Source: a virus
Reading direction: 5' to 3' (one strand)
Length of the DNA: 64,000 nucleotides
IMG/VR virus record: IMGVR_UViG_3300043429_000427
In this document: positions 1 to 64,000 of the stretch, one piece after another
Position numbering within the stretch: the first letter of the stretch is position 1
Layout: each line of letters starts with the position of its first letter
Position numbers and translations under genes: made by a program
Notes under the pieces: generated by a model
The model's input: only the letters and a program-made list of their open reading frames with translations
What the model was told of the DNA's origin: nothing
Database searches by the model: none

Positions 1-390
1 TGGTGCTTCCGTTTCTAAACTATCAATATCGGTTAATGTTATTGATTTCGGTTTTATTTCTTCACCATAATGATTTTGTGGTATAGTAAATACAACGCAC
101 TTATTACCCAATACACGCTTACCATATGTGGCTGTATCGGTTACATAATCGGGTATTTCTCTACTATATGTTCTTAATGGATTGTATATTTCATCATAAT
201 ACATTCTGTGGACTTGGTGCCATAATGAATGTAAAAATAATTCATTAGAAGTTAAAGTATGCTCTGGTGCATATTTGTTTTCTGCTAAATATCTATAATA
301 ACCACTACCACTATCTGCATTTGTTGCAGTATATGATTTGTAGACCTTAAATGGTCTTATACTAATATCACTTTTAGGTATTTTCTTCAT
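1..390 (-). CDS. Virion structural protein, truncated by window edge
   Basis: ATG at 390 gives MKKIPKSDISIRPFKVYKSY..., apparently running off the window edge; follows the baseplate module; ATATTTATT motif upstream. Confidence 0.6.
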   Translation of the reverse strand, partial: MKKIPKSDISIRPFKVYKSYTATNADSGSGYYRYLAENKYAPEHTLTSNELFLHSLWHQVHRMYYDEIYNPLRTYSREIPDYVTDTATYGKRVLGNKCVVFTIPQNHYGEEIKPKSITLTDIDSLETEAP

Positions 391-411
391 CTATAATAAA
401 TATAATAAAAA

Positions 412-441
412 GAAAAACCCATCTTTTTGGGATGGGTTTTC
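412..441 (-). terminator. Intrinsic terminator
   Basis: AAAACCCATC/GATGGGTTTT stem followed by a T-run on the minus strand, just after the 460..1689 gene. Confidence 0.75.
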
Positions 442-459
442 AATTTGAGTTATTGTTTA

Positions 460-1689
460 TTAGAAATCCAATTTAACTTTTAATACCAATTCTTTTGAGA
501 ATGATTTTTCAATTGGTTTAGAAGTTTTTGCTACTGCTAATAATTCGTTTGCATCGTTATATAGACCTATTGTTGTAATATATGCCTTTGGGTCTGTTTT
601 AAATGTATCTTGATAGAATGTTCCTTGTGAACCGCTTGTGTAAGTTGGGTTATTTGAGTAGTTAAATTCTCTATTGAATACTCTTACAAAGTAATGTGAT
701 GTAGAAACATTTTCAGTTCTTCTTGCTTCAAAATCCGCACCACCTTTGATTGCGTTAAACAATCTTCTATGATTAAATTCATAAGAAACATAAGAACCAG
801 ATGGAGTCAATTCAGCTCCAACTACTGTTGCTAATGCAGTAGGGTTCAATAATATAATACCTTGTTCTGGGTAAAACTTACCATAACCATATCCACCAGT
901 TGCCGTACTTCTACTTACAATAGTTGCTGCGTTGTTAGTTCCCAAATTCAATGAACCAGAAACCATATTAAATTCTCTTACACCATAGTTTGTTTGATAA
1001 TCAAATTTCTGTCCACTATCATCAATCAAAGTAATTGTACCTGCTGAACCCGATAATGTCAATGAGATATTTCCAGCATCCATTCTTTCTCTGTATCTTG
1101 CACGAGAAACATTTACGATATAAACATCATCACTTTCATAACCATCTGCTGTACTACCTGTATAAAAAGTAAATTTAGGTTTTGCTGCATCTAACAATAA
1201 AGAACGATATTGTACATATGTTGCTTTTGTTGGTAGAGTAGATATATCATTTGCTGCTAAATTAGGAGCCCCAGCACCACTAATGTGCCCATAAGATACA
1301 GCAAACTCAACTTCTGCACTTGCGGTTGTTTCTGATGCGTAAATATTGTAGTAGTATTCATCGGTTGCTGAACCACTTTGACCCGCAACTGCTGATGTAG
1401 AACCGGTAAAGAATGTAGTTAAACTACCATCTCCACTACTCCACAAACCAGTTGTTACGATTTCATTCTTTGCAGTTACAATATCAGTTGTATTGAATTG
1501 CTTGTAGATTGAGTTTGTAACAACACCAGTTTCAGTTACTAATTGTTCACCAGTTGTTAAATATCTGTTAATGATTCCAGCCAATTGGGTTGTATCTAAT
1601 GCGCCATTAGCTGCTTGCTTTTGCCCATTTAGATACTGTGCTAAATCGTTAATAAGTTGGGTACCTGTATTTTGTCCTAAAGTTGCCAT
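460..1689 (-). CDS. Baseplate/tail-fibre attachment structural protein
   Basis: Thr/Gly/Ser-rich; C-terminal ITTIGLYNDANELLAVAK resembles the 'IGLfd..g.LlAva' motif of tail-collar (P2 gpH N-terminal-like) domains; baseplate context. Confidence 0.55.
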   Translation of the reverse strand: MATLGQNTGTQLINDLAQYLNGQKQAANGALDTTQLAGIINRYLTTGEQLVTETGVVTNSIYKQFNTTDIVTAKNEIVTTGLWSSGDGSLTTFFTGSTSAVAGQSGSATDEYYYNIYASETTASAEVEFAVSYGHISGAGAPNLAANDISTLPTKATYVQYRSLLLDAAKPKFTFYTGSTADGYESDDVYIVNVSRARYRERMDAGNISLTLSGSAGTITLIDDSGQKFDYQTNYGVREFNMVSGSLNLGTNNAATIVSRSTATGGYGYGKFYPEQGIILLNPTALATVVGAELTPSGSYVSYEFNHRRLFNAIKGGADFEARRTENVSTSHYFVRVFNREFNYSNNPTYTSGSQGTFYQDTFKTDPKAYITTIGLYNDANELLAVAKTSKPIEKSFSKELVLKVKLDF

Positions 1690-1711
1690 ATTTTTTTGTT
1701 ATCCAATTTTA

Positions 1712-2341
1712 TTATTCAGGTGTTACATAGGTTACTGTAACTGGAATTGTTACCGAACCACCTGTCTCATTTCCAAATATTGTTATTGTTGTTGAGATTG
1801 TAGATGTCAATGAGCTATTTGGTATGAAAGAAAAAGTTAAACCTTTAGCAACTTCAGCGGTTGTTGTTATATTAGAACCCAAGAAAGTTGTTGTAGTTGT
1901 ATTTGCACTTGTCAAACCTTCACCAATAATAGAACCTGCGTTTTTGTTTGCCAAAATTGCCGTATAACCAGCGTTTTTGTTTCCAGCAGGAGATGTAGTT
2001 GGTGTGATTGGGAATTGTCCCGATGTTGTTTTAGCAGCTACCGTAGTAACATTCAATGAAACTTGTGGGATTTTTGTAGTATTCTTTGGTAATGTAACCA
2101 ATTTATACTTCAATACTTGAGTTTCATCTGGAGATGCTTCTAAAATTGGAGTAGCTTTGATTGATGCATCATAATAAGCAGAACCCTTTGGGTGAGCCGC
2201 ATCATATAATGCGTAATCAATTTCATCATCACCCAAAGCAAATTGTGTAATGTTTAATGATTGTCCCGATGCTAATTTTTCTCTTCCTTTTTTTGTAAGA
2301 ATAGCATCAACAGTAATTGTAGTATTATCTAAATATCCCAT
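1712..2341 (-). CDS. Baseplate/tail structural protein
   Basis: N-terminal ILTKKGREKLA..ITQFALGD resembles the start of P2 gpH-like tail-collar domains; Ig-like C-terminus. Confidence 0.55.
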   Translation of the reverse strand: MGYLDNTTITVDAILTKKGREKLASGQSLNITQFALGDDEIDYALYDAAHPKGSAYYDASIKATPILEASPDETQVLKYKLVTLPKNTTKIPQVSLNVTTVAAKTTSGQFPITPTTSPAGNKNAGYTAILANKNAGSIIGEGLTSANTTTTTFLGSNITTTAEVAKGLTFSFIPNSSLTSTISTTITIFGNETGGSVTIPVTVTYVTPE

Positions 2342-2404
2342 ATTTGTATTTTATATCATTAATAAATATATAATATATAATTTTTTAATTTTTTTTCAAC
2401 TTTA

Positions 2405-5400
2405 TTAATCAACAACCAATATCGGTTCATTGTTAGGTCTTCCATTTTCATTAACACGTAGGATAGTAGGATTAGATACGAACTCCTCAACTGCCTCTCT
2501 ACCATCAATAGTAGTTGCGGTTGTTTGTTTAGAACCTTTGAAGAATGTGTTTTCCAAACCTATACTTCTATCTTTATTATATATATAGTGAGATTTTAAA
2601 TATCCACTCGCGGTTGTGATAGAAACTATATTTAAATCACTAGCCAATGAGGAAGTTTGTGAACTCTCTTGCAATATTAGTTCTTGCTTATAAACATCGG
2701 TTAGTATATCTTCATAGATTGAACCCGAAATTCCACTCACATTCATAGGTATTATCAAATCACTTCTGCGAGTAACAATAAATCCTCTGACTTTTTTTGA
2801 TTTATATGTTCCATCATAATCTTCGTAATTCAATCTAGCCCACCCATTATCAAAATAAGTATTGTAGCCAACATCACTATATAATTCACCAACATTTACA
2901 ACTGTGCTACCGAATAAGTCAAATTCGGCCGTTAAACTAGCAGAAATTATTCTGGTATCAATTGATGCGGTTTGATTGGTTTCTAAAAAATTATCAGTAG
3001 ATACTAATTCGTTTACATCAAAATCTACAATTGTACCTTCATAACTATTATTTTCAACTAACAATTCGTTTGATGTTTCTAAATTAACAGATGCAGTATA
3101 GTTGTTAAACTCACCAACCAATATAGTAGATGATGTCAAGTTTAACTGTGTATCATATATACTAACATCACCCCCTATCAAAGTAGTATCCATTGTATTT
3201 ACAGATACATCACTTAAAGTAACATCTTCTGCGATTGGTTTATGTACTTTATGCTTACTTCTTTCTAATAAGTGAGGTGCTATTAATAAACCAGTTGTTG
3301 CTTTAACCCTTGCAGGTAACATTTCTTTAAGGTTTGCAAATAACGATTTATCGTAAAGACGAATTAAGTTTATAAATTGATAAATATCTCTTTCACCAAT
3401 TCTTTCAAAATAGTAGTTTCTTAAATTTGTTAAATCTTTATAAGTATCTTGATACTGGTCATCGTATGCACCAATATACTCATCTATACCAACTCCACCA
3501 AACGATTTTGCTATATCTAAATCTAAATCTTTATTTGGAGAAAAGAATAATCCTAATCTATTACTATCACGTTTTGAGGTTTCGTAAGCCTTTTTAGTTG
3601 AACGAGATTTGTAAGATAAATCGCTTATTAAAGTTTGGTCTTCAAATCTTACCTTATTAGAACTATAACGAGATGCACCTGAATTTGGAACTTGTAAACT
3701 AACTGTCCTATCTATAATTTCATATTGATACGGATATGATGTTGTATTTATAAATCCGCTTGCACTCACATATGTTTGATATGTATTATTTGGAGCCACA
3801 TTCTTAACAGACGCAGTTGTATATAAATTTTTAGGATATTCAAAATCTAAACGAACTTGTAAATCTTTTGTGGATGATGATATGTGATTACCATTTATAG
3901 CTTCAGGATGTAAAACATGCAAATCAAACGCACTTTCACTCAATGCGGTATTCCACATACGGAACTCATCTATTTCACCAACATAAGTTCCACCAATTTG
4001 AATGGTTGAACCAGTATTCCAAATTGCATTATCTACAATATGGTTAAAAGAACCTTGCTTTATAATTCTATCTTTTTCACCATTTTTAAAATAGAATGTA
4101 AATGTAGATGATGTACCTTGTGTTTCATTATTCAATAATATACTATGATAATTTCCATCATAGAATTGATATTGATTGGTTACAATTGTTTCCAATCCAC
4201 TAGATGATGATACAGCTAATTCTAAACTACCAGATGTTTGAGATGCGTGATTACCTGGCACCAATGATAATGTAAATGAATTAGCTTTAAGTAAAGTCAT
4301 TCCACTACCAGAGTACGCTGGTTTGATTCTTAACTCGATTGCATTCGAACCACTCCACTTTGAAGTTAAATAAGAACCACTTGTAAAATTTAAATTTGAT
4401 GTTTGCGTATCATAAATATATTTAGTGGATTCCAACGCATCATCCATATCGGGTCCACCAAATTCTACAACCGATAGATTTGAATTTGGAATACCATAAC
4501 AATTTAATAATGCCGATATACCACGCCTAGTACCTTTATGTTTTAATAAATAAGGTAAGTTGTTAGCTATTCTTCTCCAAACTGATTTTGTTCTTTGTTG
4601 TGGTGTTAATTCCTGTTGCGAATTACCATCTGCATCTGTACCAAATAAGTAACTCCAAAGTTGCGTATTTGAATTTAGATTTTTAGCATTCCACCCAAAT
4701 GATTTTAGATAATCATATAAGAAATCATCGTGAATACCATAATCATTTCTTTCCGTAATGTTTTTTGTATCTACAATTCCTTTAATATACGCCCATATTA
4801 TGTCAAAATGATGACCAATCATATCCAAAAATAAAGGATATTCTGTGGTTGTGCAATTAACATCATCTAAAATGTATAATGGTATATTGTTTTTTAATGC
4901 ATTACGATTAGATGCGTCATATTGTTGAGCAATTACTAGTTCGGAATTAAACCAAGTTGTTGTACTACCAGAACCAGTTGCAGCATATTGAAAATTATAA
5001 TTACCATTTGAATCAAACGAACCAGTTGTGAATCTTCGTGCAAATCCATTTACATCTTTTGGAAAAGTAGATTTTGATGATGATACTAAATAATTTTCCC
5101 ATGCATCAAGTGCATTTAATAAATTTACCTTTTTAGTTTCAGTTGAAGTTATTTCATTAATAGCATTAACCGAACCCGTTAGTGGAAGTAATTGTAAAAT
5201 TTTATCATCATAAAATTCCAATAATTCTTTTTTATACTTAAAGTTAGCTAATCTTTCAACTGCTGAGCTATATTTTATAAAGTTGGAATAGTTGGAATAA
5301 TCTATATTTACTTTATCTACTTCTAGGAAATTATCATATAAATATTTATCTACAATTTGCTGCGAAGTAACCGAACCCGTTAGTATTAAGTTATCCAATG

Positions 5401-7606
5401 ATTCAAATGATGTAGATTGTTCTTTTACAAAATCAACATCAATATCAAAATTAGGCCCACGTAAATAAGTAAGAGGTTGCGAACTTTCGCCTGTTAGGGT
5501 TATTGTTCTTACAATAGGTAAGGACATAATCTCACTAATCCAAAGCGTATCATTTTTATTGATATTTGTTGGTAGTGGTTCATATAGTTTTAAAACTATA
5601 CTTCTATTTATATTAATTGGTATTTGATTACCTAATTCATCTATTCTAAAATTTGTGAATGTAGCTTCATCTGTTTCCCAATTTGATATTACAATTTGTT
5701 TATCATTTTTATCAAATTCAGAAATATGATTTAAGTACCTAGGTCTATCTTGTAAATTAAAATCTATATTTTCTGCTATTGCATTAAATAAATCTTCTTT
5801 TAATTTATCTGTTGAAATATATAAAGCGGGCTCTGTTACTGATATTGTAATTTTAGTTTCATCACCACGAATAGCTTCCATTACGGATTGACCATTCACA
5901 TTACTTTCATCATACGGAACAAATATAAAATCCATCTTTGATGATGAATTTAACGCTCCCTTTCTTTTTAAATCATTAAAGTTAAAGTTTAAAGTATCAG
6001 CTTTACTATATTTACCAATTATATTTTTATCTTCTTCCGATGTATGATATACAATTACATAATCCGCCGTATCTGAACGATACGATACTCTGAATGGATA
6101 TTCACCCAAAGTATAGGTTGGTATCGTTATAGAATCTGGAAAATCTATTTCATTTATTAAAGGTACATCATACCCTTCACTTAAATTTATAGTAGTATAG
6201 CCAGGATTTGGTGTATCACCGAATGCACCATTAGTTGATACAAATACAACTTTAAACGAACCAATGTTATTTTGGAAATCGGCTTTTAAGTCTAATGTAA
6301 TTACTTTATTTTCGTATGTAGTACCAGCGGTAGCACCAACTACCCTTTGCCCAAATGGCGTTTTAACAATAACACCTTCTGCATTTCTTATAGCAATTGG
6401 TACTTGTATTTCTTGCGTTTTATATTTAGAACGCAATGCTGTTCCCGAAATTTTATAATTATGTACACTATCAATTTGAACACCAGCTATTTTATTTTGG
6501 CTTGGTTTTAAATCAACAAATACATCTATATTACGAATTAGTTTGTTAGTTGGAATAGTCAATTTACCATCACGAAAACCTTCGTTAGTGTAAGTGTTAT
6601 CACCTGAATAACTCCACCGTAATTCCACCAAATCATAATTACCTGTATTTGATACGGAAATAATTACATCACGCAACGCTCGGTTATCACTTGTAATAAC
6701 GGCTGCATCTGTCGGTTTAATCATCATTGTAGATGGTAAATCCGGACTTTGAACCATTATATTAAATGGTGATTGCGCATAATTCGTTAAAAATCCAATT
6801 TCTTGCCTTACAGTATATGTAGTACCACCTACGATAGTTCTTTCTAATGTTTTTGTACTTGGTTTGCTATTAGATACATTTAATGCTTCATATCTATAAT
6901 TTAAAGTAAGAGTCGCTGGTGTTTTATCAAAAAATATTGGTTCTTTCGGTGTACTACCTTCGATTTCACTTAAAACCAAACCATCACCATTTTTACCAAT
7001 TATAAATCTATTTAAAACGGTGTATTTATTTGTATCATAATTTGGATAAATTATTGTAGTATCATTAAATTTATTCAAATCAAATTGAGTGGTACTACCT
7101 TCATCTACTTTTTGACCATTTATAGTATAATTTGTAGTTCCCTTTGATACTGAATTATTTATTACTTTTACATTGATGGTTTTAACTGGTGCAATGATTG
7201 GATTATTTACAGTTTTACCAGTGTTGTTGTCTAAATATTCTATATTAGTAACATCACGCATTAAATTATCAATAGCTTTTTGCGATGATAAATCTTGCGT
7301 AGGATTAGTTGTTGATATAACTGTTTGAGAACCATCATCTTTTGTTAGAGTGATACCACCTTGTATTGGTCCTATTGTATCGCTACCTAACATAGTTAGT
7401 GGATTTATATTACCAATGTTTGCAGCTATTCCAGCTTGTAAAGCAGCTTGTCCTTCTGCTGTATTTATACCACCAGGCGCATTGAATGATGTAATTGCCG
7501 CATTTAGTGCGTTTATATCAATTGTAATACCCTGTAATGCCTCAAATGTATCGTAGGGTATTCCTAATCTATCTGCTTCCGCTTTTTGCTCTGGTGTTAA
7601 AGGCAT
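2405..7606 (-). CDS. Large baseplate wedge protein (gpI/gp7-like) with LamG-like domain
   Basis: 1733 aa; RIANNLPYLLKHKGTRRGISALLNCYG is a gpI-like motif; GEIDEFRMWNTALS is a LamG/ConA-like signature. Confidence 0.65.
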   Translation of the reverse strand: MPLTPEQKAEADRLGIPYDTFEALQGITIDINALNAAITSFNAPGGINTAEGQAALQAGIAANIGNINPLTMLGSDTIGPIQGGITLTKDDGSQTVISTTNPTQDLSSQKAIDNLMRDVTNIEYLDNNTGKTVNNPIIAPVKTINVKVINNSVSKGTTNYTINGQKVDEGSTTQFDLNKFNDTTIIYPNYDTNKYTVLNRFIIGKNGDGLVLSEIEGSTPKEPIFFDKTPATLTLNYRYEALNVSNSKPSTKTLERTIVGGTTYTVRQEIGFLTNYAQSPFNIMVQSPDLPSTMMIKPTDAAVITSDNRALRDVIISVSNTGNYDLVELRWSYSGDNTYTNEGFRDGKLTIPTNKLIRNIDVFVDLKPSQNKIAGVQIDSVHNYKISGTALRSKYKTQEIQVPIAIRNAEGVIVKTPFGQRVVGATAGTTYENKVITLDLKADFQNNIGSFKVVFVSTNGAFGDTPNPGYTTINLSEGYDVPLINEIDFPDSITIPTYTLGEYPFRVSYRSDTADYVIVYHTSEEDKNIIGKYSKADTLNFNFNDLKRKGALNSSSKMDFIFVPYDESNVNGQSVMEAIRGDETKITISVTEPALYISTDKLKEDLFNAIAENIDFNLQDRPRYLNHISEFDKNDKQIVISNWETDEATFTNFRIDELGNQIPININRSIVLKLYEPLPTNINKNDTLWISEIMSLPIVRTITLTGESSQPLTYLRGPNFDIDVDFVKEQSTSFESLDNLILTGSVTSQQIVDKYLYDNFLEVDKVNIDYSNYSNFIKYSSAVERLANFKYKKELLEFYDDKILQLLPLTGSVNAINEITSTETKKVNLLNALDAWENYLVSSSKSTFPKDVNGFARRFTTGSFDSNGNYNFQYAATGSGSTTTWFNSELVIAQQYDASNRNALKNNIPLYILDDVNCTTTEYPLFLDMIGHHFDIIWAYIKGIVDTKNITERNDYGIHDDFLYDYLKSFGWNAKNLNSNTQLWSYLFGTDADGNSQQELTPQQRTKSVWRRIANNLPYLLKHKGTRRGISALLNCYGIPNSNLSVVEFGGPDMDDALESTKYIYDTQTSNLNFTSGSYLTSKWSGSNAIELRIKPAYSGSGMTLLKANSFTLSLVPGNHASQTSGSLELAVSSSSGLETIVTNQYQFYDGNYHSILLNNETQGTSSTFTFYFKNGEKDRIIKQGSFNHIVDNAIWNTGSTIQIGGTYVGEIDEFRMWNTALSESAFDLHVLHPEAINGNHISSSTKDLQVRLDFEYPKNLYTTASVKNVAPNNTYQTYVSASGFINTTSYPYQYEIIDRTVSLQVPNSGASRYSSNKVRFEDQTLISDLSYKSRSTKKAYETSKRDSNRLGLFFSPNKDLDLDIAKSFGGVGIDEYIGAYDDQYQDTYKDLTNLRNYYFERIGERDIYQFINLIRLYDKSLFANLKEMLPARVKATTGLLIAPHLLERSKHKVHKPIAEDVTLSDVSVNTMDTTLIGGDVSIYDTQLNLTSSTILVGEFNNYTASVNLETSNELLVENNSYEGTIVDFDVNELVSTDNFLETNQTASIDTRIISASLTAEFDLFGSTVVNVGELYSDVGYNTYFDNGWARLNYEDYDGTYKSKKVRGFIVTRRSDLIIPMNVSGISGSIYEDILTDVYKQELILQESSQTSSLASDLNIVSITTASGYLKSHYIYNKDRSIGLENTFFKGSKQTTATTIDGREAVEEFVSNPTILRVNENGRPNNEPILVVD

Positions 7607-7660
7607 TTTATATTATTTCTTTACTATAATTATTACTTTTTAGGATTTTGAGTTTATATC

Positions 7661-9280
7661 CTATACGAAGCTATCTACCGATGTATCGGATAAATTATTT
7701 GTTCTACCACCTTCACCGCCACCACCACCGGCTCCACCACCACCAGTAGTGGTTGTACTATTATTTGGAGCCGCTGCTCTTGTAGGTACGGTTATTACTT
7801 CTCCACCACCACATCCGGCTCTTTTAATCTTTGTAACATTACCAATTGCAGTACCTTCGTTTGCACAAACAATTCTGTTTGCCCTAGCAGGAACTACAAT
7901 AGTCAATCTTGTTGCATTAGGACCAACATTATATGATACGGTTTGTTCGGAATCTGTTTCGTTATCCAATGTATAATAGAATTGTAATGGTGATATAGAG
8001 GTAGATGTACCCTGTGGTATTACAGGTTCTAATGGAATAATTGGAGGACCAATTGGTACACCAGGAGTAAATCCATAGTTGCTTGTTTCAAATCCAGCAG
8101 ATGGTTTAGCTGCTGCCCCTGGAATCACATCAGAAACCTTAACAGTACCAGCCGGCTCTTGATATGTGATGGGTGGCGTATATGGTTGCTGTGGCGGCAG
8201 TTTAATCTCTTCATAAATAACTCTATCTTTCTGCGTTGTTGTAGTTTTATTTGTTTGGTTAGGATTTACGCCAGTTACATCTTGAATAGATTGTAATTTA
8301 GTGACCGAATTATATCCAGTATCTAATAAAGATTTTAAAATAGCAGATGGTTGGTACTGTCCGGCTACTGCTTTAAATGCCAATGAGTATTCTCTTTTTG
8401 GTAAATTTTGAATACTAAATTCAACACATTCTCTTAATCTATTGATAAGAACAGTTGTAAATTCCGCATTTGATATAAATTCATCAAAATCAAATGGTGC
8501 CCTAACTACTTGTCCATAATTTGGAGCACCCAATTTAAACTCTCTTCCATTTATTTCGTGCATTACAGATTCTCTAAAATTTCTATATGCCTTATTTTTA
8601 AATGCAATGTATCCGTCTTCGCCACCAAATAAAAAATCTTTATTTATAACTTTAATGTATTCTTCGCCAAATGATTTAACAAAGTAATCATCAATAGTTG
8701 TGGATATGGTTAATTCTGCCTTATCTAAAAATTTTTCTATTTTCTTATATGAATATCTAAATTCGGATACATTATCTATAAATGAATCGTATCTATCTTG
8801 TAATTTGGCATTTACTGCTAAATCAGTACCCAATAATGGTAAAACACGAATTTCAGTACGGGATGGTGATACCTCATGAATCCAAACTCTGTGTTGTTTA
8901 TTTTCATTTCCTACATAATTTTTAAGAAAACTAAAACTTACCCTAAACTCACCATTTGCATAACCAGCTTCAAACACTAATTTTTCAACATCAATTTCAA
9001 ATATTTTTTCACCAGTTGTAGTATCTAGTGAATTTTTTAAGTAATTCGATAACTCATCTTTATGTATATATCTAACTTTGATACCATTAGACTGTTCTAA
9101 TAAATTATTAGATATATCATATAAACGAAACTCTATGACATCATTTTTGGATAGTCCAAAATCTTCTACATTTTTAGCAGATGTTTTGAATATATTTAAA
9201 TCAGTTGGATTAATTAGTTGTGCAGTTTGCTCTAATTCCTGATTTATTTTTTCAATATTTTTAAAATCGTTTATAGCCAT
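7661..9280 (-). CDS. Putative virion structural protein
   Basis: 539 aa ORF in the structural operon; Pro/Gly/Thr-rich C-terminus. Confidence 0.5.
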   Translation of the reverse strand: MAINDFKNIEKINQELEQTAQLINPTDLNIFKTSAKNVEDFGLSKNDVIEFRLYDISNNLLEQSNGIKVRYIHKDELSNYLKNSLDTTTGEKIFEIDVEKLVFEAGYANGEFRVSFSFLKNYVGNENKQHRVWIHEVSPSRTEIRVLPLLGTDLAVNAKLQDRYDSFIDNVSEFRYSYKKIEKFLDKAELTISTTIDDYFVKSFGEEYIKVINKDFLFGGEDGYIAFKNKAYRNFRESVMHEINGREFKLGAPNYGQVVRAPFDFDEFISNAEFTTVLINRLRECVEFSIQNLPKREYSLAFKAVAGQYQPSAILKSLLDTGYNSVTKLQSIQDVTGVNPNQTNKTTTTQKDRVIYEEIKLPPQQPYTPPITYQEPAGTVKVSDVIPGAAAKPSAGFETSNYGFTPGVPIGPPIIPLEPVIPQGTSTSISPLQFYYTLDNETDSEQTVSYNVGPNATRLTIVVPARANRIVCANEGTAIGNVTKIKRAGCGGGEVITVPTRAAAPNNSTTTTGGGGAGGGGGEGGRTNNLSDTSVDSFV

Positions 9281-10305
9281 TATCTGTTGTTCATTCTACT
9301 ATCAAATGTTGTTTCTTGTACTGTACCATCCGATGCGGTTGCTTTCATTCTTATTTTGAAATCATACTTTGTTGCCGCTGTTTTTGCACCACCTAATCCA
9401 CCTTCGTATCCACCATTACCACTACTTCTTACAGCTGGATTTCTTAAATTTATCGTTTTAACTTGATTTGCTTTTAATACAACGGGATTTTCTGTCCATT
9501 GATATAAATTAGGACCTTCAAAGTTACCATCATCACTAATTTGAATTGTAACATCCTTCGCTCCTGCTGATATTTTTAATTCACCGGTTCCAAACGCTAT
9601 GTTTGTTGAATAACTATTACCACTACCCTTAACTCTATTTATTTCTACCAAACCAAATCCACCTGATTTTGAATTTTGTGGAGCAACTACTGCTAAATTA
9701 CCTAAAAGTTTAGCACCTGCCTCCGACTTTATTTGGTTTAAGTTAGAAGTTGCTTCTTGTGTTTTAGCTACTGATTGTTGTGCAGCTGCAACTAAATTAT
9801 TTAAAGTATCAATTTGCTTTAATAATGCTGTTTTTTGAGCAATCAAACCAGCATTCTCTGCTTCTAATCCGGTTCTTTCTGCATTTTCAGAAATTGCCTT
9901 TTGTAGTGCAGTAGATACATTAGTTCTCAATTCACTTACGATTGTATTGTTTGCTTCTAATTTATTTTCTAAATTTGCGTTTTGTAATTTAAGAAAATCA
10001 TTTGAAATATACAAAGAACCACTATCAGCTGTTTTTTGTTGTAATTGGTCTGATAAGTCTGCTATTTGAGTATTTAATTCTAAAATTTGAGCATTTAATT
10101 CGGCATTTAAATCTACCTCCGCTTGATATATTGGACGAGGTACTAAATCTAAATTTGGAGTTGGTAGGGGTTTTATTAACTCCGTAACTCTTGTATCAAT
10201 AGATTTTTCAACCTGCCCAGCATTCAATGTATCACTATATAATTTAGTAGATATTGTCTCTGACAGGTTATTCGTATAATTTATATTTTCTCTTTCTATT
10301 GCCAT
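9280..10305 (-). CDS. Coiled-coil structural protein
   Basis: Heptad-rich central region; 1-nt overlaps with both neighbours. Confidence 0.5.
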   Translation of the reverse strand: MAIERENINYTNNLSETISTKLYSDTLNAGQVEKSIDTRVTELIKPLPTPNLDLVPRPIYQAEVDLNAELNAQILELNTQIADLSDQLQQKTADSGSLYISNDFLKLQNANLENKLEANNTIVSELRTNVSTALQKAISENAERTGLEAENAGLIAQKTALLKQIDTLNNLVAAAQQSVAKTQEATSNLNQIKSEAGAKLLGNLAVVAPQNSKSGGFGLVEINRVKGSGNSYSTNIAFGTGELKISAGAKDVTIQISDDGNFEGPNLYQWTENPVVLKANQVKTINLRNPAVRSSGNGGYEGGLGGAKTAATKYDFKIRMKATASDGTVQETTFDSRMNNR

Positions 10306-11414
10306 TATTTGATTATTTCAAAATCACCTAATTCAAATTCTTCTTCGTTGTAATCTTCAATTGTTTTTACTACCAATGTATAAACTCTACCATACGCAAA
10401 GTTTGTAAAGTTCAATCTAATTAAATTACTATCAGTTCCCATAATTACTTTTGAATTTACATCATAAGGAACAATAGTTTCTTTTGTAATTGTATCTTTA
10501 ATTGTGTAATAGCTTTCCGTTGGTAATTTATATCCAGTTTGATATTCAAATGTTGGATAAACATTTCCAGATGTTATTGGGTTAAATTGTTTAACTGGAT
10601 ATAATTCTCTTGCTAATAACTTAATGGTTACTTTTTGATTTACTTTATATTGGTTCTTCAAATTAGATGAATATACTCTATATTGTCTATTACCAACTGC
10701 CGCTAAACTACCAGTAGATATGTTACTTTCTTGCCAACTAATTCTTAACTTTGGTTGGTATATAGTGTTGGTTTCTTTTGAAAAAAACTTAACACTACCA
10801 TAATCAACTCTATCTTCTTCTGCTTCTGAATTATATTTAATAATTAACCCATTATTATCATAACTACCACTTAACCAAGTATGTATTTGGTTTGTTAAAT
10901 CAAAAGTTACATCATCTAAAACATATGAGTATGTGTTTGAATCAATAGAAGATGTGTACCAAGTACCACCATATCCAGTCCAAGAACCAGTGGTACCTGC
11001 GCTGAATGATGCGGTGATACCAACAATATCATCGTTCCATATAGAGGTTGTATCATCTCCATTACGATAAATCCAAGTTACACCATTTGTAGATATTTTA
11101 TCAAAACGAGTACCAGTTCCATTCTCCCAACTTTGTGATATTGGATATGCTTCTAATGTTATAGTTGCAGGTATCTCATTTGCTTCTGCTAACTTCAATT
11201 CTAACGATGCGGTAAAAGAGCCGGATGGTATCTCACCACTTGCTATACTACGAGATATAGCAGTCAAATCGAATTTGATTAGAGTACGAGCAACATCCTT
11301 TGTATCACCATAATATTGTTTTGATACTTCTAATATCTCATCAATACCGGTGTTTTGATACGGTTGTTGTAAATAAATACTTGCATCAAATGATGCGGTG
11401 TAAAATAAGTTCAT
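10305..11414 (-). CDS. DNRLRE-like domain virion protein
   Basis: ASFDASIY..NTG, RTLIKFDL, WENGTG, FFSKET..PKLRISW pattern. Confidence 0.55.
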   Translation of the reverse strand: MNLFYTASFDASIYLQQPYQNTGIDEILEVSKQYYGDTKDVARTLIKFDLTAISRSIASGEIPSGSFTASLELKLAEANEIPATITLEAYPISQSWENGTGTRFDKISTNGVTWIYRNGDDTTSIWNDDIVGITASFSAGTTGSWTGYGGTWYTSSIDSNTYSYVLDDVTFDLTNQIHTWLSGSYDNNGLIIKYNSEAEEDRVDYGSVKFFSKETNTIYQPKLRISWQESNISTGSLAAVGNRQYRVYSSNLKNQYKVNQKVTIKLLARELYPVKQFNPITSGNVYPTFEYQTGYKLPTESYYTIKDTITKETIVPYDVNSKVIMGTDSNLIRLNFTNFAYGRVYTLVVKTIEDYNEEEFELGDFEIIK

Positions 11415-13429
11415 TATAGTGCTCTTCCTTTAATATCTTGCGTTGGGTATTTAACTTCAAAAACAGCTGGGTCTAATGATGGGTATATTATTTTGTTTCT
11501 AGTTGCCTCTTTAATATTATATGCATATGTAGAGTAATTACTACCTTGCAAATTTATAACATCAACATTTTGTACAGATGAAACACCCTCTATATTTGCT
11601 ATTTCTAATTCAATTTCACTTAAATTTATAGGTTCGTTAATCTTCCATTTGGTAATATCAAAATAATTAATCAGTGCTTGATTTGCTTTTAGTAAAACTT
11701 CACGTTTATTGTAGTTAGCAAATACTGTTATTTCATAATTTACACCAATGTTAATAACAAATCCATCTAACATATTAACCGCATCTGTCAACATTCGGTA
11801 TTCTTCTAAATATGTTTTAAGATTTTGCTTAACCGCATCATTTAACACTGTTAAATTACCATTTGAATTATATCCTAATAGATACATATTAATTGCAAAT
11901 GGATTATTAAATTCGGCATTTATAGATTTTTGTTGTAAAATATACCTTTCAATTTGGTCACCAATTTCGGTATCACTTTTACCAACAGAAGATTTTACTA
12001 AATTTAAAAATTGTTGTTTAGCGGTATCATCTCTTAAAACAGCTTGAACTTTTGTATCATCCAATGCAGTATCTTGTGCTACAAATACCTTCGCTATACT
12101 ACCAAATTGAGAATCCATTGCTAGAGCTCTAATTTCATAATCTCTGCTAGTTACTGCTCTATTTTGAGAAGCGTAATTAGCAATAGCATTTTCTCTAATC
12201 TCATCAATGGTTTCTCCTCCACCCCCACCAACTGCCGGCTCCAAATTGGTAACCGCAACAGATGCTTTAGATTGATTATAAACAGGATATGTTATTGGCG
12301 TATATTGTAATAAGTTTTCATCAAATTCAATCAAACTAATTTTTGTTAAATCGTTTGTTTGAACATTTGATGCAACACCCCCACCAGACAAATAACTAAC
12401 TATTATCGTTGTATTAGCTGGAGCTATACCATATGTAGATGTTTTTAAGAAATTTGATGGGTCAAATGTTTCTCCTAACTTATCTATCGAATTGTTCAAA
12501 CCCAATCCAACATTTTTAGTAGATGGTATTAAAATTTCATCACTTGTATCTCCACTACCGCCGCCAAATCGCAATTCAACTTCACCTGTGTTTAATATTT
12601 TTGTTGTAAATCTTCTTGGTGTACGAATTAATTTTAACAAATATGGTGTAGTTTCTCTATATTGAGCTAATGTAGGGTCATTTGATTCTACATTTGGTGT
12701 TTTTGTGTATATCATATCTTGAGCCAAATATGGAACTTCATAATATACTTTATTATCAATATCAACCACCTTTGTTACTGTAATAAATTTATCATCGCTG
12801 ATTGTTATAGTTGGATTTTTTATAAAACTACCAAAAGTACTTGTTATAGTTTTAGTTTCGGCACTTATTGCTTTTACTTTTTTTGCTAAAAGATATAAAG
12901 ATGTTTCCGCTCCATTTGTTTGAAATACACTAACTTCTCTACCATTTGGGTCATTGAAATCAACATCATCGGTTGTAGTAAAAATCAAAGTATCATTCAA
13001 TGTCGATTTAACCTGCATACCTTGTTTAATTTTCAATGCATAATTAAAATCCGGTTTGTTATTAACACCAATACCAACATTTGGAACTGTTTGATATACA
13101 GTTAATGTTGTAGTTGCTGGTTTTGATATTTTTGGTTTGTATCCTAAATTTTGAGCTTGAGTTAAAACATTGTTATAATTTCCAGCTAAATTAATAAATG
13201 ATTCTTTTAATTGAGCATCCGTATAATAAGATAAAACATCACCAACAAAAGCAGCTTGTTCTAAAAACATCATACCGGGAGATGCGGTATTAAAATCATT
13301 AAATGTATCAGAATAGTATGTTTTAGTAAACTCTACTAAAGCCGCTCGAAGTGAGGCAAAATCTCTATTTAGATATTTTACATCTCTATTATTTTTACCC
13401 CAGTTTTTTTCGGTAGGAAGAAGTGCCAT
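11414..13429 (-). CDS. Baseplate wedge subunit (T4 gp6 / baseplate J-like)
   Basis: YLNRDFASLR, GMMFLEQAAFVGDVLSYY, GGGGETIDEIR..SQNRAVTSRDY motifs. Confidence 0.85.
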   Translation of the reverse strand: MALLPTEKNWGKNNRDVKYLNRDFASLRAALVEFTKTYYSDTFNDFNTASPGMMFLEQAAFVGDVLSYYTDAQLKESFINLAGNYNNVLTQAQNLGYKPKISKPATTTLTVYQTVPNVGIGVNNKPDFNYALKIKQGMQVKSTLNDTLIFTTTDDVDFNDPNGREVSVFQTNGAETSLYLLAKKVKAISAETKTITSTFGSFIKNPTITISDDKFITVTKVVDIDNKVYYEVPYLAQDMIYTKTPNVESNDPTLAQYRETTPYLLKLIRTPRRFTTKILNTGEVELRFGGGSGDTSDEILIPSTKNVGLGLNNSIDKLGETFDPSNFLKTSTYGIAPANTTIIVSYLSGGGVASNVQTNDLTKISLIEFDENLLQYTPITYPVYNQSKASVAVTNLEPAVGGGGGETIDEIRENAIANYASQNRAVTSRDYEIRALAMDSQFGSIAKVFVAQDTALDDTKVQAVLRDDTAKQQFLNLVKSSVGKSDTEIGDQIERYILQQKSINAEFNNPFAINMYLLGYNSNGNLTVLNDAVKQNLKTYLEEYRMLTDAVNMLDGFVINIGVNYEITVFANYNKREVLLKANQALINYFDITKWKINEPINLSEIELEIANIEGVSSVQNVDVINLQGSNYSTYAYNIKEATRNKIIYPSLDPAVFEVKYPTQDIKGRAL

Positions 13430-13430
13430 A

Positions 13431-13853
13431 TTATACTCTTATATTTATTGAATCTCTTGAAATATCACCAGCAAATGTGGTTGTATAATTTAATTGAACA
13501 TCTATTCTATTATTATCTCTCGATTCGTTATCGGATATTATATCAATGCTATTTACTGTAATGAATGGTAACCAAGTAGAAATTGAATTTTGTATTTCAT
13601 TTTGAATGTATGCATATGCATCGGGCCCATCTTGTTCAAATATAACTCGTCTCAAATCACATCCAAAATCAGGTACCCCCAACCTTTCTCCTCTATTTGT
13701 TAAAATTAAATTCCTTAAATCCGATTTTATTTGTTCTTTTGTTGTATAATTTACAGCAAAATACCCATTATTACCTCTGGTCATACAATCGGATACCCCA
13801 ATACTTTTGTCTTGGGTATCTATAATCAATTTTTTGGTTACACGATATGCCAT
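13431..13853 (-). CDS. Baseplate wedge subunit gp25/GPW-like
   Basis: QIKSDLRNLILTNRGERLGVPDFGCDL matches the gp25 pattern. Confidence 0.85.
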   Translation of the reverse strand: MAYRVTKKLIIDTQDKSIGVSDCMTRGNNGYFAVNYTTKEQIKSDLRNLILTNRGERLGVPDFGCDLRRVIFEQDGPDAYAYIQNEIQNSISTWLPFITVNSIDIISDNESRDNNRIDVQLNYTTTFAGDISRDSINIRV

Positions 13854-14284
13854 TATTTTTTAAACTTCTTAACTAATTGTGAGTAATCTCTGGTCATTGC
13901 TTTCATTAATACATCAACTCCCTCTGGATTTTTATGTGCCATCATTCTTGCTTGCTCTAATACAGATGGTCCACCGGCCGAAGCACCAAATTGGTCTGCC
14001 ATATTTGATTCTTCACCAAATGAGTTATCTCCGTATCCTAACATATCCGGTGTAATTCTTGGTGTATGTGGATTTGCATGTCTCTTATCAAATCTCATTT
14101 CACCCCAGCTACCATCTGTTTTGGATACTGATTGGTAATTTTCTTTTATTTGTGGTTTAGATGGTGCTTCTAATTCTTCATTTAACACCTCACGTACCGC
14201 TTTGCGTATTTCTTCTTTAAGAGTTTTTTTCATATCTTCTCTTAAAACTTTTACTAAACCTTTAATTAGTTCTGTTTGATTCAT
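13853..14284 (-). CDS. Hypothetical protein
   Basis: 143 aa ORF with upstream ATATTTATA motif. Confidence 0.5.
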   Translation of the reverse strand: MNQTELIKGLVKVLREDMKKTLKEEIRKAVREVLNEELEAPSKPQIKENYQSVSKTDGSWGEMRFDKRHANPHTPRITPDMLGYGDNSFGEESNMADQFGASAGGPSVLEQARMMAHKNPEGVDVLMKAMTRDYSQLVKKFKK

Positions 14285-14353
14285 AATAAATTGTAGTTTA
14301 TCTTATATAAATATATGTTTAGGGGATTTTGAGTTTTATATGAAATATATCTC

Positions 14354-15775
14354 CTATTCTCCAATTGATATGTGCATTGGGTCATTATTACTTAACCAAG
14401 TACATCCATTTTTCACAAAAATATCAACAACTTTTTTAAAACCTATATCGTTGGCATTCAAATCTCTTATTTTTCTATTTCCCATATAAATACCACTATT
14501 TGTATATCTACTACCAAACGGATATGATGCATAATCTGCTATATCCATTGCTAACCCCCACGCGTGATTTGAAAGTCTAGTACCATTTGTAACACTTCTT
14601 ACAACCAACCCACCTTGTGGATTTATAATATATTTTTCCAATCCTTTTTGTTTTATTTCAGAAATTGAACGATTTACAATTGATGCAAAATCTTTATGAA
14701 GTATGACATTCAATGGACCTGTTGAAGTTGGTATTTTAACTTTTACACAGTTTTTATTAATATATTTTTGATTTACTTCATACCAAATTTGATTACGTGT
14801 TTTACTTGAAATAATAAAATTTGGATAATTACCTTTCGCAGGCCATTCACCATTTCCATATTCATCATATAATACTCTATCTTTATCAGAACCACTACTT
14901 GCGGATATTTTTTGTTTTTTACTATTTGTAGCAGATGCATCAAAGTTTGTACCAATGTATACTTGATTTGGATATGATTTTTCGTAAATCTCTATTGCTT
15001 TTTTAGATGCAATAGAATCTGCTAATTTTTGTTCAAAAGCAGCAATTTCACTTTGTATTTCTTGAAGCTCTTTATCAATATCAGGATTTGGATTTGTATA
15101 TAGTTCTTCATCAATTGCCGCTCTTCTTTTAAGTAATTCTTCATATCTTGCTTGCTTTTCGGCAGAAATATTATTTGGGTTAGATGCCGAAAGTGATGAT
15201 GATTCTGTTTTTGCTGGGTCAACTGTAAATCCAGTCCAAAGTAATACGGCTGGTCCTGGTGAAGCAGGTGGTGGATATTGTGAAATAGTATTACAAATAC
15301 CGCTTATGGTTTGTAAATGTAGTGTACCTAATAATATAAACCCATCTATAAATGGGTCTGTTGAATTACTAGGTAATAATGGTAGTGGTGTTGCCGGCCA
15401 TACTCCAGGATTTGTTACTGTATTTGAAACTACTGATAAATTTAATACTGTACCTGGTGCTGGAACTATTGGTGGATTTTTACTTAATTCTGCGCCTGTC
15501 CAATATGCAACCGCACCCTTTCCCAATAAACCAAATGATTTACTATAAAATAATTCAGTTTTACTCTGATTACCGGTTGTTAATGCTATTATTATAGTAG
15601 AACGCATTAAATCGGTATTACCTTTTATAACTGTATTCTGTGTGATATTATCAATACCACGCTTCATACATTCATCATATTTTTTTGTAAAGAAATCGGC
15701 AAAATCGGATACATCATTCCACTTTGGGTTTGACATACTCAATTGTAATTCTTCCTTAAAAATACTCCAAGACAT
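14354..15775 (-). CDS. Baseplate-associated protein with C-terminal M15 peptidase (peptidoglycan hydrolase)
   Basis: R..LSNHAWGLAMDI (SxHxxGxAxD) and DPMHISI zinc-ligand motifs of M15 peptidases. Confidence 0.75.
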   Translation of the reverse strand: MSWSIFKEELQLSMSNPKWNDVSDFADFFTKKYDECMKRGIDNITQNTVIKGNTDLMRSTIIIALTTGNQSKTELFYSKSFGLLGKGAVAYWTGAELSKNPPIVPAPGTVLNLSVVSNTVTNPGVWPATPLPLLPSNSTDPFIDGFILLGTLHLQTISGICNTISQYPPPASPGPAVLLWTGFTVDPAKTESSSLSASNPNNISAEKQARYEELLKRRAAIDEELYTNPNPDIDKELQEIQSEIAAFEQKLADSIASKKAIEIYEKSYPNQVYIGTNFDASATNSKKQKISASSGSDKDRVLYDEYGNGEWPAKGNYPNFIISSKTRNQIWYEVNQKYINKNCVKVKIPTSTGPLNVILHKDFASIVNRSISEIKQKGLEKYIINPQGGLVVRSVTNGTRLSNHAWGLAMDIADYASYPFGSRYTNSGIYMGNRKIRDLNANDIGFKKVVDIFVKNGCTWLSNNDPMHISIGE

Positions 15776-17061
15776 TATATTAAGTAATTAGTTTTGGATA
15801 AACACTCTTTTAACTTGTTTCCAATTTCATTAAATGGTGCTGGGTTTATTGGACCAGGTGCAGATGGCCCCGATGGTGTTGCTATTTGCATTTGAGTTAT
15901 AGCATCCAAAAGTTTTGCCATTAGATTTACCAATTTGTTTCCTAAAATCATTTGTTGGTCTACCGTACCACTTCCTAAAAATATTTTTCCGTTTTCAACT
16001 TCAAAAACAATATCTTTAGCATTTTTTGCATTAAAAAATATATCACCAGTATGTGTAGTAAAATCAATAGTGCCAGTATCTATACTAACTATATTATTAG
16101 AAAATAGAGATATATTTTTATTTGAATACAAATACATACTATCAGCTTTACTTGATAATGTCAATCTATCACTATTGATTACAATTTGGTCACCTTGTGC
16201 CGATGCTGGAAATTTATAAGAACTTTTTGCAAAATTTACAACTGGTTTATAACTTGTTATATACTTTCCGCTTGTTATGTGTATGGATGAACCATCATTA
16301 TTTATATCTTCATCGACAATATCATATACTTTTTTAAGTCTATTATCAATTGATTCACCATTTCTTATTGTTATTGATGGGAAAAAATCACCATTTGTTC
16401 TACTATCATGCAAATAACCACTTAAACGAATTGAATTACCAAATCTTCCCTGTATTATATTATCACCTTCTTTTAATGATAACTGATGTATTCTAACATC
16501 TCTTTTAAAATAATCACCTTGAAACCCCTTTTTTACAGTTTTTTTAGTTGCACCATTTGATTCTGTTGAATTTGCAATACCACTAGCTGCAACTTCATTT
16601 ATTTGAGAAGAGTTTGTTTGCGAAATATCGCTTTCGTTTGATGTTTTTTTTGTTAAGGCTACTAATGTTTGATTGGTATTAAAATTTGGTGTATTACTAT
16701 AATTAGTTAATGTATAATAAAATAAACCAGATATTTTTTGAACAAATACCATTTCACCAACCACCGGGACCATTTGGTTAGTTTTACTTAATGGATAAGC
16801 AATTGGTAGTTTATTTTCATTTATCTCTACGGCAGATGGAAACCTAAAACGAATAGCGCCATATATATTTCCATTTTTTGTGATATATTCATTTGTTGGA
16901 TATTCTTCGTATAGTTTATCAATTGGATTTAATGTATTTTCTATAATATCATCAAATGATGTAATTACACTATGGACGATAGCAGCAGTTTCGGATTGCT
17001 TTGTTCCATATGATGTTAGAGATGATGTAGAGGTATGTCCTCTATTATATTCAAAAGCCAT
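15775..17061 (-). CDS. Baseplate spike/hub (gp5/gpV-like)
   Basis: OB-fold-like AYPL..VPVVGEMV; EGDNIIQGRFGNSIRL; beta-helix-like C-terminus with ILGNKL..TPSGPS. Confidence 0.65.
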   Translation of the reverse strand: MAFEYNRGHTSTSSLTSYGTKQSETAAIVHSVITSFDDIIENTLNPIDKLYEEYPTNEYITKNGNIYGAIRFRFPSAVEINENKLPIAYPLSKTNQMVPVVGEMVFVQKISGLFYYTLTNYSNTPNFNTNQTLVALTKKTSNESDISQTNSSQINEVAASGIANSTESNGATKKTVKKGFQGDYFKRDVRIHQLSLKEGDNIIQGRFGNSIRLSGYLHDSRTNGDFFPSITIRNGESIDNRLKKVYDIVDEDINNDGSSIHITSGKYITSYKPVVNFAKSSYKFPASAQGDQIVINSDRLTLSSKADSMYLYSNKNISLFSNNIVSIDTGTIDFTTHTGDIFFNAKNAKDIVFEVENGKIFLGSGTVDQQMILGNKLVNLMAKLLDAITQMQIATPSGPSAPGPINPAPFNEIGNKLKECLSKTNYLI

Positions 17062-17062
17062 T

Positions 17063-17479
17063 TTACTTTATCCCTCTTCTTAAATTTTCTAATTCTTCTT
17101 CTATTTCCTCTAACTTTTCATCAGTCTTTTGCTCAATCTTCAACGCAGTATCTTCAACTTCTGCCATCAACTCTTTTCTTTCTTCTTCACTCATAAATCC
17201 AACTTCACCAGCGCTTTTACCTTCCGCAAGAATCAATCGTTGAGCAATAGTTGCCATCTTAACTAAATGGTCATCATTACTAATTGATGAATTGATTAAC
17301 GCTGTAATCATTGGTGTCAATTGTATAGCATCTTGTGGATTACGAATCAATTTCCGTAGTTCCTCAATAAGACCTGAAATGTTTTTCTTTTTACCTTGCT
17401 GGTTTTCGTATATATCTTTTAATAGGGAAGAAAATGATTTTCCCTTAAAGATTTCAAAATCCATATCAATATTACCCAT
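17063..17479 (-). CDS. Hypothetical helical protein
   Basis: Likely start MGNIDMD at 17479; the longer ORF would overlap a terminator and a promoter motif. Confidence 0.5.
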   Translation of the reverse strand: MGNIDMDFEIFKGKSFSSLLKDIYENQQGKKKNISGLIEELRKLIRNPQDAIQLTPMITALINSSISNDDHLVKMATIAQRLILAEGKSAGEVGFMSEEERKELMAEVEDTALKIEQKTDEKLEEIEEELENLRRGIK

Positions 17480-17513
17480 AATAACTCTTTGTTTAGTATA
17501 AATATTAGACATA

Positions 17514-17540
17514 GAAAAAAGGTGGTATAAGACCACCTTC
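17514..17540 (-). terminator. Intrinsic terminator
   Basis: AAGGTGGT/ACCACCTT stem plus T-run on the minus strand. Confidence 0.65.
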
Positions 17541-17543
17541 TAA

Positions 17544-18272
17544 CTATCGCTTAATTGTTTTTGCCCAAAATGGGTCTCTTTCATCGTCCATTATATCACC
17601 TTCATCCAAAAATTGGTCATATAATCTAACTTGCGTTTCTTTCATTTTGGCCACAACCTTTGTAATGTAATGCGTTTTGTGACCAGTCATTTCCCTAACT
17701 AAAAGATATAATGATTTTTTATTGAAACTTTCAATATATTCTGCTCTACGAAATAACTCTAAAATAGAATCTGCAATTTGAATATCTCTTTTCTTTGTAA
17801 AAATACGATTTAAATTCTCATCCCAATATTCGAGCATTCTATCGTTAAAGATTTTGAACTCTTCATTGTGAGTTGTTTCTTTGAAATCATTTTCAGGATT
17901 CCAATTCTCTGGCATCTCTGAAATCTTTGATGTACTTTTGTATCTTTTGTAATTAGAATTGTTATTTAAGATTAAATAGTTTCTAACTGCAATTGTAAAG
18001 TATGAGAATGCTTTTCCTTTATCTTGTTGGTATTTGTGAATTTTTTCCAATAAGAAAGAAATGACTTCTTGTTTCGTATCTTCTTTATCATCATCAAAGT
18101 AAGTAAACTTCCAAGTGTTTAAAACATTCTCCGCTAACTTATAAAAAGAATAGTAGATGTGGTCTCTAAACAATCGGTTTCGTTCTCTTTCATCCGTTGA
18201 GTTATTATAAGCAATGATGGCTGCTTCCGTTTCTTCCGTAAAGTAACGGGTATCTTTTTTCTTCCTTCCCAC
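17544..18272 (-). CDS. Phage late sigma factor (T4 gp55-like)
   Basis: KLAENVLN..FTY..EDTKQE..KY..KGKAFSYFTIAVRNYLI is a sigma region-2 pattern typical of gp55-like factors. Confidence 0.7.
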   Translation of the reverse strand: MGRKKKDTRYFTEETEAAIIAYNNSTDERERNRLFRDHIYYSFYKLAENVLNTWKFTYFDDDKEDTKQEVISFLLEKIHKYQQDKGKAFSYFTIAVRNYLILNNNSNYKRYKSTSKISEMPENWNPENDFKETTHNEEFKIFNDRMLEYWDENLNRIFTKKRDIQIADSILELFRRAEYIESFNKKSLYLLVREMTGHKTHYITKVVAKMKETQVRLYDQFLDEGDIMDDERDPFWAKTIKR

Positions 18273-18544
18273 TATTCCTCCTCTTTTTTACCAAACTCCG
18301 AATTTAATAGTTGTTCGTTTCTCTCTACTATTTCTTTCAAATCTGCAAATACAGAACCTACTTCATCATCGGATTCAAATGCTCCTGTGGAATCTATCTC
18401 TTTCATAGTAGTATAAATTCCTCTGAATATGTTTAAATTGCTTTCAATCTCATCTTCCAAAACTTCCAACTTACGAAATAAGTTATAGTTCACATATATA
18501 GAACAAATTAGAAGCGAAGATATTATAAATGTAGTTACTATCAT
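18272..18544 (-). CDS. Small membrane-anchored protein
   Basis: N-terminal hydrophobic helix followed by coiled coil. Confidence 0.5.
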   Translation of the reverse strand: MIVTTFIISSLLICSIYVNYNLFRKLEVLEDEIESNLNIFRGIYTTMKEIDSTGAFESDDEVGSVFADLKEIVERNEQLLNSEFGKKEEE

Positions 18545-18546
18545 AA

Positions 18547-19164
18547 TTAAATTACTTCATATCCCATTTGTAGGTACTCTTGAACTTTCTTTTTCTTAAC
18601 CATTTCCGTTTTACCTTGTGGGGATTTTAACATTAACTTTTCATTTCTACCCAAAGTTTCGTAAGCAGTTTTGTGAACAGTTGTTGTATATTGTCTATCA
18701 CGAATAGTTAAACCATTTAAATGGTCAATCTCATGCTGAACACAAATTGCTTCTAACAAATCAACATCATCCATTAACTCATAACCATCTTTGTATTCTC
18801 TACGATGTGTACCAAAGTGTAACTCTTCCGAATAGTTATCAGCTTTAATAGTAACCTCATAGTTACGAATTGTTTTTAATGGTTTTTCTAATGTTTTTGG
18901 AATAGATAAACAACCTTCTAAATAGATTACAGTATCCTCACTACTTTTAACAATAGTTGGATTAACCAAAATCATAGGTTCTTCTCTTACATTGATTACA
19001 CAAATTCTTTTATTTAATCCAATTTGGTTAGCACTCATACCTAAACACTTATGTTCTGCGATAGCAGTTAAAAGTGCAGCAGATGCTAACTCTTGTTCAA
19101 TCTTACTAAATTTAGTATTAGCGATTGGTTGTTTTAACGCATGAATATCTGTTACTAATTTCAT
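18547..19164 (-). CDS. def: Peptide deformylase
   Basis: GMSANQIG, EGCLSIP and QHEIDHLNG motifs. Confidence 0.92.
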   Translation of the reverse strand: MKLVTDIHALKQPIANTKFSKIEQELASAALLTAIAEHKCLGMSANQIGLNKRICVINVREEPMILVNPTIVKSSEDTVIYLEGCLSIPKTLEKPLKTIRNYEVTIKADNYSEELHFGTHRREYKDGYELMDDVDLLEAICVQHEIDHLNGLTIRDRQYTTTVHKTAYETLGRNEKLMLKSPQGKTEMVKKKKVQEYLQMGYEVI

Positions 19165-19235
19165 TTCTTTTATTTTTTATTTACTTTTACAAATATACAA
19201 CTTTTAATTGGGTTTACCAAATAATTGTTAGGTTT

Positions 19236-19886
19236 TTAATAATCATAGTGAGAGTGTCTATCTCTGAACAATGCAAAATCAATCATTCTTTCTCGTTTTA
19301 TTTTATCTTGCAAACCTTTTTCGTTTATATGTTCCCAAAAGTTTTGCTCACTCCTATCTATAAATTGAGAATGTAAATGTTTGTTGTAGTAATTTGTAAA
19401 CAAATCAGAATAAACCTTTACATAGTTTTCATAACTACTTATTCCCCAACTATCATCCCACATATGTGAACCAGCCCAAGCTGCTTCTGATACATAAATG
19501 AAATCTTTATCTAATTGTGTAAAATCTATTTTGTGTCTGAAAAATATATCGTATCTAGTTCTAATAACAAAATCATAGTGTGTATTAGTTTCATCTACAT
19601 ATTCTTTTAGAACATCACATCCACCTTGCGTTGAATACCACATTGGTGCATTGTTTTGGAATTTAGGTAAACCCGTTTTGCCAATGTAATAATCTTCAAA
19701 GTTGTTTTGTGGTTCAACTTTTACTCTCTTAAAATCATAACAATCAAAACACTCTGTTATTACACCACTATGCCAAATATGCCCAAATACATCAACATCG
19801 TTTCCATCCAATATATTTTGTTGGAATGAATTAAAGTTTTCTTTTACATGCCGAGGTTGGCCATAAAATACTAATGCTATTTTCAT
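19236..19886 (-). CDS. Putative glycosyltransferase (GT-A-like)
   Basis: MKIALVFYGQPR..DVDVFGHIW..YDFVIRTRYDI pattern; sugar-cluster context. Confidence 0.55.
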   Translation of the reverse strand: MKIALVFYGQPRHVKENFNSFQQNILDGNDVDVFGHIWHSGVITECFDCYDFKRVKVEPQNNFEDYYIGKTGLPKFQNNAPMWYSTQGGCDVLKEYVDETNTHYDFVIRTRYDIFFRHKIDFTQLDKDFIYVSEAAWAGSHMWDDSWGISSYENYVKVYSDLFTNYYNKHLHSQFIDRSEQNFWEHINEKGLQDKIKRERMIDFALFRDRHSHYDY

Positions 19887-20317
19887 TTGTAATTATTTAT
19901 ATAATCTGAACATACACCTATACACTCCGAAATACTTTCGTTATGGATTTCAGGCATTACTGCAATACTACCAACTATTGGTTGTTTACCCGAATGAACC
20001 CACATATAGTTTTTTGATGTTAAAACCATAGTATCGTTTTCATGCCAAAAGTAATTAAATAACCCCATCATATTAAACCACTCTATTGCTTCAACATTTT
20101 TACAATGTATCCACAATTTTTCATAACGAGTGCTTAACCAATTCCATATAACTTTATATTGGGGTTCATCGTGACCTAAATAAAATTCATTATCAATCAT
20201 CCACACATCAATTTCCACATCGAATCCAGCGTTAATTGCTTCATCAATGTAATCTGGATGATTTTCGTTGTTGGGTATTCTACCAGTTAGATTTCCTCTA
20301 TGAGATATGAGTATCAT
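19883..20317 (-). CDS. PLC-like / glycerophosphodiester phosphodiesterase-fold protein
   Basis: ISHRGN, GFDVEIDVW, YLGHD, WIHCKN motifs. Confidence 0.7.
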   Translation of the reverse strand: MILISHRGNLTGRIPNNENHPDYIDEAINAGFDVEIDVWMIDNEFYLGHDEPQYKVIWNWLSTRYEKLWIHCKNVEAIEWFNMMGLFNYFWHENDTMVLTSKNYMWVHSGKQPIVGSIAVMPEIHNESISECIGVCSDYINNYK

Positions 20318-20630
20318 AATGTTTATCGTTTTTAGTTGCTGGGTCTTTGATTACTAATAAGATTGTATCCTCCGAATAAGTTACATAGCTCTTATCACCT
20401 CTCTCATACACAAATATATCGCCACTAACCAATTCCTTTCCATCTACAACTGCTTTACCTGATAAAACTATATTGTATTCGGTATGGTTTAGGTGATAGT
20501 GCCCATCACCTCCCTCGCCTGCTTTTAGAAACAAAACACCAACATCGTTGGTTTCGGTTTGAAACAAAGAAGGTTGGAAATTACCAACCAACCAACCTCC
20601 CTTAAAGTTTTTTATATTATCAATTTTCAT
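20298..20630 (-). CDS. Cupin-domain protein (possible sugar epimerase)
   Basis: HYH..HTEYNIVLSG..GDIFV cupin motif. Confidence 0.7.
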   Translation of the reverse strand: MKIDNIKNFKGGWLVGNFQPSLFQTETNDVGVLFLKAGEGGDGHYHLNHTEYNIVLSGKAVVDGKELVSGDIFVYERGDKSYVTYSEDTILLVIKDPATKNDKHYDTHIS

Positions 20631-21777
20631 TTAATCTCTGAACTCTGTTTATATGTCTACCACCATCAAATGTATTATTTTGTATTTTATCAATACACTT
20701 TTCCATTAAATCTTTATCTATATTCTTTTCGGAAAATGCAAATACATTTGAACATCCGTGTCTAACTGCCATCTCTGCCGTCCACTCATCTGAAATTAGG
20801 GATGAACGAATACCTTTTTGTTTATTTGCTGCCATATTAACACCCTGTCCACTTCTGCAAAATACAAATCCAAAATCACAATATTTGTCTTGAATAAATT
20901 GAGTAACTGATTTTACATAATCGTTGTAATCACAATCTTTCTTTACATAAGTTCCAAAGTCAATATACTTCAATCCTTTCTCATCTAATATTTGTTTTGT
21001 AATTTCTTTTAACTCAAAGCCAGAATGGTCTGAACATAAACCGATTGGCTTTTCACCAAACTTTTTGTTTACATGATTTTTGAAAAAGTTTAGTTCATTT
21101 GGTGTACCCATTAGATACATCTTTTCAACTTGCTTTGTTCTAACCTTTAATCCATCTTCAATCATTAAGTTATACAAAGGGCAAACATAGAACTCATTAT
21201 TAGTTCGTAAGTTTTTATCAATCATTTTCTCCGCATACTTTACAAATATACTACCCTCTTTGAAATAGTAAATACCAACTGCTGCGTTTTCACTTATCAC
21301 TTCCTTTTCAGCAGTTCTCAACACCAATCCGTTATCATCCAACTCTGCGTATGAATATGCTGGATTGTTTGCCTTAAATGTTAAAATAAATCCATCAGAG
21401 TCTTTATCAACATCATTTATACTAAATTTGTTTTGAAAATGAACATCCAATGTGTAGATAACCAATTCTTGTTCGTTATTGATAAAATCTTTTGCCAATA
21501 AGCAAGATGCTACTGTACCACTTGTTATTTTATCCGTTTCAACTATTTTAATATCCTCACCAAATTTATTTCTTAAAATGGTATCCATTCCAAAGTTGTA
21601 AACATGCTCCTTACGAACAACAAATACCATATCGTATTCATCTTTGTTGATTGATAAAAAAGACCAATCAATAATGTGTTTATCGTCCACCATAATAAGT
21701 GGCTTTGGCATGTGGAAACCATCATCCACAAATCTCTGTCCTTTTCCTGCAATTGGTACTAATAATATTGGTTTCAT
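20620..21777 (-). CDS. Sugar nucleotidyltransferase (BcbE-like) fused to RpiB-type sugar-phosphate isomerase
   Basis: N-terminal PIAGKGQRF..PKPLI, AEKEVIS, EFYVCP; C-terminal SDHSGFELKE, DYNDY, CRSGQGVNMAANK, GGRH..RV. Confidence 0.85.
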   Translation of the reverse strand: MKPILLVPIAGKGQRFVDDGFHMPKPLIMVDDKHIIDWSFLSINKDEYDMVFVVRKEHVYNFGMDTILRNKFGEDIKIVETDKITSGTVASCLLAKDFINNEQELVIYTLDVHFQNKFSINDVDKDSDGFILTFKANNPAYSYAELDDNGLVLRTAEKEVISENAAVGIYYFKEGSIFVKYAEKMIDKNLRTNNEFYVCPLYNLMIEDGLKVRTKQVEKMYLMGTPNELNFFKNHVNKKFGEKPIGLCSDHSGFELKEITKQILDEKGLKYIDFGTYVKKDCDYNDYVKSVTQFIQDKYCDFGFVFCRSGQGVNMAANKQKGIRSSLISDEWTAEMAVRHGCSNVFAFSEKNIDKDLMEKCIDKIQNNTFDGGRHINRVQRLNEN

Positions 21778-22436
21778 ATTTTGTCTTTCAAAAAACTAAT
21801 TGTTTCGTTATGTGCTATTTTAATTGATACTTCTATATCATTTGTTTGTAACATAAAATTGATGAATGCTGATGCAAAGTAATCACCTGCACCTAACACA
21901 TTTACTCCATCTATTGTTTTGTGGTTTGTTATGATTGTAGTACCATCCTTTTTGTAAATCGTACTACCCGAATTACTATGTAATATAACGCAACCTTTTA
22001 TTTTATCCAATAGAACATCCAAGTCAATAATATCTTCATCTGAAATGAATAGATAATCTATATAAGTAAGTATATCCAAATCAAATTTTCCTTTACCAGC
22101 AACATCGGCTGATATGATTGAATTTTGTATAGATTTTACAAACTCTAAATCTTTAATGTGATTTAAGTATAGAATATGACTCCACTTTGCGTCTACTATT
22201 TTTGGTTGATTTACTTTTAGATATAAATTGGGTTTAGATACACGTGTATTGTTATCAGTATCCACATAGATTAAAGCAGTACCAATTGTTGTTGGTTCAA
22301 TGTGTATTGCTAATTTTTGATTGAGTTTAACTAACGCATCCCATACATTTCCGATTGAACCTATGGATGTAGTTTGCTCAAACCCATTAAAGATTATATC
22401 TTTGGTAAGATTACCATATAATGCTACATCTACCAT
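21774..22436 (-). CDS. PfkB/ribokinase-family sugar kinase
   Basis: NVLGAGDYFASAF PfkB signature. Confidence 0.8.
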   Translation of the reverse strand: MVDVALYGNLTKDIIFNGFEQTTSIGSIGNVWDALVKLNQKLAIHIEPTTIGTALIYVDTDNNTRVSKPNLYLKVNQPKIVDAKWSHILYLNHIKDLEFVKSIQNSIISADVAGKGKFDLDILTYIDYLFISDEDIIDLDVLLDKIKGCVILHSNSGSTIYKKDGTTIITNHKTIDGVNVLGAGDYFASAFINFMLQTNDIEVSIKIAHNETISFLKDKI

Positions 22437-22437
22437 A

Positions 22438-22965
22438 TTAAAAAACTTCTTTTTTATCTAATTCGTTTATTTTCTCCATTATTTCATCAAATTCCACAAT
22501 TTCAACAATTTTATGTTGTTCGCAAAACTCAAATAAGGATAAAATTACATTTTCTCCACCATTTTTGGGTAAAGTTATACATTCATCTTTAACCATCAAA
22601 GGAGCATCTTTTGTACAAAACGCATAACCAACTTTACGCATTATACCCAAATCAAACAAATCATCACCCACATAAATCATATCATCAGCAGTACAATTGT
22701 ATGTTTTTTCTAATTCTGGGATAAAATCTGCTTTTTCTTTACCTCTACTTAAATAAGTTGGAATATTTCGGTTTTTACCAATTGCTTCGTTTATATTTGC
22801 ATCACCCGTTAAGAATATAACTGGAATACCCAATGCTTTGAATCGTTTTATAGATGTCCAATCTTTATCTGCAAATGTTTTGGCAAATGGCATACCATCT
22901 ATACCATAGTATTTCTTACCATCGGTCATTACACCATCAACATCTAATACAACTAACTTTATCAT
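22438..22965 (-). CDS. KdsC-like HAD phosphatase
   Basis: LDVDGVMTDG, YVGDDLFD, GGENV motifs. Confidence 0.85.
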   Translation of the reverse strand: MIKLVVLDVDGVMTDGKKYYGIDGMPFAKTFADKDWTSIKRFKALGIPVIFLTGDANINEAIGKNRNIPTYLSRGKEKADFIPELEKTYNCTADDMIYVGDDLFDLGIMRKVGYAFCTKDAPLMVKDECITLPKNGGENVILSLFEFCEQHKIVEIVEFDEIMEKINELDKKEVF

Positions 22966-22967
22966 AC

Positions 22968-23606
22968 TTAAAATAATCTATAAATTTCTTTTAACTCTAA
23001 ATCTCTTTTTAATATTGCTTCAATTTCTTCATTTTTTGATAATTCGGTAGTTGTTGCTGAAATATAACCATTTACCTTAAAATTTGAAATCATAAGATTT
23101 TGTTTTCCTAAATTTCTATTCTTTACAAACAACCAATCATCACCACAATAAATTTTCATAGTATCCGGTATTGGAATCCAATTTGATTTATGAATAAAGA
23201 ACGCAGTTCCAAATCCACCAACTCTACCTTCTATTGGAATTAGTTGTAAATTTGTTTGTTTATCTTCTATTGTATAATTTGCTTCACACATACCAATACA
23301 TGCATACTCTTCTGTAACAAATTGAGATAGTGGAGTCATAACACCCCAATCAAACCAAGTATCATCGTTTAGAACTAATATTTTATCATATTTAGATAAA
23401 CTCACACCTTTATTCCACGCTGGGTTTACAAAGGTGTTTTCTTCTTCTAAAATATAATTTAATTTTTCTAAATTTGGTAAATCGTGCTTAACGCCACTAT
23501 TATCAATCAGAATTATTTCACCAATGATTGGATTATTGTTTAATTCAATTAAAGTTTCCTCTAATCTATCACATTTCCACAATGTGGGTATAATAACTGA
23601 ATACAT
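22968..23606 (-). CDS. Glycosyltransferase family 2
   Basis: SVIIPT, EIILIDNS, AWNKG, LNDD, GDDW motifs. Confidence 0.8.
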   Translation of the reverse strand: MYSVIIPTLWKCDRLEETLIELNNNPIIGEIILIDNSGVKHDLPNLEKLNYILEEENTFVNPAWNKGVSLSKYDKILVLNDDTWFDWGVMTPLSQFVTEEYACIGMCEANYTIEDKQTNLQLIPIEGRVGGFGTAFFIHKSNWIPIPDTMKIYCGDDWLFVKNRNLGKQNLMISNFKVNGYISATTTELSKNEEIEAILKRDLELKEIYRLF

Positions 23607-23608
23607 AT

Positions 23609-24184
23609 CTATTTCTTAAAGTAATCTTTTAATGGTTGAATATCCGTTGAGCAAAGTAATGGTGCGATTTCATTTATAACATTTGTATCTAAATCCCACC
23701 ACTTTAATTCCAATAGAAAATCAACATCTTCTTTACTAAATCTCATTTTTCTAACTCTACCTGGATTTCCAGCAAATATACTATATGGTGGTACATCTTT
23801 TGTTACAACACTATGTGCTCCAATTACTGAACCATCCCCAATCGTAACTCCACTCATAATAACAGCAGATGTTCCAATGTAAACATCATTACCAATTATA
23901 ATATCACCCTTTGTTGATGGGTGACCTTTACCATTAAATGTATGAAATTTATCTTTGTGTATGTGACCAAACGGATAGGTTGTAATCCAATCTGTTCTAT
24001 GATTTCTACCCAAATATACTTTTATATCTGCTGCTATTGAACAAAATTTACCGATTTTAACATCAGCACCGTCCAATACGGCATGTATATTTTTTTCACC
24101 ATATGTAAAATCACCTACTTCCACTATTTTCTTTTTAGGATAGTTAAACCATTGTTGTTTGTAAATCGTTCTGCTATTTCCCAA
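23609..24184 (-). CDS. Hexapeptide-repeat O-acetyltransferase (CatB/Vat-like)
   Basis: IGKFCSIA, IGNDVYIG, GVTIGDGSVIGA, PYSIFAGNP, LKWWD. Confidence 0.85.
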   Translation of the reverse strand: MGNSRTIYKQQWFNYPKKKIVEVGDFTYGEKNIHAVLDGADVKIGKFCSIAADIKVYLGRNHRTDWITTYPFGHIHKDKFHTFNGKGHPSTKGDIIIGNDVYIGTSAVIMSGVTIGDGSVIGAHSVVTKDVPPYSIFAGNPGRVRKMRFSKEDVDFLLELKWWDLDTNVINEIAPLLCSTDIQPLKDYFKK

Positions 24185-24684
24185 TCTGGATTTACTTCCA
24201 AAAACTCTTCAATTGCTTTCCATAATCCTTTACCCTCTTCAAACCAATCATCACCTGATGTATATCGTTCACCGATAAACTCGTAGGATGTTGTATCATG
24301 AAATCCTAAATACTTACGAGCTTTGTTTCCGTGTATTTCTAACTCAATCTTTAATTGGTCATAATGATGTAATGTATCAATGAATAAAAAATCAGTTTCT
24401 TCAATTTCCAAATCACGAGTATCCGCTTGCTGAAAGGAATAGTTGATATTATTTTCATTTGCCAATTCTACAAATGTACCTAAACTTGGACATGGGTTGT
24501 AATCGTATGAAATTAAAGTTTCCGGCTTACCCATTAAAAATGCGTAAGTAGATGTACCATATCGTACACCCATTTCGGTAATATGTTTACATTCTTCCGA
24601 GTATCTTTTTAATGTAGGTAAATGCTCGTTTATATCAGATGGTATTGAGCATTTTTGCTCGTAAATCGCTTGTAGTGCTGACAT
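24124..24684 (-). CDS. Class I SAM-dependent methyltransferase
   Basis: EMGVRYGTST, DFLFIDTLH, GFHDT motifs. Confidence 0.75.
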   Translation of the reverse strand: MSALQAIYEQKCSIPSDINEHLPTLKRYSEECKHITEMGVRYGTSTYAFLMGKPETLISYDYNPCPSLGTFVELANENNINYSFQQADTRDLEIEETDFLFIDTLHHYDQLKIELEIHGNKARKYLGFHDTTSYEFIGERYTSGDDWFEEGKGLWKAIEEFLEVNPDWEIAERFTNNNGLTILKRK

Positions 24685-25600
24685 TTTTAATTGTTAATTC
24701 GTTAATAAAAGGTAAAATTGCCAACTCTTTGGCTTTTGCTTCAACCATAACATCTACATCAATGTTGTAGGTATCGGGTAGATTTGTAATATAATCACTA
24801 TGTGCTTGTGGTTTTAGTTTTGCATCATTTTCGTGCAATGATTTACTTTCTGAATAGTGCACAACCGGCTTAACACCTGATTTATTCCAAGTAGATACAG
24901 CAAGAATAAGAGCTTGTTGTTCGGATAAATCGCCTGTACAAAACTGATGGTGATGGTAATCAAATACAATTGGAATACCGATACGATTATGAATATACAT
25001 TAAATCTTTTACAGAGTACATACTAGCTTTATCGTCATTCTCCACAGTCAATCGTTTCTTTACCGAATCCGAGAGTTTCTCGAAGTTCTCACAGAATCTA
25101 TCCATAGCAGATTGTTTATCTCCGTAGACACCATTACAATGAATATTAATCTTATTGTATGGAGATAATTCTAAACCCATTAAATCAAACACTTTACCAT
25201 GTAGTTCTAAATCTACAATTGTGTTTTGAACTACTTTTGGGTTTGGTGAAACTAATACATTGAATGGACCTGGGTGAGATGTAATACGCAAACCATTTTC
25301 TTTAGCATAAGTACCACATCCTTTGAGTACATTTGCAATTTTTGTATAATCTGGTAAATCTTCTAAATTATATTCACTACCCCAAGGAAATACATCGGAT
25401 GAAATACGAAATATTTTAATTCCATTCTTTACATTCCATTTGATAATCTCAAATAGGTCACGCGCATTCTGCAATCCTAATTCGGAAGCATAAGCAATAC
25501 CACGTTCGTTAAATGTTTTTTTGACCATACTACGATTGGTAGTAATACGAGGAGTTTGAGCTCCTAATGTCATATTGATACAAGCGTAACCTAAATTCAT
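24635..25600 (-). CDS. uvsE: UV DNA damage endonuclease
   Basis: LGYACIN, FRISS, HPGPF, LTVENDD, FDYHHH, HYSES, AHSDY, MVEAKAKE. Confidence 0.92.
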   Translation of the reverse strand: MNLGYACINMTLGAQTPRITTNRSMVKKTFNERGIAYASELGLQNARDLFEIIKWNVKNGIKIFRISSDVFPWGSEYNLEDLPDYTKIANVLKGCGTYAKENGLRITSHPGPFNVLVSPNPKVVQNTIVDLELHGKVFDLMGLELSPYNKINIHCNGVYGDKQSAMDRFCENFEKLSDSVKKRLTVENDDKASMYSVKDLMYIHNRIGIPIVFDYHHHQFCTGDLSEQQALILAVSTWNKSGVKPVVHYSESKSLHENDAKLKPQAHSDYITNLPDTYNIDVDVMVEAKAKELAILPFINELTIKNVSTTSDLRAKMLNTI

Positions 25601-25661
25601 ATTTTATAGTTTATAGTTTAACTGAAAACCAAATATACAAATAATTTTTGAGAAATCCTAA

Positions 25662-25901
25662 TTAAATTTCCCATTTATTTTCAGGACAAGCTGTTTTTTC
25701 TGGTACGAATACTTTTGCTTTTAAAACACAACCGCATTGTCCACATATTTTAATTTTTCCAAAAATATCACCCGATTCGGTTATAAAAGGACAAGTATTA
25801 CAAGTTTCCAAACGCTTGGCTGCAATGGCTGATTGTTCGGTTGTTGGGTCTACCATAACCCTATACGCATTAAATATTTCCTTTATTTTAGATAAGTTCA
25901 T
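25662..25901 (-). CDS. Small Cys-rich protein
   Basis: RLETCNTCP..CGQCGC..K..CP..KW. Confidence 0.55.
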   Translation of the reverse strand: MNLSKIKEIFNAYRVMVDPTTEQSAIAAKRLETCNTCPFITESGDIFGKIKICGQCGCVLKAKVFVPEKTACPENKWEI

Positions 25902-25902
25902 A

Positions 25903-26949
25903 TTAATAATTTTTTGATGTAAAGTCTTCGTTTTCTTTTAATTTATCCAATTCTTTTTGATTTCCATTATAAGTACGCATCCAATACTTTATAGCATGTC
26001 TATCATTAATCCATAATGATTTATTATCCCAATCAAAATCAGGCAAAGTATAATATGGCGCCTTTGGTGTAATTGAGACGGTTTCTTCTGAAATTGGCAC
26101 TTCTTCTTCAATTTGAGTTTCTACAACTTCCTCATCTCCGTAAATTTCATAGTTTTTATCAGCTAGGTCGGTAGCTAGGTCGTTTGATGGTTCTTCAACA
26201 ATTTTTTTAGGTTTTTTCTTTGCATCTTGCTCTAATGCGGTGTTAAATGCAATCAAAAGCGTTACCGCCATCGGGTCAAACACAAAAATTAGTAAAAATA
26301 TGAAGAATTTTACAACTGAATTGATTGGTAAATCAAATGCTTCGGCAATAAATTTAAATCCGCCGATTTCTCTTTCCAAATCTAGGTTATTATTCTTAAT
26401 TTCGTTGATTTTTATGTTCCAAACTGCTATTGAGTCATTCAAAACACCAATTTTAGTAGATAATTTGTTAATTTGCTTATCTCTGTTATCAATTGAACGG
26501 ATTAATCGGTTATTTACCTTACCACTACCCAATAAAGTACCTGAATTTTGTTGTAGATTACCCATTTGTGAGTTAAGTTGGGTAATTTGTTGCTCATTTT
26601 GAGTAATTTTACTCTGAAATACACCAATTTCTCTAGTAACCACATCACTTTTTAAGGATGTTGATTGATATGCGTTTGATAAGAACCCAAAAATACCCGC
26701 AGATGTGATTATAACCAATATAAGAACACCCAAAAGTAGGTATGTTCTCAATAATTTGTTAGTTTCTTTCCAAAATCGGTGCAAATAAGACGCAGCTATA
26801 AGTTTAGCAATCTCCAATGATGTTCCCATCACCCCAACTGCTAAACTTGCGCCACTAAATAATAATGCTAAACCTGTTACTGAAAAGAATGCTGCACATC
26901 CGGCAACTGCGAGTGCCGCTAATCCAACTAATAAAGTAAATGGTTTCAT
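25903..26949 (-). CDS. Multi-pass membrane protein with coiled coil
   Basis: Three N-terminal TM helices, coiled coil, then IFVFDPMAV TM segment. Confidence 0.6.
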   Translation of the reverse strand: MKPFTLLVGLAALAVAGCAAFFSVTGLALLFSGASLAVGVMGTSLEIAKLIAASYLHRFWKETNKLLRTYLLLGVLILVIITSAGIFGFLSNAYQSTSLKSDVVTREIGVFQSKITQNEQQITQLNSQMGNLQQNSGTLLGSGKVNNRLIRSIDNRDKQINKLSTKIGVLNDSIAVWNIKINEIKNNNLDLEREIGGFKFIAEAFDLPINSVVKFFIFLLIFVFDPMAVTLLIAFNTALEQDAKKKPKKIVEEPSNDLATDLADKNYEIYGDEEVVETQIEEEVPISEETVSITPKAPYYTLPDFDWDNKSLWINDRHAIKYWMRTYNGNQKELDKLKENEDFTSKNY

Positions 26950-26955
26950 TTGTGT

Positions 26956-27147
26956 TTAGTATGGTCCTTCGTTATTCTCTAAATCAACTAGCTCTCTAAT
27001 CTTTTGAGAGGTATAGCCAATTTCTTCAATTAACTTAATTGCATCTGCTTGGGTTGCTTGCGTTTCACCTTTAGCTATTTTCATTAAGTAATCTTTACGA
27101 ACGTCCACTCTTGATAATAATTCTCTAACTTGGTCTCTGTATTTCAT
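26956..27147 (-). CDS. Hypothetical protein
   Basis: 63 aa ORF with ATACTTATA motif upstream. Confidence 0.45.
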   Translation of the reverse strand: MKYRDQVRELLSRVDVRKDYLMKIAKGETQATQADAIKLIEEIGYTSQKIRELVDLENNEGPY

Positions 27148-27229
27148 AAAACATTTCTTTATTATAAGTATTATAAAAAATAAAAGGGTAGAAAATCCAC
27201 CCTCTTATTACAAATATACGAAACAAATT

Positions 27230-27613
27230 TTACTTTAACAACTTTATTGGTAGTTTTTTTGCTAATGTATCCTCTTTCTTTGGAATAACGATTAAAAGGA
27301 TACCATTTTTGATTGAGCACTCTGCCTTTTCTAAATCGTAATCTTTGTTGATTGTAATTGTATCATCAATTTCTTTGATTAAATTGGATTGGATACTCTC
27401 AACATCTTCTTTTTTAGCCTTTACCTTTAAAACATTGTTGTTGGCTTCTACTGTAACATCTTGTTGTCCATATCCCAGCACAGAATAGGCAATTTCTAAT
27501 TGTACATCATCTTTTGATTGATATACCGCGTTGTGTGATAAACGAACTACCGAAGATTTTTCGGTTGTTGGTGTGTTTTGTAATCTACTCATTTCTTGTA
27601 ATAATTCAAACAT
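27230..27613 (-). CDS. Small heat-shock protein (Hsp20/alpha-crystallin)
   Basis: VLGY..DVTV..NNVLKV, YDLEKAECSIKNGILLIVIPK. Confidence 0.85.
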   Translation of the reverse strand: MFELLQEMSRLQNTPTTEKSSVVRLSHNAVYQSKDDVQLEIAYSVLGYGQQDVTVEANNNVLKVKAKKEDVESIQSNLIKEIDDTITINKDYDLEKAECSIKNGILLIVIPKKEDTLAKKLPIKLLK

Positions 27614-27659
27614 AGTATTTTTATTTTTAGGTTAAACAATTAAATTATACCAACATAAT

Positions 27660-27700
27660 ATCAATTGTTGTACCAATTATAAAACCCTGACAATTTGTCA
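27660..27700 (-). promoter_or_regulatory. Palindrome TGACAAATTGTCA plus sigma54-like -24/-12 element upstream of hsp20
   Basis: TGACA-N3-TGTCA at 27688-27700; TGGTACAACAATTGAT at 27675-27660 versus consensus TGGCAC-N5-TTGC. Confidence 0.45.
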
Positions 27701-27703
27701 TAA

Positions 27704-28348
27704 TTATTCATTAGTTTGTGACTCAATTACAGTGCTCATGTGGTCAGCCCAATGCATAATGTAAGGAATTTTATATTTCATTCGCTTGGTAGTATCAAAT
27801 ACTTTCAAATACTTAACATTATCTTCGTCATACATACCATCTGTAAGTTTCATCCCAAAGTATTCAGCTTCTGAAACTTCAATACCATATTGTTGTAATA
27901 AAAACATAGTTCTATCCGTATGAGTCATATGAGATAACTCTGGATTAGGGATATAAACTTTACCTTGATTCTTTACATGCCATTCGGATTGATTTACAAC
28001 ATAGTATGGTTTTCCTTTTGTACCCAATTTACCCAAGTCGTGATGTAATGCACAAAAGATTAGTTCTTCATCGGTAAAGTCAGTGTCACCACCCATAGAT
28101 ACAAATAGTTCCTTTACTTTTAAAGCATTCTTACATACATTAAAAATATGGTCAATGTATCCACCTTCATAGCAATTATGGTATCCCTTATTTCCGCTTG
28201 CAGGTGAAAGAGCTAAACTAATTCCCAATTCTTCTTCGGAATACATTCGTAATAGTTTTTCTAATCTATCACCAGTAAAATATTTGTTGATGATACCAAT
28301 AAATCTTTCGTAATTTTTTTGTAATTGCTCGTCTGTGTATTTTTTCAT
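27704..28348 (-). CDS. HD-domain phosphohydrolase
   Basis: YHNCYEGGYIDH, ALHHDLGK, HWADH. Confidence 0.8.
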   Translation of the reverse strand: MKKYTDEQLQKNYERFIGIINKYFTGDRLEKLLRMYSEEELGISLALSPASGNKGYHNCYEGGYIDHIFNVCKNALKVKELFVSMGGDTDFTDEELIFCALHHDLGKLGTKGKPYYVVNQSEWHVKNQGKVYIPNPELSHMTHTDRTMFLLQQYGIEVSEAEYFGMKLTDGMYDEDNVKYLKVFDTTKRMKYKIPYIMHWADHMSTVIESQTNE

Positions 28349-28350
28349 AA

Positions 28351-28677
28351 CTATTTTTTCTTTTGTACTAAATCTTCTTGTGTAATTATCTTATAAAGTA
28401 ACTCTACATCTTCTTCGGTTTCCAACAAAGGTAGTTCGCCATAATCAAATACGGAAATTTTATATTCACCTTTTTTTACACCAATAATGTTACATTCATC
28501 GGATGCAGTTGATAATAGAGCTGGTCTAGCACTCATATCTCCTTCCCAATTATTGGGTAATGGCAAAATATAGTAGTGATAAACTTCACCAGTTTCCTCA
28601 CTTTCTTCTTCGTGTTTGATAGCATTCCATTTTTTAAAGGAAGCATCTGTAATAGGTGTTTTTGGAAATGTTAGCAT
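28351..28677 (-). CDS. Hypothetical protein
   Basis: 108 aa; TAACTTTG promoter upstream; resembles 57374..57652 (ITE..F, YYY.L, LLS.A.DE). Confidence 0.5.
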   Translation of the reverse strand: MLTFPKTPITDASFKKWNAIKHEEESEETGEVYHYYILPLPNNWEGDMSARPALLSTASDECNIIGVKKGEYKISVFDYGELPLLETEEDVELLYKIITQEDLVQKKK

Positions 28678-28750
28678 GAAATAATTGACATCTTTAATTT
28701 GAACTCAAAGTTACAAAATTTTGAGCACATTGTCAAATAATTTCAGACAT

Positions 28751-29164
28751 TTATTTTTGAGTTGTTACCAATGTAGGTTCAGTTTGTTTTTTAGCTCTTT
28801 TTCTTTTTGGTTTTACAGCTATTAACTCTTTAACTTTAAGGTCAGCAATAAGGTCTCTGATTTCAGCGCATATTTCATACTCTTCCGTTTTTTCATAGTA
28901 TTTAATTATTTGAGCTAAAAACAAAGTATAATCCTTTGATTTGATAGTTGCATAGATTTTTGTTTCTTGAAATCGTAGGATAGCAACCTCATCCAGCTTA
29001 TGTTCAAGTGAATACTTTATAGTATCGTAAAGATGTGGGAATATAGTATCTTTATTATCGGAAATATATTTCTTAACGGATTCCGAAGCATCCTCTCCAA
29101 AATAATCTTTCCAGTCAACTTTAGCGTACATATCCGTAATTTTTAATAACTTTCGTACATCCAT
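28751..29164 (-). CDS. Hypothetical protein with UVR-like helix
   Basis: YEKTEEYEICAEIRD resembles the UvrB/C interaction motif. Confidence 0.45.
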   Translation of the reverse strand: MDVRKLLKITDMYAKVDWKDYFGEDASESVKKYISDNKDTIFPHLYDTIKYSLEHKLDEVAILRFQETKIYATIKSKDYTLFLAQIIKYYEKTEEYEICAEIRDLIADLKVKELIAVKPKRKRAKKQTEPTLVTTQK

Positions 29165-29192
29165 ATTCTTTCAATAAATATAAAGCGTTTGA

Positions 29193-30788
29193 TTAAAACT
29201 TTAAGAAATCTGAATTTGCGGATTTTAAAGTATCTACTGTTTGGGTTGCTGCGTTTTTAATCATATTTAATCCTTCACCTATACTAACATTTCCTATTGT
29301 TGAAATTGTTGATTTACCAAATTCTGCTACATTACTTACTTTATTAGATATACCTTTTGCCTGTGATGCTAATGATACAACATTTGATTGTGCTTGCGAT
29401 GCTAATGATGTAGCTTTATTAGCTATATTTTTTGCTTGTGATTGGGCTTGTGATGCCAAAGTTGTAACTTTTCCAATTGCGTTTTGCGCATTATTGGCAG
29501 CATCTTGAACTTTATCCAAAGCGTTTCCAGCTGAATCTATTGTTTCACCTAATGCTTTCAGTTTAATAAGATTTCTTTTTGGTATAACAATCGCTTTAGC
29601 TGGATTTTTTATTTCAATTTTTGGTATTACTGGCTTTTTAAATATACTAATTACATTACTAACGGCTCCGGTTGCAGTATCCTTTGCATTAGATAATCCA
29701 CCTTGAATACCTGCAGAAAGTGCCGCAGCTCCGGCTTGTGCTTGGGCTTGCGCATTTGCACCGGCAATAAGTGCCATATTTTTAAATTCTTCGGCTTGCT
29801 TTAATGCTTTTTGTGCTTTTAATTGTGCAACTTTATCTACACCAGCACTAATACCACCTACTAAAGCCGCTCCTGCGGCTAATCCACCAGTAAACGATGA
29901 TAATCCAGCCAAATTTCTACTTACACCATTTATTAAATTCGTATCTACCCCAAGTCCATCAATAATTTTACCTACCGATTGTAATAAATTTGTATTTGGT
30001 GCGCCTTTTGTATCGGATGTTATATTTTTTGAATAAACTGAATTTACTTCTTGTAAACTTTTACCTGCGAAATCTTTTATAAAATCATTTAATTGGCTAA
30101 CTGCACCAAATGTATTAGATTCTAATGATATGTTTGATGTACTATTTAATAAACCTTCCTTAAATTTACCAGCCGAATCAAAATATTCTGTTTCATATAA
30201 ATAAGACCCTTTGATTCTACTACTGGAGTAATTCCGCGCGTTTACAATATTTTCGGTAACTAATTCTACATTTTTTTCTACAAATATAACCTCATCTTGC
30301 TCATCAAATAAAAATAAAATTTGTTTTATTATTGACTCATCATCCGGTTGTCCCGATTCCTTAAACCCAGCGTAATTGGTAATTGATGTTACGCCAGCAT
30401 CTTCCAATTTAGATAAAATAGCAGAACCTTTTGGTTTTTCAAATTTATCTTTTAAATATTTTATTAAAGAGCTACCGGTACTTGTAAAATCTAATTTAAT
30501 TACAGTAATTTGGTCAATTGTATAATATGGATTATTTTCATTATATGCGATTTGTAAATCCTTATAGATGTGTTGTGGTATATATATATTTTGAGGAAAA
30601 TCTCCACCAACTATTTGAATACCAAAGTTTACATTTTTTTTTGGAGATACAAACACTTTATAATTGAGTTGTGCATCCGGATTTTTTGTTGGTAATACAA
30701 TATTGTTTACTTCAAAATCACCCTGCAACTCAATACTTTCTCTATCTCCTGGAAGATAAAACCCATATGTGTTTGTTACATTCTTCAC
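29193..30788 (-). CDS. Hypothetical protein with Ala/Gln/Ser-rich repeats
   Basis: 531 aa; LASQA repeats in the C-terminal half. Confidence 0.5.
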   Translation of the reverse strand: MKNVTNTYGFYLPGDRESIELQGDFEVNNIVLPTKNPDAQLNYKVFVSPKKNVNFGIQIVGGDFPQNIYIPQHIYKDLQIAYNENNPYYTIDQITVIKLDFTSTGSSLIKYLKDKFEKPKGSAILSKLEDAGVTSITNYAGFKESGQPDDESIIKQILFLFDEQDEVIFVEKNVELVTENIVNARNYSSSRIKGSYLYETEYFDSAGKFKEGLLNSTSNISLESNTFGAVSQLNDFIKDFAGKSLQEVNSVYSKNITSDTKGAPNTNLLQSVGKIIDGLGVDTNLINGVSRNLAGLSSFTGGLAAGAALVGGISAGVDKVAQLKAQKALKQAEEFKNMALIAGANAQAQAQAGAAALSAGIQGGLSNAKDTATGAVSNVISIFKKPVIPKIEIKNPAKAIVIPKRNLIKLKALGETIDSAGNALDKVQDAANNAQNAIGKVTTLASQAQSQAKNIANKATSLASQAQSNVVSLASQAKGISNKVSNVAEFGKSTISTIGNVSIGEGLNMIKNAATQTVDTLKSANSDFLKF

Positions 30789-30790
30789 TA

Positions 30791-30925
30791 TTATCTACCT
30801 TGTCCTCTATACTTCTTTGGTTTTTCTTCGTATTTACCATACGATTTCTTTGCCTTACCTTTACCTCTCTTACCGAAAGTTACTTTTTTGTTGCTAGAAC
30901 CAACACTTACTTTAGCTTTTGCCAT
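30791..30925 (-). CDS. Small basic protein (44 aa, ends KKYRGQGR)
   Basis: Hand-translated MAKAKVSVGSSNKKVTFGKRGKGKAKKSYGKYEEKPKKYRGQGR; ATATTTATA motif upstream; fills the gap exactly. Confidence 0.7.
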   Translation of the reverse strand: MAKAKVSVGSSNKKVTFGKRGKGKAKKSYGKYEEKPKKYRGQGR

Positions 30926-30970
30926 AGTCTTAATTATTATAGGTTTATTTCCTATAAATATCGCAGACAC

Positions 30971-31004
30971 AAAAAAAGTAGTAGATAAAATCCACTACTT
31001 TTTT
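30971..31004 (-). terminator. Intrinsic (possibly bidirectional) terminator
   Basis: AAAAAAGTAGTGGA TTTTA TCTACTACTTTTTTT on the minus strand. Confidence 0.8.
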
Positions 31005-31135
31005 ATAATCGAGTTAAACATAAAATCTTTTGTACGGGAGGTTGGTGGGGGTTCGGCTTTGTTTCTTTGGGAGTAACTATGGACCAAATTGTTGTCCCCA
31101 CCAACATCGTACTTTATCGTAACCTTAATTTGTAT
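30971..31135 (-). ncRNA. Candidate structured small RNA
   Basis: Own TTTG..TATCTTTG promoter (31140-31171) and terminator; nested stems GTACG/CGTAC, GTTGGTGGGG/CCCCACCAAC, TTTGG/CCAAA. Confidence 0.55.
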
Positions 31136-31313
31136 AGTTCAAAGATACGAAATATTTTCCAACAATCAAAATGTTTTAAGGTTTTTTTTAAAATTGTACT
31201 ATATAAAGAACCTTTTTTAACTTATTGGGAAAATCCTATTTTTTTGATGTTTTTAGTATTTTTCTAATATTTATATACAAATAATTATATTTAAATAGAT
31301 AAAATACAAAACA

Positions 31314-31451
31314 ATGCAATTACTTTTAATTCTTACTTTATGTGCTAGTTTAGTTAGCGGTATATTAGTTAAATTCAATACGGATTCTAAACCAGCTAAA
31401 CATCGTTCTCACTTAAAAAATTTGGATACGAATAAATTGTGGCCTAACTAA
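31314..31451 (+). CDS. Small hydrophobic peptide (45 aa); only plausible plus-strand gene
   Basis: MQLLLILTLCASLVSGILVKFNTDSKPAKHRSHLKNLDTNKLWPN; ATATTTATA at 31267-31275 in matching orientation; A-rich leader. Confidence 0.5.
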   Translation: MQLLLILTLCASLVSGILVKFNTDSKPAKHRSHLKNLDTNKLWPN

Positions 31452-31926
31452 AAGAAAAAAGCCACAAATAAAATTATTCCACCCAACCAAGCAGTTTCTC
31501 TACGGAATTGAGAAGTTCTGAAAAAGAATAAACCATTCTCTTCCAAACTATACATTAGGTTTATAGCCCAATATACGATAAGAAATCCAATAGCGGTACT
31601 TACATTTATCATTTCTTAAGTCCGTTTAATTTCTTTTTATCTGCTCGTAATTGCTTTGCAATATATTTTACCCATTGATTATAGGTTAATCCAAATTCGT
31701 TTCTTTGTACTGCCATTATTTTATGTATTGAGATAGTAAACGATATGAGTATTGTAACATATACTCTTGAAAATCTTTTTGGTTTGTAAAATCAACCGAT
31801 TCAGTTTTTATATAATCAGTACAGAAGGAAGCCAGTTGTTCCGGCTCCTCATCTATATCTGACCTTAAGTCCATTATCGCCTCTTTATATCCAGTTTGAT
31901 AACCGGAATCGTAAAGCTCAAGCAAA

Positions 31927-32169
31927 TCAGAGACTTGTGTGGTTGAGTTTTGTAAATTCATATTTGTTGTAGAAAAGTTCAGCAAATACTCTACCTTTTG
32001 ATTCAGCAGATGCAAATTCTTCAAATACTTCGGTTGGTACATTTTTATACACATAAGTAATCGCAGTATGGCTACTCTTAAAATGTAATACCATATCTAA
32101 TGTTTCATCATTGTGTGATGCTGAATGTACTGTACTACTATCAGCTTCTGAATTAAATTCTCTAATCAT
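31927..32169 (-). CDS. KTSC-domain protein
   Basis: SSTVHSASH..LHF..YVYKNVP..F..AESKGRVF. Confidence 0.8.
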   Translation of the reverse strand: MIREFNSEADSSTVHSASHNDETLDMVLHFKSSHTAITYVYKNVPTEVFEEFASAESKGRVFAELFYNKYEFTKLNHTSL

Positions 32170-32867
32170 TTTTATTTTGTTTTGGTTCTGTAATTGATAA
32201 TATAAATATAACTAATGTAGCTACGATAATAGGTACATATATAGGGGCAAATACTATCCAATATGGAATATCTATATACCACTCCCATTTTATGAGTAAC
32301 ATACTCAATGTTAAAAATATTGTAGTTGCCATAAAGGCATCCCCTAATGAATTGAACTTTCTATCATTCATAATTATTCATTTATAAAGTTCTCACCAAA
32401 CTCTGCTTTCAGGTCACGTGTAATACCATTTGGTTTTCCACTACGAAGCGATTTATCGGCTTGTAATTCTAAAAACAATTGAGTAGCGTAACGCTGGGCG
32501 TTCTCTGGTGTAATAAATGTCTTTAATTTATCACCAGCTTTGTTGAATACATTATATACAACACCCAATGAAGATGATTGACTTTCTTTAATAATAAACG
32601 GATTCTTTTTCAATTGTGCCATTTTAGTATTTGTTTAAGATTTAAGAATTAGTGATTACGGCGTCCTCCGCCTCCTTGTGAAAAAAGGGATTGTGAACTT
32701 GCATTTCCCAATGGATTCCATTCCCTACTAACGGTAACACGACCTTTCTCAACATATCGTTGACCATTTAAACTAGCAGCTTCTGCTCTCAAAGCAGCGA
32801 TTCTTTTTTCAATTGAAGTTTGATTACTCATAGATTTATTGTTTTATGTTGAACTCTTATTACCTTA

Positions 32868-32904
32868 TAAAGATAAGTAAAAAAAATGGGAAAGTCAAGT
32901 CTTT
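32868..32904 (-). promoter_or_regulatory. Early-type promoter
   Basis: AAAGACTTGAC..TATCTTTA with the same spacing as the other copies. Confidence 0.65.
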
Positions 32905-32921
32905 CCCAAAATATTTTTTAA

Positions 32922-33194
32922 TTATTTTACATAAATAAATTTACGATTTCGATTTTCTTTTGCAATCTCCTCTTCCTTTTTCCATTCGTTAATTTGATTT
33001 AGTGCATCTTGTTGTTTATTAAATGAATAATAATGCTCAACCCAAATGGGAAATGGGTACGATGCTGGAATAATGCGTCTAGATGCCACAAAGTATTCAG
33101 CAGTTTCCGTTTTGTGGATTTCAATACGATAAGAACTACAACTTGCTACCAATACTCCCACTAATAGCAACACTCCCAATTTTAGTTTTAACAT
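32922..33194 (-). CDS. Putative lipoprotein
   Basis: Signal peptide with LVASC lipobox. Confidence 0.55.
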   Translation of the reverse strand: MLKLKLGVLLLVGVLVASCSSYRIEIHKTETAEYFVASRRIIPASYPFPIWVEHYYSFNKQQDALNQINEWKKEEEIAKENRNRKFIYVK

Positions 33195-33203
33195 TATTTT
33201 TTA

Positions 33204-33839
33204 TTAGTTTAATTTTAATAATCCACCAATTCCAAAATATGCATTTGGCCGCATTGTACCTTCATGCACATTACCCCCAACTTGGAACTGAATTAAATTA
33301 TCATTTAAGGATTTACGAACAATTGATAATCCAAATGATTGTAATGGTTGTGTAAAGTTTGTAGTAATATGTGGTCCCATATACCATTGTACTGTTTTAG
33401 GGCGATAAATTTCTACAATCTTTTCTTTAATTTGTGGTTTAATATCAGCTAACCACTTTCTACTTACCAAACGATTATGTGAAATGGTATCGGTAATTTG
33501 AATATTACCCACACCATCTTCTAATGTAATTGTTTCTTTGTGTACATTTGTTGGATAGTATTGTTGTAAGATTGCCACCGTATCTAATGCAGTTACTGGT
33601 GTTTGTACATTTACAATTTTATATTCCGGTACTTTTACAATTTCCTTTTTAACAACAACTTTTGTTTTTGTCTTTGGTACAATTTTAGTTTGGGTTACAT
33701 TGATTGGTTGGATTATATTGTAAGTCTTTGTACCTATAATTTTTCCATCTTTGTATGTTTTAACACGCAATACTTTTGGTGTTTGTCCAAATGCTAACAC
33801 TCCCGATAGCATGAGTAATCCTAATAATACTTTTTTCAT
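33204..33839 (-). CDS. Secreted/envelope protein
   Basis: Signal peptide; beta-strand-rich C-terminus. Confidence 0.5.
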   Translation of the reverse strand: MKKVLLGLLMLSGVLAFGQTPKVLRVKTYKDGKIIGTKTYNIIQPINVTQTKIVPKTKTKVVVKKEIVKVPEYKIVNVQTPVTALDTVAILQQYYPTNVHKETITLEDGVGNIQITDTISHNRLVSRKWLADIKPQIKEKIVEIYRPKTVQWYMGPHITTNFTQPLQSFGLSIVRKSLNDNLIQFQVGGNVHEGTMRPNAYFGIGGLLKLN

Positions 33840-34507
33840 TATCTATAATTTTCTACTATTTCATGATGGTCATTAAACATCATACTTTTAATTGGTTGGT
33901 TTTTCATAATAGATAAAACCTCTTTCATTTCAATTGGAAATAAATTATTACCTTCCACACCAACATCCATCATCTTTCCAGGTCCAACTCTACGATTTGG
34001 TGGTAAGTGAACGTGGCCATGCAAATGTATAAATCCTCTTGCTAAATTATCCCAGCTTGCAATTGGAAAGTGCATGAGTATAAACTTTGCCTCATCTTGC
34101 ATTGGTGTACCAACATTCCACTTTACAACCAAATCTAAAATATTATTTACAGAAGAAAATAACTCTTGTATGTTTTCTTTGTTTTTGGCTATATGCTGGT
34201 CGTGGTTTCCTAAAATAAGATGAATGTTTTTACATACCAATCTATCTCTAAACTGACGGATACTATCAAATCCACCAAAACTCCAATCACCCAAATGGAA
34301 CAAAATATCATCTTGCCCAACTACCTCGTTTATACCCTCTACCAATCTATCGTTCATAGCTTCCAAAGATTTGAACTCTCTGAAATTAGAACCAACCGGT
34401 CCGTTATCCCTATTCCAAGTTGTGGTAGCAGAGCAGATGTTAGCATGGTTAAAGTGAGTATCACTTGTAAACCATAATTTCTGTCCTTTGTTTAGTGTAA
34501 TTTTCAT
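33839..34507 (-). CDS. Calcineurin-like metallophosphoesterase
   Basis: SDTHFNH, HLGD, GNHD, HFP, HGHVH. Confidence 0.88.
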   Translation of the reverse strand: MKITLNKGQKLWFTSDTHFNHANICSATTTWNRDNGPVGSNFREFKSLEAMNDRLVEGINEVVGQDDILFHLGDWSFGGFDSIRQFRDRLVCKNIHLILGNHDQHIAKNKENIQELFSSVNNILDLVVKWNVGTPMQDEAKFILMHFPIASWDNLARGFIHLHGHVHLPPNRRVGPGKMMDVGVEGNNLFPIEMKEVLSIMKNQPIKSMMFNDHHEIVENYR

Positions 34508-34511
34508 ATAT

Positions 34512-34540
34512 CAAAGGTAAGTAAAAAAATCCACAAATCC
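34512..34540 (-). promoter_or_regulatory. Bacteroidota-type promoter, identical to 38831-38859
   Basis: TACCTTTG -7 box; 29-bp exact direct repeat. Confidence 0.7.
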
Positions 34541-34546
34541 AAATGT

Positions 34547-34987
34547 TTAATCGAAAAATTCTACAATAATTCCAGCTTCTTTAAACATTTGATTTGAGCG
34601 TTCTGCCGATTCTTGCCACTTTGGGCTCATAGCACCTTTACCACTTCGTAGTACAATCTTCTTTACACCTGCTGATATAATTGCTCTTGCACAATCTGCA
34701 CAACTAATACCACAAGTCATATACATAGTAGTACCTAATGTAGATACACCTATACGAGCTGCGTTGTAAATACAATTCCGTTCCGCGTGTTCAAACCAAA
34801 AGTATTTCTCTGGCTTTTCTTGTCTTTCTACAACATCATCGTTGATACCACGAGGAAATGAGTTATAGCCGGTAGATACAATCTCATTGTTCTCACCAAC
34901 TAATACAACACCAATTTTTGTATTATTATCTTTTGATTTCAACTTCACCTGTTCGGCAATGTTGATAAAATATTCATCCCAATTCAT
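34547..34987 (-). CDS. dCMP deaminase
   Basis: SKD..TKIG, GYNSFPRG, HAERN, CADCARAI. Confidence 0.9.
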   Translation of the reverse strand: MNWDEYFINIAEQVKLKSKDNNTKIGVVLVGENNEIVSTGYNSFPRGINDDVVERQEKPEKYFWFEHAERNCIYNAARIGVSTLGTTMYMTCGISCADCARAIISAGVKKIVLRSGKGAMSPKWQESAERSNQMFKEAGIIVEFFD

Positions 34988-35361
34988 TATCCTATAACTT
35001 CTCTTATGTAACTTCTTATAAATAAATAAAGTAATTCGTATTGTTTGATTACTACTAATGGTATTACAGTATCTTTGTCAATAGTGGCTAATGGTGTTCC
35101 ACCTTCCCATAGAGTAGTGTGCAATCTACAAATATCAGTATCCTTACCTCTCTCATCTATCCAGTTTTGGATTTTTCGTTCTAATATAAAATAACCTGAA
35201 TATTTTGTACCTTTTACATTATTCGTATAACTAAATGAAAATGAATATTTTTCATCAGCCGTTGCCATTGCATCTATACTAAACTCAAACAACTCACTAT
35301 TACTACCTTGTTGTTTTTTACCGATTAGTAAATCTATATTTTCTATGTTTATCTTCTTCAT
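34987..35361 (-). CDS. LTIxN-family paralogue
   Basis: MKKINIENIDLLIG; shares the family pattern. Confidence 0.55.
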   Translation of the reverse strand: MKKINIENIDLLIGKKQQGSNSELFEFSIDAMATADEKYSFSFSYTNNVKGTKYSGYFILERKIQNWIDERGKDTDICRLHTTLWEGGTPLATIDKDTVIPLVVIKQYELLYLFIRSYIREVIG

Positions 35362-35399
35362 ATGTTTAACTGATTAAAGTGCAATATAGGTATAATAAT

Positions 35400-35615
35400 T
35401 TACTTTTCCAAATTTTTAACACCATATTTTATGTATTTGTACCAAAATCTTTCGTGAAGAAAATAGATGAATGGTTTTAAGAATAACTCACCCAAGCCAA
35501 AGGCGGCTCCAATACGAACATCACCACTCAAATACCACATTGTTAAGAAACCAACGGTGGTACTGATTATTCTATAACTAATTGTTTTTAGTATGTGTCG
35601 TTTTACGTCTACCAT
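35400..35615 (-). CDS. DUF2061-like small membrane protein
   Basis: RHILKTISYR..YFLHERFW. Confidence 0.7.
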   Translation of the reverse strand: MVDVKRHILKTISYRIISTTVGFLTMWYLSGDVRIGAAFGLGELFLKPFIYFLHERFWYKYIKYGVKNLEK

Positions 35616-36171
35616 TTTTTGTAACTACATAATCTATAATAAAGTGTACCCTATCCTCATCGCTTAAATTTTCAACAGAGTGTCCTTTTGAATTATCAAT
35701 TTCCCAAATCTCACCCTCCTTCATATTTTTTTCTTCCATTTCAGGATAACCTACTATAAAAAATACTTCTGGATTTGTTATTAAAGCAATATGTGTTCTG
35801 CGTGGAATCACCAATCCTCTACCCGTATCCGCATGTGGGGTTATATCGTGATTTGCCAATAGCTTAACTAATATAACTCTGTTAAAATAACCATCACCAT
35901 ATTTTTGTCTATATAATGGTTCAATCTTGTCTAAAAACTTTTGGATTTCCAATTCATAAAATAAAGGATGTTTTTCTGATACTTCTAATGTATCAACATT
36001 TTCTATATCCCACATCAATGGTAAAGATTCTGTATATCTATGTGCATCATACATCTCTTGTCGTTTTGTATATGCTTTCCAATACGATTCATCCAACGAT
36101 TTAACTTTATGTTTTAAATCGGATACATCAACAATACCAACATAATTATAGTTTACATAATCAACTGCCAT
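35578..36171 (-). CDS. Asp/Asn beta-hydroxylase-like 2OG-Fe(II) oxygenase
   Basis: ITPHADTG, RTHIALITNP, GEIWEIDN..HSVEN..RVHFIID. Confidence 0.8.
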   Translation of the reverse strand: MAVDYVNYNYVGIVDVSDLKHKVKSLDESYWKAYTKRQEMYDAHRYTESLPLMWDIENVDTLEVSEKHPLFYELEIQKFLDKIEPLYRQKYGDGYFNRVILVKLLANHDITPHADTGRGLVIPRRTHIALITNPEVFFIVGYPEMEEKNMKEGEIWEIDNSKGHSVENLSDEDRVHFIIDYVVTKNGRRKTTHTKNN

Positions 36172-36182
36172 AATATATTATA

Positions 36183-37334
36183 TTAATTATCTTCATTTTT
36201 AAAAGGTTTTTCATACTTGGGTTTAATCATACTCCAAATTAAATGGTCGTATGGTTTTTTATCCCACATCTTAAACATCACCGCAGATAATTCTTTTGGG
36301 AATTGTTTAGTATATTCAGCAAACTCTTTTTTAGTTGGTTCTACTTCCTTATCATTATACTTACCATAACGGAATCCATCATGCAACTTACCTGCTCTTT
36401 CATCTATTGAGTAGAAACTATATCGCAAGTTCATAACCACTGCTTTCACCCATTTATCAAACTCATCGGGTACTCTCTCCAAAAATGGTTCTAATGGTTC
36501 ACCATTCTTCAATAGTTCCCAAATATCTTTGGTAGAAAAATTAGTAAGGATTCTATGTAATCTCACATACTCATCACCTTTAATCTTCATTCGCATACCA
36601 CCTGAAAAACGAATTACATATCCTTCGGAATCATTTGAAATCATTTTTTTCAATTTGGTATAATCATTCACACCATCGTATCTATTAACAATATCCCATC
36701 CCTCATTCACCATCTCATCAACCTCAACCTCTTTACCGGTTTCGTTATTGTAAGCACCTAACACAACCAATTTTTCCTCATCACCATAATCTACAACGAT
36801 TCGATTTTCAGGATAAATGATTTCAACTAAATAAGTGTAGCCAGGTATTAAAGCAGTTTTGCTTAATTTATCTAATAACTCCTTACCTTTGATAGCTTGT
36901 TCGGATGTAAATGAACCACGAGTTGCCATATGCCACTCACCTTCGTAGTGGAATATAATACCCAACGAACCATCCATCTTTTCAAATACTTCAAAGGGCT
37001 CATTTGGAATGACACTACGCATTTCCCAACCACCGCATTCTTCAGGGTGAGCACAGTTAATCATACCTGATTTTCTACACCCTTCACAATGTGCATACTT
37101 ATCATCTTTAATTTCTTCGTAGTTAAAGAACTTTGGGAATGGTTTGGCAATAACATTACCTTCGTTATCCAATACTAAACCTCTACAAGCCAATGTATAT
37201 CTATCCCAATTACCATCGTATTGTGTGGTGCGGGAATAGTTGTATATAGACAACGGAAGTGTAGGGTGATTTTGTTTAATCACCTTACCCGTATCAATAT
37301 AATGTTTATGTAAAAGTTCTAAATTGTATTTCAT
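36183..37334 (-). CDS. RNA ligase (T4 Rnl1-like)
   Basis: YNY, CRGLVLD, PFPKFFN, EKMDGSLG (motif I), TRGSF, EII, EGYVI, KIK. Confidence 0.88.
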   Translation of the reverse strand: MKYNLELLHKHYIDTGKVIKQNHPTLPLSIYNYSRTTQYDGNWDRYTLACRGLVLDNEGNVIAKPFPKFFNYEEIKDDKYAHCEGCRKSGMINCAHPEECGGWEMRSVIPNEPFEVFEKMDGSLGIIFHYEGEWHMATRGSFTSEQAIKGKELLDKLSKTALIPGYTYLVEIIYPENRIVVDYGDEEKLVVLGAYNNETGKEVEVDEMVNEGWDIVNRYDGVNDYTKLKKMISNDSEGYVIRFSGGMRMKIKGDEYVRLHRILTNFSTKDIWELLKNGEPLEPFLERVPDEFDKWVKAVVMNLRYSFYSIDERAGKLHDGFRYGKYNDKEVEPTKKEFAEYTKQFPKELSAVMFKMWDKKPYDHLIWSMIKPKYEKPFKNEDN

Positions 37335-37337
37335 AAC

Positions 37338-37598
37338 TTATTTTTTAATAAACTCAAAAATGTGCCAAACAAATTGACCATCCTGAATTGTGTTGATATA
37401 TGTAAAATTATCTGCTTCTGGAAAGTCATGTCCAGTACCAACTATTGTAAAATATCTAAAATCACATTCTGCATCAGTATCTACCAATGCCCATATATAA
37501 GGTAGACCATTTTGTGTTTGGATTGTTAGTACCTTTGCTCCAATTGGCATTTCAATACCTCTACCATCTTTAAGTTCGTATTTGTAAATCCGTTTCAT
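37338..37598 (-). CDS. Hypothetical phage protein
   Basis: IYKY..MPIGAKVL..IWALVD..GTGH..YINT..VWHIFE, a pattern common in phages. Confidence 0.55.
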   Translation of the reverse strand: MKRIYKYELKDGRGIEMPIGAKVLTIQTQNGLPYIWALVDTDAECDFRYFTIVGTGHDFPEADNFTYINTIQDGQFVWHIFEFIKK

Positions 37599-37601
37599 AA
37601 T

Positions 37602-37985
37602 TTATAATTTTACTTCAAAACGATTTCTCATATTACCCAAAGATGCATCGGGTACATTGTGGATACTCTTACCTTCGTGTCGGTTCTCTACGATTACTGA
37701 TGTTACTTTGTACCCGTAGGTTTTAGCCAACTCATAGTAATCTTCCATCTCCCACTCTTGCGTAAATGTGTTTGATACTATTACCTTTGGCTTCTCTCTA
37801 ACCATAAAAGATTCGCATTGTTCTTTACACCAACGATGTGCTTCTTTGATTTTATTAAAATCAAACTTATACTCACCATCTACCATAAAGTACATATCTG
37901 CCTCACAACGGAAACCACCAATCAATTCAGCGAATGTTGATTTTCCACTACCCGGCAATCCTCTCAATAAGATTAACTCTTTCAT
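37602..37985 (-). CDS. P-loop kinase (AAA_33 / polynucleotide kinase-like)
   Basis: LRGLPGSGKST, EAD, VSNTFT, HNVP. Confidence 0.85.
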   Translation of the reverse strand: MKELILLRGLPGSGKSTFAELIGGFRCEADMYFMVDGEYKFDFNKIKEAHRWCKEQCESFMVREKPKVIVSNTFTQEWEMEDYYELAKTYGYKVTSVIVENRHEGKSIHNVPDASLGNMRNRFEVKL

Positions 37986-38830
37986 TTTTTTTCTTCGTAT
38001 ACTTTAACCGATGGTAAACCACTATACTCACAATATAATTCTTCTTTCTGCTTTCGCATTAATTCTTTGATACTCTCATCAAAATATACACCATCCGATT
38101 CCATATCAGCGATGTTCCGTTGCATTGCATTATACACAATCTGCTTTTCTTTTTTTGTTAATGATTGGTTACTTGCCAAATTACCAACAAAGTTTACTAA
38201 ACCGGCACGGGGACCTGATTCTTTGGTATGTTTGTATTCCGTACTTTCCATAACATTGAACTCTCTATACACTGCGATTCCAAATACAACGAATAAAGTA
38301 GCCACTATGGATGTAAGTATTATAACTTCAATATCCATTATTTTTTTGTTTTAGAGTTTATATAATTTAATAATCCCAAAATGGTTGGTGGCCACAATCC
38401 AATAAAGATTGCCTTATTCACATCATTCTCAACTATGTAGTGATATTCACTAACAAAAATTACAATAATTGTGATAACCAAAATCAGTATTTCTGATGTC
38501 TTAAAATTCTTAAACATATTTGTTTGTTTTTGATTACATAGTTCCACACTTCAATACCAACAGGCATAAAGCGAAACCAATGATAAAAAGTAGTAATGGT
38601 GTTTTAATCTCTTGCATTATGATTCCTTTTTAATTTGTTTTTTGTGTTTAAGGATAGCTTCACTTAATTCATTGTACTCCATTTCCAAATAGTTTGGAAT
38701 ACCTTTCTTCTTTGCAATAAATCTTAACTCATGTAAAAACAATTTGCCTGATTGGATGAATTGTTTAGCAGGGGCTGCATCGTATTGAAATTCATTTGGG
38801 TGTGTCATATATCTTTCTTTTAGTGAATAA

Positions 38831-38859
38831 CAAAGGTAAGTAAAAAAATCCACAAATCC
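38831..38859 (-). promoter_or_regulatory. Bacteroidota-type promoter, identical to 34512-34540
   Basis: TACCTTTG -7 box; exact repeat. Confidence 0.7.
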
Positions 38860-38878
38860 TAATTATTTTTACATTATT

Positions 38879-39256
38879 TTAAAACGGAAGTGGTCCAAGT
38901 CCAAAACGAGGATGATTCACTACATACTGATTGATAATTTGACCTAACCGCATCATAAGATTGTTTGGTGGTTTCCTTAACCAATTCAAAGTACAAAAGT
39001 GTTCATATACTGCAGTTCCATTTTCAAAATCAATAAACACTATCTTATAGACTTTTTCTTTATCTGCACTCACTTCCATTTCCACATTTCTATGTAATCT
39101 AATTATTACAAATTTATTATCAGCATCATACCTGCTACCCATTTTAAATTCGTAATACTCTTCGGTTGGTTTGTACATCAACAACGTCCAACCATCAAAG
39201 GTATTTAGGATTCTATAATCCTTTAATCTTTCTTCAAAGTTTTGTATTGTTAGCAT
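38879..39256 (-). CDS. LTIxN-family paralogue
   Basis: Starts MLTIQNFEE. Confidence 0.7.
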   Translation of the reverse strand: MLTIQNFEERLKDYRILNTFDGWTLLMYKPTEEYYEFKMGSRYDADNKFVIIRLHRNVEMEVSADKEKVYKIVFIDFENGTAVYEHFCTLNWLRKPPNNLMMRLGQIINQYVVNHPRFGLGPLPF

Positions 39257-39513
39257 TATAGTAATTGGATTTCGGTTATCAATTGTGTTACACCTTCTTC
39301 AGTTAAGAACCCAATCACATCATCAGTAATTGGTGTATCGTATGTAATCTCACCTTCGGTATTCAATACTGCCAACTCATACAACCCATCCTTACCTCCG
39401 TATGAATATTTATGACATATCACACTTACACCAAATCCGTTCTCAAACATAGTACGAGAGTATATACCTCCTCCAAAAACTTCCTTAAATTCTAAATCTT
39501 TAAATTCTTTCAT
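39256..39513 (-). CDS. Conserved phage hypothetical protein
   Basis: FENGFGVSVI..SYGGKDGLYELAVL..DDVIGFL. Confidence 0.6.
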   Translation of the reverse strand: MKEFKDLEFKEVFGGGIYSRTMFENGFGVSVICHKYSYGGKDGLYELAVLNTEGEITYDTPITDDVIGFLTEEGVTQLITEIQLL

Positions 39514-39571
39514 ATCTTTATTTTAAATTATAACCCAACACCTCCGGTCGGTCAAAGGAATTTTTGATAGT

Positions 39572-39913
39572 TTATTTATTCTTTAATTCAAAATCAAAAG
39601 CATCTACTACGGATTGGATAAATGAATCTTTATCCTTTAATCCATTAGCGGTTATCCCACCTTCATTAAACTTCTTTCCATTCAACCATAGTTCGAATCT
39701 ATATTGTTTCTTATACTCATTATTATACTCTCTCGTCAATAGCAACTTACCCCTATTCGTACCCAAAGCGGATACAAATGAAATTAAGTAACACTTTGGT
39801 TCCATGATATTCAAATCCGAATCGTATTTATACATCTCATCGTATAGTGAATCAATACTCCACCCATTACAATATGTACCTTCTAATAATCTAAAGTTAT
39901 GGATTGTTAGCAT
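39572..39913 (-). CDS. LTIxN-family paralogue
   Basis: Starts MLTIHNFRL. Confidence 0.7.
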   Translation of the reverse strand: MLTIHNFRLLEGTYCNGWSIDSLYDEMYKYDSDLNIMEPKCYLISFVSALGTNRGKLLLTREYNNEYKKQYRFELWLNGKKFNEGGITANGLKDKDSFIQSVVDAFDFELKNK

Positions 39914-40226
39914 GTGATATAATTCTTCTTAATGTTCGTATCATAGATGTTACACTTCCTATATTTGCTTCCGTTACCCAAACTGAATTGAATGGTTCAA
40001 ATGTATCCGTAATCTTATAATATTTTGCACTTAACATTGCATCAAGCCCTTCTTCTTCTTTTAGGATGAATACTCTATCATCTGCAGTAGCGGATGTTCT
40101 TAAATGGATTTGATAATCACCTTCAGGTCCATAAGTATGAACTCCTACAACTGTCCATATAGTAGTTGGGTTTGGAACTATAAATTGCTCCCCAACCAAC
40201 TTATCTGTATTTTGGATTTTTAGCAT
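39897..40226 (-). CDS. LTIxN-family paralogue
   Basis: Start revised to MLKIQNTDKL (ATG at 40226). Confidence 0.7.
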   Translation of the reverse strand: MLKIQNTDKLVGEQFIVPNPTTIWTVVGVHTYGPEGDYQIHLRTSATADDRVFILKEEEGLDAMLSAKYYKITDTFEPFNSVWVTEANIGSVTSMIRTLRRIISHANNP

Positions 40227-40555
40227 ATGTTTATCCTTACCAAATAATGTGAACCAATCCAATTTACTAAATCTTTTGGGTCTTTTAGATATTGTTTGTG
40301 AATTTTATTTAATCCTCTACTTGCATAAGGTCCTTCGAAAAAGGAATCCGTTAAATACTCAAACCCATTATCTTCTACTTGTCTAAACACCTTTACAAAA
40401 TGAGCTTGATGTATAGAAAACACACCATCTATTTGGGGTAAAAATGCTATCTCATACCAATTCTCACTTTCCTCAATCGTAGCTACCTTCCACCTCTGCC
40501 CCATACAACTTATATTGGCATTCGTTATTTTATCGTAATTCTCTATCGTTAGCAT
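40220..40555 (-). CDS. LTIxN-family paralogue
   Basis: Starts MLTIENYDKI. Confidence 0.7.
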   Translation of the reverse strand: MLTIENYDKITNANISCMGQRWKVATIEESENWYEIAFLPQIDGVFSIHQAHFVKVFRQVEDNGFEYLTDSFFEGPYASRGLNKIHKQYLKDPKDLVNWIGSHYLVRINIC

Positions 40556-40884
40556 ATCCTTTGTAATTTATGTATTAATTCGGTTACCTGTGATGCTAGG
40601 AGGTAGGGCATTTGCAAATCATCTATATCAACCATCATTTTTACCCTAGTTGCATATCCTATTATAAACAACTTATACTTTCCTTGCGCATTGGGTGTTC
40701 TATCTAAACAAACCGCAACATCATCTCCATTTAACTTATATGCGTTTTGAACTCTGGTATTAAAATCACTTACTCTAAAATAAAATACATACCCTAATTG
40801 GTTTGGAGTCATATCAACTTTGTGTGCAAATTTACCATTACACAACATCATTTTAAACTTATCCGTATTATGTATTGTTAGCAT
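40549..40884 (-). CDS. LTIxN-family paralogue
   Basis: Starts MLTIHNTDKF. Confidence 0.7.
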   Translation of the reverse strand: MLTIHNTDKFKMMLCNGKFAHKVDMTPNQLGYVFYFRVSDFNTRVQNAYKLNGDDVAVCLDRTPNAQGKYKLFIIGYATRVKMMVDIDDLQMPYLLASQVTELIHKLQRIC

Positions 40885-40885
40885 A

Positions 40886-41269
40886 TTACATATGTTTTAC
40901 TATTTTATCTGTCATCCAAGTATAGAACCCAATTCTATCCTTTAGGTTAGCAAGACCCACAGTACCTGCGTAAATCAAACCTTCACTTTGGACAAGTGAC
41001 CAATCCAATCCTTTGTGTTTCTCGTCGTAAATCTCAAAGTTATATATGGTTGGTTTATTGAACAATGGATTTCTTTCTAAAAAACATTTGAATCGGCGAG
41101 GTTCATCATTATAATTCCAATAGAATGAATAACTATCACAATCACGAGAAGAACCATTACCTACACCACCATCCTTATTGCACAAACCAGCATCTACCAA
41201 TTTGAATGAACCTATTTGGATTCCGGTCTCGTCGTGGGCACCTCTCCTTGGGTTTTGAATTGTTAGCAT
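40886..41269 (-). CDS. LTIxN-family paralogue
   Basis: Starts MLTIQNPRR. Confidence 0.7.
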   Translation of the reverse strand: MLTIQNPRRGAHDETGIQIGSFKLVDAGLCNKDGGVGNGSSRDCDSYSFYWNYNDEPRRFKCFLERNPLFNKPTIYNFEIYDEKHKGLDWSLVQSEGLIYAGTVGLANLKDRIGFYTWMTDKIVKHM

Positions 41270-41272
41270 GGG

Positions 41273-41563
41273 TTATAATGTAAAATTATCCAATGATTTT
41301 AGTAGGTTGTCCATATCCTTAATCCAACTTGCGGTTACACCAATGTGAGTTAGTCTACCATCCGCTCTTTTGAACAAATAAATGTTCTCACCATTCCTTA
41401 CCTTTGCAGGGGTTCGTTGTAGGTAAACCGTTGTGGATATGTGTGATGATGATTCAACCAATTTAATCTCATAGTGTTTATCGGTTTCATCGCAAAAAGA
41501 AACCTCCCAACCCTTTCCTACGGATTTACCACATAACTTATAATAGTGTTTTATTGTTAGCAT
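41273..41563 (-). CDS. LTIxN-family paralogue
   Basis: Starts MLTIKHYYKL. Confidence 0.7.
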   Translation of the reverse strand: MLTIKHYYKLCGKSVGKGWEVSFCDETDKHYEIKLVESSSHISTTVYLQRTPAKVRNGENIYLFKRADGRLTHIGVTASWIKDMDNLLKSLDNFTL

Positions 41564-41569
41564 ATCTTA

Positions 41570-41899
41570 TTAAAATTCAAAGTAATTGTTCCATAAACGA
41601 GTCTGAATACTAATCCACATATTGAATCGTTTGAAATCTAAAAAGTGAGTTGGTCCAAACTTTTCAGCTGGGAATTTGGTGTGGAAGTTTATCCCATCAC
41701 CACTCCTTGCTATGTTAAGTGTGTAGGTTTCCCGTTTCCAATCAAACTCTACTAATATTACATTACGGCATGGAAGTTGGGGGTATATCCACATATGGTT
41801 GGGGTCACCCATACTATCTCCCAATCGGAATGGTATCCCATCCGATGATTCAAAGCTATGTCCTTTAATCTTTTCAGCAAAATTTTGTGGTGCGTTCAT
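41570..41899 (-). CDS. Hypothetical, possible divergent LTIxN paralogue
   Basis: Start revised to MNAPQNFAEKIKG, downstream of the promoter. Confidence 0.5.
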   Translation of the reverse strand: MNAPQNFAEKIKGHSFESSDGIPFRLGDSMGDPNHMWIYPQLPCRNVILVEFDWKRETYTLNIARSGDGINFHTKFPAEKFGPTHFLDFKRFNMWISIQTRLWNNYFEF

Positions 41900-41925
41900 A
41901 CGATTTATATTTAACTGATGTTTAA

Positions 41926-41962
41926 CAAAGGTAAGAAGAATACTTGATAATGTCAAGTCTTT
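41926..41962 (-). promoter_or_regulatory. Early-type promoter driving the LTIxN array
   Basis: AAAGACTTGACA..TACCTTTG. Confidence 0.75.
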
Positions 41963-42358
41963 GGTTAAATATTTTTTTAATCAATACCAAGAAGATTTCG
42001 CATATTATCCGATGAAGTGCGGTATGGGTGTTTCAATTCTTTATGGAGTTTTGCAATACGTCTATGTGCAGAAGAGAACCGAATTACCCGACCAACATCT
42101 GAAACATGATACTTATTCAAAAACGAAGGAAATGAAGTTGAGATATATGGCATATTACCAATGTAAATTATCTCCGTATCAAGTGAGTTTAATTCACATC
42201 CCTTCGGAATGTTTTTATCCAATGCTTCATTTAATAGTTTATTTGGAATAATCCGACCATAAACCAAATGGCTTACTATCTCAACCACTATGAATATAAA
42301 TGGTAAAATAATACAAAGTTTTAATATTAAATCGTTCATAATTTTATTTGTTTTAAGT

Positions 42359-42784
42359 TTACCAACCACTATGAGTTCCACCATAGTTTTGTTGTTTAGC
42401 TATTTCTATAAGTTTGTCTATACAAGCATTCTCTGCTTCTTCGTAGGTGTCATAATCACAATCTCCACCACCCAAATCTGTATTATTTATAACAAATTTT
42501 TGTTTCTTAATATGAAGAATATCATAACCATAAAATATGTGGTTAATTTTACCAGACCATATATTAGGTAATAAACTATACTTCTCCCTAAACCATCTAA
42601 ATACTTGTTGTTTAAGTGGTGCTAACATCTCATCTATGCCCTGAACGTGTTTATCTTCAATAATACCTCCAATTCGTAGATGTGAATTAGTAAACCACCC
42701 AAAACAGCTTTCATCAAAACCTAATTTCTTTAAGGCTAATGCTTGTTCGTATGTTACAAATTCTTTATCCATTGTCTTTGCCAT
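42359..42784 (-). CDS. Conserved phage hypothetical protein
   Basis: KEFVTYEQALALKKLGFDE..APLKQQVFRWFREKY..TYEEAE. Confidence 0.6.
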   Translation of the reverse strand: MAKTMDKEFVTYEQALALKKLGFDESCFGWFTNSHLRIGGIIEDKHVQGIDEMLAPLKQQVFRWFREKYSLLPNIWSGKINHIFYGYDILHIKKQKFVINNTDLGGGDCDYDTYEEAENACIDKLIEIAKQQNYGGTHSGW

Positions 42785-43672
42785 AATTTTCGTTGTAATA
42801 TCTTTCTGGTGAATCTTCGTTTACTTCATTCCAATGTTGGTGATGTGAGCCTATCTCATAAGCCTCAATTATCTGCTTTTTCTCCATTTGTTTGGCTTGT
42901 TCAATATGAACTAATAATGATGGGTAATCGTCACCAAAATCGGCGCCATTATATACCATATTTTTTATCATATCTTCCAACCATTCAACACTTGTTTGTT
43001 TATTTGCCATATCCTTACCAAATTATAGTGAAAGTGTACGATAGCCAACCAAAATCAATCTCTCTTTTCTTACCATCCCCACTTATAGAGAATGCTAATA
43101 GGGGTAATATCAAATAAGTTCTATTCTGCTTTTTCATATCCATTTTAGTTTTCGTTAAGTTCAATTTCGTAGAAGTGTTCTAGCAAACCATCGCAGTAAC
43201 AAACCTCCAAATTATAGGCGGGTAACTCTACATTGTAGTACCCGTCGTTAAAATCAGTTAGGGTAACATCCAACCAAGTAACATCAATTTTGTTCTTATC
43301 GCACCAAGCATCGAAACCAACGGCATCGTTACTTAAAGCAGCATTGTGAATAGCGGTGATAGTAATAGGATTCATAATATTAAGGGATTTAAAGGTTAAT
43401 AAAAATAAGCATTCCAAATACGGTCAATAGGGGCGAGGTAACGAGTACCTACTTTCTCTTCGTTAAGAGAACCACCTTGCGTCATAGATTCATATTGTGA
43501 TTTAACAACCTCCATCAAACACTCATTTGGATTCTCCAACACTAATAATAACTTTGCTCTTAAAGTTGGGGAAAAGTTCTCCGAAACGGGAGTACCAATC
43601 ATTTTGTTCAACATATAAACTTTATCAATATTCATATAAAAGGGGTTTATGTTTAACTCTCTCAATGTTTAG

Positions 43673-43709
43673 TAAAGGTAAGTAAAAGGAAGCAAAATGT
43701 CAAGTCTTT
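43673..43709 (-). promoter_or_regulatory. Early-type promoter
   Basis: AAAGACTTGACA..TACCTTTA. Confidence 0.7.
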
Positions 43710-43968
43710 ACCTAATTATTTTTAAATTATTTTTAATCAGCAAACCCATACCCATGTCGTAAAGAGTAATCTCGCCGTTCCTTCAAAACCCTCTTTTGTT
43801 CAACCAACTCATCTATCATCTTATCCCAATGGGTTTTGGGAGCATGTATTGTTCCTCTTTCCGATAGCCAATATAAACCCTTATTAGGATTAGGTTGTCT
43901 TCGTAGGTGGGCAATAGTAGCGTTAATCTCATCACACCTTTTCAAATACTCTTTTGTAGTCATATCTC

Positions 43969-44343
43969 TTATAAGTTAGTAATAAAATAATCTTTAAGTT
44001 TTTCCATTGCCCGAACCTTAATCTGCCTAACCCTCTCACGAGTTAATAACAACTCCCTACCTATCTCATCGTAGTTCATCTCCTCACCATTAGGTAATCC
44101 AAAGGATAGCTCAATCACACATCTCTCACGAGGAGTAAGAACCCACTCCATAGCCGAACTCAATTCAATACCCATATCCTCAATCTCTAAACCTCTAAAT
44201 TCTGATGATTGGGAAGGGAAGGATTCAACCTCCTCCAAACCAACATACTCATACTCTAAATCTCTATGATTAGATGGGATGTGGATAACTCCATTTTCAA
44301 TCTCTTTGTTAATCCGATAAGTGTCTTGTGAGTAACGATTCAT
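43969..44343 (-). CDS. Stand-alone sigma-70 region-4 domain protein
   Basis: LTPRERCVIELSFGL..EEMNYDEIGRELLLTRERVRQIKVRAMEKLK; start revised to MNRYSQ, downstream of the promoter. Confidence 0.8.
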   Translation of the reverse strand: MNRYSQDTYRINKEIENGVIHIPSNHRDLEYEYVGLEEVESFPSQSSEFRGLEIEDMGIELSSAMEWVLTPRERCVIELSFGLPNGEEMNYDEIGRELLLTRERVRQIKVRAMEKLKDYFITNL

Positions 44344-44375
44344 ATCTATTTTGTTTATGTCTAACTGATGTTCTA

Positions 44376-44412
44376 TAAAGGTAGGCATAATATACCACAA
44401 TGTCAAGTCTTT
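44376..44412 (-). promoter_or_regulatory. Early-type promoter
   Basis: AAAGACTTGACA..TACCTTTA. Confidence 0.7.
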
Positions 44413-44529
44413 TACCAAATTTATTTTTGTTTTCCTGGTTATTTTATAGACCATATAGAAACCCTTAAAAGTGTATAGGGTAAAGAGGGTTTAGGATAGC
44501 AAAATGAAATTTAGGATGACCACCTAAAA

Positions 44530-44717
44530 TATACCCTTTGGGGTATAATTGTATATTAAAACGAGTCAGGCCCGAAAACATGGCACCCGTATGAAAGCGT
44601 ACCCGACTCGGGGGTCCAAGCATGCCTTCGGGCGTGTTACGGGAAATGGAGAGTCTCCATAACGGGGGCAACGCCTCCGCACGAGCCTACGCTCGGGTAG
44701 TTAGATAGTTATCTAAT
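44530..44717 (+). other. GC-rich chain of hairpins (structured RNA or ssDNA signal)
   Basis: At least 6 adjacent stem-loops including a cTTCGg tetraloop; G-T wobbles all favour the plus strand. Confidence 0.6.
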
Positions 44718-44719
44718 CG

Positions 44720-44950
44720 TTATACGGATTGACGAACGGGTCGTTGGTATTGCTTTAAAGCTTGGGTGACCTCATACTGATGTTGTCTAGCGGAGCGTAG
44801 TGTTATCTCGCATTGCTCAGCCAATCCGATGTTCTTCGATGACACCGCTTGTAGGTACATCACAGTGATGTCTTCTATATCGGTTTGTAGTGCCTGTAGT
44901 CTACGCTGGAAGAAGTTCACATCATGTTGGTATTCGGTTAGTGTACTCAT
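44720..44950 (-). CDS. Hypothetical protein
   Basis: 76 aa helical ORF. Confidence 0.5.
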   Translation of the reverse strand: MSTLTEYQHDVNFFQRRLQALQTDIEDITVMYLQAVSSKNIGLAEQCEITLRSARQHQYEVTQALKQYQRPVRQSV

Positions 44951-45465
44951 AGTGTATAGGGGTTGAATTTTGTTTTGCTAAAATAATTTTACCATTGCGG
45001 TCCGCAGATGCTATTCCTCACAGACAGTAAACTCAATAGCGGGCCCAAAGGTGATACCACCACTCACACCTGCCCAACTATAACCGGGTTCTAATATCTC
45101 TCTTACTTTCTCTCTATCAATGGAGTCGAATTGTATATCATACGGATGTGGTTGAGTCAGATACTCACCAATAGCAGCCTCAATTTGGTCTGTTGAAGCG
45201 ATACGATATATACCATAATACTCATTGTAGAACTCATTACAGTAGTGATTGAACTGCTTTAAATCTTCGAAGAAAGAACGGCGTTTAACCATAGGAATAG
45301 GGGCTTCAAATAGATTGCTCATAGGAATGGGGTTATAAGGGTTTAAAACTAATTTCGGTTTTAGGTAAGTGTCTAACAGAGATAGCCAACACACGCAGGC
45401 GGCATGGGTGGCCAGTAGCCATTAGGAACACAATCAATAAGATTAACTTCTCTCTCATCATATAT

Positions 45466-45502
45466 CAAAGGTACGCAGAATATGTGAGAATGTCAAGTCT
45501 TT
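45466..45502 (-). promoter_or_regulatory. Early-type promoter
   Basis: AAAGACTTGACA..TACCTTTG. Confidence 0.75.
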
Positions 45503-45636
45503 GCTCAATTATTTTTATATTATCCCAAAAAAATTTTAGGGTATAGGGGTATAATACGAAAAACCCCACCAGCATAGCGGGAGGGGTTATTAAAGGGAAA
45601 AACAAAACATTAACTAAAACAAACCAAATATCGGTG

Positions 45637-45708
45637 GGTGTAAGGACGGTATCGAACCGTCTTCTCTGGCTCCACAAACCAGCGCTTCACCTTAAAGCTT
45701 CAAACACC
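45637..45708 (-). tRNA. tRNA-His(GTG), atypical
   Basis: D stem GCTT/AAGC; anticodon arm CTGGT-TTGTGGA-GCCAG; T arm GACGG-TTCGATA-CCGTC; G-1:C73; two T-T mismatches in the acceptor stem. Confidence 0.8.
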
Positions 45709-45975
45709 ATATACTCTACGCTGTGTAGTAGTTATAGTCAGAGGAGTTTAACTCTGCGAGTTCTTTCATAAACTCTTTCGCCTCCTCATAGCGTTTCTTA
45801 CTCACAACACCATGCCAAAAGCAATAGTCATAGTTGACCTCTTCAGCGGTCTTACCATTTAACAAAGCCATAGCCTCAATAAAATCAACATAGTTAGGAA
45901 GAGAAAGAGAAGCGATTTGAGAATTTTCCATATCTGAATTGTAGGAGGAGGAAAGTCTGTCTCTCAACTACATAA

Positions 45976-46012
45976 TAAAGGTACGAAGAATATTTCACAA
46001 TTACAAGTCTTT
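45976..46012 (-). promoter_or_regulatory. Early-type promoter
   Basis: AAAGACTTGTAA..TACCTTTA. Confidence 0.7.
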
Positions 46013-46049
46013 TCCAAAATATTTTTAAAAAAAATAAAATATTATTTAT

Positions 46050-46099
46050 CGCCTCCGCACGAGCCGTGCAATCGTGGACGTGTTGAGCGCACGTCCACG
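46050..46099. repeat. Second copy of 16-bp CGCCTCCGCACGAGCC plus perfect 10-bp hairpin
   Basis: Identical to 44672-44687; CGTGGACGTG/CACGTCCACG at 46073-46099. Confidence 0.75.
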
Positions 46100-46296
46100 T
46101 TCTTTGTTTTATCACATCTACTTAACATAATGTAAATTATATAACGAGAATATATTAGAATAGTACAATTATTGTATTTTTTTAAGAATCGGGTTTACAA
46201 TTGTAAAATTCTCGCGTGTGTTTCCAGCATTTTGAGAGAATTTCTCGTACGCACGAATGAAAACGGCGTGTACGGATTGCATAGGATTATTCTTAT

Positions 46297-46496
46297 TTAG
46301 TTATTTAACTAATTATCAAATCAACTAAATATGGCAAACTGTGTAAAATAAATTCAGGAAAATTTGCTTTTTGCTCCGAAATGAATATGTATATGGCGCT
46401 CTCACCTGGCATTACACCCGTATCCCCCTATATGGTTTTCTTTTGCTATTTTTTATTGTGTTAATTAGTTGTTTAACTAATTAGTTATTTAACTAA
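46297..46496. repeat. Three 16-bp quasi-palindromes TTAGTT(A/G)TTTAACTAA
   Basis: Copies at 46297-46312, 46465-46480 and 46481-46496 in a ~600-bp non-coding gap. Confidence 0.7.
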
Positions 46497-46605
46497 ATAT
46501 CCATACCTCGTCATAGGGCTCTTTTATAGACCTCTCGTATGTGATTATACACCCATCTCCGTTTTAACACCTTATAGACGAGCAAAGTAATAGATTCAAC
46601 AGTGT

Positions 46606-46968
46606 TTATTGAGTGAGTTGCCTTGCACTATGATGTATAACATTGAATACCCTCTTTACCTCCTTAAATTCATCTAATGTTAGGAATTTAGTACATCCTC
46701 TTTTTAGGGGTTGATTTATATCCTTACAAAAAATTTTTACATATCCATCGTTTGGGGGTATTGTAGGGTCATATAATTGTTCGGTTTGAGAATATATCTC
46801 TACACCTATTTTTATAAAATTATTCAAATTATTATCTTTATCGGTTAGTGTATAGTGGTATGTACCTTCCTTATTATCCCTTCCTATATAGGTCAATTTC
46901 CAACTCGTTACTAATCCATTTGAATAAGTACATAACCTTATAGGTGATTGTATGTTTATTCTCTTCAT
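46606..46968 (-). CDS. LTIxN-family paralogue (divergent)
   Basis: MKRINIQSPIRL..W..Y..; ends LDEFKEVKRVFNVI. Confidence 0.55.
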   Translation of the reverse strand: MKRINIQSPIRLCTYSNGLVTSWKLTYIGRDNKEGTYHYTLTDKDNNLNNFIKIGVEIYSQTEQLYDPTIPPNDGYVKIFCKDINQPLKRGCTKFLTLDEFKEVKRVFNVIHHSARQLTQ

Positions 46969-46974
46969 ATCCTA

Positions 46975-47361
46975 TTAGACTACCTTTACCAAATGTGATT
47001 TACACAATACCCTATCCATCAACTCACCCAATCTTAATTCAAATACCCCCATATTCTCTATCATATACTTATCCATAGCCTCTACTATAAATTGGTTCTT
47101 TTCTTCTTCATAGGATAGTTCCCAACAGTGATTCAGTTCTCTAGGGTATTGGATTCTCTTTCTATCCAATTTTATATCATACATACCTATCCCCGTTAGG
47201 GTAGGGCTTACTGGCTCATAGACCTGTACTTTGAATATATAACTACACCCATCCGTTCCGAATTTATCTATTACATCTTCTATTGTTCCTTGATTTATAT
47301 CTGGATTCTTTATAGGGATTCTTTTGCCTAGTATCTTATGTAGGTTATGTATCTTTAGCAT
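46975..47361 (-). CDS. LTIxN-family paralogue
   Basis: Start revised to MLKIHNLHKILG (ATG at 47361). Confidence 0.65.
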   Translation of the reverse strand: MLKIHNLHKILGKRIPIKNPDINQGTIEDVIDKFGTDGCSYIFKVQVYEPVSPTLTGIGMYDIKLDRKRIQYPRELNHCWELSYEEEKNQFIVEAMDKYMIENMGVFELRLGELMDRVLCKSHLVKVV

Positions 47362-47509
47362 TTGCTGAAATATTTTTATCTTGTTTGTCCCACGCTCCAA
47401 ATCACACTTCAAGGCATACTTAAAAGTGTTTCGGACATTGATTTTTGTACTATCAAAAAAAATTAGGTTTCGACTGCGTATCCCCCAACCCCCTTCCCCC
47501 TGCGGTTCT

Positions 47510-48121
47510 CTATATACCATTCAATAAGTCACTAATTTGTTGTAGCTTTTCCGAATCACCACCACTTACCGAAGTCCCACCACTAAATTGTGCTATTGAG
47601 GATGTAGGAAAAGTACGATTACTCAAATCCATCACACCAACCATATCCACTAATTTCTCTTTGAAACACTCTAAATTCGATATACACATTGAACTCACAC
47701 TATCAAAATTTTCGTCCCCTGCCCATAGTGTATAGAAATTTATACCACCATCCGTTGTGAAACTCTTATTTCTCTCCAACCACACCACCTTCCTATTGGG
47801 TTGCAATGCCGTTCCACTATCTACCATTATTGTAAACACATACTCATTATCCCTCACCTCTATTGTATCTATACGAGGATAATATGTAGCATTTTCCAAT
47901 CGTTGGTTTTCCAGCTTTTGGATGTTTTGGATGTTTAATTTCGTTTGCTTCTCTTCCATCTTTTTTGTTGGGTTATCCCACATTTCCATTTCTAGTTTGT
48001 GTATATCCCACATTGATTTTTGTGTCTCTAAAATTTTTTGTTGGGTATCTATCTGCATCTTTAACCTGTCTACCTCCAAATCCATCTGTAACTTTTTCCA
48101 AGCATCCATCAATTGCCCCAT
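47510..48121 (-). CDS. LTIxN-family domain with N-terminal coiled-coil extension
   Basis: Internal KLNIQNIQKLEN..YVFTI..WLERN..YTL. Confidence 0.6.
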   Translation of the reverse strand: MGQLMDAWKKLQMDLEVDRLKMQIDTQQKILETQKSMWDIHKLEMEMWDNPTKKMEEKQTKLNIQNIQKLENQRLENATYYPRIDTIEVRDNEYVFTIMVDSGTALQPNRKVVWLERNKSFTTDGGINFYTLWAGDENFDSVSSMCISNLECFKEKLVDMVGVMDLSNRTFPTSSIAQFSGGTSVSGGDSEKLQQISDLLNGI

Positions 48122-49790
48122 TCTATCCTATTTGAGCTTTATCGTTCTCATCCAAGTCAAAATTGTATAACCCACACTCTTCATCCTTTTTCATCATCTC
48201 TTTCAATATGGATTCTCTCTTCCTTTTATCTCTCTCATCCAACTCATACTTAATGGTATCCCATAGGGGATAGATAAACACCATAAAAACTAACAAACTC
48301 ACCAATCCAGTTGTTATCCACCACGCCAGGTTTGGAAAATCTTTAATCACCACACATACCAAAGCAAATACACCAATGATACCCATAGTGTATAGGGCTG
48401 CTAATACATCATTTTTGCTCATAATTTATTTTTATTTTTAATATATTCTTTAATTTCGTTTGCATTCATTGGTGGTTTATCCTTTAACTCTTCCGCCAAT
48501 TGTAAATTATTCTTGCTTATCTCACCTGGACCTGATTCATCATTGTTTATACTCACCAATGCATCCCACATTGGGAATAGTGATTTAATCCATTTCATAA
48601 TCCTAATTTTTCTAGCATTTTAGTAAACCAACCTTTTTTGGATTCTCTTTCTTTTCGTAATTTCTCTTGGTATTGCATAACCTCCAGTGCTTCACCAAAT
48701 CCAATTGGTTCACCATTACGAACCATATCGGATAATTGTTCTAATCTTTCGTCCTTCATATCACTATTATTTTTTATAGGCAGAGTTCATTAGTTTTCGT
48801 ATCACCTTTTTGTAAGCGTGCTTCCTACATTGCTTTTCTTCTTGCTTTGTTAAAGGTGTTGTACTCCAAAAATTACCACATGAAGATGTATAAACACCTT
48901 CAAACTCTTTCATATCTGAACCATCGGCAGAATATCCTGTGTATATTGCCATATTTCTATTATTTATATTTTTACTCTAAATCCCCAACGAGATACTCCC
49001 ATCCACTCCGTACCATAGCAATCTACCCAATACCTCACCTCATCACCACCTATACTATCATAGAAGCTCCTACCCGTAGGTTTCATACTCCATCTACTTT
49101 TGAACCACTTTATCATTTATTTTCTCTTCTTTGAATTTCTCTTTTTCGGTATTCCAGTCTCAACCGCTCATCATCCCTCTCTTTTAATATAAGCCTCACT
49201 TGCAATGAAATCACATATACAAATACACAAAGGAAACTAAAAACTAGGAGAAAGGGTAGGTAATCACCTAACAAACTCCCAATGAAGGCGATTAAAATCA
49301 AACCAGCCACCACACCTAACAACACACCGATTGCTATAATAATGGAAAGGATATTCCGTTTCCAAATAATTTTTTTATATTCGTTCATATTATTGTTTTT
49401 TACCAAAATCTCTTACCCAAGCTTCATCCAATCTCTCCATAAACTCTTTTTGCGTTTCCTTCTTCTTTTTGGTTTTAGGTTTTTGGGGATATGTTTTATC
49501 ATAATACTCATTCCAATTATCCTCATCATCCAACCCATCTTTGACTAATCGGATTACACCAAACAATGCCATCCCACCAAATATAATAACAAAGGTGTGT
49601 ATAAAGTATTGTGGGTAATTAAAATAGAACATTGCCAATCCCACTACAAACAATCCCATACCACCCAACACTCCGATAGTAAGACAGAATGCTTTTAACC
49701 AATTTTTTTGATTTCTATTCATATTTTTAAGTTTTATACCCACAATATACGAATTATTTGTGGTATTTCCAAGTGATTTTATGGAAATTT

Positions 49791-50237
49791 TTAAGGGATG
49801 CGGGTAATTGTTGGGTTTCGTTTTTTTGGTCCTATTGGACTTGGTCCGAATGCGGCTGTTAGATAGTTATCGTGGATTATTTGTAATACTCTATCCATAT
49901 TCTTAAATGTACTAACTAAAATTTTTTGCATAGATTTACCTTTTCTCTTTGCATCCTCTATACTCATATTGATATACCCATCCTTATGTACATCTTTATC
50001 ATCCAAATTTATACTATAATTGTGGATTTCTTTATATATCCGCATTTCAGCTAATTGGATTTTTTGCAAAGGATTGGTTATAGGTACATCTATTAAATCG
50101 TATCTATAATACTCTCTACCAAAATCTTTACCCGTACCCTTATACTCTACACCATAGTGTAACCCATCACCCATTTCAATATGCTCTAACTTAAATGGGT
50201 TTACTATATTGATATTCTTTTCCCCTTTTGTTATCAT
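49791..50237 (-). CDS. LTIxN-family paralogue (divergent)
   Basis: NINIVNPFKL; most similar to 46606..46968. Confidence 0.5.
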   Translation of the reverse strand: MITKGEKNINIVNPFKLEHIEMGDGLHYGVEYKGTGKDFGREYYRYDLIDVPITNPLQKIQLAEMRIYKEIHNYSINLDDKDVHKDGYINMSIEDAKRKGKSMQKILVSTFKNMDRVLQIIHDNYLTAAFGPSPIGPKKRNPTITRIP

Positions 50238-50461
50238 ATCTCTCCGAAATATTGTGCAGTTACTGCAATGAACACTCTCATCATATCCTCATCTACCTTA
50301 CCCTGTGCTCTCACAAAATCCATATAGATTTCAGCAAGGTATTTGGTCATCTCACTTTGTCTATCTATATTGTTGTTCTTTGATTTCTGAATCATTTTCA
50401 TATAGGCGTCATAGCCACCATTCTCATAGAACTGATTGAATTTATCTATTGTATTCATCTC

Positions 50462-50917
50462 TTAAAACTTATATCCTATACCCATACCAACCGTTGATAT
50501 TTTGGAAATCTGATACTCTGCTCTAACAACTGCTTTATTATCAGGTCCAAAGGAGAAATCAATACCTACCCCCACATATGGATTTTTGGATTTCTTGCCA
50601 TCATTTTCCACAAATTGTGCTCCAGTTGATAAAAACACATTTGCATCCTTATTGTTTCTGATATTGAATATAGGTAAGAACATACCGAAATTGTTGAATG
50701 TACCTATACTAACATTCTCATCATCTCGCAATCCACCACGCTTAAATTCAATACCAACTTTTTTAAATTTAGCCCAAGCACCCCCCATCATAGATGGGTT
50801 TAACTCGTTTGATGTAAAGCCACCTAACAAACCTATTGTTGGGTGAAATGATTTTTTATCCTGTCCATAGGATACCCACGATAACAATACTCCTGCAATT
50901 ACTAATAATTTTTTCAT
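50462..50917 (-). CDS. Outer-membrane beta-barrel-like protein
   Basis: Signal peptide; amphipathic strands; PYVGVG; C-terminal GMGIGYKF. Confidence 0.6.
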   Translation of the reverse strand: MKKLLVIAGVLLSWVSYGQDKKSFHPTIGLLGGFTSNELNPSMMGGAWAKFKKVGIEFKRGGLRDDENVSIGTFNNFGMFLPIFNIRNNKDANVFLSTGAQFVENDGKKSKNPYVGVGIDFSFGPDNKAVVRAEYQISKISTVGMGIGYKF

Positions 50918-51014
50918 AACTTTTTTTGTTTATTTCTTTGATGTCAATCTACCATATATTACACCCACTAAAAATACAGATACTATCGTACCTATCATTA
51001 CTAACTCTACCATA

Positions 51015-51584
51015 TTATTTCATATAATCTCTACCAGGTTTGTCACCGTCTTTATACTTCGCAAAGAATGTCATAGTCATTCTACCATCTTCAATATCTT
51101 CACCAAACGGATTGGTTGCGGAATGTAGTATATTGGATGGATAGAAAGCACACGTATTATATATATTTTCTATATCCAATATAATTTTACCAGGCTCACT
51201 ATAAAATGTTGTACCACTATTAGGTTCTGGATTTGGATGTAAGTATATTATACCAGCCCAATCAAAATAATCACTATCCTTATGAAAAAATGTATCCGAA
51301 TAATTTTTTCCATCACTCACCCAATTTGTGTCAGAAAGTATATGGAAAACCCAAAGTATATCCAATGGTTTTAAATTGGGTATTCGTTCTCGCATCCGTT
51401 GGTAAATATATTCATCAATATTCAACCCACCAATAGTACCAGCTAAATCCGATGTACGCAACCCACGCCAATAATCACCATTTTCTAATTTGGGTGTATG
51501 GTATTCCATTGCTAACCCACATTCACGAATCTTATCAGCGTTTGGAAAGAAATCTTTTACTTCATGTATTTCTCCACATTGCAT
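51015..51584 (-). CDS. 2OG-Fe(II) oxygenase
   Basis: WRGLRT, HKD, WAGIIYL, SGTTFY, YN..HSA, RMT. Confidence 0.75.
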   Translation of the reverse strand: MQCGEIHEVKDFFPNADKIRECGLAMEYHTPKLENGDYWRGLRTSDLAGTIGGLNIDEYIYQRMRERIPNLKPLDILWVFHILSDTNWVSDGKNYSDTFFHKDSDYFDWAGIIYLHPNPEPNSGTTFYSEPGKIILDIENIYNTCAFYPSNILHSATNPFGEDIEDGRMTMTFFAKYKDGDKPGRDYMK

Positions 51585-51593
51585 ACTTTAATT

Positions 51594-52085
51594 CTATTTT
51601 TTTGATTTTGCCCTAATAGCAGTTCCACTAATCTCTGCTATATCGGTAGGTGGTTCGTGATATATTACATCATATCCTACACCTCTACCATAGTTTACCG
51701 AATCAATATCAGGTATGATTGAAATATATAACCTACCTGTCTTTATGTAATCTTTTAATTGTAAATTTAGATTAGTCTTTACCTCTTCGGCTGAATATGG
51801 ATTGTTCTCATCCTTTGGTACATCTCTAATAGCTACCCATACATTGTTACCTTTTTCAAATTGTTGGTCAATCAACCATTTATGGCCATCATGCCAATTC
51901 TGCCACCTACCTATAAACAAACTATATTTTAGTTTTGTTTTTGGGGTGCAATAATACGATGTGGTAGGTCCTTTTGGGAACTCCACTACATAATCATCAC
52001 CAATTGGTTCAAATTGTCTGAAAGGTTTGTGCTCCTTCTCAAACTCATCCAAACGATTGTTTGCATCATCTAAATCAAATGCCAT
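51594..52085 (-). CDS. Cytidylyltransferase-like (HxGH) nucleotidyltransferase
   Basis: FIGRWQNWHDGH, NPY, ISGTAIR. Confidence 0.75.
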   Translation of the reverse strand: MAFDLDDANNRLDEFEKEHKPFRQFEPIGDDYVVEFPKGPTTSYYCTPKTKLKYSLFIGRWQNWHDGHKWLIDQQFEKGNNVWVAIRDVPKDENNPYSAEEVKTNLNLQLKDYIKTGRLYISIIPDIDSVNYGRGVGYDVIYHEPPTDIAEISGTAIRAKSKK

Positions 52086-52596
52086 AGCTATTCACTTAAA
52101 TACTCTTTTTTGAATTTTACTTCGTCAGATATATACATTCTATATTCTTTTAAATGATTTTCTAATATACACAAATCGCATACTAATGACATACTTCCAT
52201 CTGGCTCCATATGTACGAAATCCAAATCATTTAATTTTTGAAAAAATGTTTTAGTAGATTCAATAGCATTTGGGTCTATCTCATCAAAATTTTCGCTATT
52301 AATAGCTGCTACAAATTGTTTAAATGTGTACTTTTTATTCATTGTTTTCATCTCCAAAAGATTTTGGTATATTCAATTGCTCAAAAATATGCTCTGTTTC
52401 TTCCGTTCTTTCTAAATGGTGCATTACATAATCAGTATCACCGACCATACCAAAGTTAGGGTCTTCTGCCAATTCTTTAATTAGGTTATCCACATCATCT
52501 TGTGTAGGTGAACCTTCCCAAACACAAATGTGCTTTACCAAAACTTTGTTTTCTTCTTCTTGCTTTACCGCAAGAGTTGCGTATTTAATTTCCATT

Positions 52597-53043
52597 TTAT
52601 ATATTTATGTATTTTCTTCTAATCCTACCTGCACCTTTATATCCTTTCTTATACCTAGGTTCATCTAAACTACTAATCTTAACACCGTCTGCTCTATTGG
52701 CTGCATGTACTATTTGATTATTACCTATATATGTACCACAATGCCACCCGCTGGGCGATATTTTACTTTTAAAGAATACTAAGTCACCCAACTCCAAACT
52801 ATCTCTATCAATCCTATCGGTTTGTATCCATTGTGTTTGGCAATTGTTACCCAACTTAATCTCAAATACCTCTTTGTATAGGCGTTTGTTGAATTGTGAG
52901 CAATCTATACCTCTTTCGGTACTACCACCCAATCTATACGGCTTACCTACCCAATACCATATAAACTTATTCATAGTTGAATCAGTTGTTTGTGCAAAGG
53001 TAGGAAAACTTAATAATACAAATATACTAATTTTTTTCATCAT
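52597..53043 (-). CDS. NlpC/P60 peptidase
   Basis: GKPYRLGG..GIDCS, GDLVFF, HCGTY..HA. Confidence 0.88.
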   Translation of the reverse strand: MMKKISIFVLLSFPTFAQTTDSTMNKFIWYWVGKPYRLGGSTERGIDCSQFNKRLYKEVFEIKLGNNCQTQWIQTDRIDRDSLELGDLVFFKSKISPSGWHCGTYIGNNQIVHAANRADGVKISSLDEPRYKKGYKGAGRIRRKYINI

Positions 53044-53660
53044 TCACAAATAAATCTTACTTTTCTTTCTAACGAATCCTTTTCAATCCTTACAAATAAT
53101 TGGGATGTTGGGATTTCTTTACTAATATGACATACAGCAGTAATTGTTATAGTATCACCTCGCATTGGATATATTGGTGCAAATATGGTATTAACACTAC
53201 CGGTTGTTGACGATGAATAAGATGAACCATTTACCGTTGGGATTATCGCACCATATTGTGCTTTTATAGTACCCAACTCAACCGTTGTAAGTTTACCTGT
53301 AAATTGATTAAAGAAAGTTTTATATACAACAAATAGCGATGAATTACTATTCAATACCCAATAGTGTGAACTTTTCCACTCAACCCACATATCCACAGGC
53401 GATGGGCGAGGATTTGGTTTACCATTCCACAAAAATCTACCAGTAATACGGCTAAATGTTTGAAATGATTTTTCCGATAATTTTAAATGATAAAATCCAG
53501 CCGCATCCTTTGGTAAACTTCTAGTACCATATTCATTCATAGCCGAATCAATCTCAAATGTGAAATTGTATGGTGGTGGTTTGGGTATTATATATTCCGG
53601 CTCTTTTACGCAAGATATAACTCCTAATAAAATTGGTAAAAATATCAGTAACTTTTTCAT
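53040..53660 (-). CDS. Putative lipoprotein
   Basis: Signal peptide with VISC lipobox. Confidence 0.55.
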   Translation of the reverse strand: MKKLLIFLPILLGVISCVKEPEYIIPKPPPYNFTFEIDSAMNEYGTRSLPKDAAGFYHLKLSEKSFQTFSRITGRFLWNGKPNPRPSPVDMWVEWKSSHYWVLNSNSSLFVVYKTFFNQFTGKLTTVELGTIKAQYGAIIPTVNGSSYSSSTTGSVNTIFAPIYPMRGDTITITAVCHISKEIPTSQLFVRIEKDSLERKVRFICE

Positions 53661-54004
53661 CTTTCGTTTACAAAATCATCTAGCATCTCCTTAATTGCTT
53701 TTATCATATTATCACTACTCTCCAACGCTTTCTTTTTTATACCCAAATCTTTTTGTTTAATTCTACCAGTATCAAGAGGTTGATAAATTGATGTATTATA
53801 AACTGGTGTTTTATCGTTTGGCCATTTTGGGTCTACATCATTTCTTTTAGTTCTATTTATAATAATTCCAATATCTATATTTTGAAATGAAATAGCGTAA
53901 CCTACAAATATTCTATATACATCTTGATATTCAAGTATATCATGTATTCGTAGTTTATCATCTTGATAACCAACCAGCTTGTCAATGTTATTTATGGTTA
54001 GCAT
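53657..54004 (-). CDS. LTIxN-family paralogue
   Basis: Start revised to MLTINNIDKLVG (ATG at 54004). Confidence 0.7.
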   Translation of the reverse strand: MLTINNIDKLVGYQDDKLRIHDILEYQDVYRIFVGYAISFQNIDIGIIINRTKRNDVDPKWPNDKTPVYNTSIYQPLDTGRIKQKDLGIKKKALESSDNMIKAIKEMLDDFVNER

Positions 54005-54330
54005 TTTATACCATTTACTATACCCTGAATCAATTTTAATAAATCCCATTCTGTTTTTAAGTCAGATGGTTCTAAAAATAATTCTTCAACGGATTCCCAA
54101 TTGTTTCCAGAATACCATAATTTTGTTTCTAAATGATACCCATGCCCATCAACTTTATTCCTATTAAGTGAAACTTCTACATATGGAATTGATTTTTGTT
54201 TATTTTGAAAAATAATAAAATATACATCTTCAAGTGTATCTGCACTATCAATAAACCAATCGCCAAAATCAAATAGTTGAATATTTAACGGGTCATATAC
54301 TTTATTAAAATTTTGTATCGTTAGTTTCAT
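53998..54330 (-). CDS. LTIxN-family paralogue
   Basis: Starts MKLTIQNFNKV. Confidence 0.7.
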   Translation of the reverse strand: MKLTIQNFNKVYDPLNIQLFDFGDWFIDSADTLEDVYFIIFQNKQKSIPYVEVSLNRNKVDGHGYHLETKLWYSGNNWESVEELFLEPSDLKTEWDLLKLIQGIVNGIKC

Positions 54331-54916
54331 ACATTTCTAAAATATAATTTATCACCACTCGCCTATTTGTAATTTTTGGTGGTGATGATGTGTGTATTTG
54401 TTTTGAATTAAACACAATGCCTGTACCAAATGATGGTGTTTCTCTATGTATTTCGGTTAGTTTTTCTATATTATGTGGGTTTCCATCTAGCTCTTCATCA
54501 AATATAATAGTATCACCATCGGCATCATTCACATAATATAAAAATGTAACTATATTTTTACCATAATAATCAACATGCGGTCCATGATAAAAACCATCCG
54601 GATAATTTTCATCTTTGGTGATTAAATTGGCTTTTATACGAATCAATCTCTTTACTTTACCTATATGTGGTTCTAAATGAGAAATCATTTCCGAAAAAAA
54701 GTGATAATATTCACTTTGTGGTTTCTCATTCATAAAAATGGTATGTGTAAATTGGGGGCTGTCTTTTGTTTTAGAATCAATTACAGCGCCCAATTCATAT
54801 TCATATATGGTAGCTTCATTCCAAAACCAAGCAAAATCACTACTCAATGTTAGTTGCGATAATATATCCGCATATTCTTTATCTATTTCTATTCTTTTTA
54901 CCATAATAGTTTTCAA
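54305..54916 (-). CDS. 2OG-Fe(II) oxygenase
   Basis: RIKANL, PHVD, FLYYVNDADGDT, HTSSPP..RRVVIN. Confidence 0.78.
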   Translation of the reverse strand: MKTIMVKRIEIDKEYADILSQLTLSSDFAWFWNEATIYEYELGAVIDSKTKDSPQFTHTIFMNEKPQSEYYHFFSEMISHLEPHIGKVKRLIRIKANLITKDENYPDGFYHGPHVDYYGKNIVTFLYYVNDADGDTIIFDEELDGNPHNIEKLTEIHRETPSFGTGIVFNSKQIHTSSPPKITNRRVVINYILEMYETNDTKF

Positions 54917-55199
54917 ATAGTTCTACAAATCCATTAAGTGTAAACAACATATCTTCGGTTGTTTGAATTTGATTTAGTAAAAATTGTCCTCTATCTTTAT
55001 GCTTTCCATAATTAAATTCAACCTCAAACAAACCATTATGTTGGTTTCTGTAAATCATTAGGTTTCCACCTTTTAGTTTGTGATTAAATAGAATTTTGTA
55101 AGTACCATCCAATATCAATACATGTGTTATTACTGAACCTTCTTCGGTTCTTCTACCTATTAGATTCTCAATTGTTTGGATTGTTAATTTTTTGCTCAT
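54879..55199 (-). CDS. LTIxN-family paralogue
   Basis: Starts MSKKLTIQTIENLIG. Confidence 0.6.
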   Translation of the reverse strand: MSKKLTIQTIENLIGRRTEEGSVITHVLILDGTYKILFNHKLKGGNLMIYRNQHNGLFEVEFNYGKHKDRGQFLLNQIQTTEDMLFTLNGFVELFENYYGKKNRNR

Positions 55200-55567
55200 T
55201 TTGTTTTCTTTTATGTTCTAACTCTTCTATTAAACCTTTAACAACTCTATTTGTATTTCTAACATATAGGTATATCAGCCAAACCGAAATACCAACCGAC
55301 AATAAATCAATCATAAATTTCATATTACATATCATCAAATAGCCAGAACATAATCCTAACCATTATTATTAAAATTAAAATAAAAATTGAAATGATTATA
55401 TACATAGGATACCCCCTACATAAATATCATCTACTCATCCTCACCAAACAAATCATTACCTTTATAATTCGGGTGGTTTTTGTTCATATGGTCAAATCCC
55501 TTTACCCATAACCAACAAATTGGCGTACACAATGCAAAAATAATTCCAAATACTATTAGTTGTCCTA

Positions 55568-55903
55568 TCATTTCCAAAAAATTTGAATTATTACTACACA
55601 CAATGCTAAAGCAATACAAACTCCCGTTTTTATTGTTAGGGGTTCTCTAAAAATAATCCAACTCATAAGAGAGAAGATTACTATACCAGCTGCCTGTCCA
55701 ATCAATCGACCAGGCCAAGTTGCGCCGGTTGCTTCGTTGATTAACCTAGTTGAATTTATGAATAAATAACCAATTGGTAATCCACATAAAGCCATTAGCA
55801 TCGGATGTTCTTTTGCCCATTGCCATTTACCCTGACTCTGTAATTGTAGGAATGAGATGATTTGAGCAATAATAATCAAGCCTAATCCGTTTATAATTTT
55901 CAT
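55568..55903 (-). CDS. Small 4-TM membrane protein (DMT/SMR-like)
   Basis: Four hydrophobic helices; FREPLTIK. Confidence 0.55.
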   Translation of the reverse strand: MKIINGLGLIIIAQIISFLQLQSQGKWQWAKEHPMLMALCGLPIGYLFINSTRLINEATGATWPGRLIGQAAGIVIFSLMSWIIFREPLTIKTGVCIALALCVVIIQIFWK

Positions 55904-56168
55904 ATGTTTATAATTTATGTTTAACTAAAAAAATCTATTGAACCTCTGCTTCTCCTTTTTAGGTTTCTTTTTCCTTGGTGTAAATTCTGCATATTTAGAT
56001 TTGATTTCCACCGAAACTGGTCCATTGGTAAACTTGGAATAATCATATTTCCAAGTGATAATCTCGCGTTCATCTTCAAACACCATTTCAAACTTTCTTG
56101 GTGTTTCGGGTTCTTTATTTATCTTTGCCATGTAACAAATATACAAAATTTATAGCAAAAAGCCAAAT

Positions 56169-56198
56169 AAAAAAGGTACTATTTCTAGTACCTTTTTC
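56169..56198 (-). terminator. Intrinsic terminator
   Basis: AAAAAGGTACTA/TAGTACCTTTTT. Confidence 0.75.
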
Positions 56199-56450
56199 TT
56201 ACATATTCATCCACTTTAATTTCTTTTTATAGATGAACCTTTTAATCTTTTCCTCGTTTAGTGGTATCTCAAATTTATCAGTTGGTTTGATAAACGGAAT
56301 TGATAGTGGTACAGTTGCCTGCTGATTATATAGTGTTTTTGATTTACCCAATTTATCAAAATAAGTTAATTTGGTACTATCTACACTTTGGCCAACTGAA
56401 CTAATTGATACCAACAATAAAATACATAACTTTTTCATAACCATTTATTT

Positions 56451-56873
56451 TTATTTACCTGTACTACCAAATCCTCCCTTACCTCTACTACTCTCCGTTA
56501 ATTCATCTACCTCTACAAACTGAACAACTGGATGTGGTACAATTACTATTTGCATTATCCTATCTCCCACTTTGTAAAACTCATCATTAACTCCATTCTT
56601 ATTGAATGTTGCTTGGATTTCACCCCTATATCCAGCATCAATCACGCCAACCGAATTAGATAATTCTAAACCCGTATTGCGAATTGATGAACGAGGAAAT
56701 ATCAGACCAACCATGCCATCAGGTATTTCCATTGCCAATCCCGTCCCATATGATATTTGGGTATCGGTTTCGTTAATAATTTCAGTTGCTACCAAATCCA
56801 TCCCTGCATCATTCTCTTTTGCATATTTTGGTTTAACTGCGTTTGGATGTAACTTCTTAATTTTTACTTTCAT
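56451..56873 (-). CDS. dut: dUTPase (trimeric)
   Basis: AGMDL, PRSS, GVIDAGYRGEI, GDRIMQ, RGKGGFGSTG. Confidence 0.95.
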   Translation of the reverse strand: MKVKIKKLHPNAVKPKYAKENDAGMDLVATEIINETDTQISYGTGLAMEIPDGMVGLIFPRSSIRNTGLELSNSVGVIDAGYRGEIQATFNKNGVNDEFYKVGDRIMQIVIVPHPVVQFVEVDELTESSRGKGGFGSTGK

Positions 56874-57373
56874 ATGCCTAAACTTCTTGTATTGTTTATT
56901 TCTTTAATATAATATACTTCTACTATATCTTTATCCATTATATCAACCCATCTACATGCTTTAAAGTAGGTTGTATCACCCTCTCTAATTTCATATACCG
57001 CATCCATATAGGTACGAACCTTTGCACCTTTGTGTACCGTATATTCTATATCATTTATTGTTATAATCTGATTCATACATCATAGGGCTATACATACACT
57101 ACACTTTATACCATCTTCACTCTCAAATAACCAATCAGTTGCAACATATTCATTTTCGTCAGATTGAACATCATATTCTTTAACAAATCTAAATCTACGA
57201 AATCCTCCAGTAGTTGGATTATCAATAAAGAATTGTTGCTTTTGGTTTGGGAATGCCTCTGGGTGTATAGTACCACCTGGCATTACGCAATCTAAATTCC
57301 ACGCTTCCGCAAAAAATGTATTTGCATCCTTATTCCATTGGAATTGGTGTATGTTGTAATGGTATTCCATAAC

Positions 57374-57652
57374 TTATTGGTTTTCTATATCTCTACAAAC
57401 TGATATAAACTTTTCTAATATCTCTGCTGTTTTAATCTTATGATGTCCATTATCCAATAATTCAACTATCCATCCACCATTTACTTCTACCTCATCATTC
57501 GCACATGATAATAGACAAATAGCAGCGTACTTACCCTCATCTTGCAATAAATCCAATGAGTAATAGTAATAAGCAGGACCACCTGCTTCTTCTTCTGTTA
57601 CCAAGTTTTTCTCAAAACCTAATGATAATAATAATTCTTCTGTAATTTCCAT
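57374..57652 (-). CDS. Hypothetical protein
   Basis: ITEELLLSLGFEK; resembles 28351..28677. Confidence 0.5.
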   Translation of the reverse strand: MEITEELLLSLGFEKNLVTEEEAGGPAYYYYSLDLLQDEGKYAAICLLSCANDEVEVNGGWIVELLDNGHHKIKTAEILEKFISVCRDIENQ

Positions 57653-58818
57653 TTTATTGTGCTTTACGGATATTCATTTTTGTGTTTTTCACTTTTGCTT
57701 TAAATGATTGGTTGGTGTTCATTGTAGATTTAGCATTACTCTTACCACCACTTGCTTTTGCCTTATTGGTAAGTAAAACATCACCAATTAGTTTTAGGTT
57801 TGCCTTTCTATCAATTGGCTGTCCTACATTTGATTTACCTTCGTTTAAGTTTTCCATAGTTATTTGATTTTGTGTTTTCTCATAAAATTCAAAACCTCAC
57901 TTTCCTTAAACACAGTGGCTTCTGGTCCGTATTTTGCTATCCATTCTTGTGCTACTTTTCCTTTGAAAGTTTGTTCTTCAATCCTTTCGCGAGAATGTAA
58001 CAAATAAAATATCTTATGTTCGAAATTGGCTACATCTTGCTCACTATGCGTTACATCCGTACCATACTCTTTCATATATTCACTTAATATATCTTCTAAA
58101 TCTATACCGTTCTTTTCTTCCATATAATTATATAATTGTTTCTTCAAAAACTACATCTTCAACTTGCTCTAAAAAATACATTTGGTTTTGTTGCCTTAAT
58201 ACCAAATTACAACCCAACGAATCTTTTATGCCATTATGGTCCTTAACCTTTTCAGCGGGATATATTGCTCTGATAATGTATAAATTATCTTGGTATTTCA
58301 TAAAATCTTTCCGTAATGGGTTCTTTGTCATTTTCTTTTGGATAACCGAGTTGATAATCTACATTTAATTTATGTCCCCAATTGTAAGGATTAAAATTCA
58401 AATTGAGCGTGATTGTACTAACCCCATCTTCTTCAACGGAATCATATAAATCACTAACTGCTTTGATTATTAGCTCTCGCTTTTGGAGTTTCGTAACTTC
58501 TTGCCATTTCATAACCTATTCTTCTAAATTTTGCTCTGCAATCCAAGCACTATCTCTTTCAGATACTTGTTGCATCACTTTATTTTCTAACCTATAATAT
58601 TCATAAGAAACAGAATCCAATTTGAATTTCATTTCAGAATATCTTTCTGCTTTAGCGGTTTCCTTTTGAGTATAGCGAGTATAGCTTACTGTTGCTATAA
58701 ATAAAAGAAGAGAAGATAAGAATATTTGTGTATTGTTATCTATTAAAAATTGTGTAACTTTTGTTAAAATGTTTTTCATAAAAATGGTGGGTTAAAATTC
58801 ACCAATAAATATACACTT

Positions 58819-59238
58819 TTACAATAATTTTTTAATAGATTTTGAGTATCTTCTACTACCACTATAATATTTGTCCAAGTACCTAAAATAATCATTTTTA
58901 CTACGGATTTTACCTATAAAAATGTCCTGAAAGTATTTGTAATCAATCACACTTTCTTGCCACGATAAGTATTTTGCGTAACCAAATTGCTTACCGATTG
59001 CCGTTGTATATCTACTTCGTGCAACTCTCATTCCAAACATATTATTGTTGTATAGGAATAACTTTGAACGGAAACTACCAGTCTCCCAAACGGCTTGTGC
59101 CCATACTATTTCTGGGTATTTTACACCCACACTATCCATGTACTTTAATACTACTTCTTTTTCTATTTTAGATTTTATAACGATTGGTTTAGCTAATACT
59201 GTGTTTACTATTAAAATTAAACATATCAATAATCTCAT
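58819..59238 (-). CDS. Glucosaminidase (GH73-like) cell-wall hydrolase
   Basis: AQAVWETG..S..NNMFGM..YAKY..WQESV.DY. Confidence 0.8.
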   Translation of the reverse strand: MRLLICLILIVNTVLAKPIVIKSKIEKEVVLKYMDSVGVKYPEIVWAQAVWETGSFRSKLFLYNNNMFGMRVARSRYTTAIGKQFGYAKYLSWQESVIDYKYFQDIFIGKIRSKNDYFRYLDKYYSGSRRYSKSIKKLL

Positions 59239-59530
59239 ATTTTCCTTTGTTTGGTGATAGAATTACGGATGATTTCATTCTTGTCTACTCTCTTTCCGTT
59301 TTTATATACACGCAACTCTTGTGAGCCATCTGCATGTGTTATGATGAAACTATGTATTTCATCATCCTTTTTGAATAACCGCTTTAACCAATTAAAAAAT
59401 TTCATTTGATTTAAAGTTTTACAAATATAACGAATTTTATTTTTTTCACCAAATGATTTTGGTGATTTATTTGGGGGATGGTTTGACCCGTATGATAATA
59501 AGTATAATAAATTTTACAAAAACCTACACC

Positions 59531-60211
59531 TTAAAGTGTAGGATTTGTATTATAGAAAGTATCTGTATCACTATCCCAACAAATTATCGGATTTTTTATC
59601 TGATATTTTTCATCCAACAAAGATGCGTTGATTGATGTGGTACTAAATGCTTCATCATATAGCTTACCACCATCCTCGTGAATATGCCCAAATACGTGGA
59701 TTGCTGGTTTTACCAATTGAACTTTTTGCTTTAACATTTCACATCCACACGATGTATGTGTGTATTTGGTAAAATCAAATCTACCAAATGGTGGCCCATG
59801 TGTAATTAGAATATCAGTATCTTCTGGTATTAAATTAACCTTTGTACCTATAACACCGCCTCTCGGTAACATAAACGCCCAATTACCAAACAATGGTGTC
59901 CAAGGTGAACCCCATATCTTCCATCCATTTAACTCAATTCCACTATCATTAAGATATGTTATATCCTTATCTTTTAATAGTTCATGTACGAGTTCTTGGT
60001 TTTCTAATCCAAAGTCGTGATTACCTGCTATAAAAATTTTGTGTTTATAGGGTAAACCACTAAACCACTCTACGAAATCCCGCAACTCATCCGGCTTGCC
60101 TACATTACTAACATCGCCAGCATGAATTATACAATCACCATCTGGAAATTGATATAGTTTTTCTATCTCACGATGTAAACCGTGAGTATCTGATATAAAT
60201 ACAAATTCCAT
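59531..60211 (-). CDS. Metallophosphoesterase (MPPED-like)
   Basis: ISDTH, HAGD, AGNHD, THGPP, FGHIHE. Confidence 0.88.
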   Translation of the reverse strand: MEFVFISDTHGLHREIEKLYQFPDGDCIIHAGDVSNVGKPDELRDFVEWFSGLPYKHKIFIAGNHDFGLENQELVHELLKDKDITYLNDSGIELNGWKIWGSPWTPLFGNWAFMLPRGGVIGTKVNLIPEDTDILITHGPPFGRFDFTKYTHTSCGCEMLKQKVQLVKPAIHVFGHIHEDGGKLYDEAFSTTSINASLLDEKYQIKNPIICWDSDTDTFYNTNPTL

Positions 60212-60605
60212 TTGATTAGATTTTTAGGTCTTTACACTCTTGCACAATATCTTGCTCATTAGCGTAAATCTCTTTTACTTTGTCCAATGCTTCATTCCAA
60301 GCAGCTTCTGCAACTTTGGTAGCATCTTCTACCTTAATATATTTTGAACTAACTCCCTTTGAATCTTTAAGACTTAAAAAGGATGTACCATATAATTTAC
60401 TTTCCCACATCATTACCGTTGATTTTTTGGATATAAGTATTATCCTGAATCATTTTATACAAAATAATAAGCTGGTCTTTTGATAAATTACCTGTTTTTT
60501 CTAAATGATTTTCACAGGAATATACAAAGCCCAGCTTATATTCGTATTCTTTCTTAAGTCTATTTATGATATTTCTATCTCTGTAACCTTTTTTGTTTCT
60601 CACTC

Positions 60606-61061
60606 TTACTTACCTAATTTATATGACAAACCTAAACCTAATGAGAAATCACTTCCTACTAAATTACCGATTGTCCATAAACGAAGGTCTCCATTTGCTT
60701 TCAATGGATTGTAAGCTAAAAATACATTTGGTTTGTTTCCAGCAGATGTTGGTTGAATACCAGCACCAAACATCCATTTGTTCTCAACTACCTGGCGTAA
60801 AACACCATACTTTAATTGTGAAGATAGTGTACCATTTTGTGTATTGATTCCTGGTACCGCAATCCCACCACCAGCATTAGCAGCTTGAACTTCTGTGTAA
60901 GGTAATCCAGCATAGATACCCCATCCTTTTTTGATATATCCCGCAGTAATATATCCATCAGTTGGTCCACCTTTGCGTGTAGCTGAAACGAACCACTCTT
61001 GTGCGTTAGCCATAGTGTTTAATCCTAACACCATTGCCATAAGTAATAATAATTTTTTCAT
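60606..61061 (-). CDS. Outer-membrane beta-barrel-like protein
   Basis: Start revised to MKKLLLL; signal peptide ..ANAQ; Gly/aromatic strands; ends LGLGLSYKL. Confidence 0.55.
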   Translation of the reverse strand: MKKLLLLMAMVLGLNTMANAQEWFVSATRKGGPTDGYITAGYIKKGWGIYAGLPYTEVQAANAGGGIAVPGINTQNGTLSSQLKYGVLRQVVENKWMFGAGIQPTSAGNKPNVFLAYNPLKANGDLRLWTIGNLVGSDFSLGLGLSYKLGK

Positions 61062-61470
61062 AATCTGTTTTTTTGTTCTACTATAAGTATATAGTTTTTT
61101 AGAAAAAAACAAATCTATTCAAGTTCAGACATATACTCCAAAAATGGATTAGTGTTGATAACTCTCGTATTAGATTTGACTTCTCTATCCACCAATGCTT
61201 TTTTATCAATCAAAGGTTTTACTTCCTTAAATTTCAATTTAGATACCATCTCAACTACACATACCCAATTATAAAACTTTCGTCCTAATACATTTACAGA
61301 TTTAACTCTATACTCCATTGCATAACTAATGTAGCCGGATGCGGAATGTGATGCACGATAGCGTTTTCGTGAATTTTCGTAGTAATAAAATGTTTTCATA
61401 ACTTTTAGATTTTAAGTTTTACAAATATAACTAATTAAACTGATTTTTACAAATAATTAAAGGTAAATTT

Positions 61471-61962
61471 TTAGAACAATCTACTCAATCCTTTGGTGTT
61501 TGCTCTTTTCAATTGAATATCCATTTCGGATTTGGTAGTTGTTTCTTTAACTTTTTTCTTATACCACCAATACAAATCTTCAATAGTTTTGAAATCTCGT
61601 TTGAGTTCCATTGCCTTATCCCACAAATCCTTACCAAACTCTTTCTTCAATTCACCCTGCAGCTTCCATAAGATTTTATTCTCATTGACAAATGCTTCTA
61701 ACTCTAATTTGACTGCTTTAATTCGTTTCATTCTACCAGCTTCCATAGCAACCTCATTACGATTTTTGTCATCCGTACCCCTATAATTCTTATAAGCATT
61801 CTCACTAGCCAACTTGGCGGATTCCCTAGTATCCCTAGCTTCATCAAACATATAAGAATAACCAAAGTCACCATTTCGTATCTTCAATAATAGAGGAGCA
61901 TCCTCTCTTAAAGGTTTGTTGGGTCTACCTTTGGTAAACCATCTATATTTGTTGTATCCCAT
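61471..61962 (-). CDS. Hypothetical protein
   Basis: 163 aa basic ORF. Confidence 0.5.
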   Translation of the reverse strand: MGYNKYRWFTKGRPNKPLREDAPLLLKIRNGDFGYSYMFDEARDTRESAKLASENAYKNYRGTDDKNRNEVAMEAGRMKRIKAVKLELEAFVNENKILWKLQGELKKEFGKDLWDKAMELKRDFKTIEDLYWWYKKKVKETTTKSEMDIQLKRANTKGLSRLF

Positions 61963-62186
61963 ACGAATTATCCGATACGATTTACATCTCGCAGATAATC
62001 ATCAAGCAATTCAGCTTCATAGATTTCTTGCTCCGTTAGATTACATTCAATTTCCTCATCCAAAAACAAATCCAAAGGTGGATTGTTATACTCAACATCA
62101 TCATAAACCGATGCCGTATCAATACCCAATGTCTCCAAGTAATACTCTTTTGTTCTGCTCATAACTGTTATTTTTTGATTATGTAG

Positions 62187-62222
62187 TAAATATACGCAAA
62201 ATATAGCAAAATGTCAAGCTTT
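62187..62222 (-). promoter_or_regulatory. Early-type promoter
   Basis: AAAGCTTGACA..TATATTTA with the same spacing. Confidence 0.6.
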
Positions 62223-63084
62223 TACTAAAATAAATCTGCCATACTTTTTGGACCATGCTTATACTCTGCAATATTCAATTCGTATGTAGTATCATCAATT
62301 TGAGTATATGGTAAATCATTTCGTAGTGGTCTAATTGCTCTTGTACCAACCGAACCTTTCCATACTACCGCTTTGCCTTCATCATATACTAAATTAGCTT
62401 CCGATGCAAATATATACTTTGAATCAATTGAATGGTCTTCTAAAAAGAATATGTTCTCTACAAATTCATCGCCATCTTTGATAATAACTTTATCCATTAA
62501 ATTCATACTAACTCCTGTTTTTTAAGTTTATTTTGTTGTCTTTTATACTTTTTCTCTGCTGATAAATATAACTCCCAAAACCTTTCCTTCCAATAATCTA
62601 CGGATTTAGTTTCTTTTTTATCATACCGTAGAACACGCTTCTGCTTTCCCTTTGATGTCATAATCCATTCACCAAAGATAGGTAAGTAAGCCGGAACTAT
62701 ATAATCACCACCATGCTCTCTACTATGGTTAGCTAAATAGGTAATACTTTGTTGTGCTAACTCCATTGCTTCATTGAAGTTTTTGGAATCAATTAACCAT
62801 TTGGTTTGCTCAATTGTTAGTGATACATTCATATTATTTGGCGGATGTGGTTTTAACTAATGAAACTAATTTAAGTGGCGAAAGAGTTTGGCTGAATAGG
62901 ATGTGTCCTAATATATTCAATCCAATTGCTTCCCAAAATGTAATGTATCGTAATCCAAAGATTGATGGTATTAGATAGTTCCATAGATACATTAAAGGTG
63001 CTCCCATAATAATCAATGAGGTTAAACCTATAAACAATATACCAATTACTATATTCAATTTATCTGTATTCATAATTTTAACTT

Positions 63085-63417
63085 TTAATCAAACCATTGT
63101 GAACGATTTGTTTTTACATTTTTAATTTGAGGGTCTTTATACTTTGGGTCACCACCCAACCTTTCAGCTGCCTGTGCTATTTCATTTGAACGAAATTCAT
63201 CACCTGCTTTACCAATTTCCTTTGCTGTTTTCAATTCTTCCGTAGATAACTCACCACCATTAGCCAATGCTGCAAATGTTTTGGTGTGGTAAGTATCCAA
63301 AGGACGAGTGAATTGTTTTAGATATTTGGCTTTTGAATCTAAATACTCAAAGAAATCTGCTTCATCTAAACAATTTAATTCGTTTTGTGTTAATTCGTTA
63401 TCAGGATTATATTTCAT
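63085..63417 (-). CDS. Hypothetical protein
   Basis: 110 aa ORF. Confidence 0.5.
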   Translation of the reverse strand: MKYNPDNELTQNELNCLDEADFFEYLDSKAKYLKQFTRPLDTYHTKTFAALANGGELSTEELKTAKEIGKAGDEFRSNEIAQAAERLGGDPKYKDPQIKNVKTNRSQWFD

Positions 63418-63469
63418 ATTAGTATAAGATAAAGGCTGGATGCTTTCACACCCAGCCGTAGTGAGTCAA

Positions 63470-64000
63470 TTACCAAACGATGTTTTCTTCGTCATTCTCT
63501 TCAACTTTCTCTTCAAACAATGGTTTATCACCACTCTCATCACGAAGATACTTTTGAACCAATTGTTTGATGTAAGTTCGTTCTGAATCAATACCACCAT
63601 CCGTAGAGTAGAATGGGAAGATGGAGATTTCAGCGGCCTCAACCAAATTGAAACCATCATACAACAACCCAGCTAACTCAACACTAGCTCGCGTAGATAC
63701 TGCCGTAGATAACTTACCGGCTTCGTTACGAATTTGGTCACGAGTGTGAGCGGCGATTTCAGCCACAGCGTTCAAGTCATAAGAATCAACGCCAGGATAC
63801 AACATCGTAAGTAATTCTAACTCCTGCTCTTTATCAAGAACATCAACCTCAATCGTAGTGAATCGGTCCATAATAGCCCGGTCAAGAACACGCGTTGATG
63901 TATATTCATTACCAATGTTAGCCGTAGCGATGAAAGTAACTCCTTCTGCAACCGGTACGATTGGTGAACCTTCTGCCTCATCCAAACGGAGGTAGCGTTG
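63470..64000 (-). CDS. MoxR/CbbQ-type AAA+ ATPase, C-terminal part (5' end outside the window)
   Basis: QRYLRLDE..FIATANIG.EY..LDRAIMDRF, STRA. Confidence 0.8.
   Translation of the reverse strand, partial: QRYLRLDEAEGSPIVPVAEGVTFIATANIGNEYTSTRVLDRAIMDRFTTIEVDVLDKEQELELLTMLYPGVDSYDLNAVAEIAAHTRDQIRNEAGKLSTAVSTRASVELAGLLYDGFNLVEAAEISIFPFYSTDGGIDSERTYIKQLVQKYLRDESGDKPLFEEKVEENDEENIVW

Follow-up and report, generated by a model that had tools for sequence, protein, structure and literature searches.

A previously unannotated family of diverged small proteins with a conserved N-terminus, encoded in tandem arrays by uncultured freshwater jumbo phages

Jumbo phages carry paralogous internal head proteins, and the internal proteins of phage T4 have in common an N-terminal capsid-targeting sequence, which sits on unrelated proteins. 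In the hyperplastic regions of T4-type phages, small early genes are shuffled as modules via short conserved flanking elements (promoter-early stem-loops). The MGF families of poxviruses and African swine fever virus are tandem paralogues that undergo "gene accordion" evolution and are tied to host interaction. Bacillus phage G has a zinc-ribbon family of ~35 copies (Iyer et al. 2021, PMC7824862).

Here, we analyzed a 64-kb window, that is, the whole stretch of viral DNA under study, for which an initial annotation had proposed about 15–16 genes for small proteins starting with (M)LTIxN. All 16 small ORFs were found on the minus strand at the proposed places and the quoted N-termini were confirmed, whereas the numbers given for the motifs mark where the ORFs stop, at their low-coordinate ends; the motifs themselves are at the high ends (MLTIQN at 39256, for example). 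We name this group the MLTIxN family and define it by alignment A5 and an external HMM that was trained exclusively on other phages and also used in a motif-stripped version, without the N-terminal motif columns. As in the zinc-ribbon expansion of phage G, a single small domain of unassigned function is present in many diverged copies, arranged head to tail on one strand. As in the lineage-specific expansions of jumbo phages, for which a role in host conflict is presumed, copy number varies among relatives, and the copies are diverged, tandem and on the same strand in related giant phages. Unlike the phage G family, MLTIxN is an unrelated family with another fold from another phage clade (freshwater, probably with Bacteroidota hosts); its invariant part is the extreme N-terminus instead of an internal or C-terminal motif, and its gene start is conserved as DNA or RNA too. 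In having tandem paralogues that diverge rapidly and are gained or lost from strain to strain, the family resembles the MGF families, whereas the present virus is bacterial, its proteins are much smaller and related to MGF neither in sequence nor in fold, and a host role is putative here.

The main array is headed by m09 (41570–41899, minus strand, as are all genes below; 109 aa, MNAPQNF). It is followed by m08 (41273–41563; 96 aa, MLTIKH; motif-stripped HMM E = 3e-19, as for the values below unless stated), which is the most typical member, m07 (40886–41269; 127 aa, MLTIQN; E = 6.9e-7; orthologs ~56% identical), m06 (40549–40884; 111 aa, MLTIHN; E = 4.2e-8), m05 (40220–40555; 111 aa, MLTIEN; E = 1.2e-6), m04 (39897–40226; 109 aa from MLKIQN; E = 1.4e-9) and m03 (39572–39913; 113 aa, MLTIHN; E = 5.4e-9; orthologs ~56% identical). 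The array is closed by m02 (38879–39256; 125 aa, MLTIQN; E = 1.4e-9), whose orthologs are 78–95% identical in metagenomes and 32–42% identical in the related phages L001, L046 and L047. The unrelated gene that had been said to interrupt the array at 39256 is indeed present; this unnamed 85-aa gene (39256–39513) matched neither Pfam nor the family HMM and is kept at the same place in L001, L046 and L047 with 63–74% identity. Outside the main array, m14 (53657–54004; 115 aa from MLTINN; E = 3.1e-8), m15 (53998–54330; 110 aa, MKLTIQN; E = 3e-11) and m16 (54879–55199; 106 aa, MSKKLTIQT; full HMM E = 1.5e-7, stripped E = 1.3e-4) are family members. Likewise, m11 (46975–47361) encodes 128 aa from MLKIHN (full HMM E = 3.4e-12, stripped E = 2.7e-4); its ORF is open further upstream to 47520, and the orthologs in L053 and L122 begin at the motif. 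The member m12 (47510–48121; full HMM E = 3.3e-11, stripped E = 3.6e-6) is a 203-aa ORF with a putative start, in which the family domain spans ~47641–47944, with KLNIQN inside, and is followed by a C-terminal tail; the L046 ortholog begins MRLNIEN.

The motif-stripped external HMM matched 12 window ORFs (m02–m08, m11, m12 and m14–m16) at E values from 3e-19 to 3e-4, and the top-scoring non-member ORF of the window gave E = 0.26. Furthermore, when the first 8 residues were removed, an iterative search recruited family genes alone among 1,890 decoy ORFs. Judged from these profiles, MLTIxN homology reaches past the N-terminal motif. The widely conserved m01 (34987–35361; 124 aa, MKKINIEN), with 46 ortholog clusters, was matched only partially by the motif-stripped HMM (E = 2.5e-3), whereas its ortholog alignment matched the family in hhalign with a probability of 95% (E = 3.3e-8, 97 columns), and it is counted as a member. 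Two further genes, m10 (46606–46968; 120 aa, MKRINIQS; widely conserved) and m13 (49791–50237; 148 aa, ...NINIVN), are probable divergent members. The family HMM by itself was not significant for either; the INI subgroup to which m10 belongs aligned with the family over 89 collinear columns (hhalign probability 70%, E = 4.2e-5), and m13 is related to m10 (BLASTP E = 1.3e-5 over 119 residues). The motif-less m09 was rejected as a member (HMM E = 5.7 to 9.6; hhalign probability 0.4%), and its orthologs, 42–48% identical, head the array in L001 and L046 too. The proposed membership therefore stands for 12 genes by HMM and for m01 by hhalign, is probable for m10 and m13, and fails for m09, and the copy number of the family in the window is 13–15.

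The family genes form tight same-strand arrays, and the family fills tandem arrays in related phages as well. Among 66 gene junctions, 55 measure 12 nt or less; the commonest type is a stop, one nucleotide and ATG (28/66), and eight are ATGCTAA overlaps. In this overlap, the start of m04 includes the TAA stop of m05, whose 3′ end (...C-stop) lies within it, and the start of m14 includes the stop of m15. In line with the promoter that had been placed ahead of the main array, a promoter-like site of the Bacteroidota type was found by consensus match just upstream of it (41926–41956, minus strand; TTGACA...TACCTTTG), with a near-twin at 45466–45496, and a stricter motif, TTTG-N17-21-TAnnTTTG, occurred 16 times in the window against 4.1 expected. 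The family genes lie outside the baseplate module and neighbor genes for an RNA ligase, an AAA_33 kinase, 2OG oxygenases and a sigma region-4 protein.

The initial annotation did not recognize the family, and it is indeed absent from the curated libraries. None of 91 members matched Pfam-A or PHROGs v4, NCBIfam gave three single chance-level matches for the 91 and nothing more, and window members scanned individually had no curated-family match. The best hit of a sequence profile search against the PDB had E = 0.075. MLTIxN is thus a previously unannotated family, and Pfam, PHROG, NCBIfam and the PDB contain no relative of it. Among 1.84 billion metagenome representatives, at least 917 clusters (50% identity, E ≤ 1e-3) belong to it; these match end to end and are all ~90–125 aa long. 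Cultured phages and bacterial genomes yielded no member, and the family is confined to a freshwater clade of uncultured jumbo phages, whose hosts, from promoter motifs and habitat, are probably Bacteroidota; relatives traced by the RNA ligase have contigs of up to 373 kb.

Copy number and order of the family genes vary between related phages. A comparison of this kind, suggested with the initial annotation, gave 12, 8, 34, 17 and 21 copies in five partial relatives (contigs of 89–148 kb). L046 has no ortholog of m04, which is present in L047, or of m06, which was found in none of L001, L046 and L047, but it carries extra copies. In L046, the median identity of the family was 41% compared to 79% for other genes (P = 1e-4), whereas the same comparison was not significant in L001 (P = 0.09). 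Other small genes of the region also diverge fast (42–62% identity in L046); therefore, speed alone does not single out the family. The pI of the members ranges from 4.6 to 9.4.

Structures were modelled with AlphaFold2 for two members, m08 and m10. The m08 model reached a pLDDT of 95.6 and a pTM of 0.85, with a pLDDT of 94 for the first ten residues; in the m10 model (pLDDT 80.7), the secondary-structure elements follow one another as in m08, and ~19 of the 50 top-ranking PDB chains for m10 recur among those for m08. From these models, the copies are predicted to share one compact alpha+beta domain, in which an N-terminal segment and a short helix precede an antiparallel sheet of five to six strands, with a C-terminal helix at the end. 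A 240-sequence alignment bore out the recurring skeleton that had been noticed, with W.V, Y.(I/F), L.R, Y.L and the C-terminal helix in order. The very low identity past the N-terminus was confirmed as well (mean column identity 16–18%). The conserved residues in m08 numbering are L2, I4, N6, W19, Y31, I33, L48, R50 and Y62, among which N6 (97%), Y31 (100%), R50 (94%) and Y62 (93%) are near-invariant at a mean identity of ~16%. Per-column entropies followed an i, i+2 pattern in the strands, with alternate positions almost maximally variable. Since the conserved residues alternate along the strands, they lie on one sheet face; this face is conserved and the opposite face is near-randomly variable.

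Foldseek against the PDB and BFVD gave no match at E ≤ 1e-3, and the best Z scores in fold comparison were 6.1 for m08 and 7.2 for m10 (rmsd ~3–3.6 Å over 74–96 residues), where a Z below 8 may reflect no more than a common arrangement. Both models selected alpha+beta sandwiches, namely type III secretion class I chaperones (SycH 1ttw, SchA 4g6t), YbjN-like proteins and RWD/UBC-like domains (Ctf19-Mcm21 5mu3, Knl1 4nf9, Atg10, Mediator 7emf_Q). All of these have the general arrangement of the models, a helix followed by an antiparallel sheet and then a C-terminal helix, and they act as protein–protein interaction modules. However, the Z scores of 5–7 are under chance level (typical best Z 7–8), the sequences are unrelated and, unlike E2 enzymes, MLTIxN proteins have neither the catalytic Cys nor the HPN motif. 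The modelled likeness to chaperone and RWD/UBC-like sandwiches would be one of architecture only. As all fold matches are below noise (Z ≤ 7.2), the binder analogy discussed below is without support from a specific relative.

Of the 16 genes, 15 have the motif (M)[LI][TKN]Ix[NHST] starting a 90–130-aa protein, with the m12 copy internal to its ORF and m09 without one. Its protein regex gave 15 sites in the window, all on the coding strand and all within 34–55 kb, compared to ~3 sites in ~800 kb of more distant relatives, a frequency far above chance. In 1.76 Mb of loci, 127 of 146 occurrences were on family members, and the other 19 were chance matches or lay in unrelated contigs. At the DNA level, the form ATGCTAAMNATH occurred 11 times against 0.61 expected, and none of 100 shuffles reached 11. 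The first 18 bases of each family gene (ATGCTAACAATAnAnAAC) are conserved at synonymous sites as well. CTA serves as the second codon in 11 of 13 copies in the window, compared to 11% of window Leu codons (P = 2e-9), and across codons 2–6 ATA (~86–90% vs 41%) and ACA (~76–84% vs 47%) exceed genome usage. The synonymous positions +4, +6, +9, +12 and +18 are conserved, including in members found without the DNA pattern. Most likely, this 18-base constraint reflects a start-site function or joints between cassettes.

Four other explanations were weighed. That there is no single family, and unrelated small ORFs came to a common start motif by convergence or copied gene starts, is scarcely credible. 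A profile–profile comparison of three ortholog groups of low diversity (Neff ~1.6) was insignificant past residue 14; this outcome was overturned when diverse relatives were added, by the motif-stripped HMM, the iterative search, the m01 hhalign result and the concordant models. With 13 genes out of 16, this explanation is refuted; it may still apply to m09 and, with little weight, to m10 and m13. Two findings had been named in advance as speaking against a diversified single fold, namely no relationship past the first 6 residues or between structures, and a known Pfam family; what we found was homology past the motif, two models in agreement and no Pfam match, and the proposal of one fold diversified in many copies is upheld. 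Alternatively, the N-terminal conservation might mainly be a nucleic-acid signal, an 18-base translational operator or enhancer common to the whole family or a short homology joint through which cassettes would be duplicated, deleted and shuffled, with the peptide carried along. We regard this as rather unlikely, and it is compatible with a panel of binders. The bias of synonymous sites in codons 2–6 against genome usage, the ATGCTAA start-and-stop junctions and the different array content of relatives all argue for it, and short conserved nucleotide elements that border variable small genes, with gene content varying in relatives, recall the T4-type hyperplastic regions. Unlike there, the element is the first 18 coding bases and not an intergenic promoter-hairpin, and its role in recombination is hypothetical. 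Moreover, Thr and Ile codons differ in their third positions and T is sometimes exchanged for K or R, so that the peptide is under selection as well; the models place the motif residues within the fold, 12–18 bases are short for homologous recombination, and no regulator is known.

The conserved N-terminus invites comparison with the T4 internal proteins, which likewise combine a short conserved N-terminal peptide with otherwise variable small phage proteins. The MLTIxN proteins could be packaged and ejected with the DNA, their N-terminus serving as a capsid-targeting or processing signal; the strict position of the peptide at the extreme N-terminus of hypervariable proteins and the internal head paralogues of jumbo phages fit such a role, which is nevertheless very doubtful. 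In contrast to the T4 signal on unrelated proteins, the motif was never on another fold in the family-bearing phages (all 127 motif-bearing genes carry the MLTIxN domain), and it is modelled as an ordered part of that domain. No conserved Glu of a prohead-protease site and no other cleavage motif follows it (position 5 can be K, Q, E or H), and the genes are remote from the structural module, with nucleotide and RNA-repair genes around them. Because the motif occurs on the MLTIxN domain alone, a portable T4-type tag is not supported; of the two readings first offered for the motif, a targeting tag or a core element, the latter is favored, and the invariant N-terminus is part of the MLTIxN domain. 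N6, Y31, R50 and Y62 could mark a ligand-binding or catalytic site common to the family and not a scaffold, with the N-terminus and the Tyr, Arg and Tyr residues lining a pocket or active site and diversification being secondary; one such ligand might be, as for the "sponge" proteins of phages, a signalling nucleotide. The near-invariance of these four residues at ~16% identity exceeds the usual need of a purely hydrophobic core. Nevertheless, 8–34 very diverged copies per genome are not called for by one ligand, the opposite face is near-maximally variable, no enzyme or sponge family matched by sequence or fold and, as weak evidence, no fused forms were found, and we consider this site quite unlikely.

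The best explanation, to which we give a probability of roughly 0.55, is that this multigene, single-domain family is a diversified panel of binders or inhibitors against variable host proteins. We infer an early panel of host-protein binders from the evolutionary pattern (fast divergence and copy-number turnover) and the gene context; the same pattern would fit many phage accessory families. In such a panel, the conserved face would pack against the N-terminal segment and the helices as a rigid scaffold, and the opposite sheet face and loops would be the diversified binding surface. Each array would be expressed as one operon from a host-type promoter, with the translation of neighboring genes coupled, and diversity would be maintained through duplication, loss and rapid divergence. 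The proteins would act inside the cell, as a panel that binds or inhibits variable host proteins in takeover or counter-defence.

The small minus-strand ORFs at 34987-55199 (m01 to m16, numbered by rising coordinate) largely belong to one family of ~100-residue proteins, named here MLTIxN after its N-terminal motif, which has a common fold, is laid out in arrays, and turns over fast. All 16 candidate ORFs of the initial annotation were present with the N-termini quoted there; the ORFs were correct, although the coordinates given were their stop-side ends. A regular expression for the motif matched at 15 places in the window, every one of them on the coding strand within 34-55 kb, and at about three in ~800 kb of more distant relatives. 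The DNA form of the motif, ATGCTAAMNATH, occurred 11 times against 0.61 expected. As had also been noted, similarity between paralogues past the motif was weak, with a best BLASTP E-value of ~1e-5.

Family membership was then analyzed with profiles. Profile-profile comparison (hhalign) of the m01, m10, and m02 ortholog groups from metagenomes was insignificant beyond residue 14, because these alignments were too little diverse (Neff ~1.6). The answer of the first test, that the ORFs were not one family, was dropped once arrays from other phages were added. These were collected by searching with the m02 alignment and with a nucleotide pattern of gene starts, and many IMG/VR contigs carried family arrays, a single locus holding as many as 11 genes in tandem. 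When the first eight residues were stripped, an iterative profile search joined the m02, m03, m04, m05, and m08 groups, with no true decoys among 1,890 ORFs; two apparent decoys were family genes missed by the regular expression. A profile built from non-window sequences only, after deletion of every column up to and including the KL.G turn, recovered 12 window ORFs at E-values of 3e-19 to 3e-4; m01 scored 2.5e-3, and the best remaining ORF 0.26. Furthermore, the m01 ortholog alignment matched the family over its full length (95% probability), and the "INI" subgroup (m10, m13, and relatives) matched it over 89 collinear columns (70%, E 4e-5). Profile comparison of m09 with the family gave no match (0.4%). 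Therefore, the stripped-profile and profile-profile outcomes indicated 13 firm members, two probable members, and one non-member. The single family of about 15-16 proteins proposed initially thus stands for the 13, probably extends to m10 and m13, and excludes m09. This last protein (MNAPQNF / MKAPQNF..., 109-115 aa; 41570-41899, minus strand) heads the array in three phages, with orthologs at position 3404 of L001 and position 6703 of L046, both IMG/VR loci of related phages. It is 42-48% identical among the three phages, is unrelated to the family, and showed no Pfam match.

An AlphaFold2 model of m08 from a 91-sequence family alignment reached pLDDT 95.6 and pTM 0.85, and predicted an ordered N-terminal segment, a short helix, six strands, a short helix, and a C-terminal helix, with the first ten residues at pLDDT 94. 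The m10 model, built from its own orthologs only, had the same order of elements at pLDDT 80.7. Moreover, the two models had ~19 of their top 50 PDB chains in common, with the Mediator chain 7emf_Q first for both. For the two members modeled, the agreement in element order and in the chains picked bears out the single fold suggested by the initial annotation. The chains picked are alpha+beta sandwich interaction modules, namely type III secretion chaperones, YbjN-like, and RWD/UBC-like domains, at Z-scores of 5-7, which is below the level expected by chance in the search. Foldseek against PDB and BFVD returned nothing at E<=1e-3. The fold was treated as having no established relative. The ESM Atlas gave unnamed viral clusters only (scores <0.85). 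A homodimer prediction with two copies of m08 scored 0.00, a value that says nothing for or against a dimer.

The conservation pattern was analyzed in a 240-sequence alignment. In m08 numbering, M1, L2, I4, N6, Y31, R50, and Y62 were nearly invariant, whereas W19, V21, I33, L48, and the helix positions I81, L87, and L91 were kept hydrophobic. Along the strands, conserved residues alternated with positions of 3.5-4.0 bits entropy, indicating a sheet with one conserved face and an opposite face that is almost free to vary. The N-terminal segment and the helices would lie over the conserved face. The isoelectric points of the window copies ranged from 4.6 to 9.4. A conserved ligand or active site in the family proteins is one of the main alternatives to a role in host-protein binding, and has to be set beside both the near-invariant positions and the freely varying face. 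Another is that the family members are packaged proteins. The initial annotation had left open whether the motif is a targeting tag, like that of T4, or a core element. Of 146 motif occurrences in 1.76 Mb, 127 lay on family members, the other 19 being chance or on unrelated contigs, and the motif was never found on another fold in these family-bearing phages. The 240-sequence alignment showed no conserved cleavage-type residue in the motif. Since the motif is restricted to this domain, lacks such a residue, and is modeled as ordered, it is better read as part of the domain than as a portable tag of the T4 type.

The remaining main alternative is that the role of the motif lies mostly at the nucleic-acid level. 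Codon 2 was CTA in 11 of 13 window copies compared to 11% of Leu codons (P=2e-9), and synonymous positions +4, +6, +9, +12, and +18 were strongly biased, including in members not found via the DNA pattern. The commonest gene joint was a stop, one base, and ATG (28 of 66 junctions), 55 of 66 joints spanned <=12 bases, and at eight of 66 the sequence ATGCTAA combined the start with the stop of the preceding gene, an overlap that these counts document in other phages as well. This constraint on the gene start could arise through translation initiation or recombination, or through a regulator that the genes share. In Bacteroidota, genes start without reliance on Shine-Dalgarno pairing. A gene start conserved at synonymous sites bears on how genes are initiated and coupled in this group.

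Gene order was shared with L001, L046, and a third related locus, L047, and ran m12-m11-m10, a gap, m09 and the array, an 85-aa gene, m02, the RNA-repair genes, and m01. L046 lacked m04 and m06 orthologs and carried two extra copies, and L001 retained only three array members. Median identity to L046 was 41% for family orthologs versus 79% for other genes (P=1e-4); L001 showed the same trend, which was not significant. Two near-identical promoter-like sequences, TTGACATT..TCA....TATTCT....TACCTTTG, were found on the minus strand, ahead of the main array (41926-41956) and within the tRNA-His block (45466-45496), and may define a specific promoter class. It is reasonable to infer that the array is co-transcribed from 41926-41956 and that its genes are translationally coupled. 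A scan for E. coli-type sigma-70 promoters was set aside, as its 34 sites were fewer than the 46.5 in shuffles. The sole sizeable gap inside the main array, 58 bases between m03 and the 85-aa gene (39514-39571, minus strand), held a hairpin rich in G+C, together with a TTGACC-17-TATAAT match. Short contigs of one freshwater RNA-seq library matched without mismatch at 35171-35357, 40742-40891, 41779-41995, and 46756-46964 (parts of m01, m06/m07, m09, and m10); they are possibly DNA carry-over and were hence not counted as expression.

The window is AT-rich (~32% G+C) with every gene on the minus strand. Its low-coordinate part was assigned to the tail/baseplate module of a contractile-tailed phage because of a baseplate wedge subunit homologue at 11414-13429 (minus; phrog_219, E 3e-18). 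Accessory genes from ~25 kb onward encode RNA ligase, an AAA_33 kinase, 2OG oxygenases, a sigma region-4 protein, and tRNA-His. Directly downstream of the main array, the RNA ligase, which shares 35-37% identity with RNA ligases of actinophages, adjoins the AAA_33 kinase-like protein (36183-37985, minus), and the two likely form an RNA-repair pair. The sole Pfam match of a 161-aa ORF (43969-44454, minus) was sigma-70 region 4 (E 9e-16), without region 2. The sole tRNA of the window, tRNA-His (GTG; 45636-45707, minus), lies within a block of higher G+C (~40% at 44-46 kb). Three dioxygenase-like genes are interspersed among family members on the minus strand (35578-36171, 51015-51584, and 54305-54916), with matches to Asp/Arg hydroxylase-like proteins, DUF6445 (weak), and 2OG-Fe(II) oxygenase. 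Megablast of a 22-kb region gave no DNA-level match in cultured phages, and the IMG/VR contigs that carry relatives of the RNA ligase reach 373 kb. Window DNA was also present in freshwater metagenomes of several studies, and contigs from public runs carried the main array almost letter for letter in another freshwater sample. In our reading, the window belongs to an uncultured freshwater jumbo phage and covers part of its genome. On the coding strand, TTTG-N17-21-TAnnTTTG, the promoter motif of Bacteroidota, was found 16 times against 4.1 expected; based on this promoter type and the habitat, the host is probably a member of the Bacteroidota.

Searched against 1.84 billion representatives at E<=1e-3, the family profile matched 917 clusters (50% identity), whose proteins are all ~90-125 aa long and align with it from end to end; those looked up were all metagenomic and "hypothetical". 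None of 91 members matched Pfam, PHROGs, or NCBIfam, and a PDB sequence profile search gave no family match. Five partial relatives carried 12, 8, 34, 17, and 21 copies. The relative with 34, L087 (~40% complete by estimate), far exceeds the window's count and holds its copies in two large blocks (~24.9-32.7 kb and 42.7-47.7 kb). A 219-kb contig carried orthologs of m01, m02, and m10 together. Longer, fused forms were not found, which is weak evidence, nor were family members in species-representative bacterial genomes with the m01 alignment as query. Cultured phages gave no tblastn match to m08 at E<=1, and Tenacibaculum phage pT24, examined because of a weak BFVD fold match, did not match the family profile. 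The MLTIxN family appears to be undescribed so far.

We infer that, inside the cell, the members bind host proteins as a repertoire that serves takeover or counter-defence. A broader proposal, to which we give a probability of only about 0.15, is that the family is a natural hypervariable binder scaffold whose genes are built as interchangeable cassettes, which would make it a phage-encoded repertoire system for host-protein recognition. In such a system, the invariant N-terminus would clasp a rigid core and leave one sheet face free to vary. The 18-base gene start, ATGCTAACAATAnAnAAC, which also gives the stop of the preceding gene, would act as a common translational control point, and the same start would be the joint at which cassettes duplicate, are lost, and pass between phages.

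Paralogue arrays recur in giant phage genomes, where they are unexplained. As a phenomenon they are already known (Iyer et al. 2021, PMC7824862). MLTIxN contributes to them a large family without a name in any database, comprising at least 917 clusters (50% identity) and at least 34 copies in one partial genome. It is testable through a confident single-domain model without a clear structural relative and through a conserved scaffold face that is cleanly set apart from the hypervariable one. Should its members bind host proteins, the family would offer abundant inhibitors against defence or housekeeping proteins of Bacteroidota, and would serve as a model of how a varied repertoire is maintained by phages.
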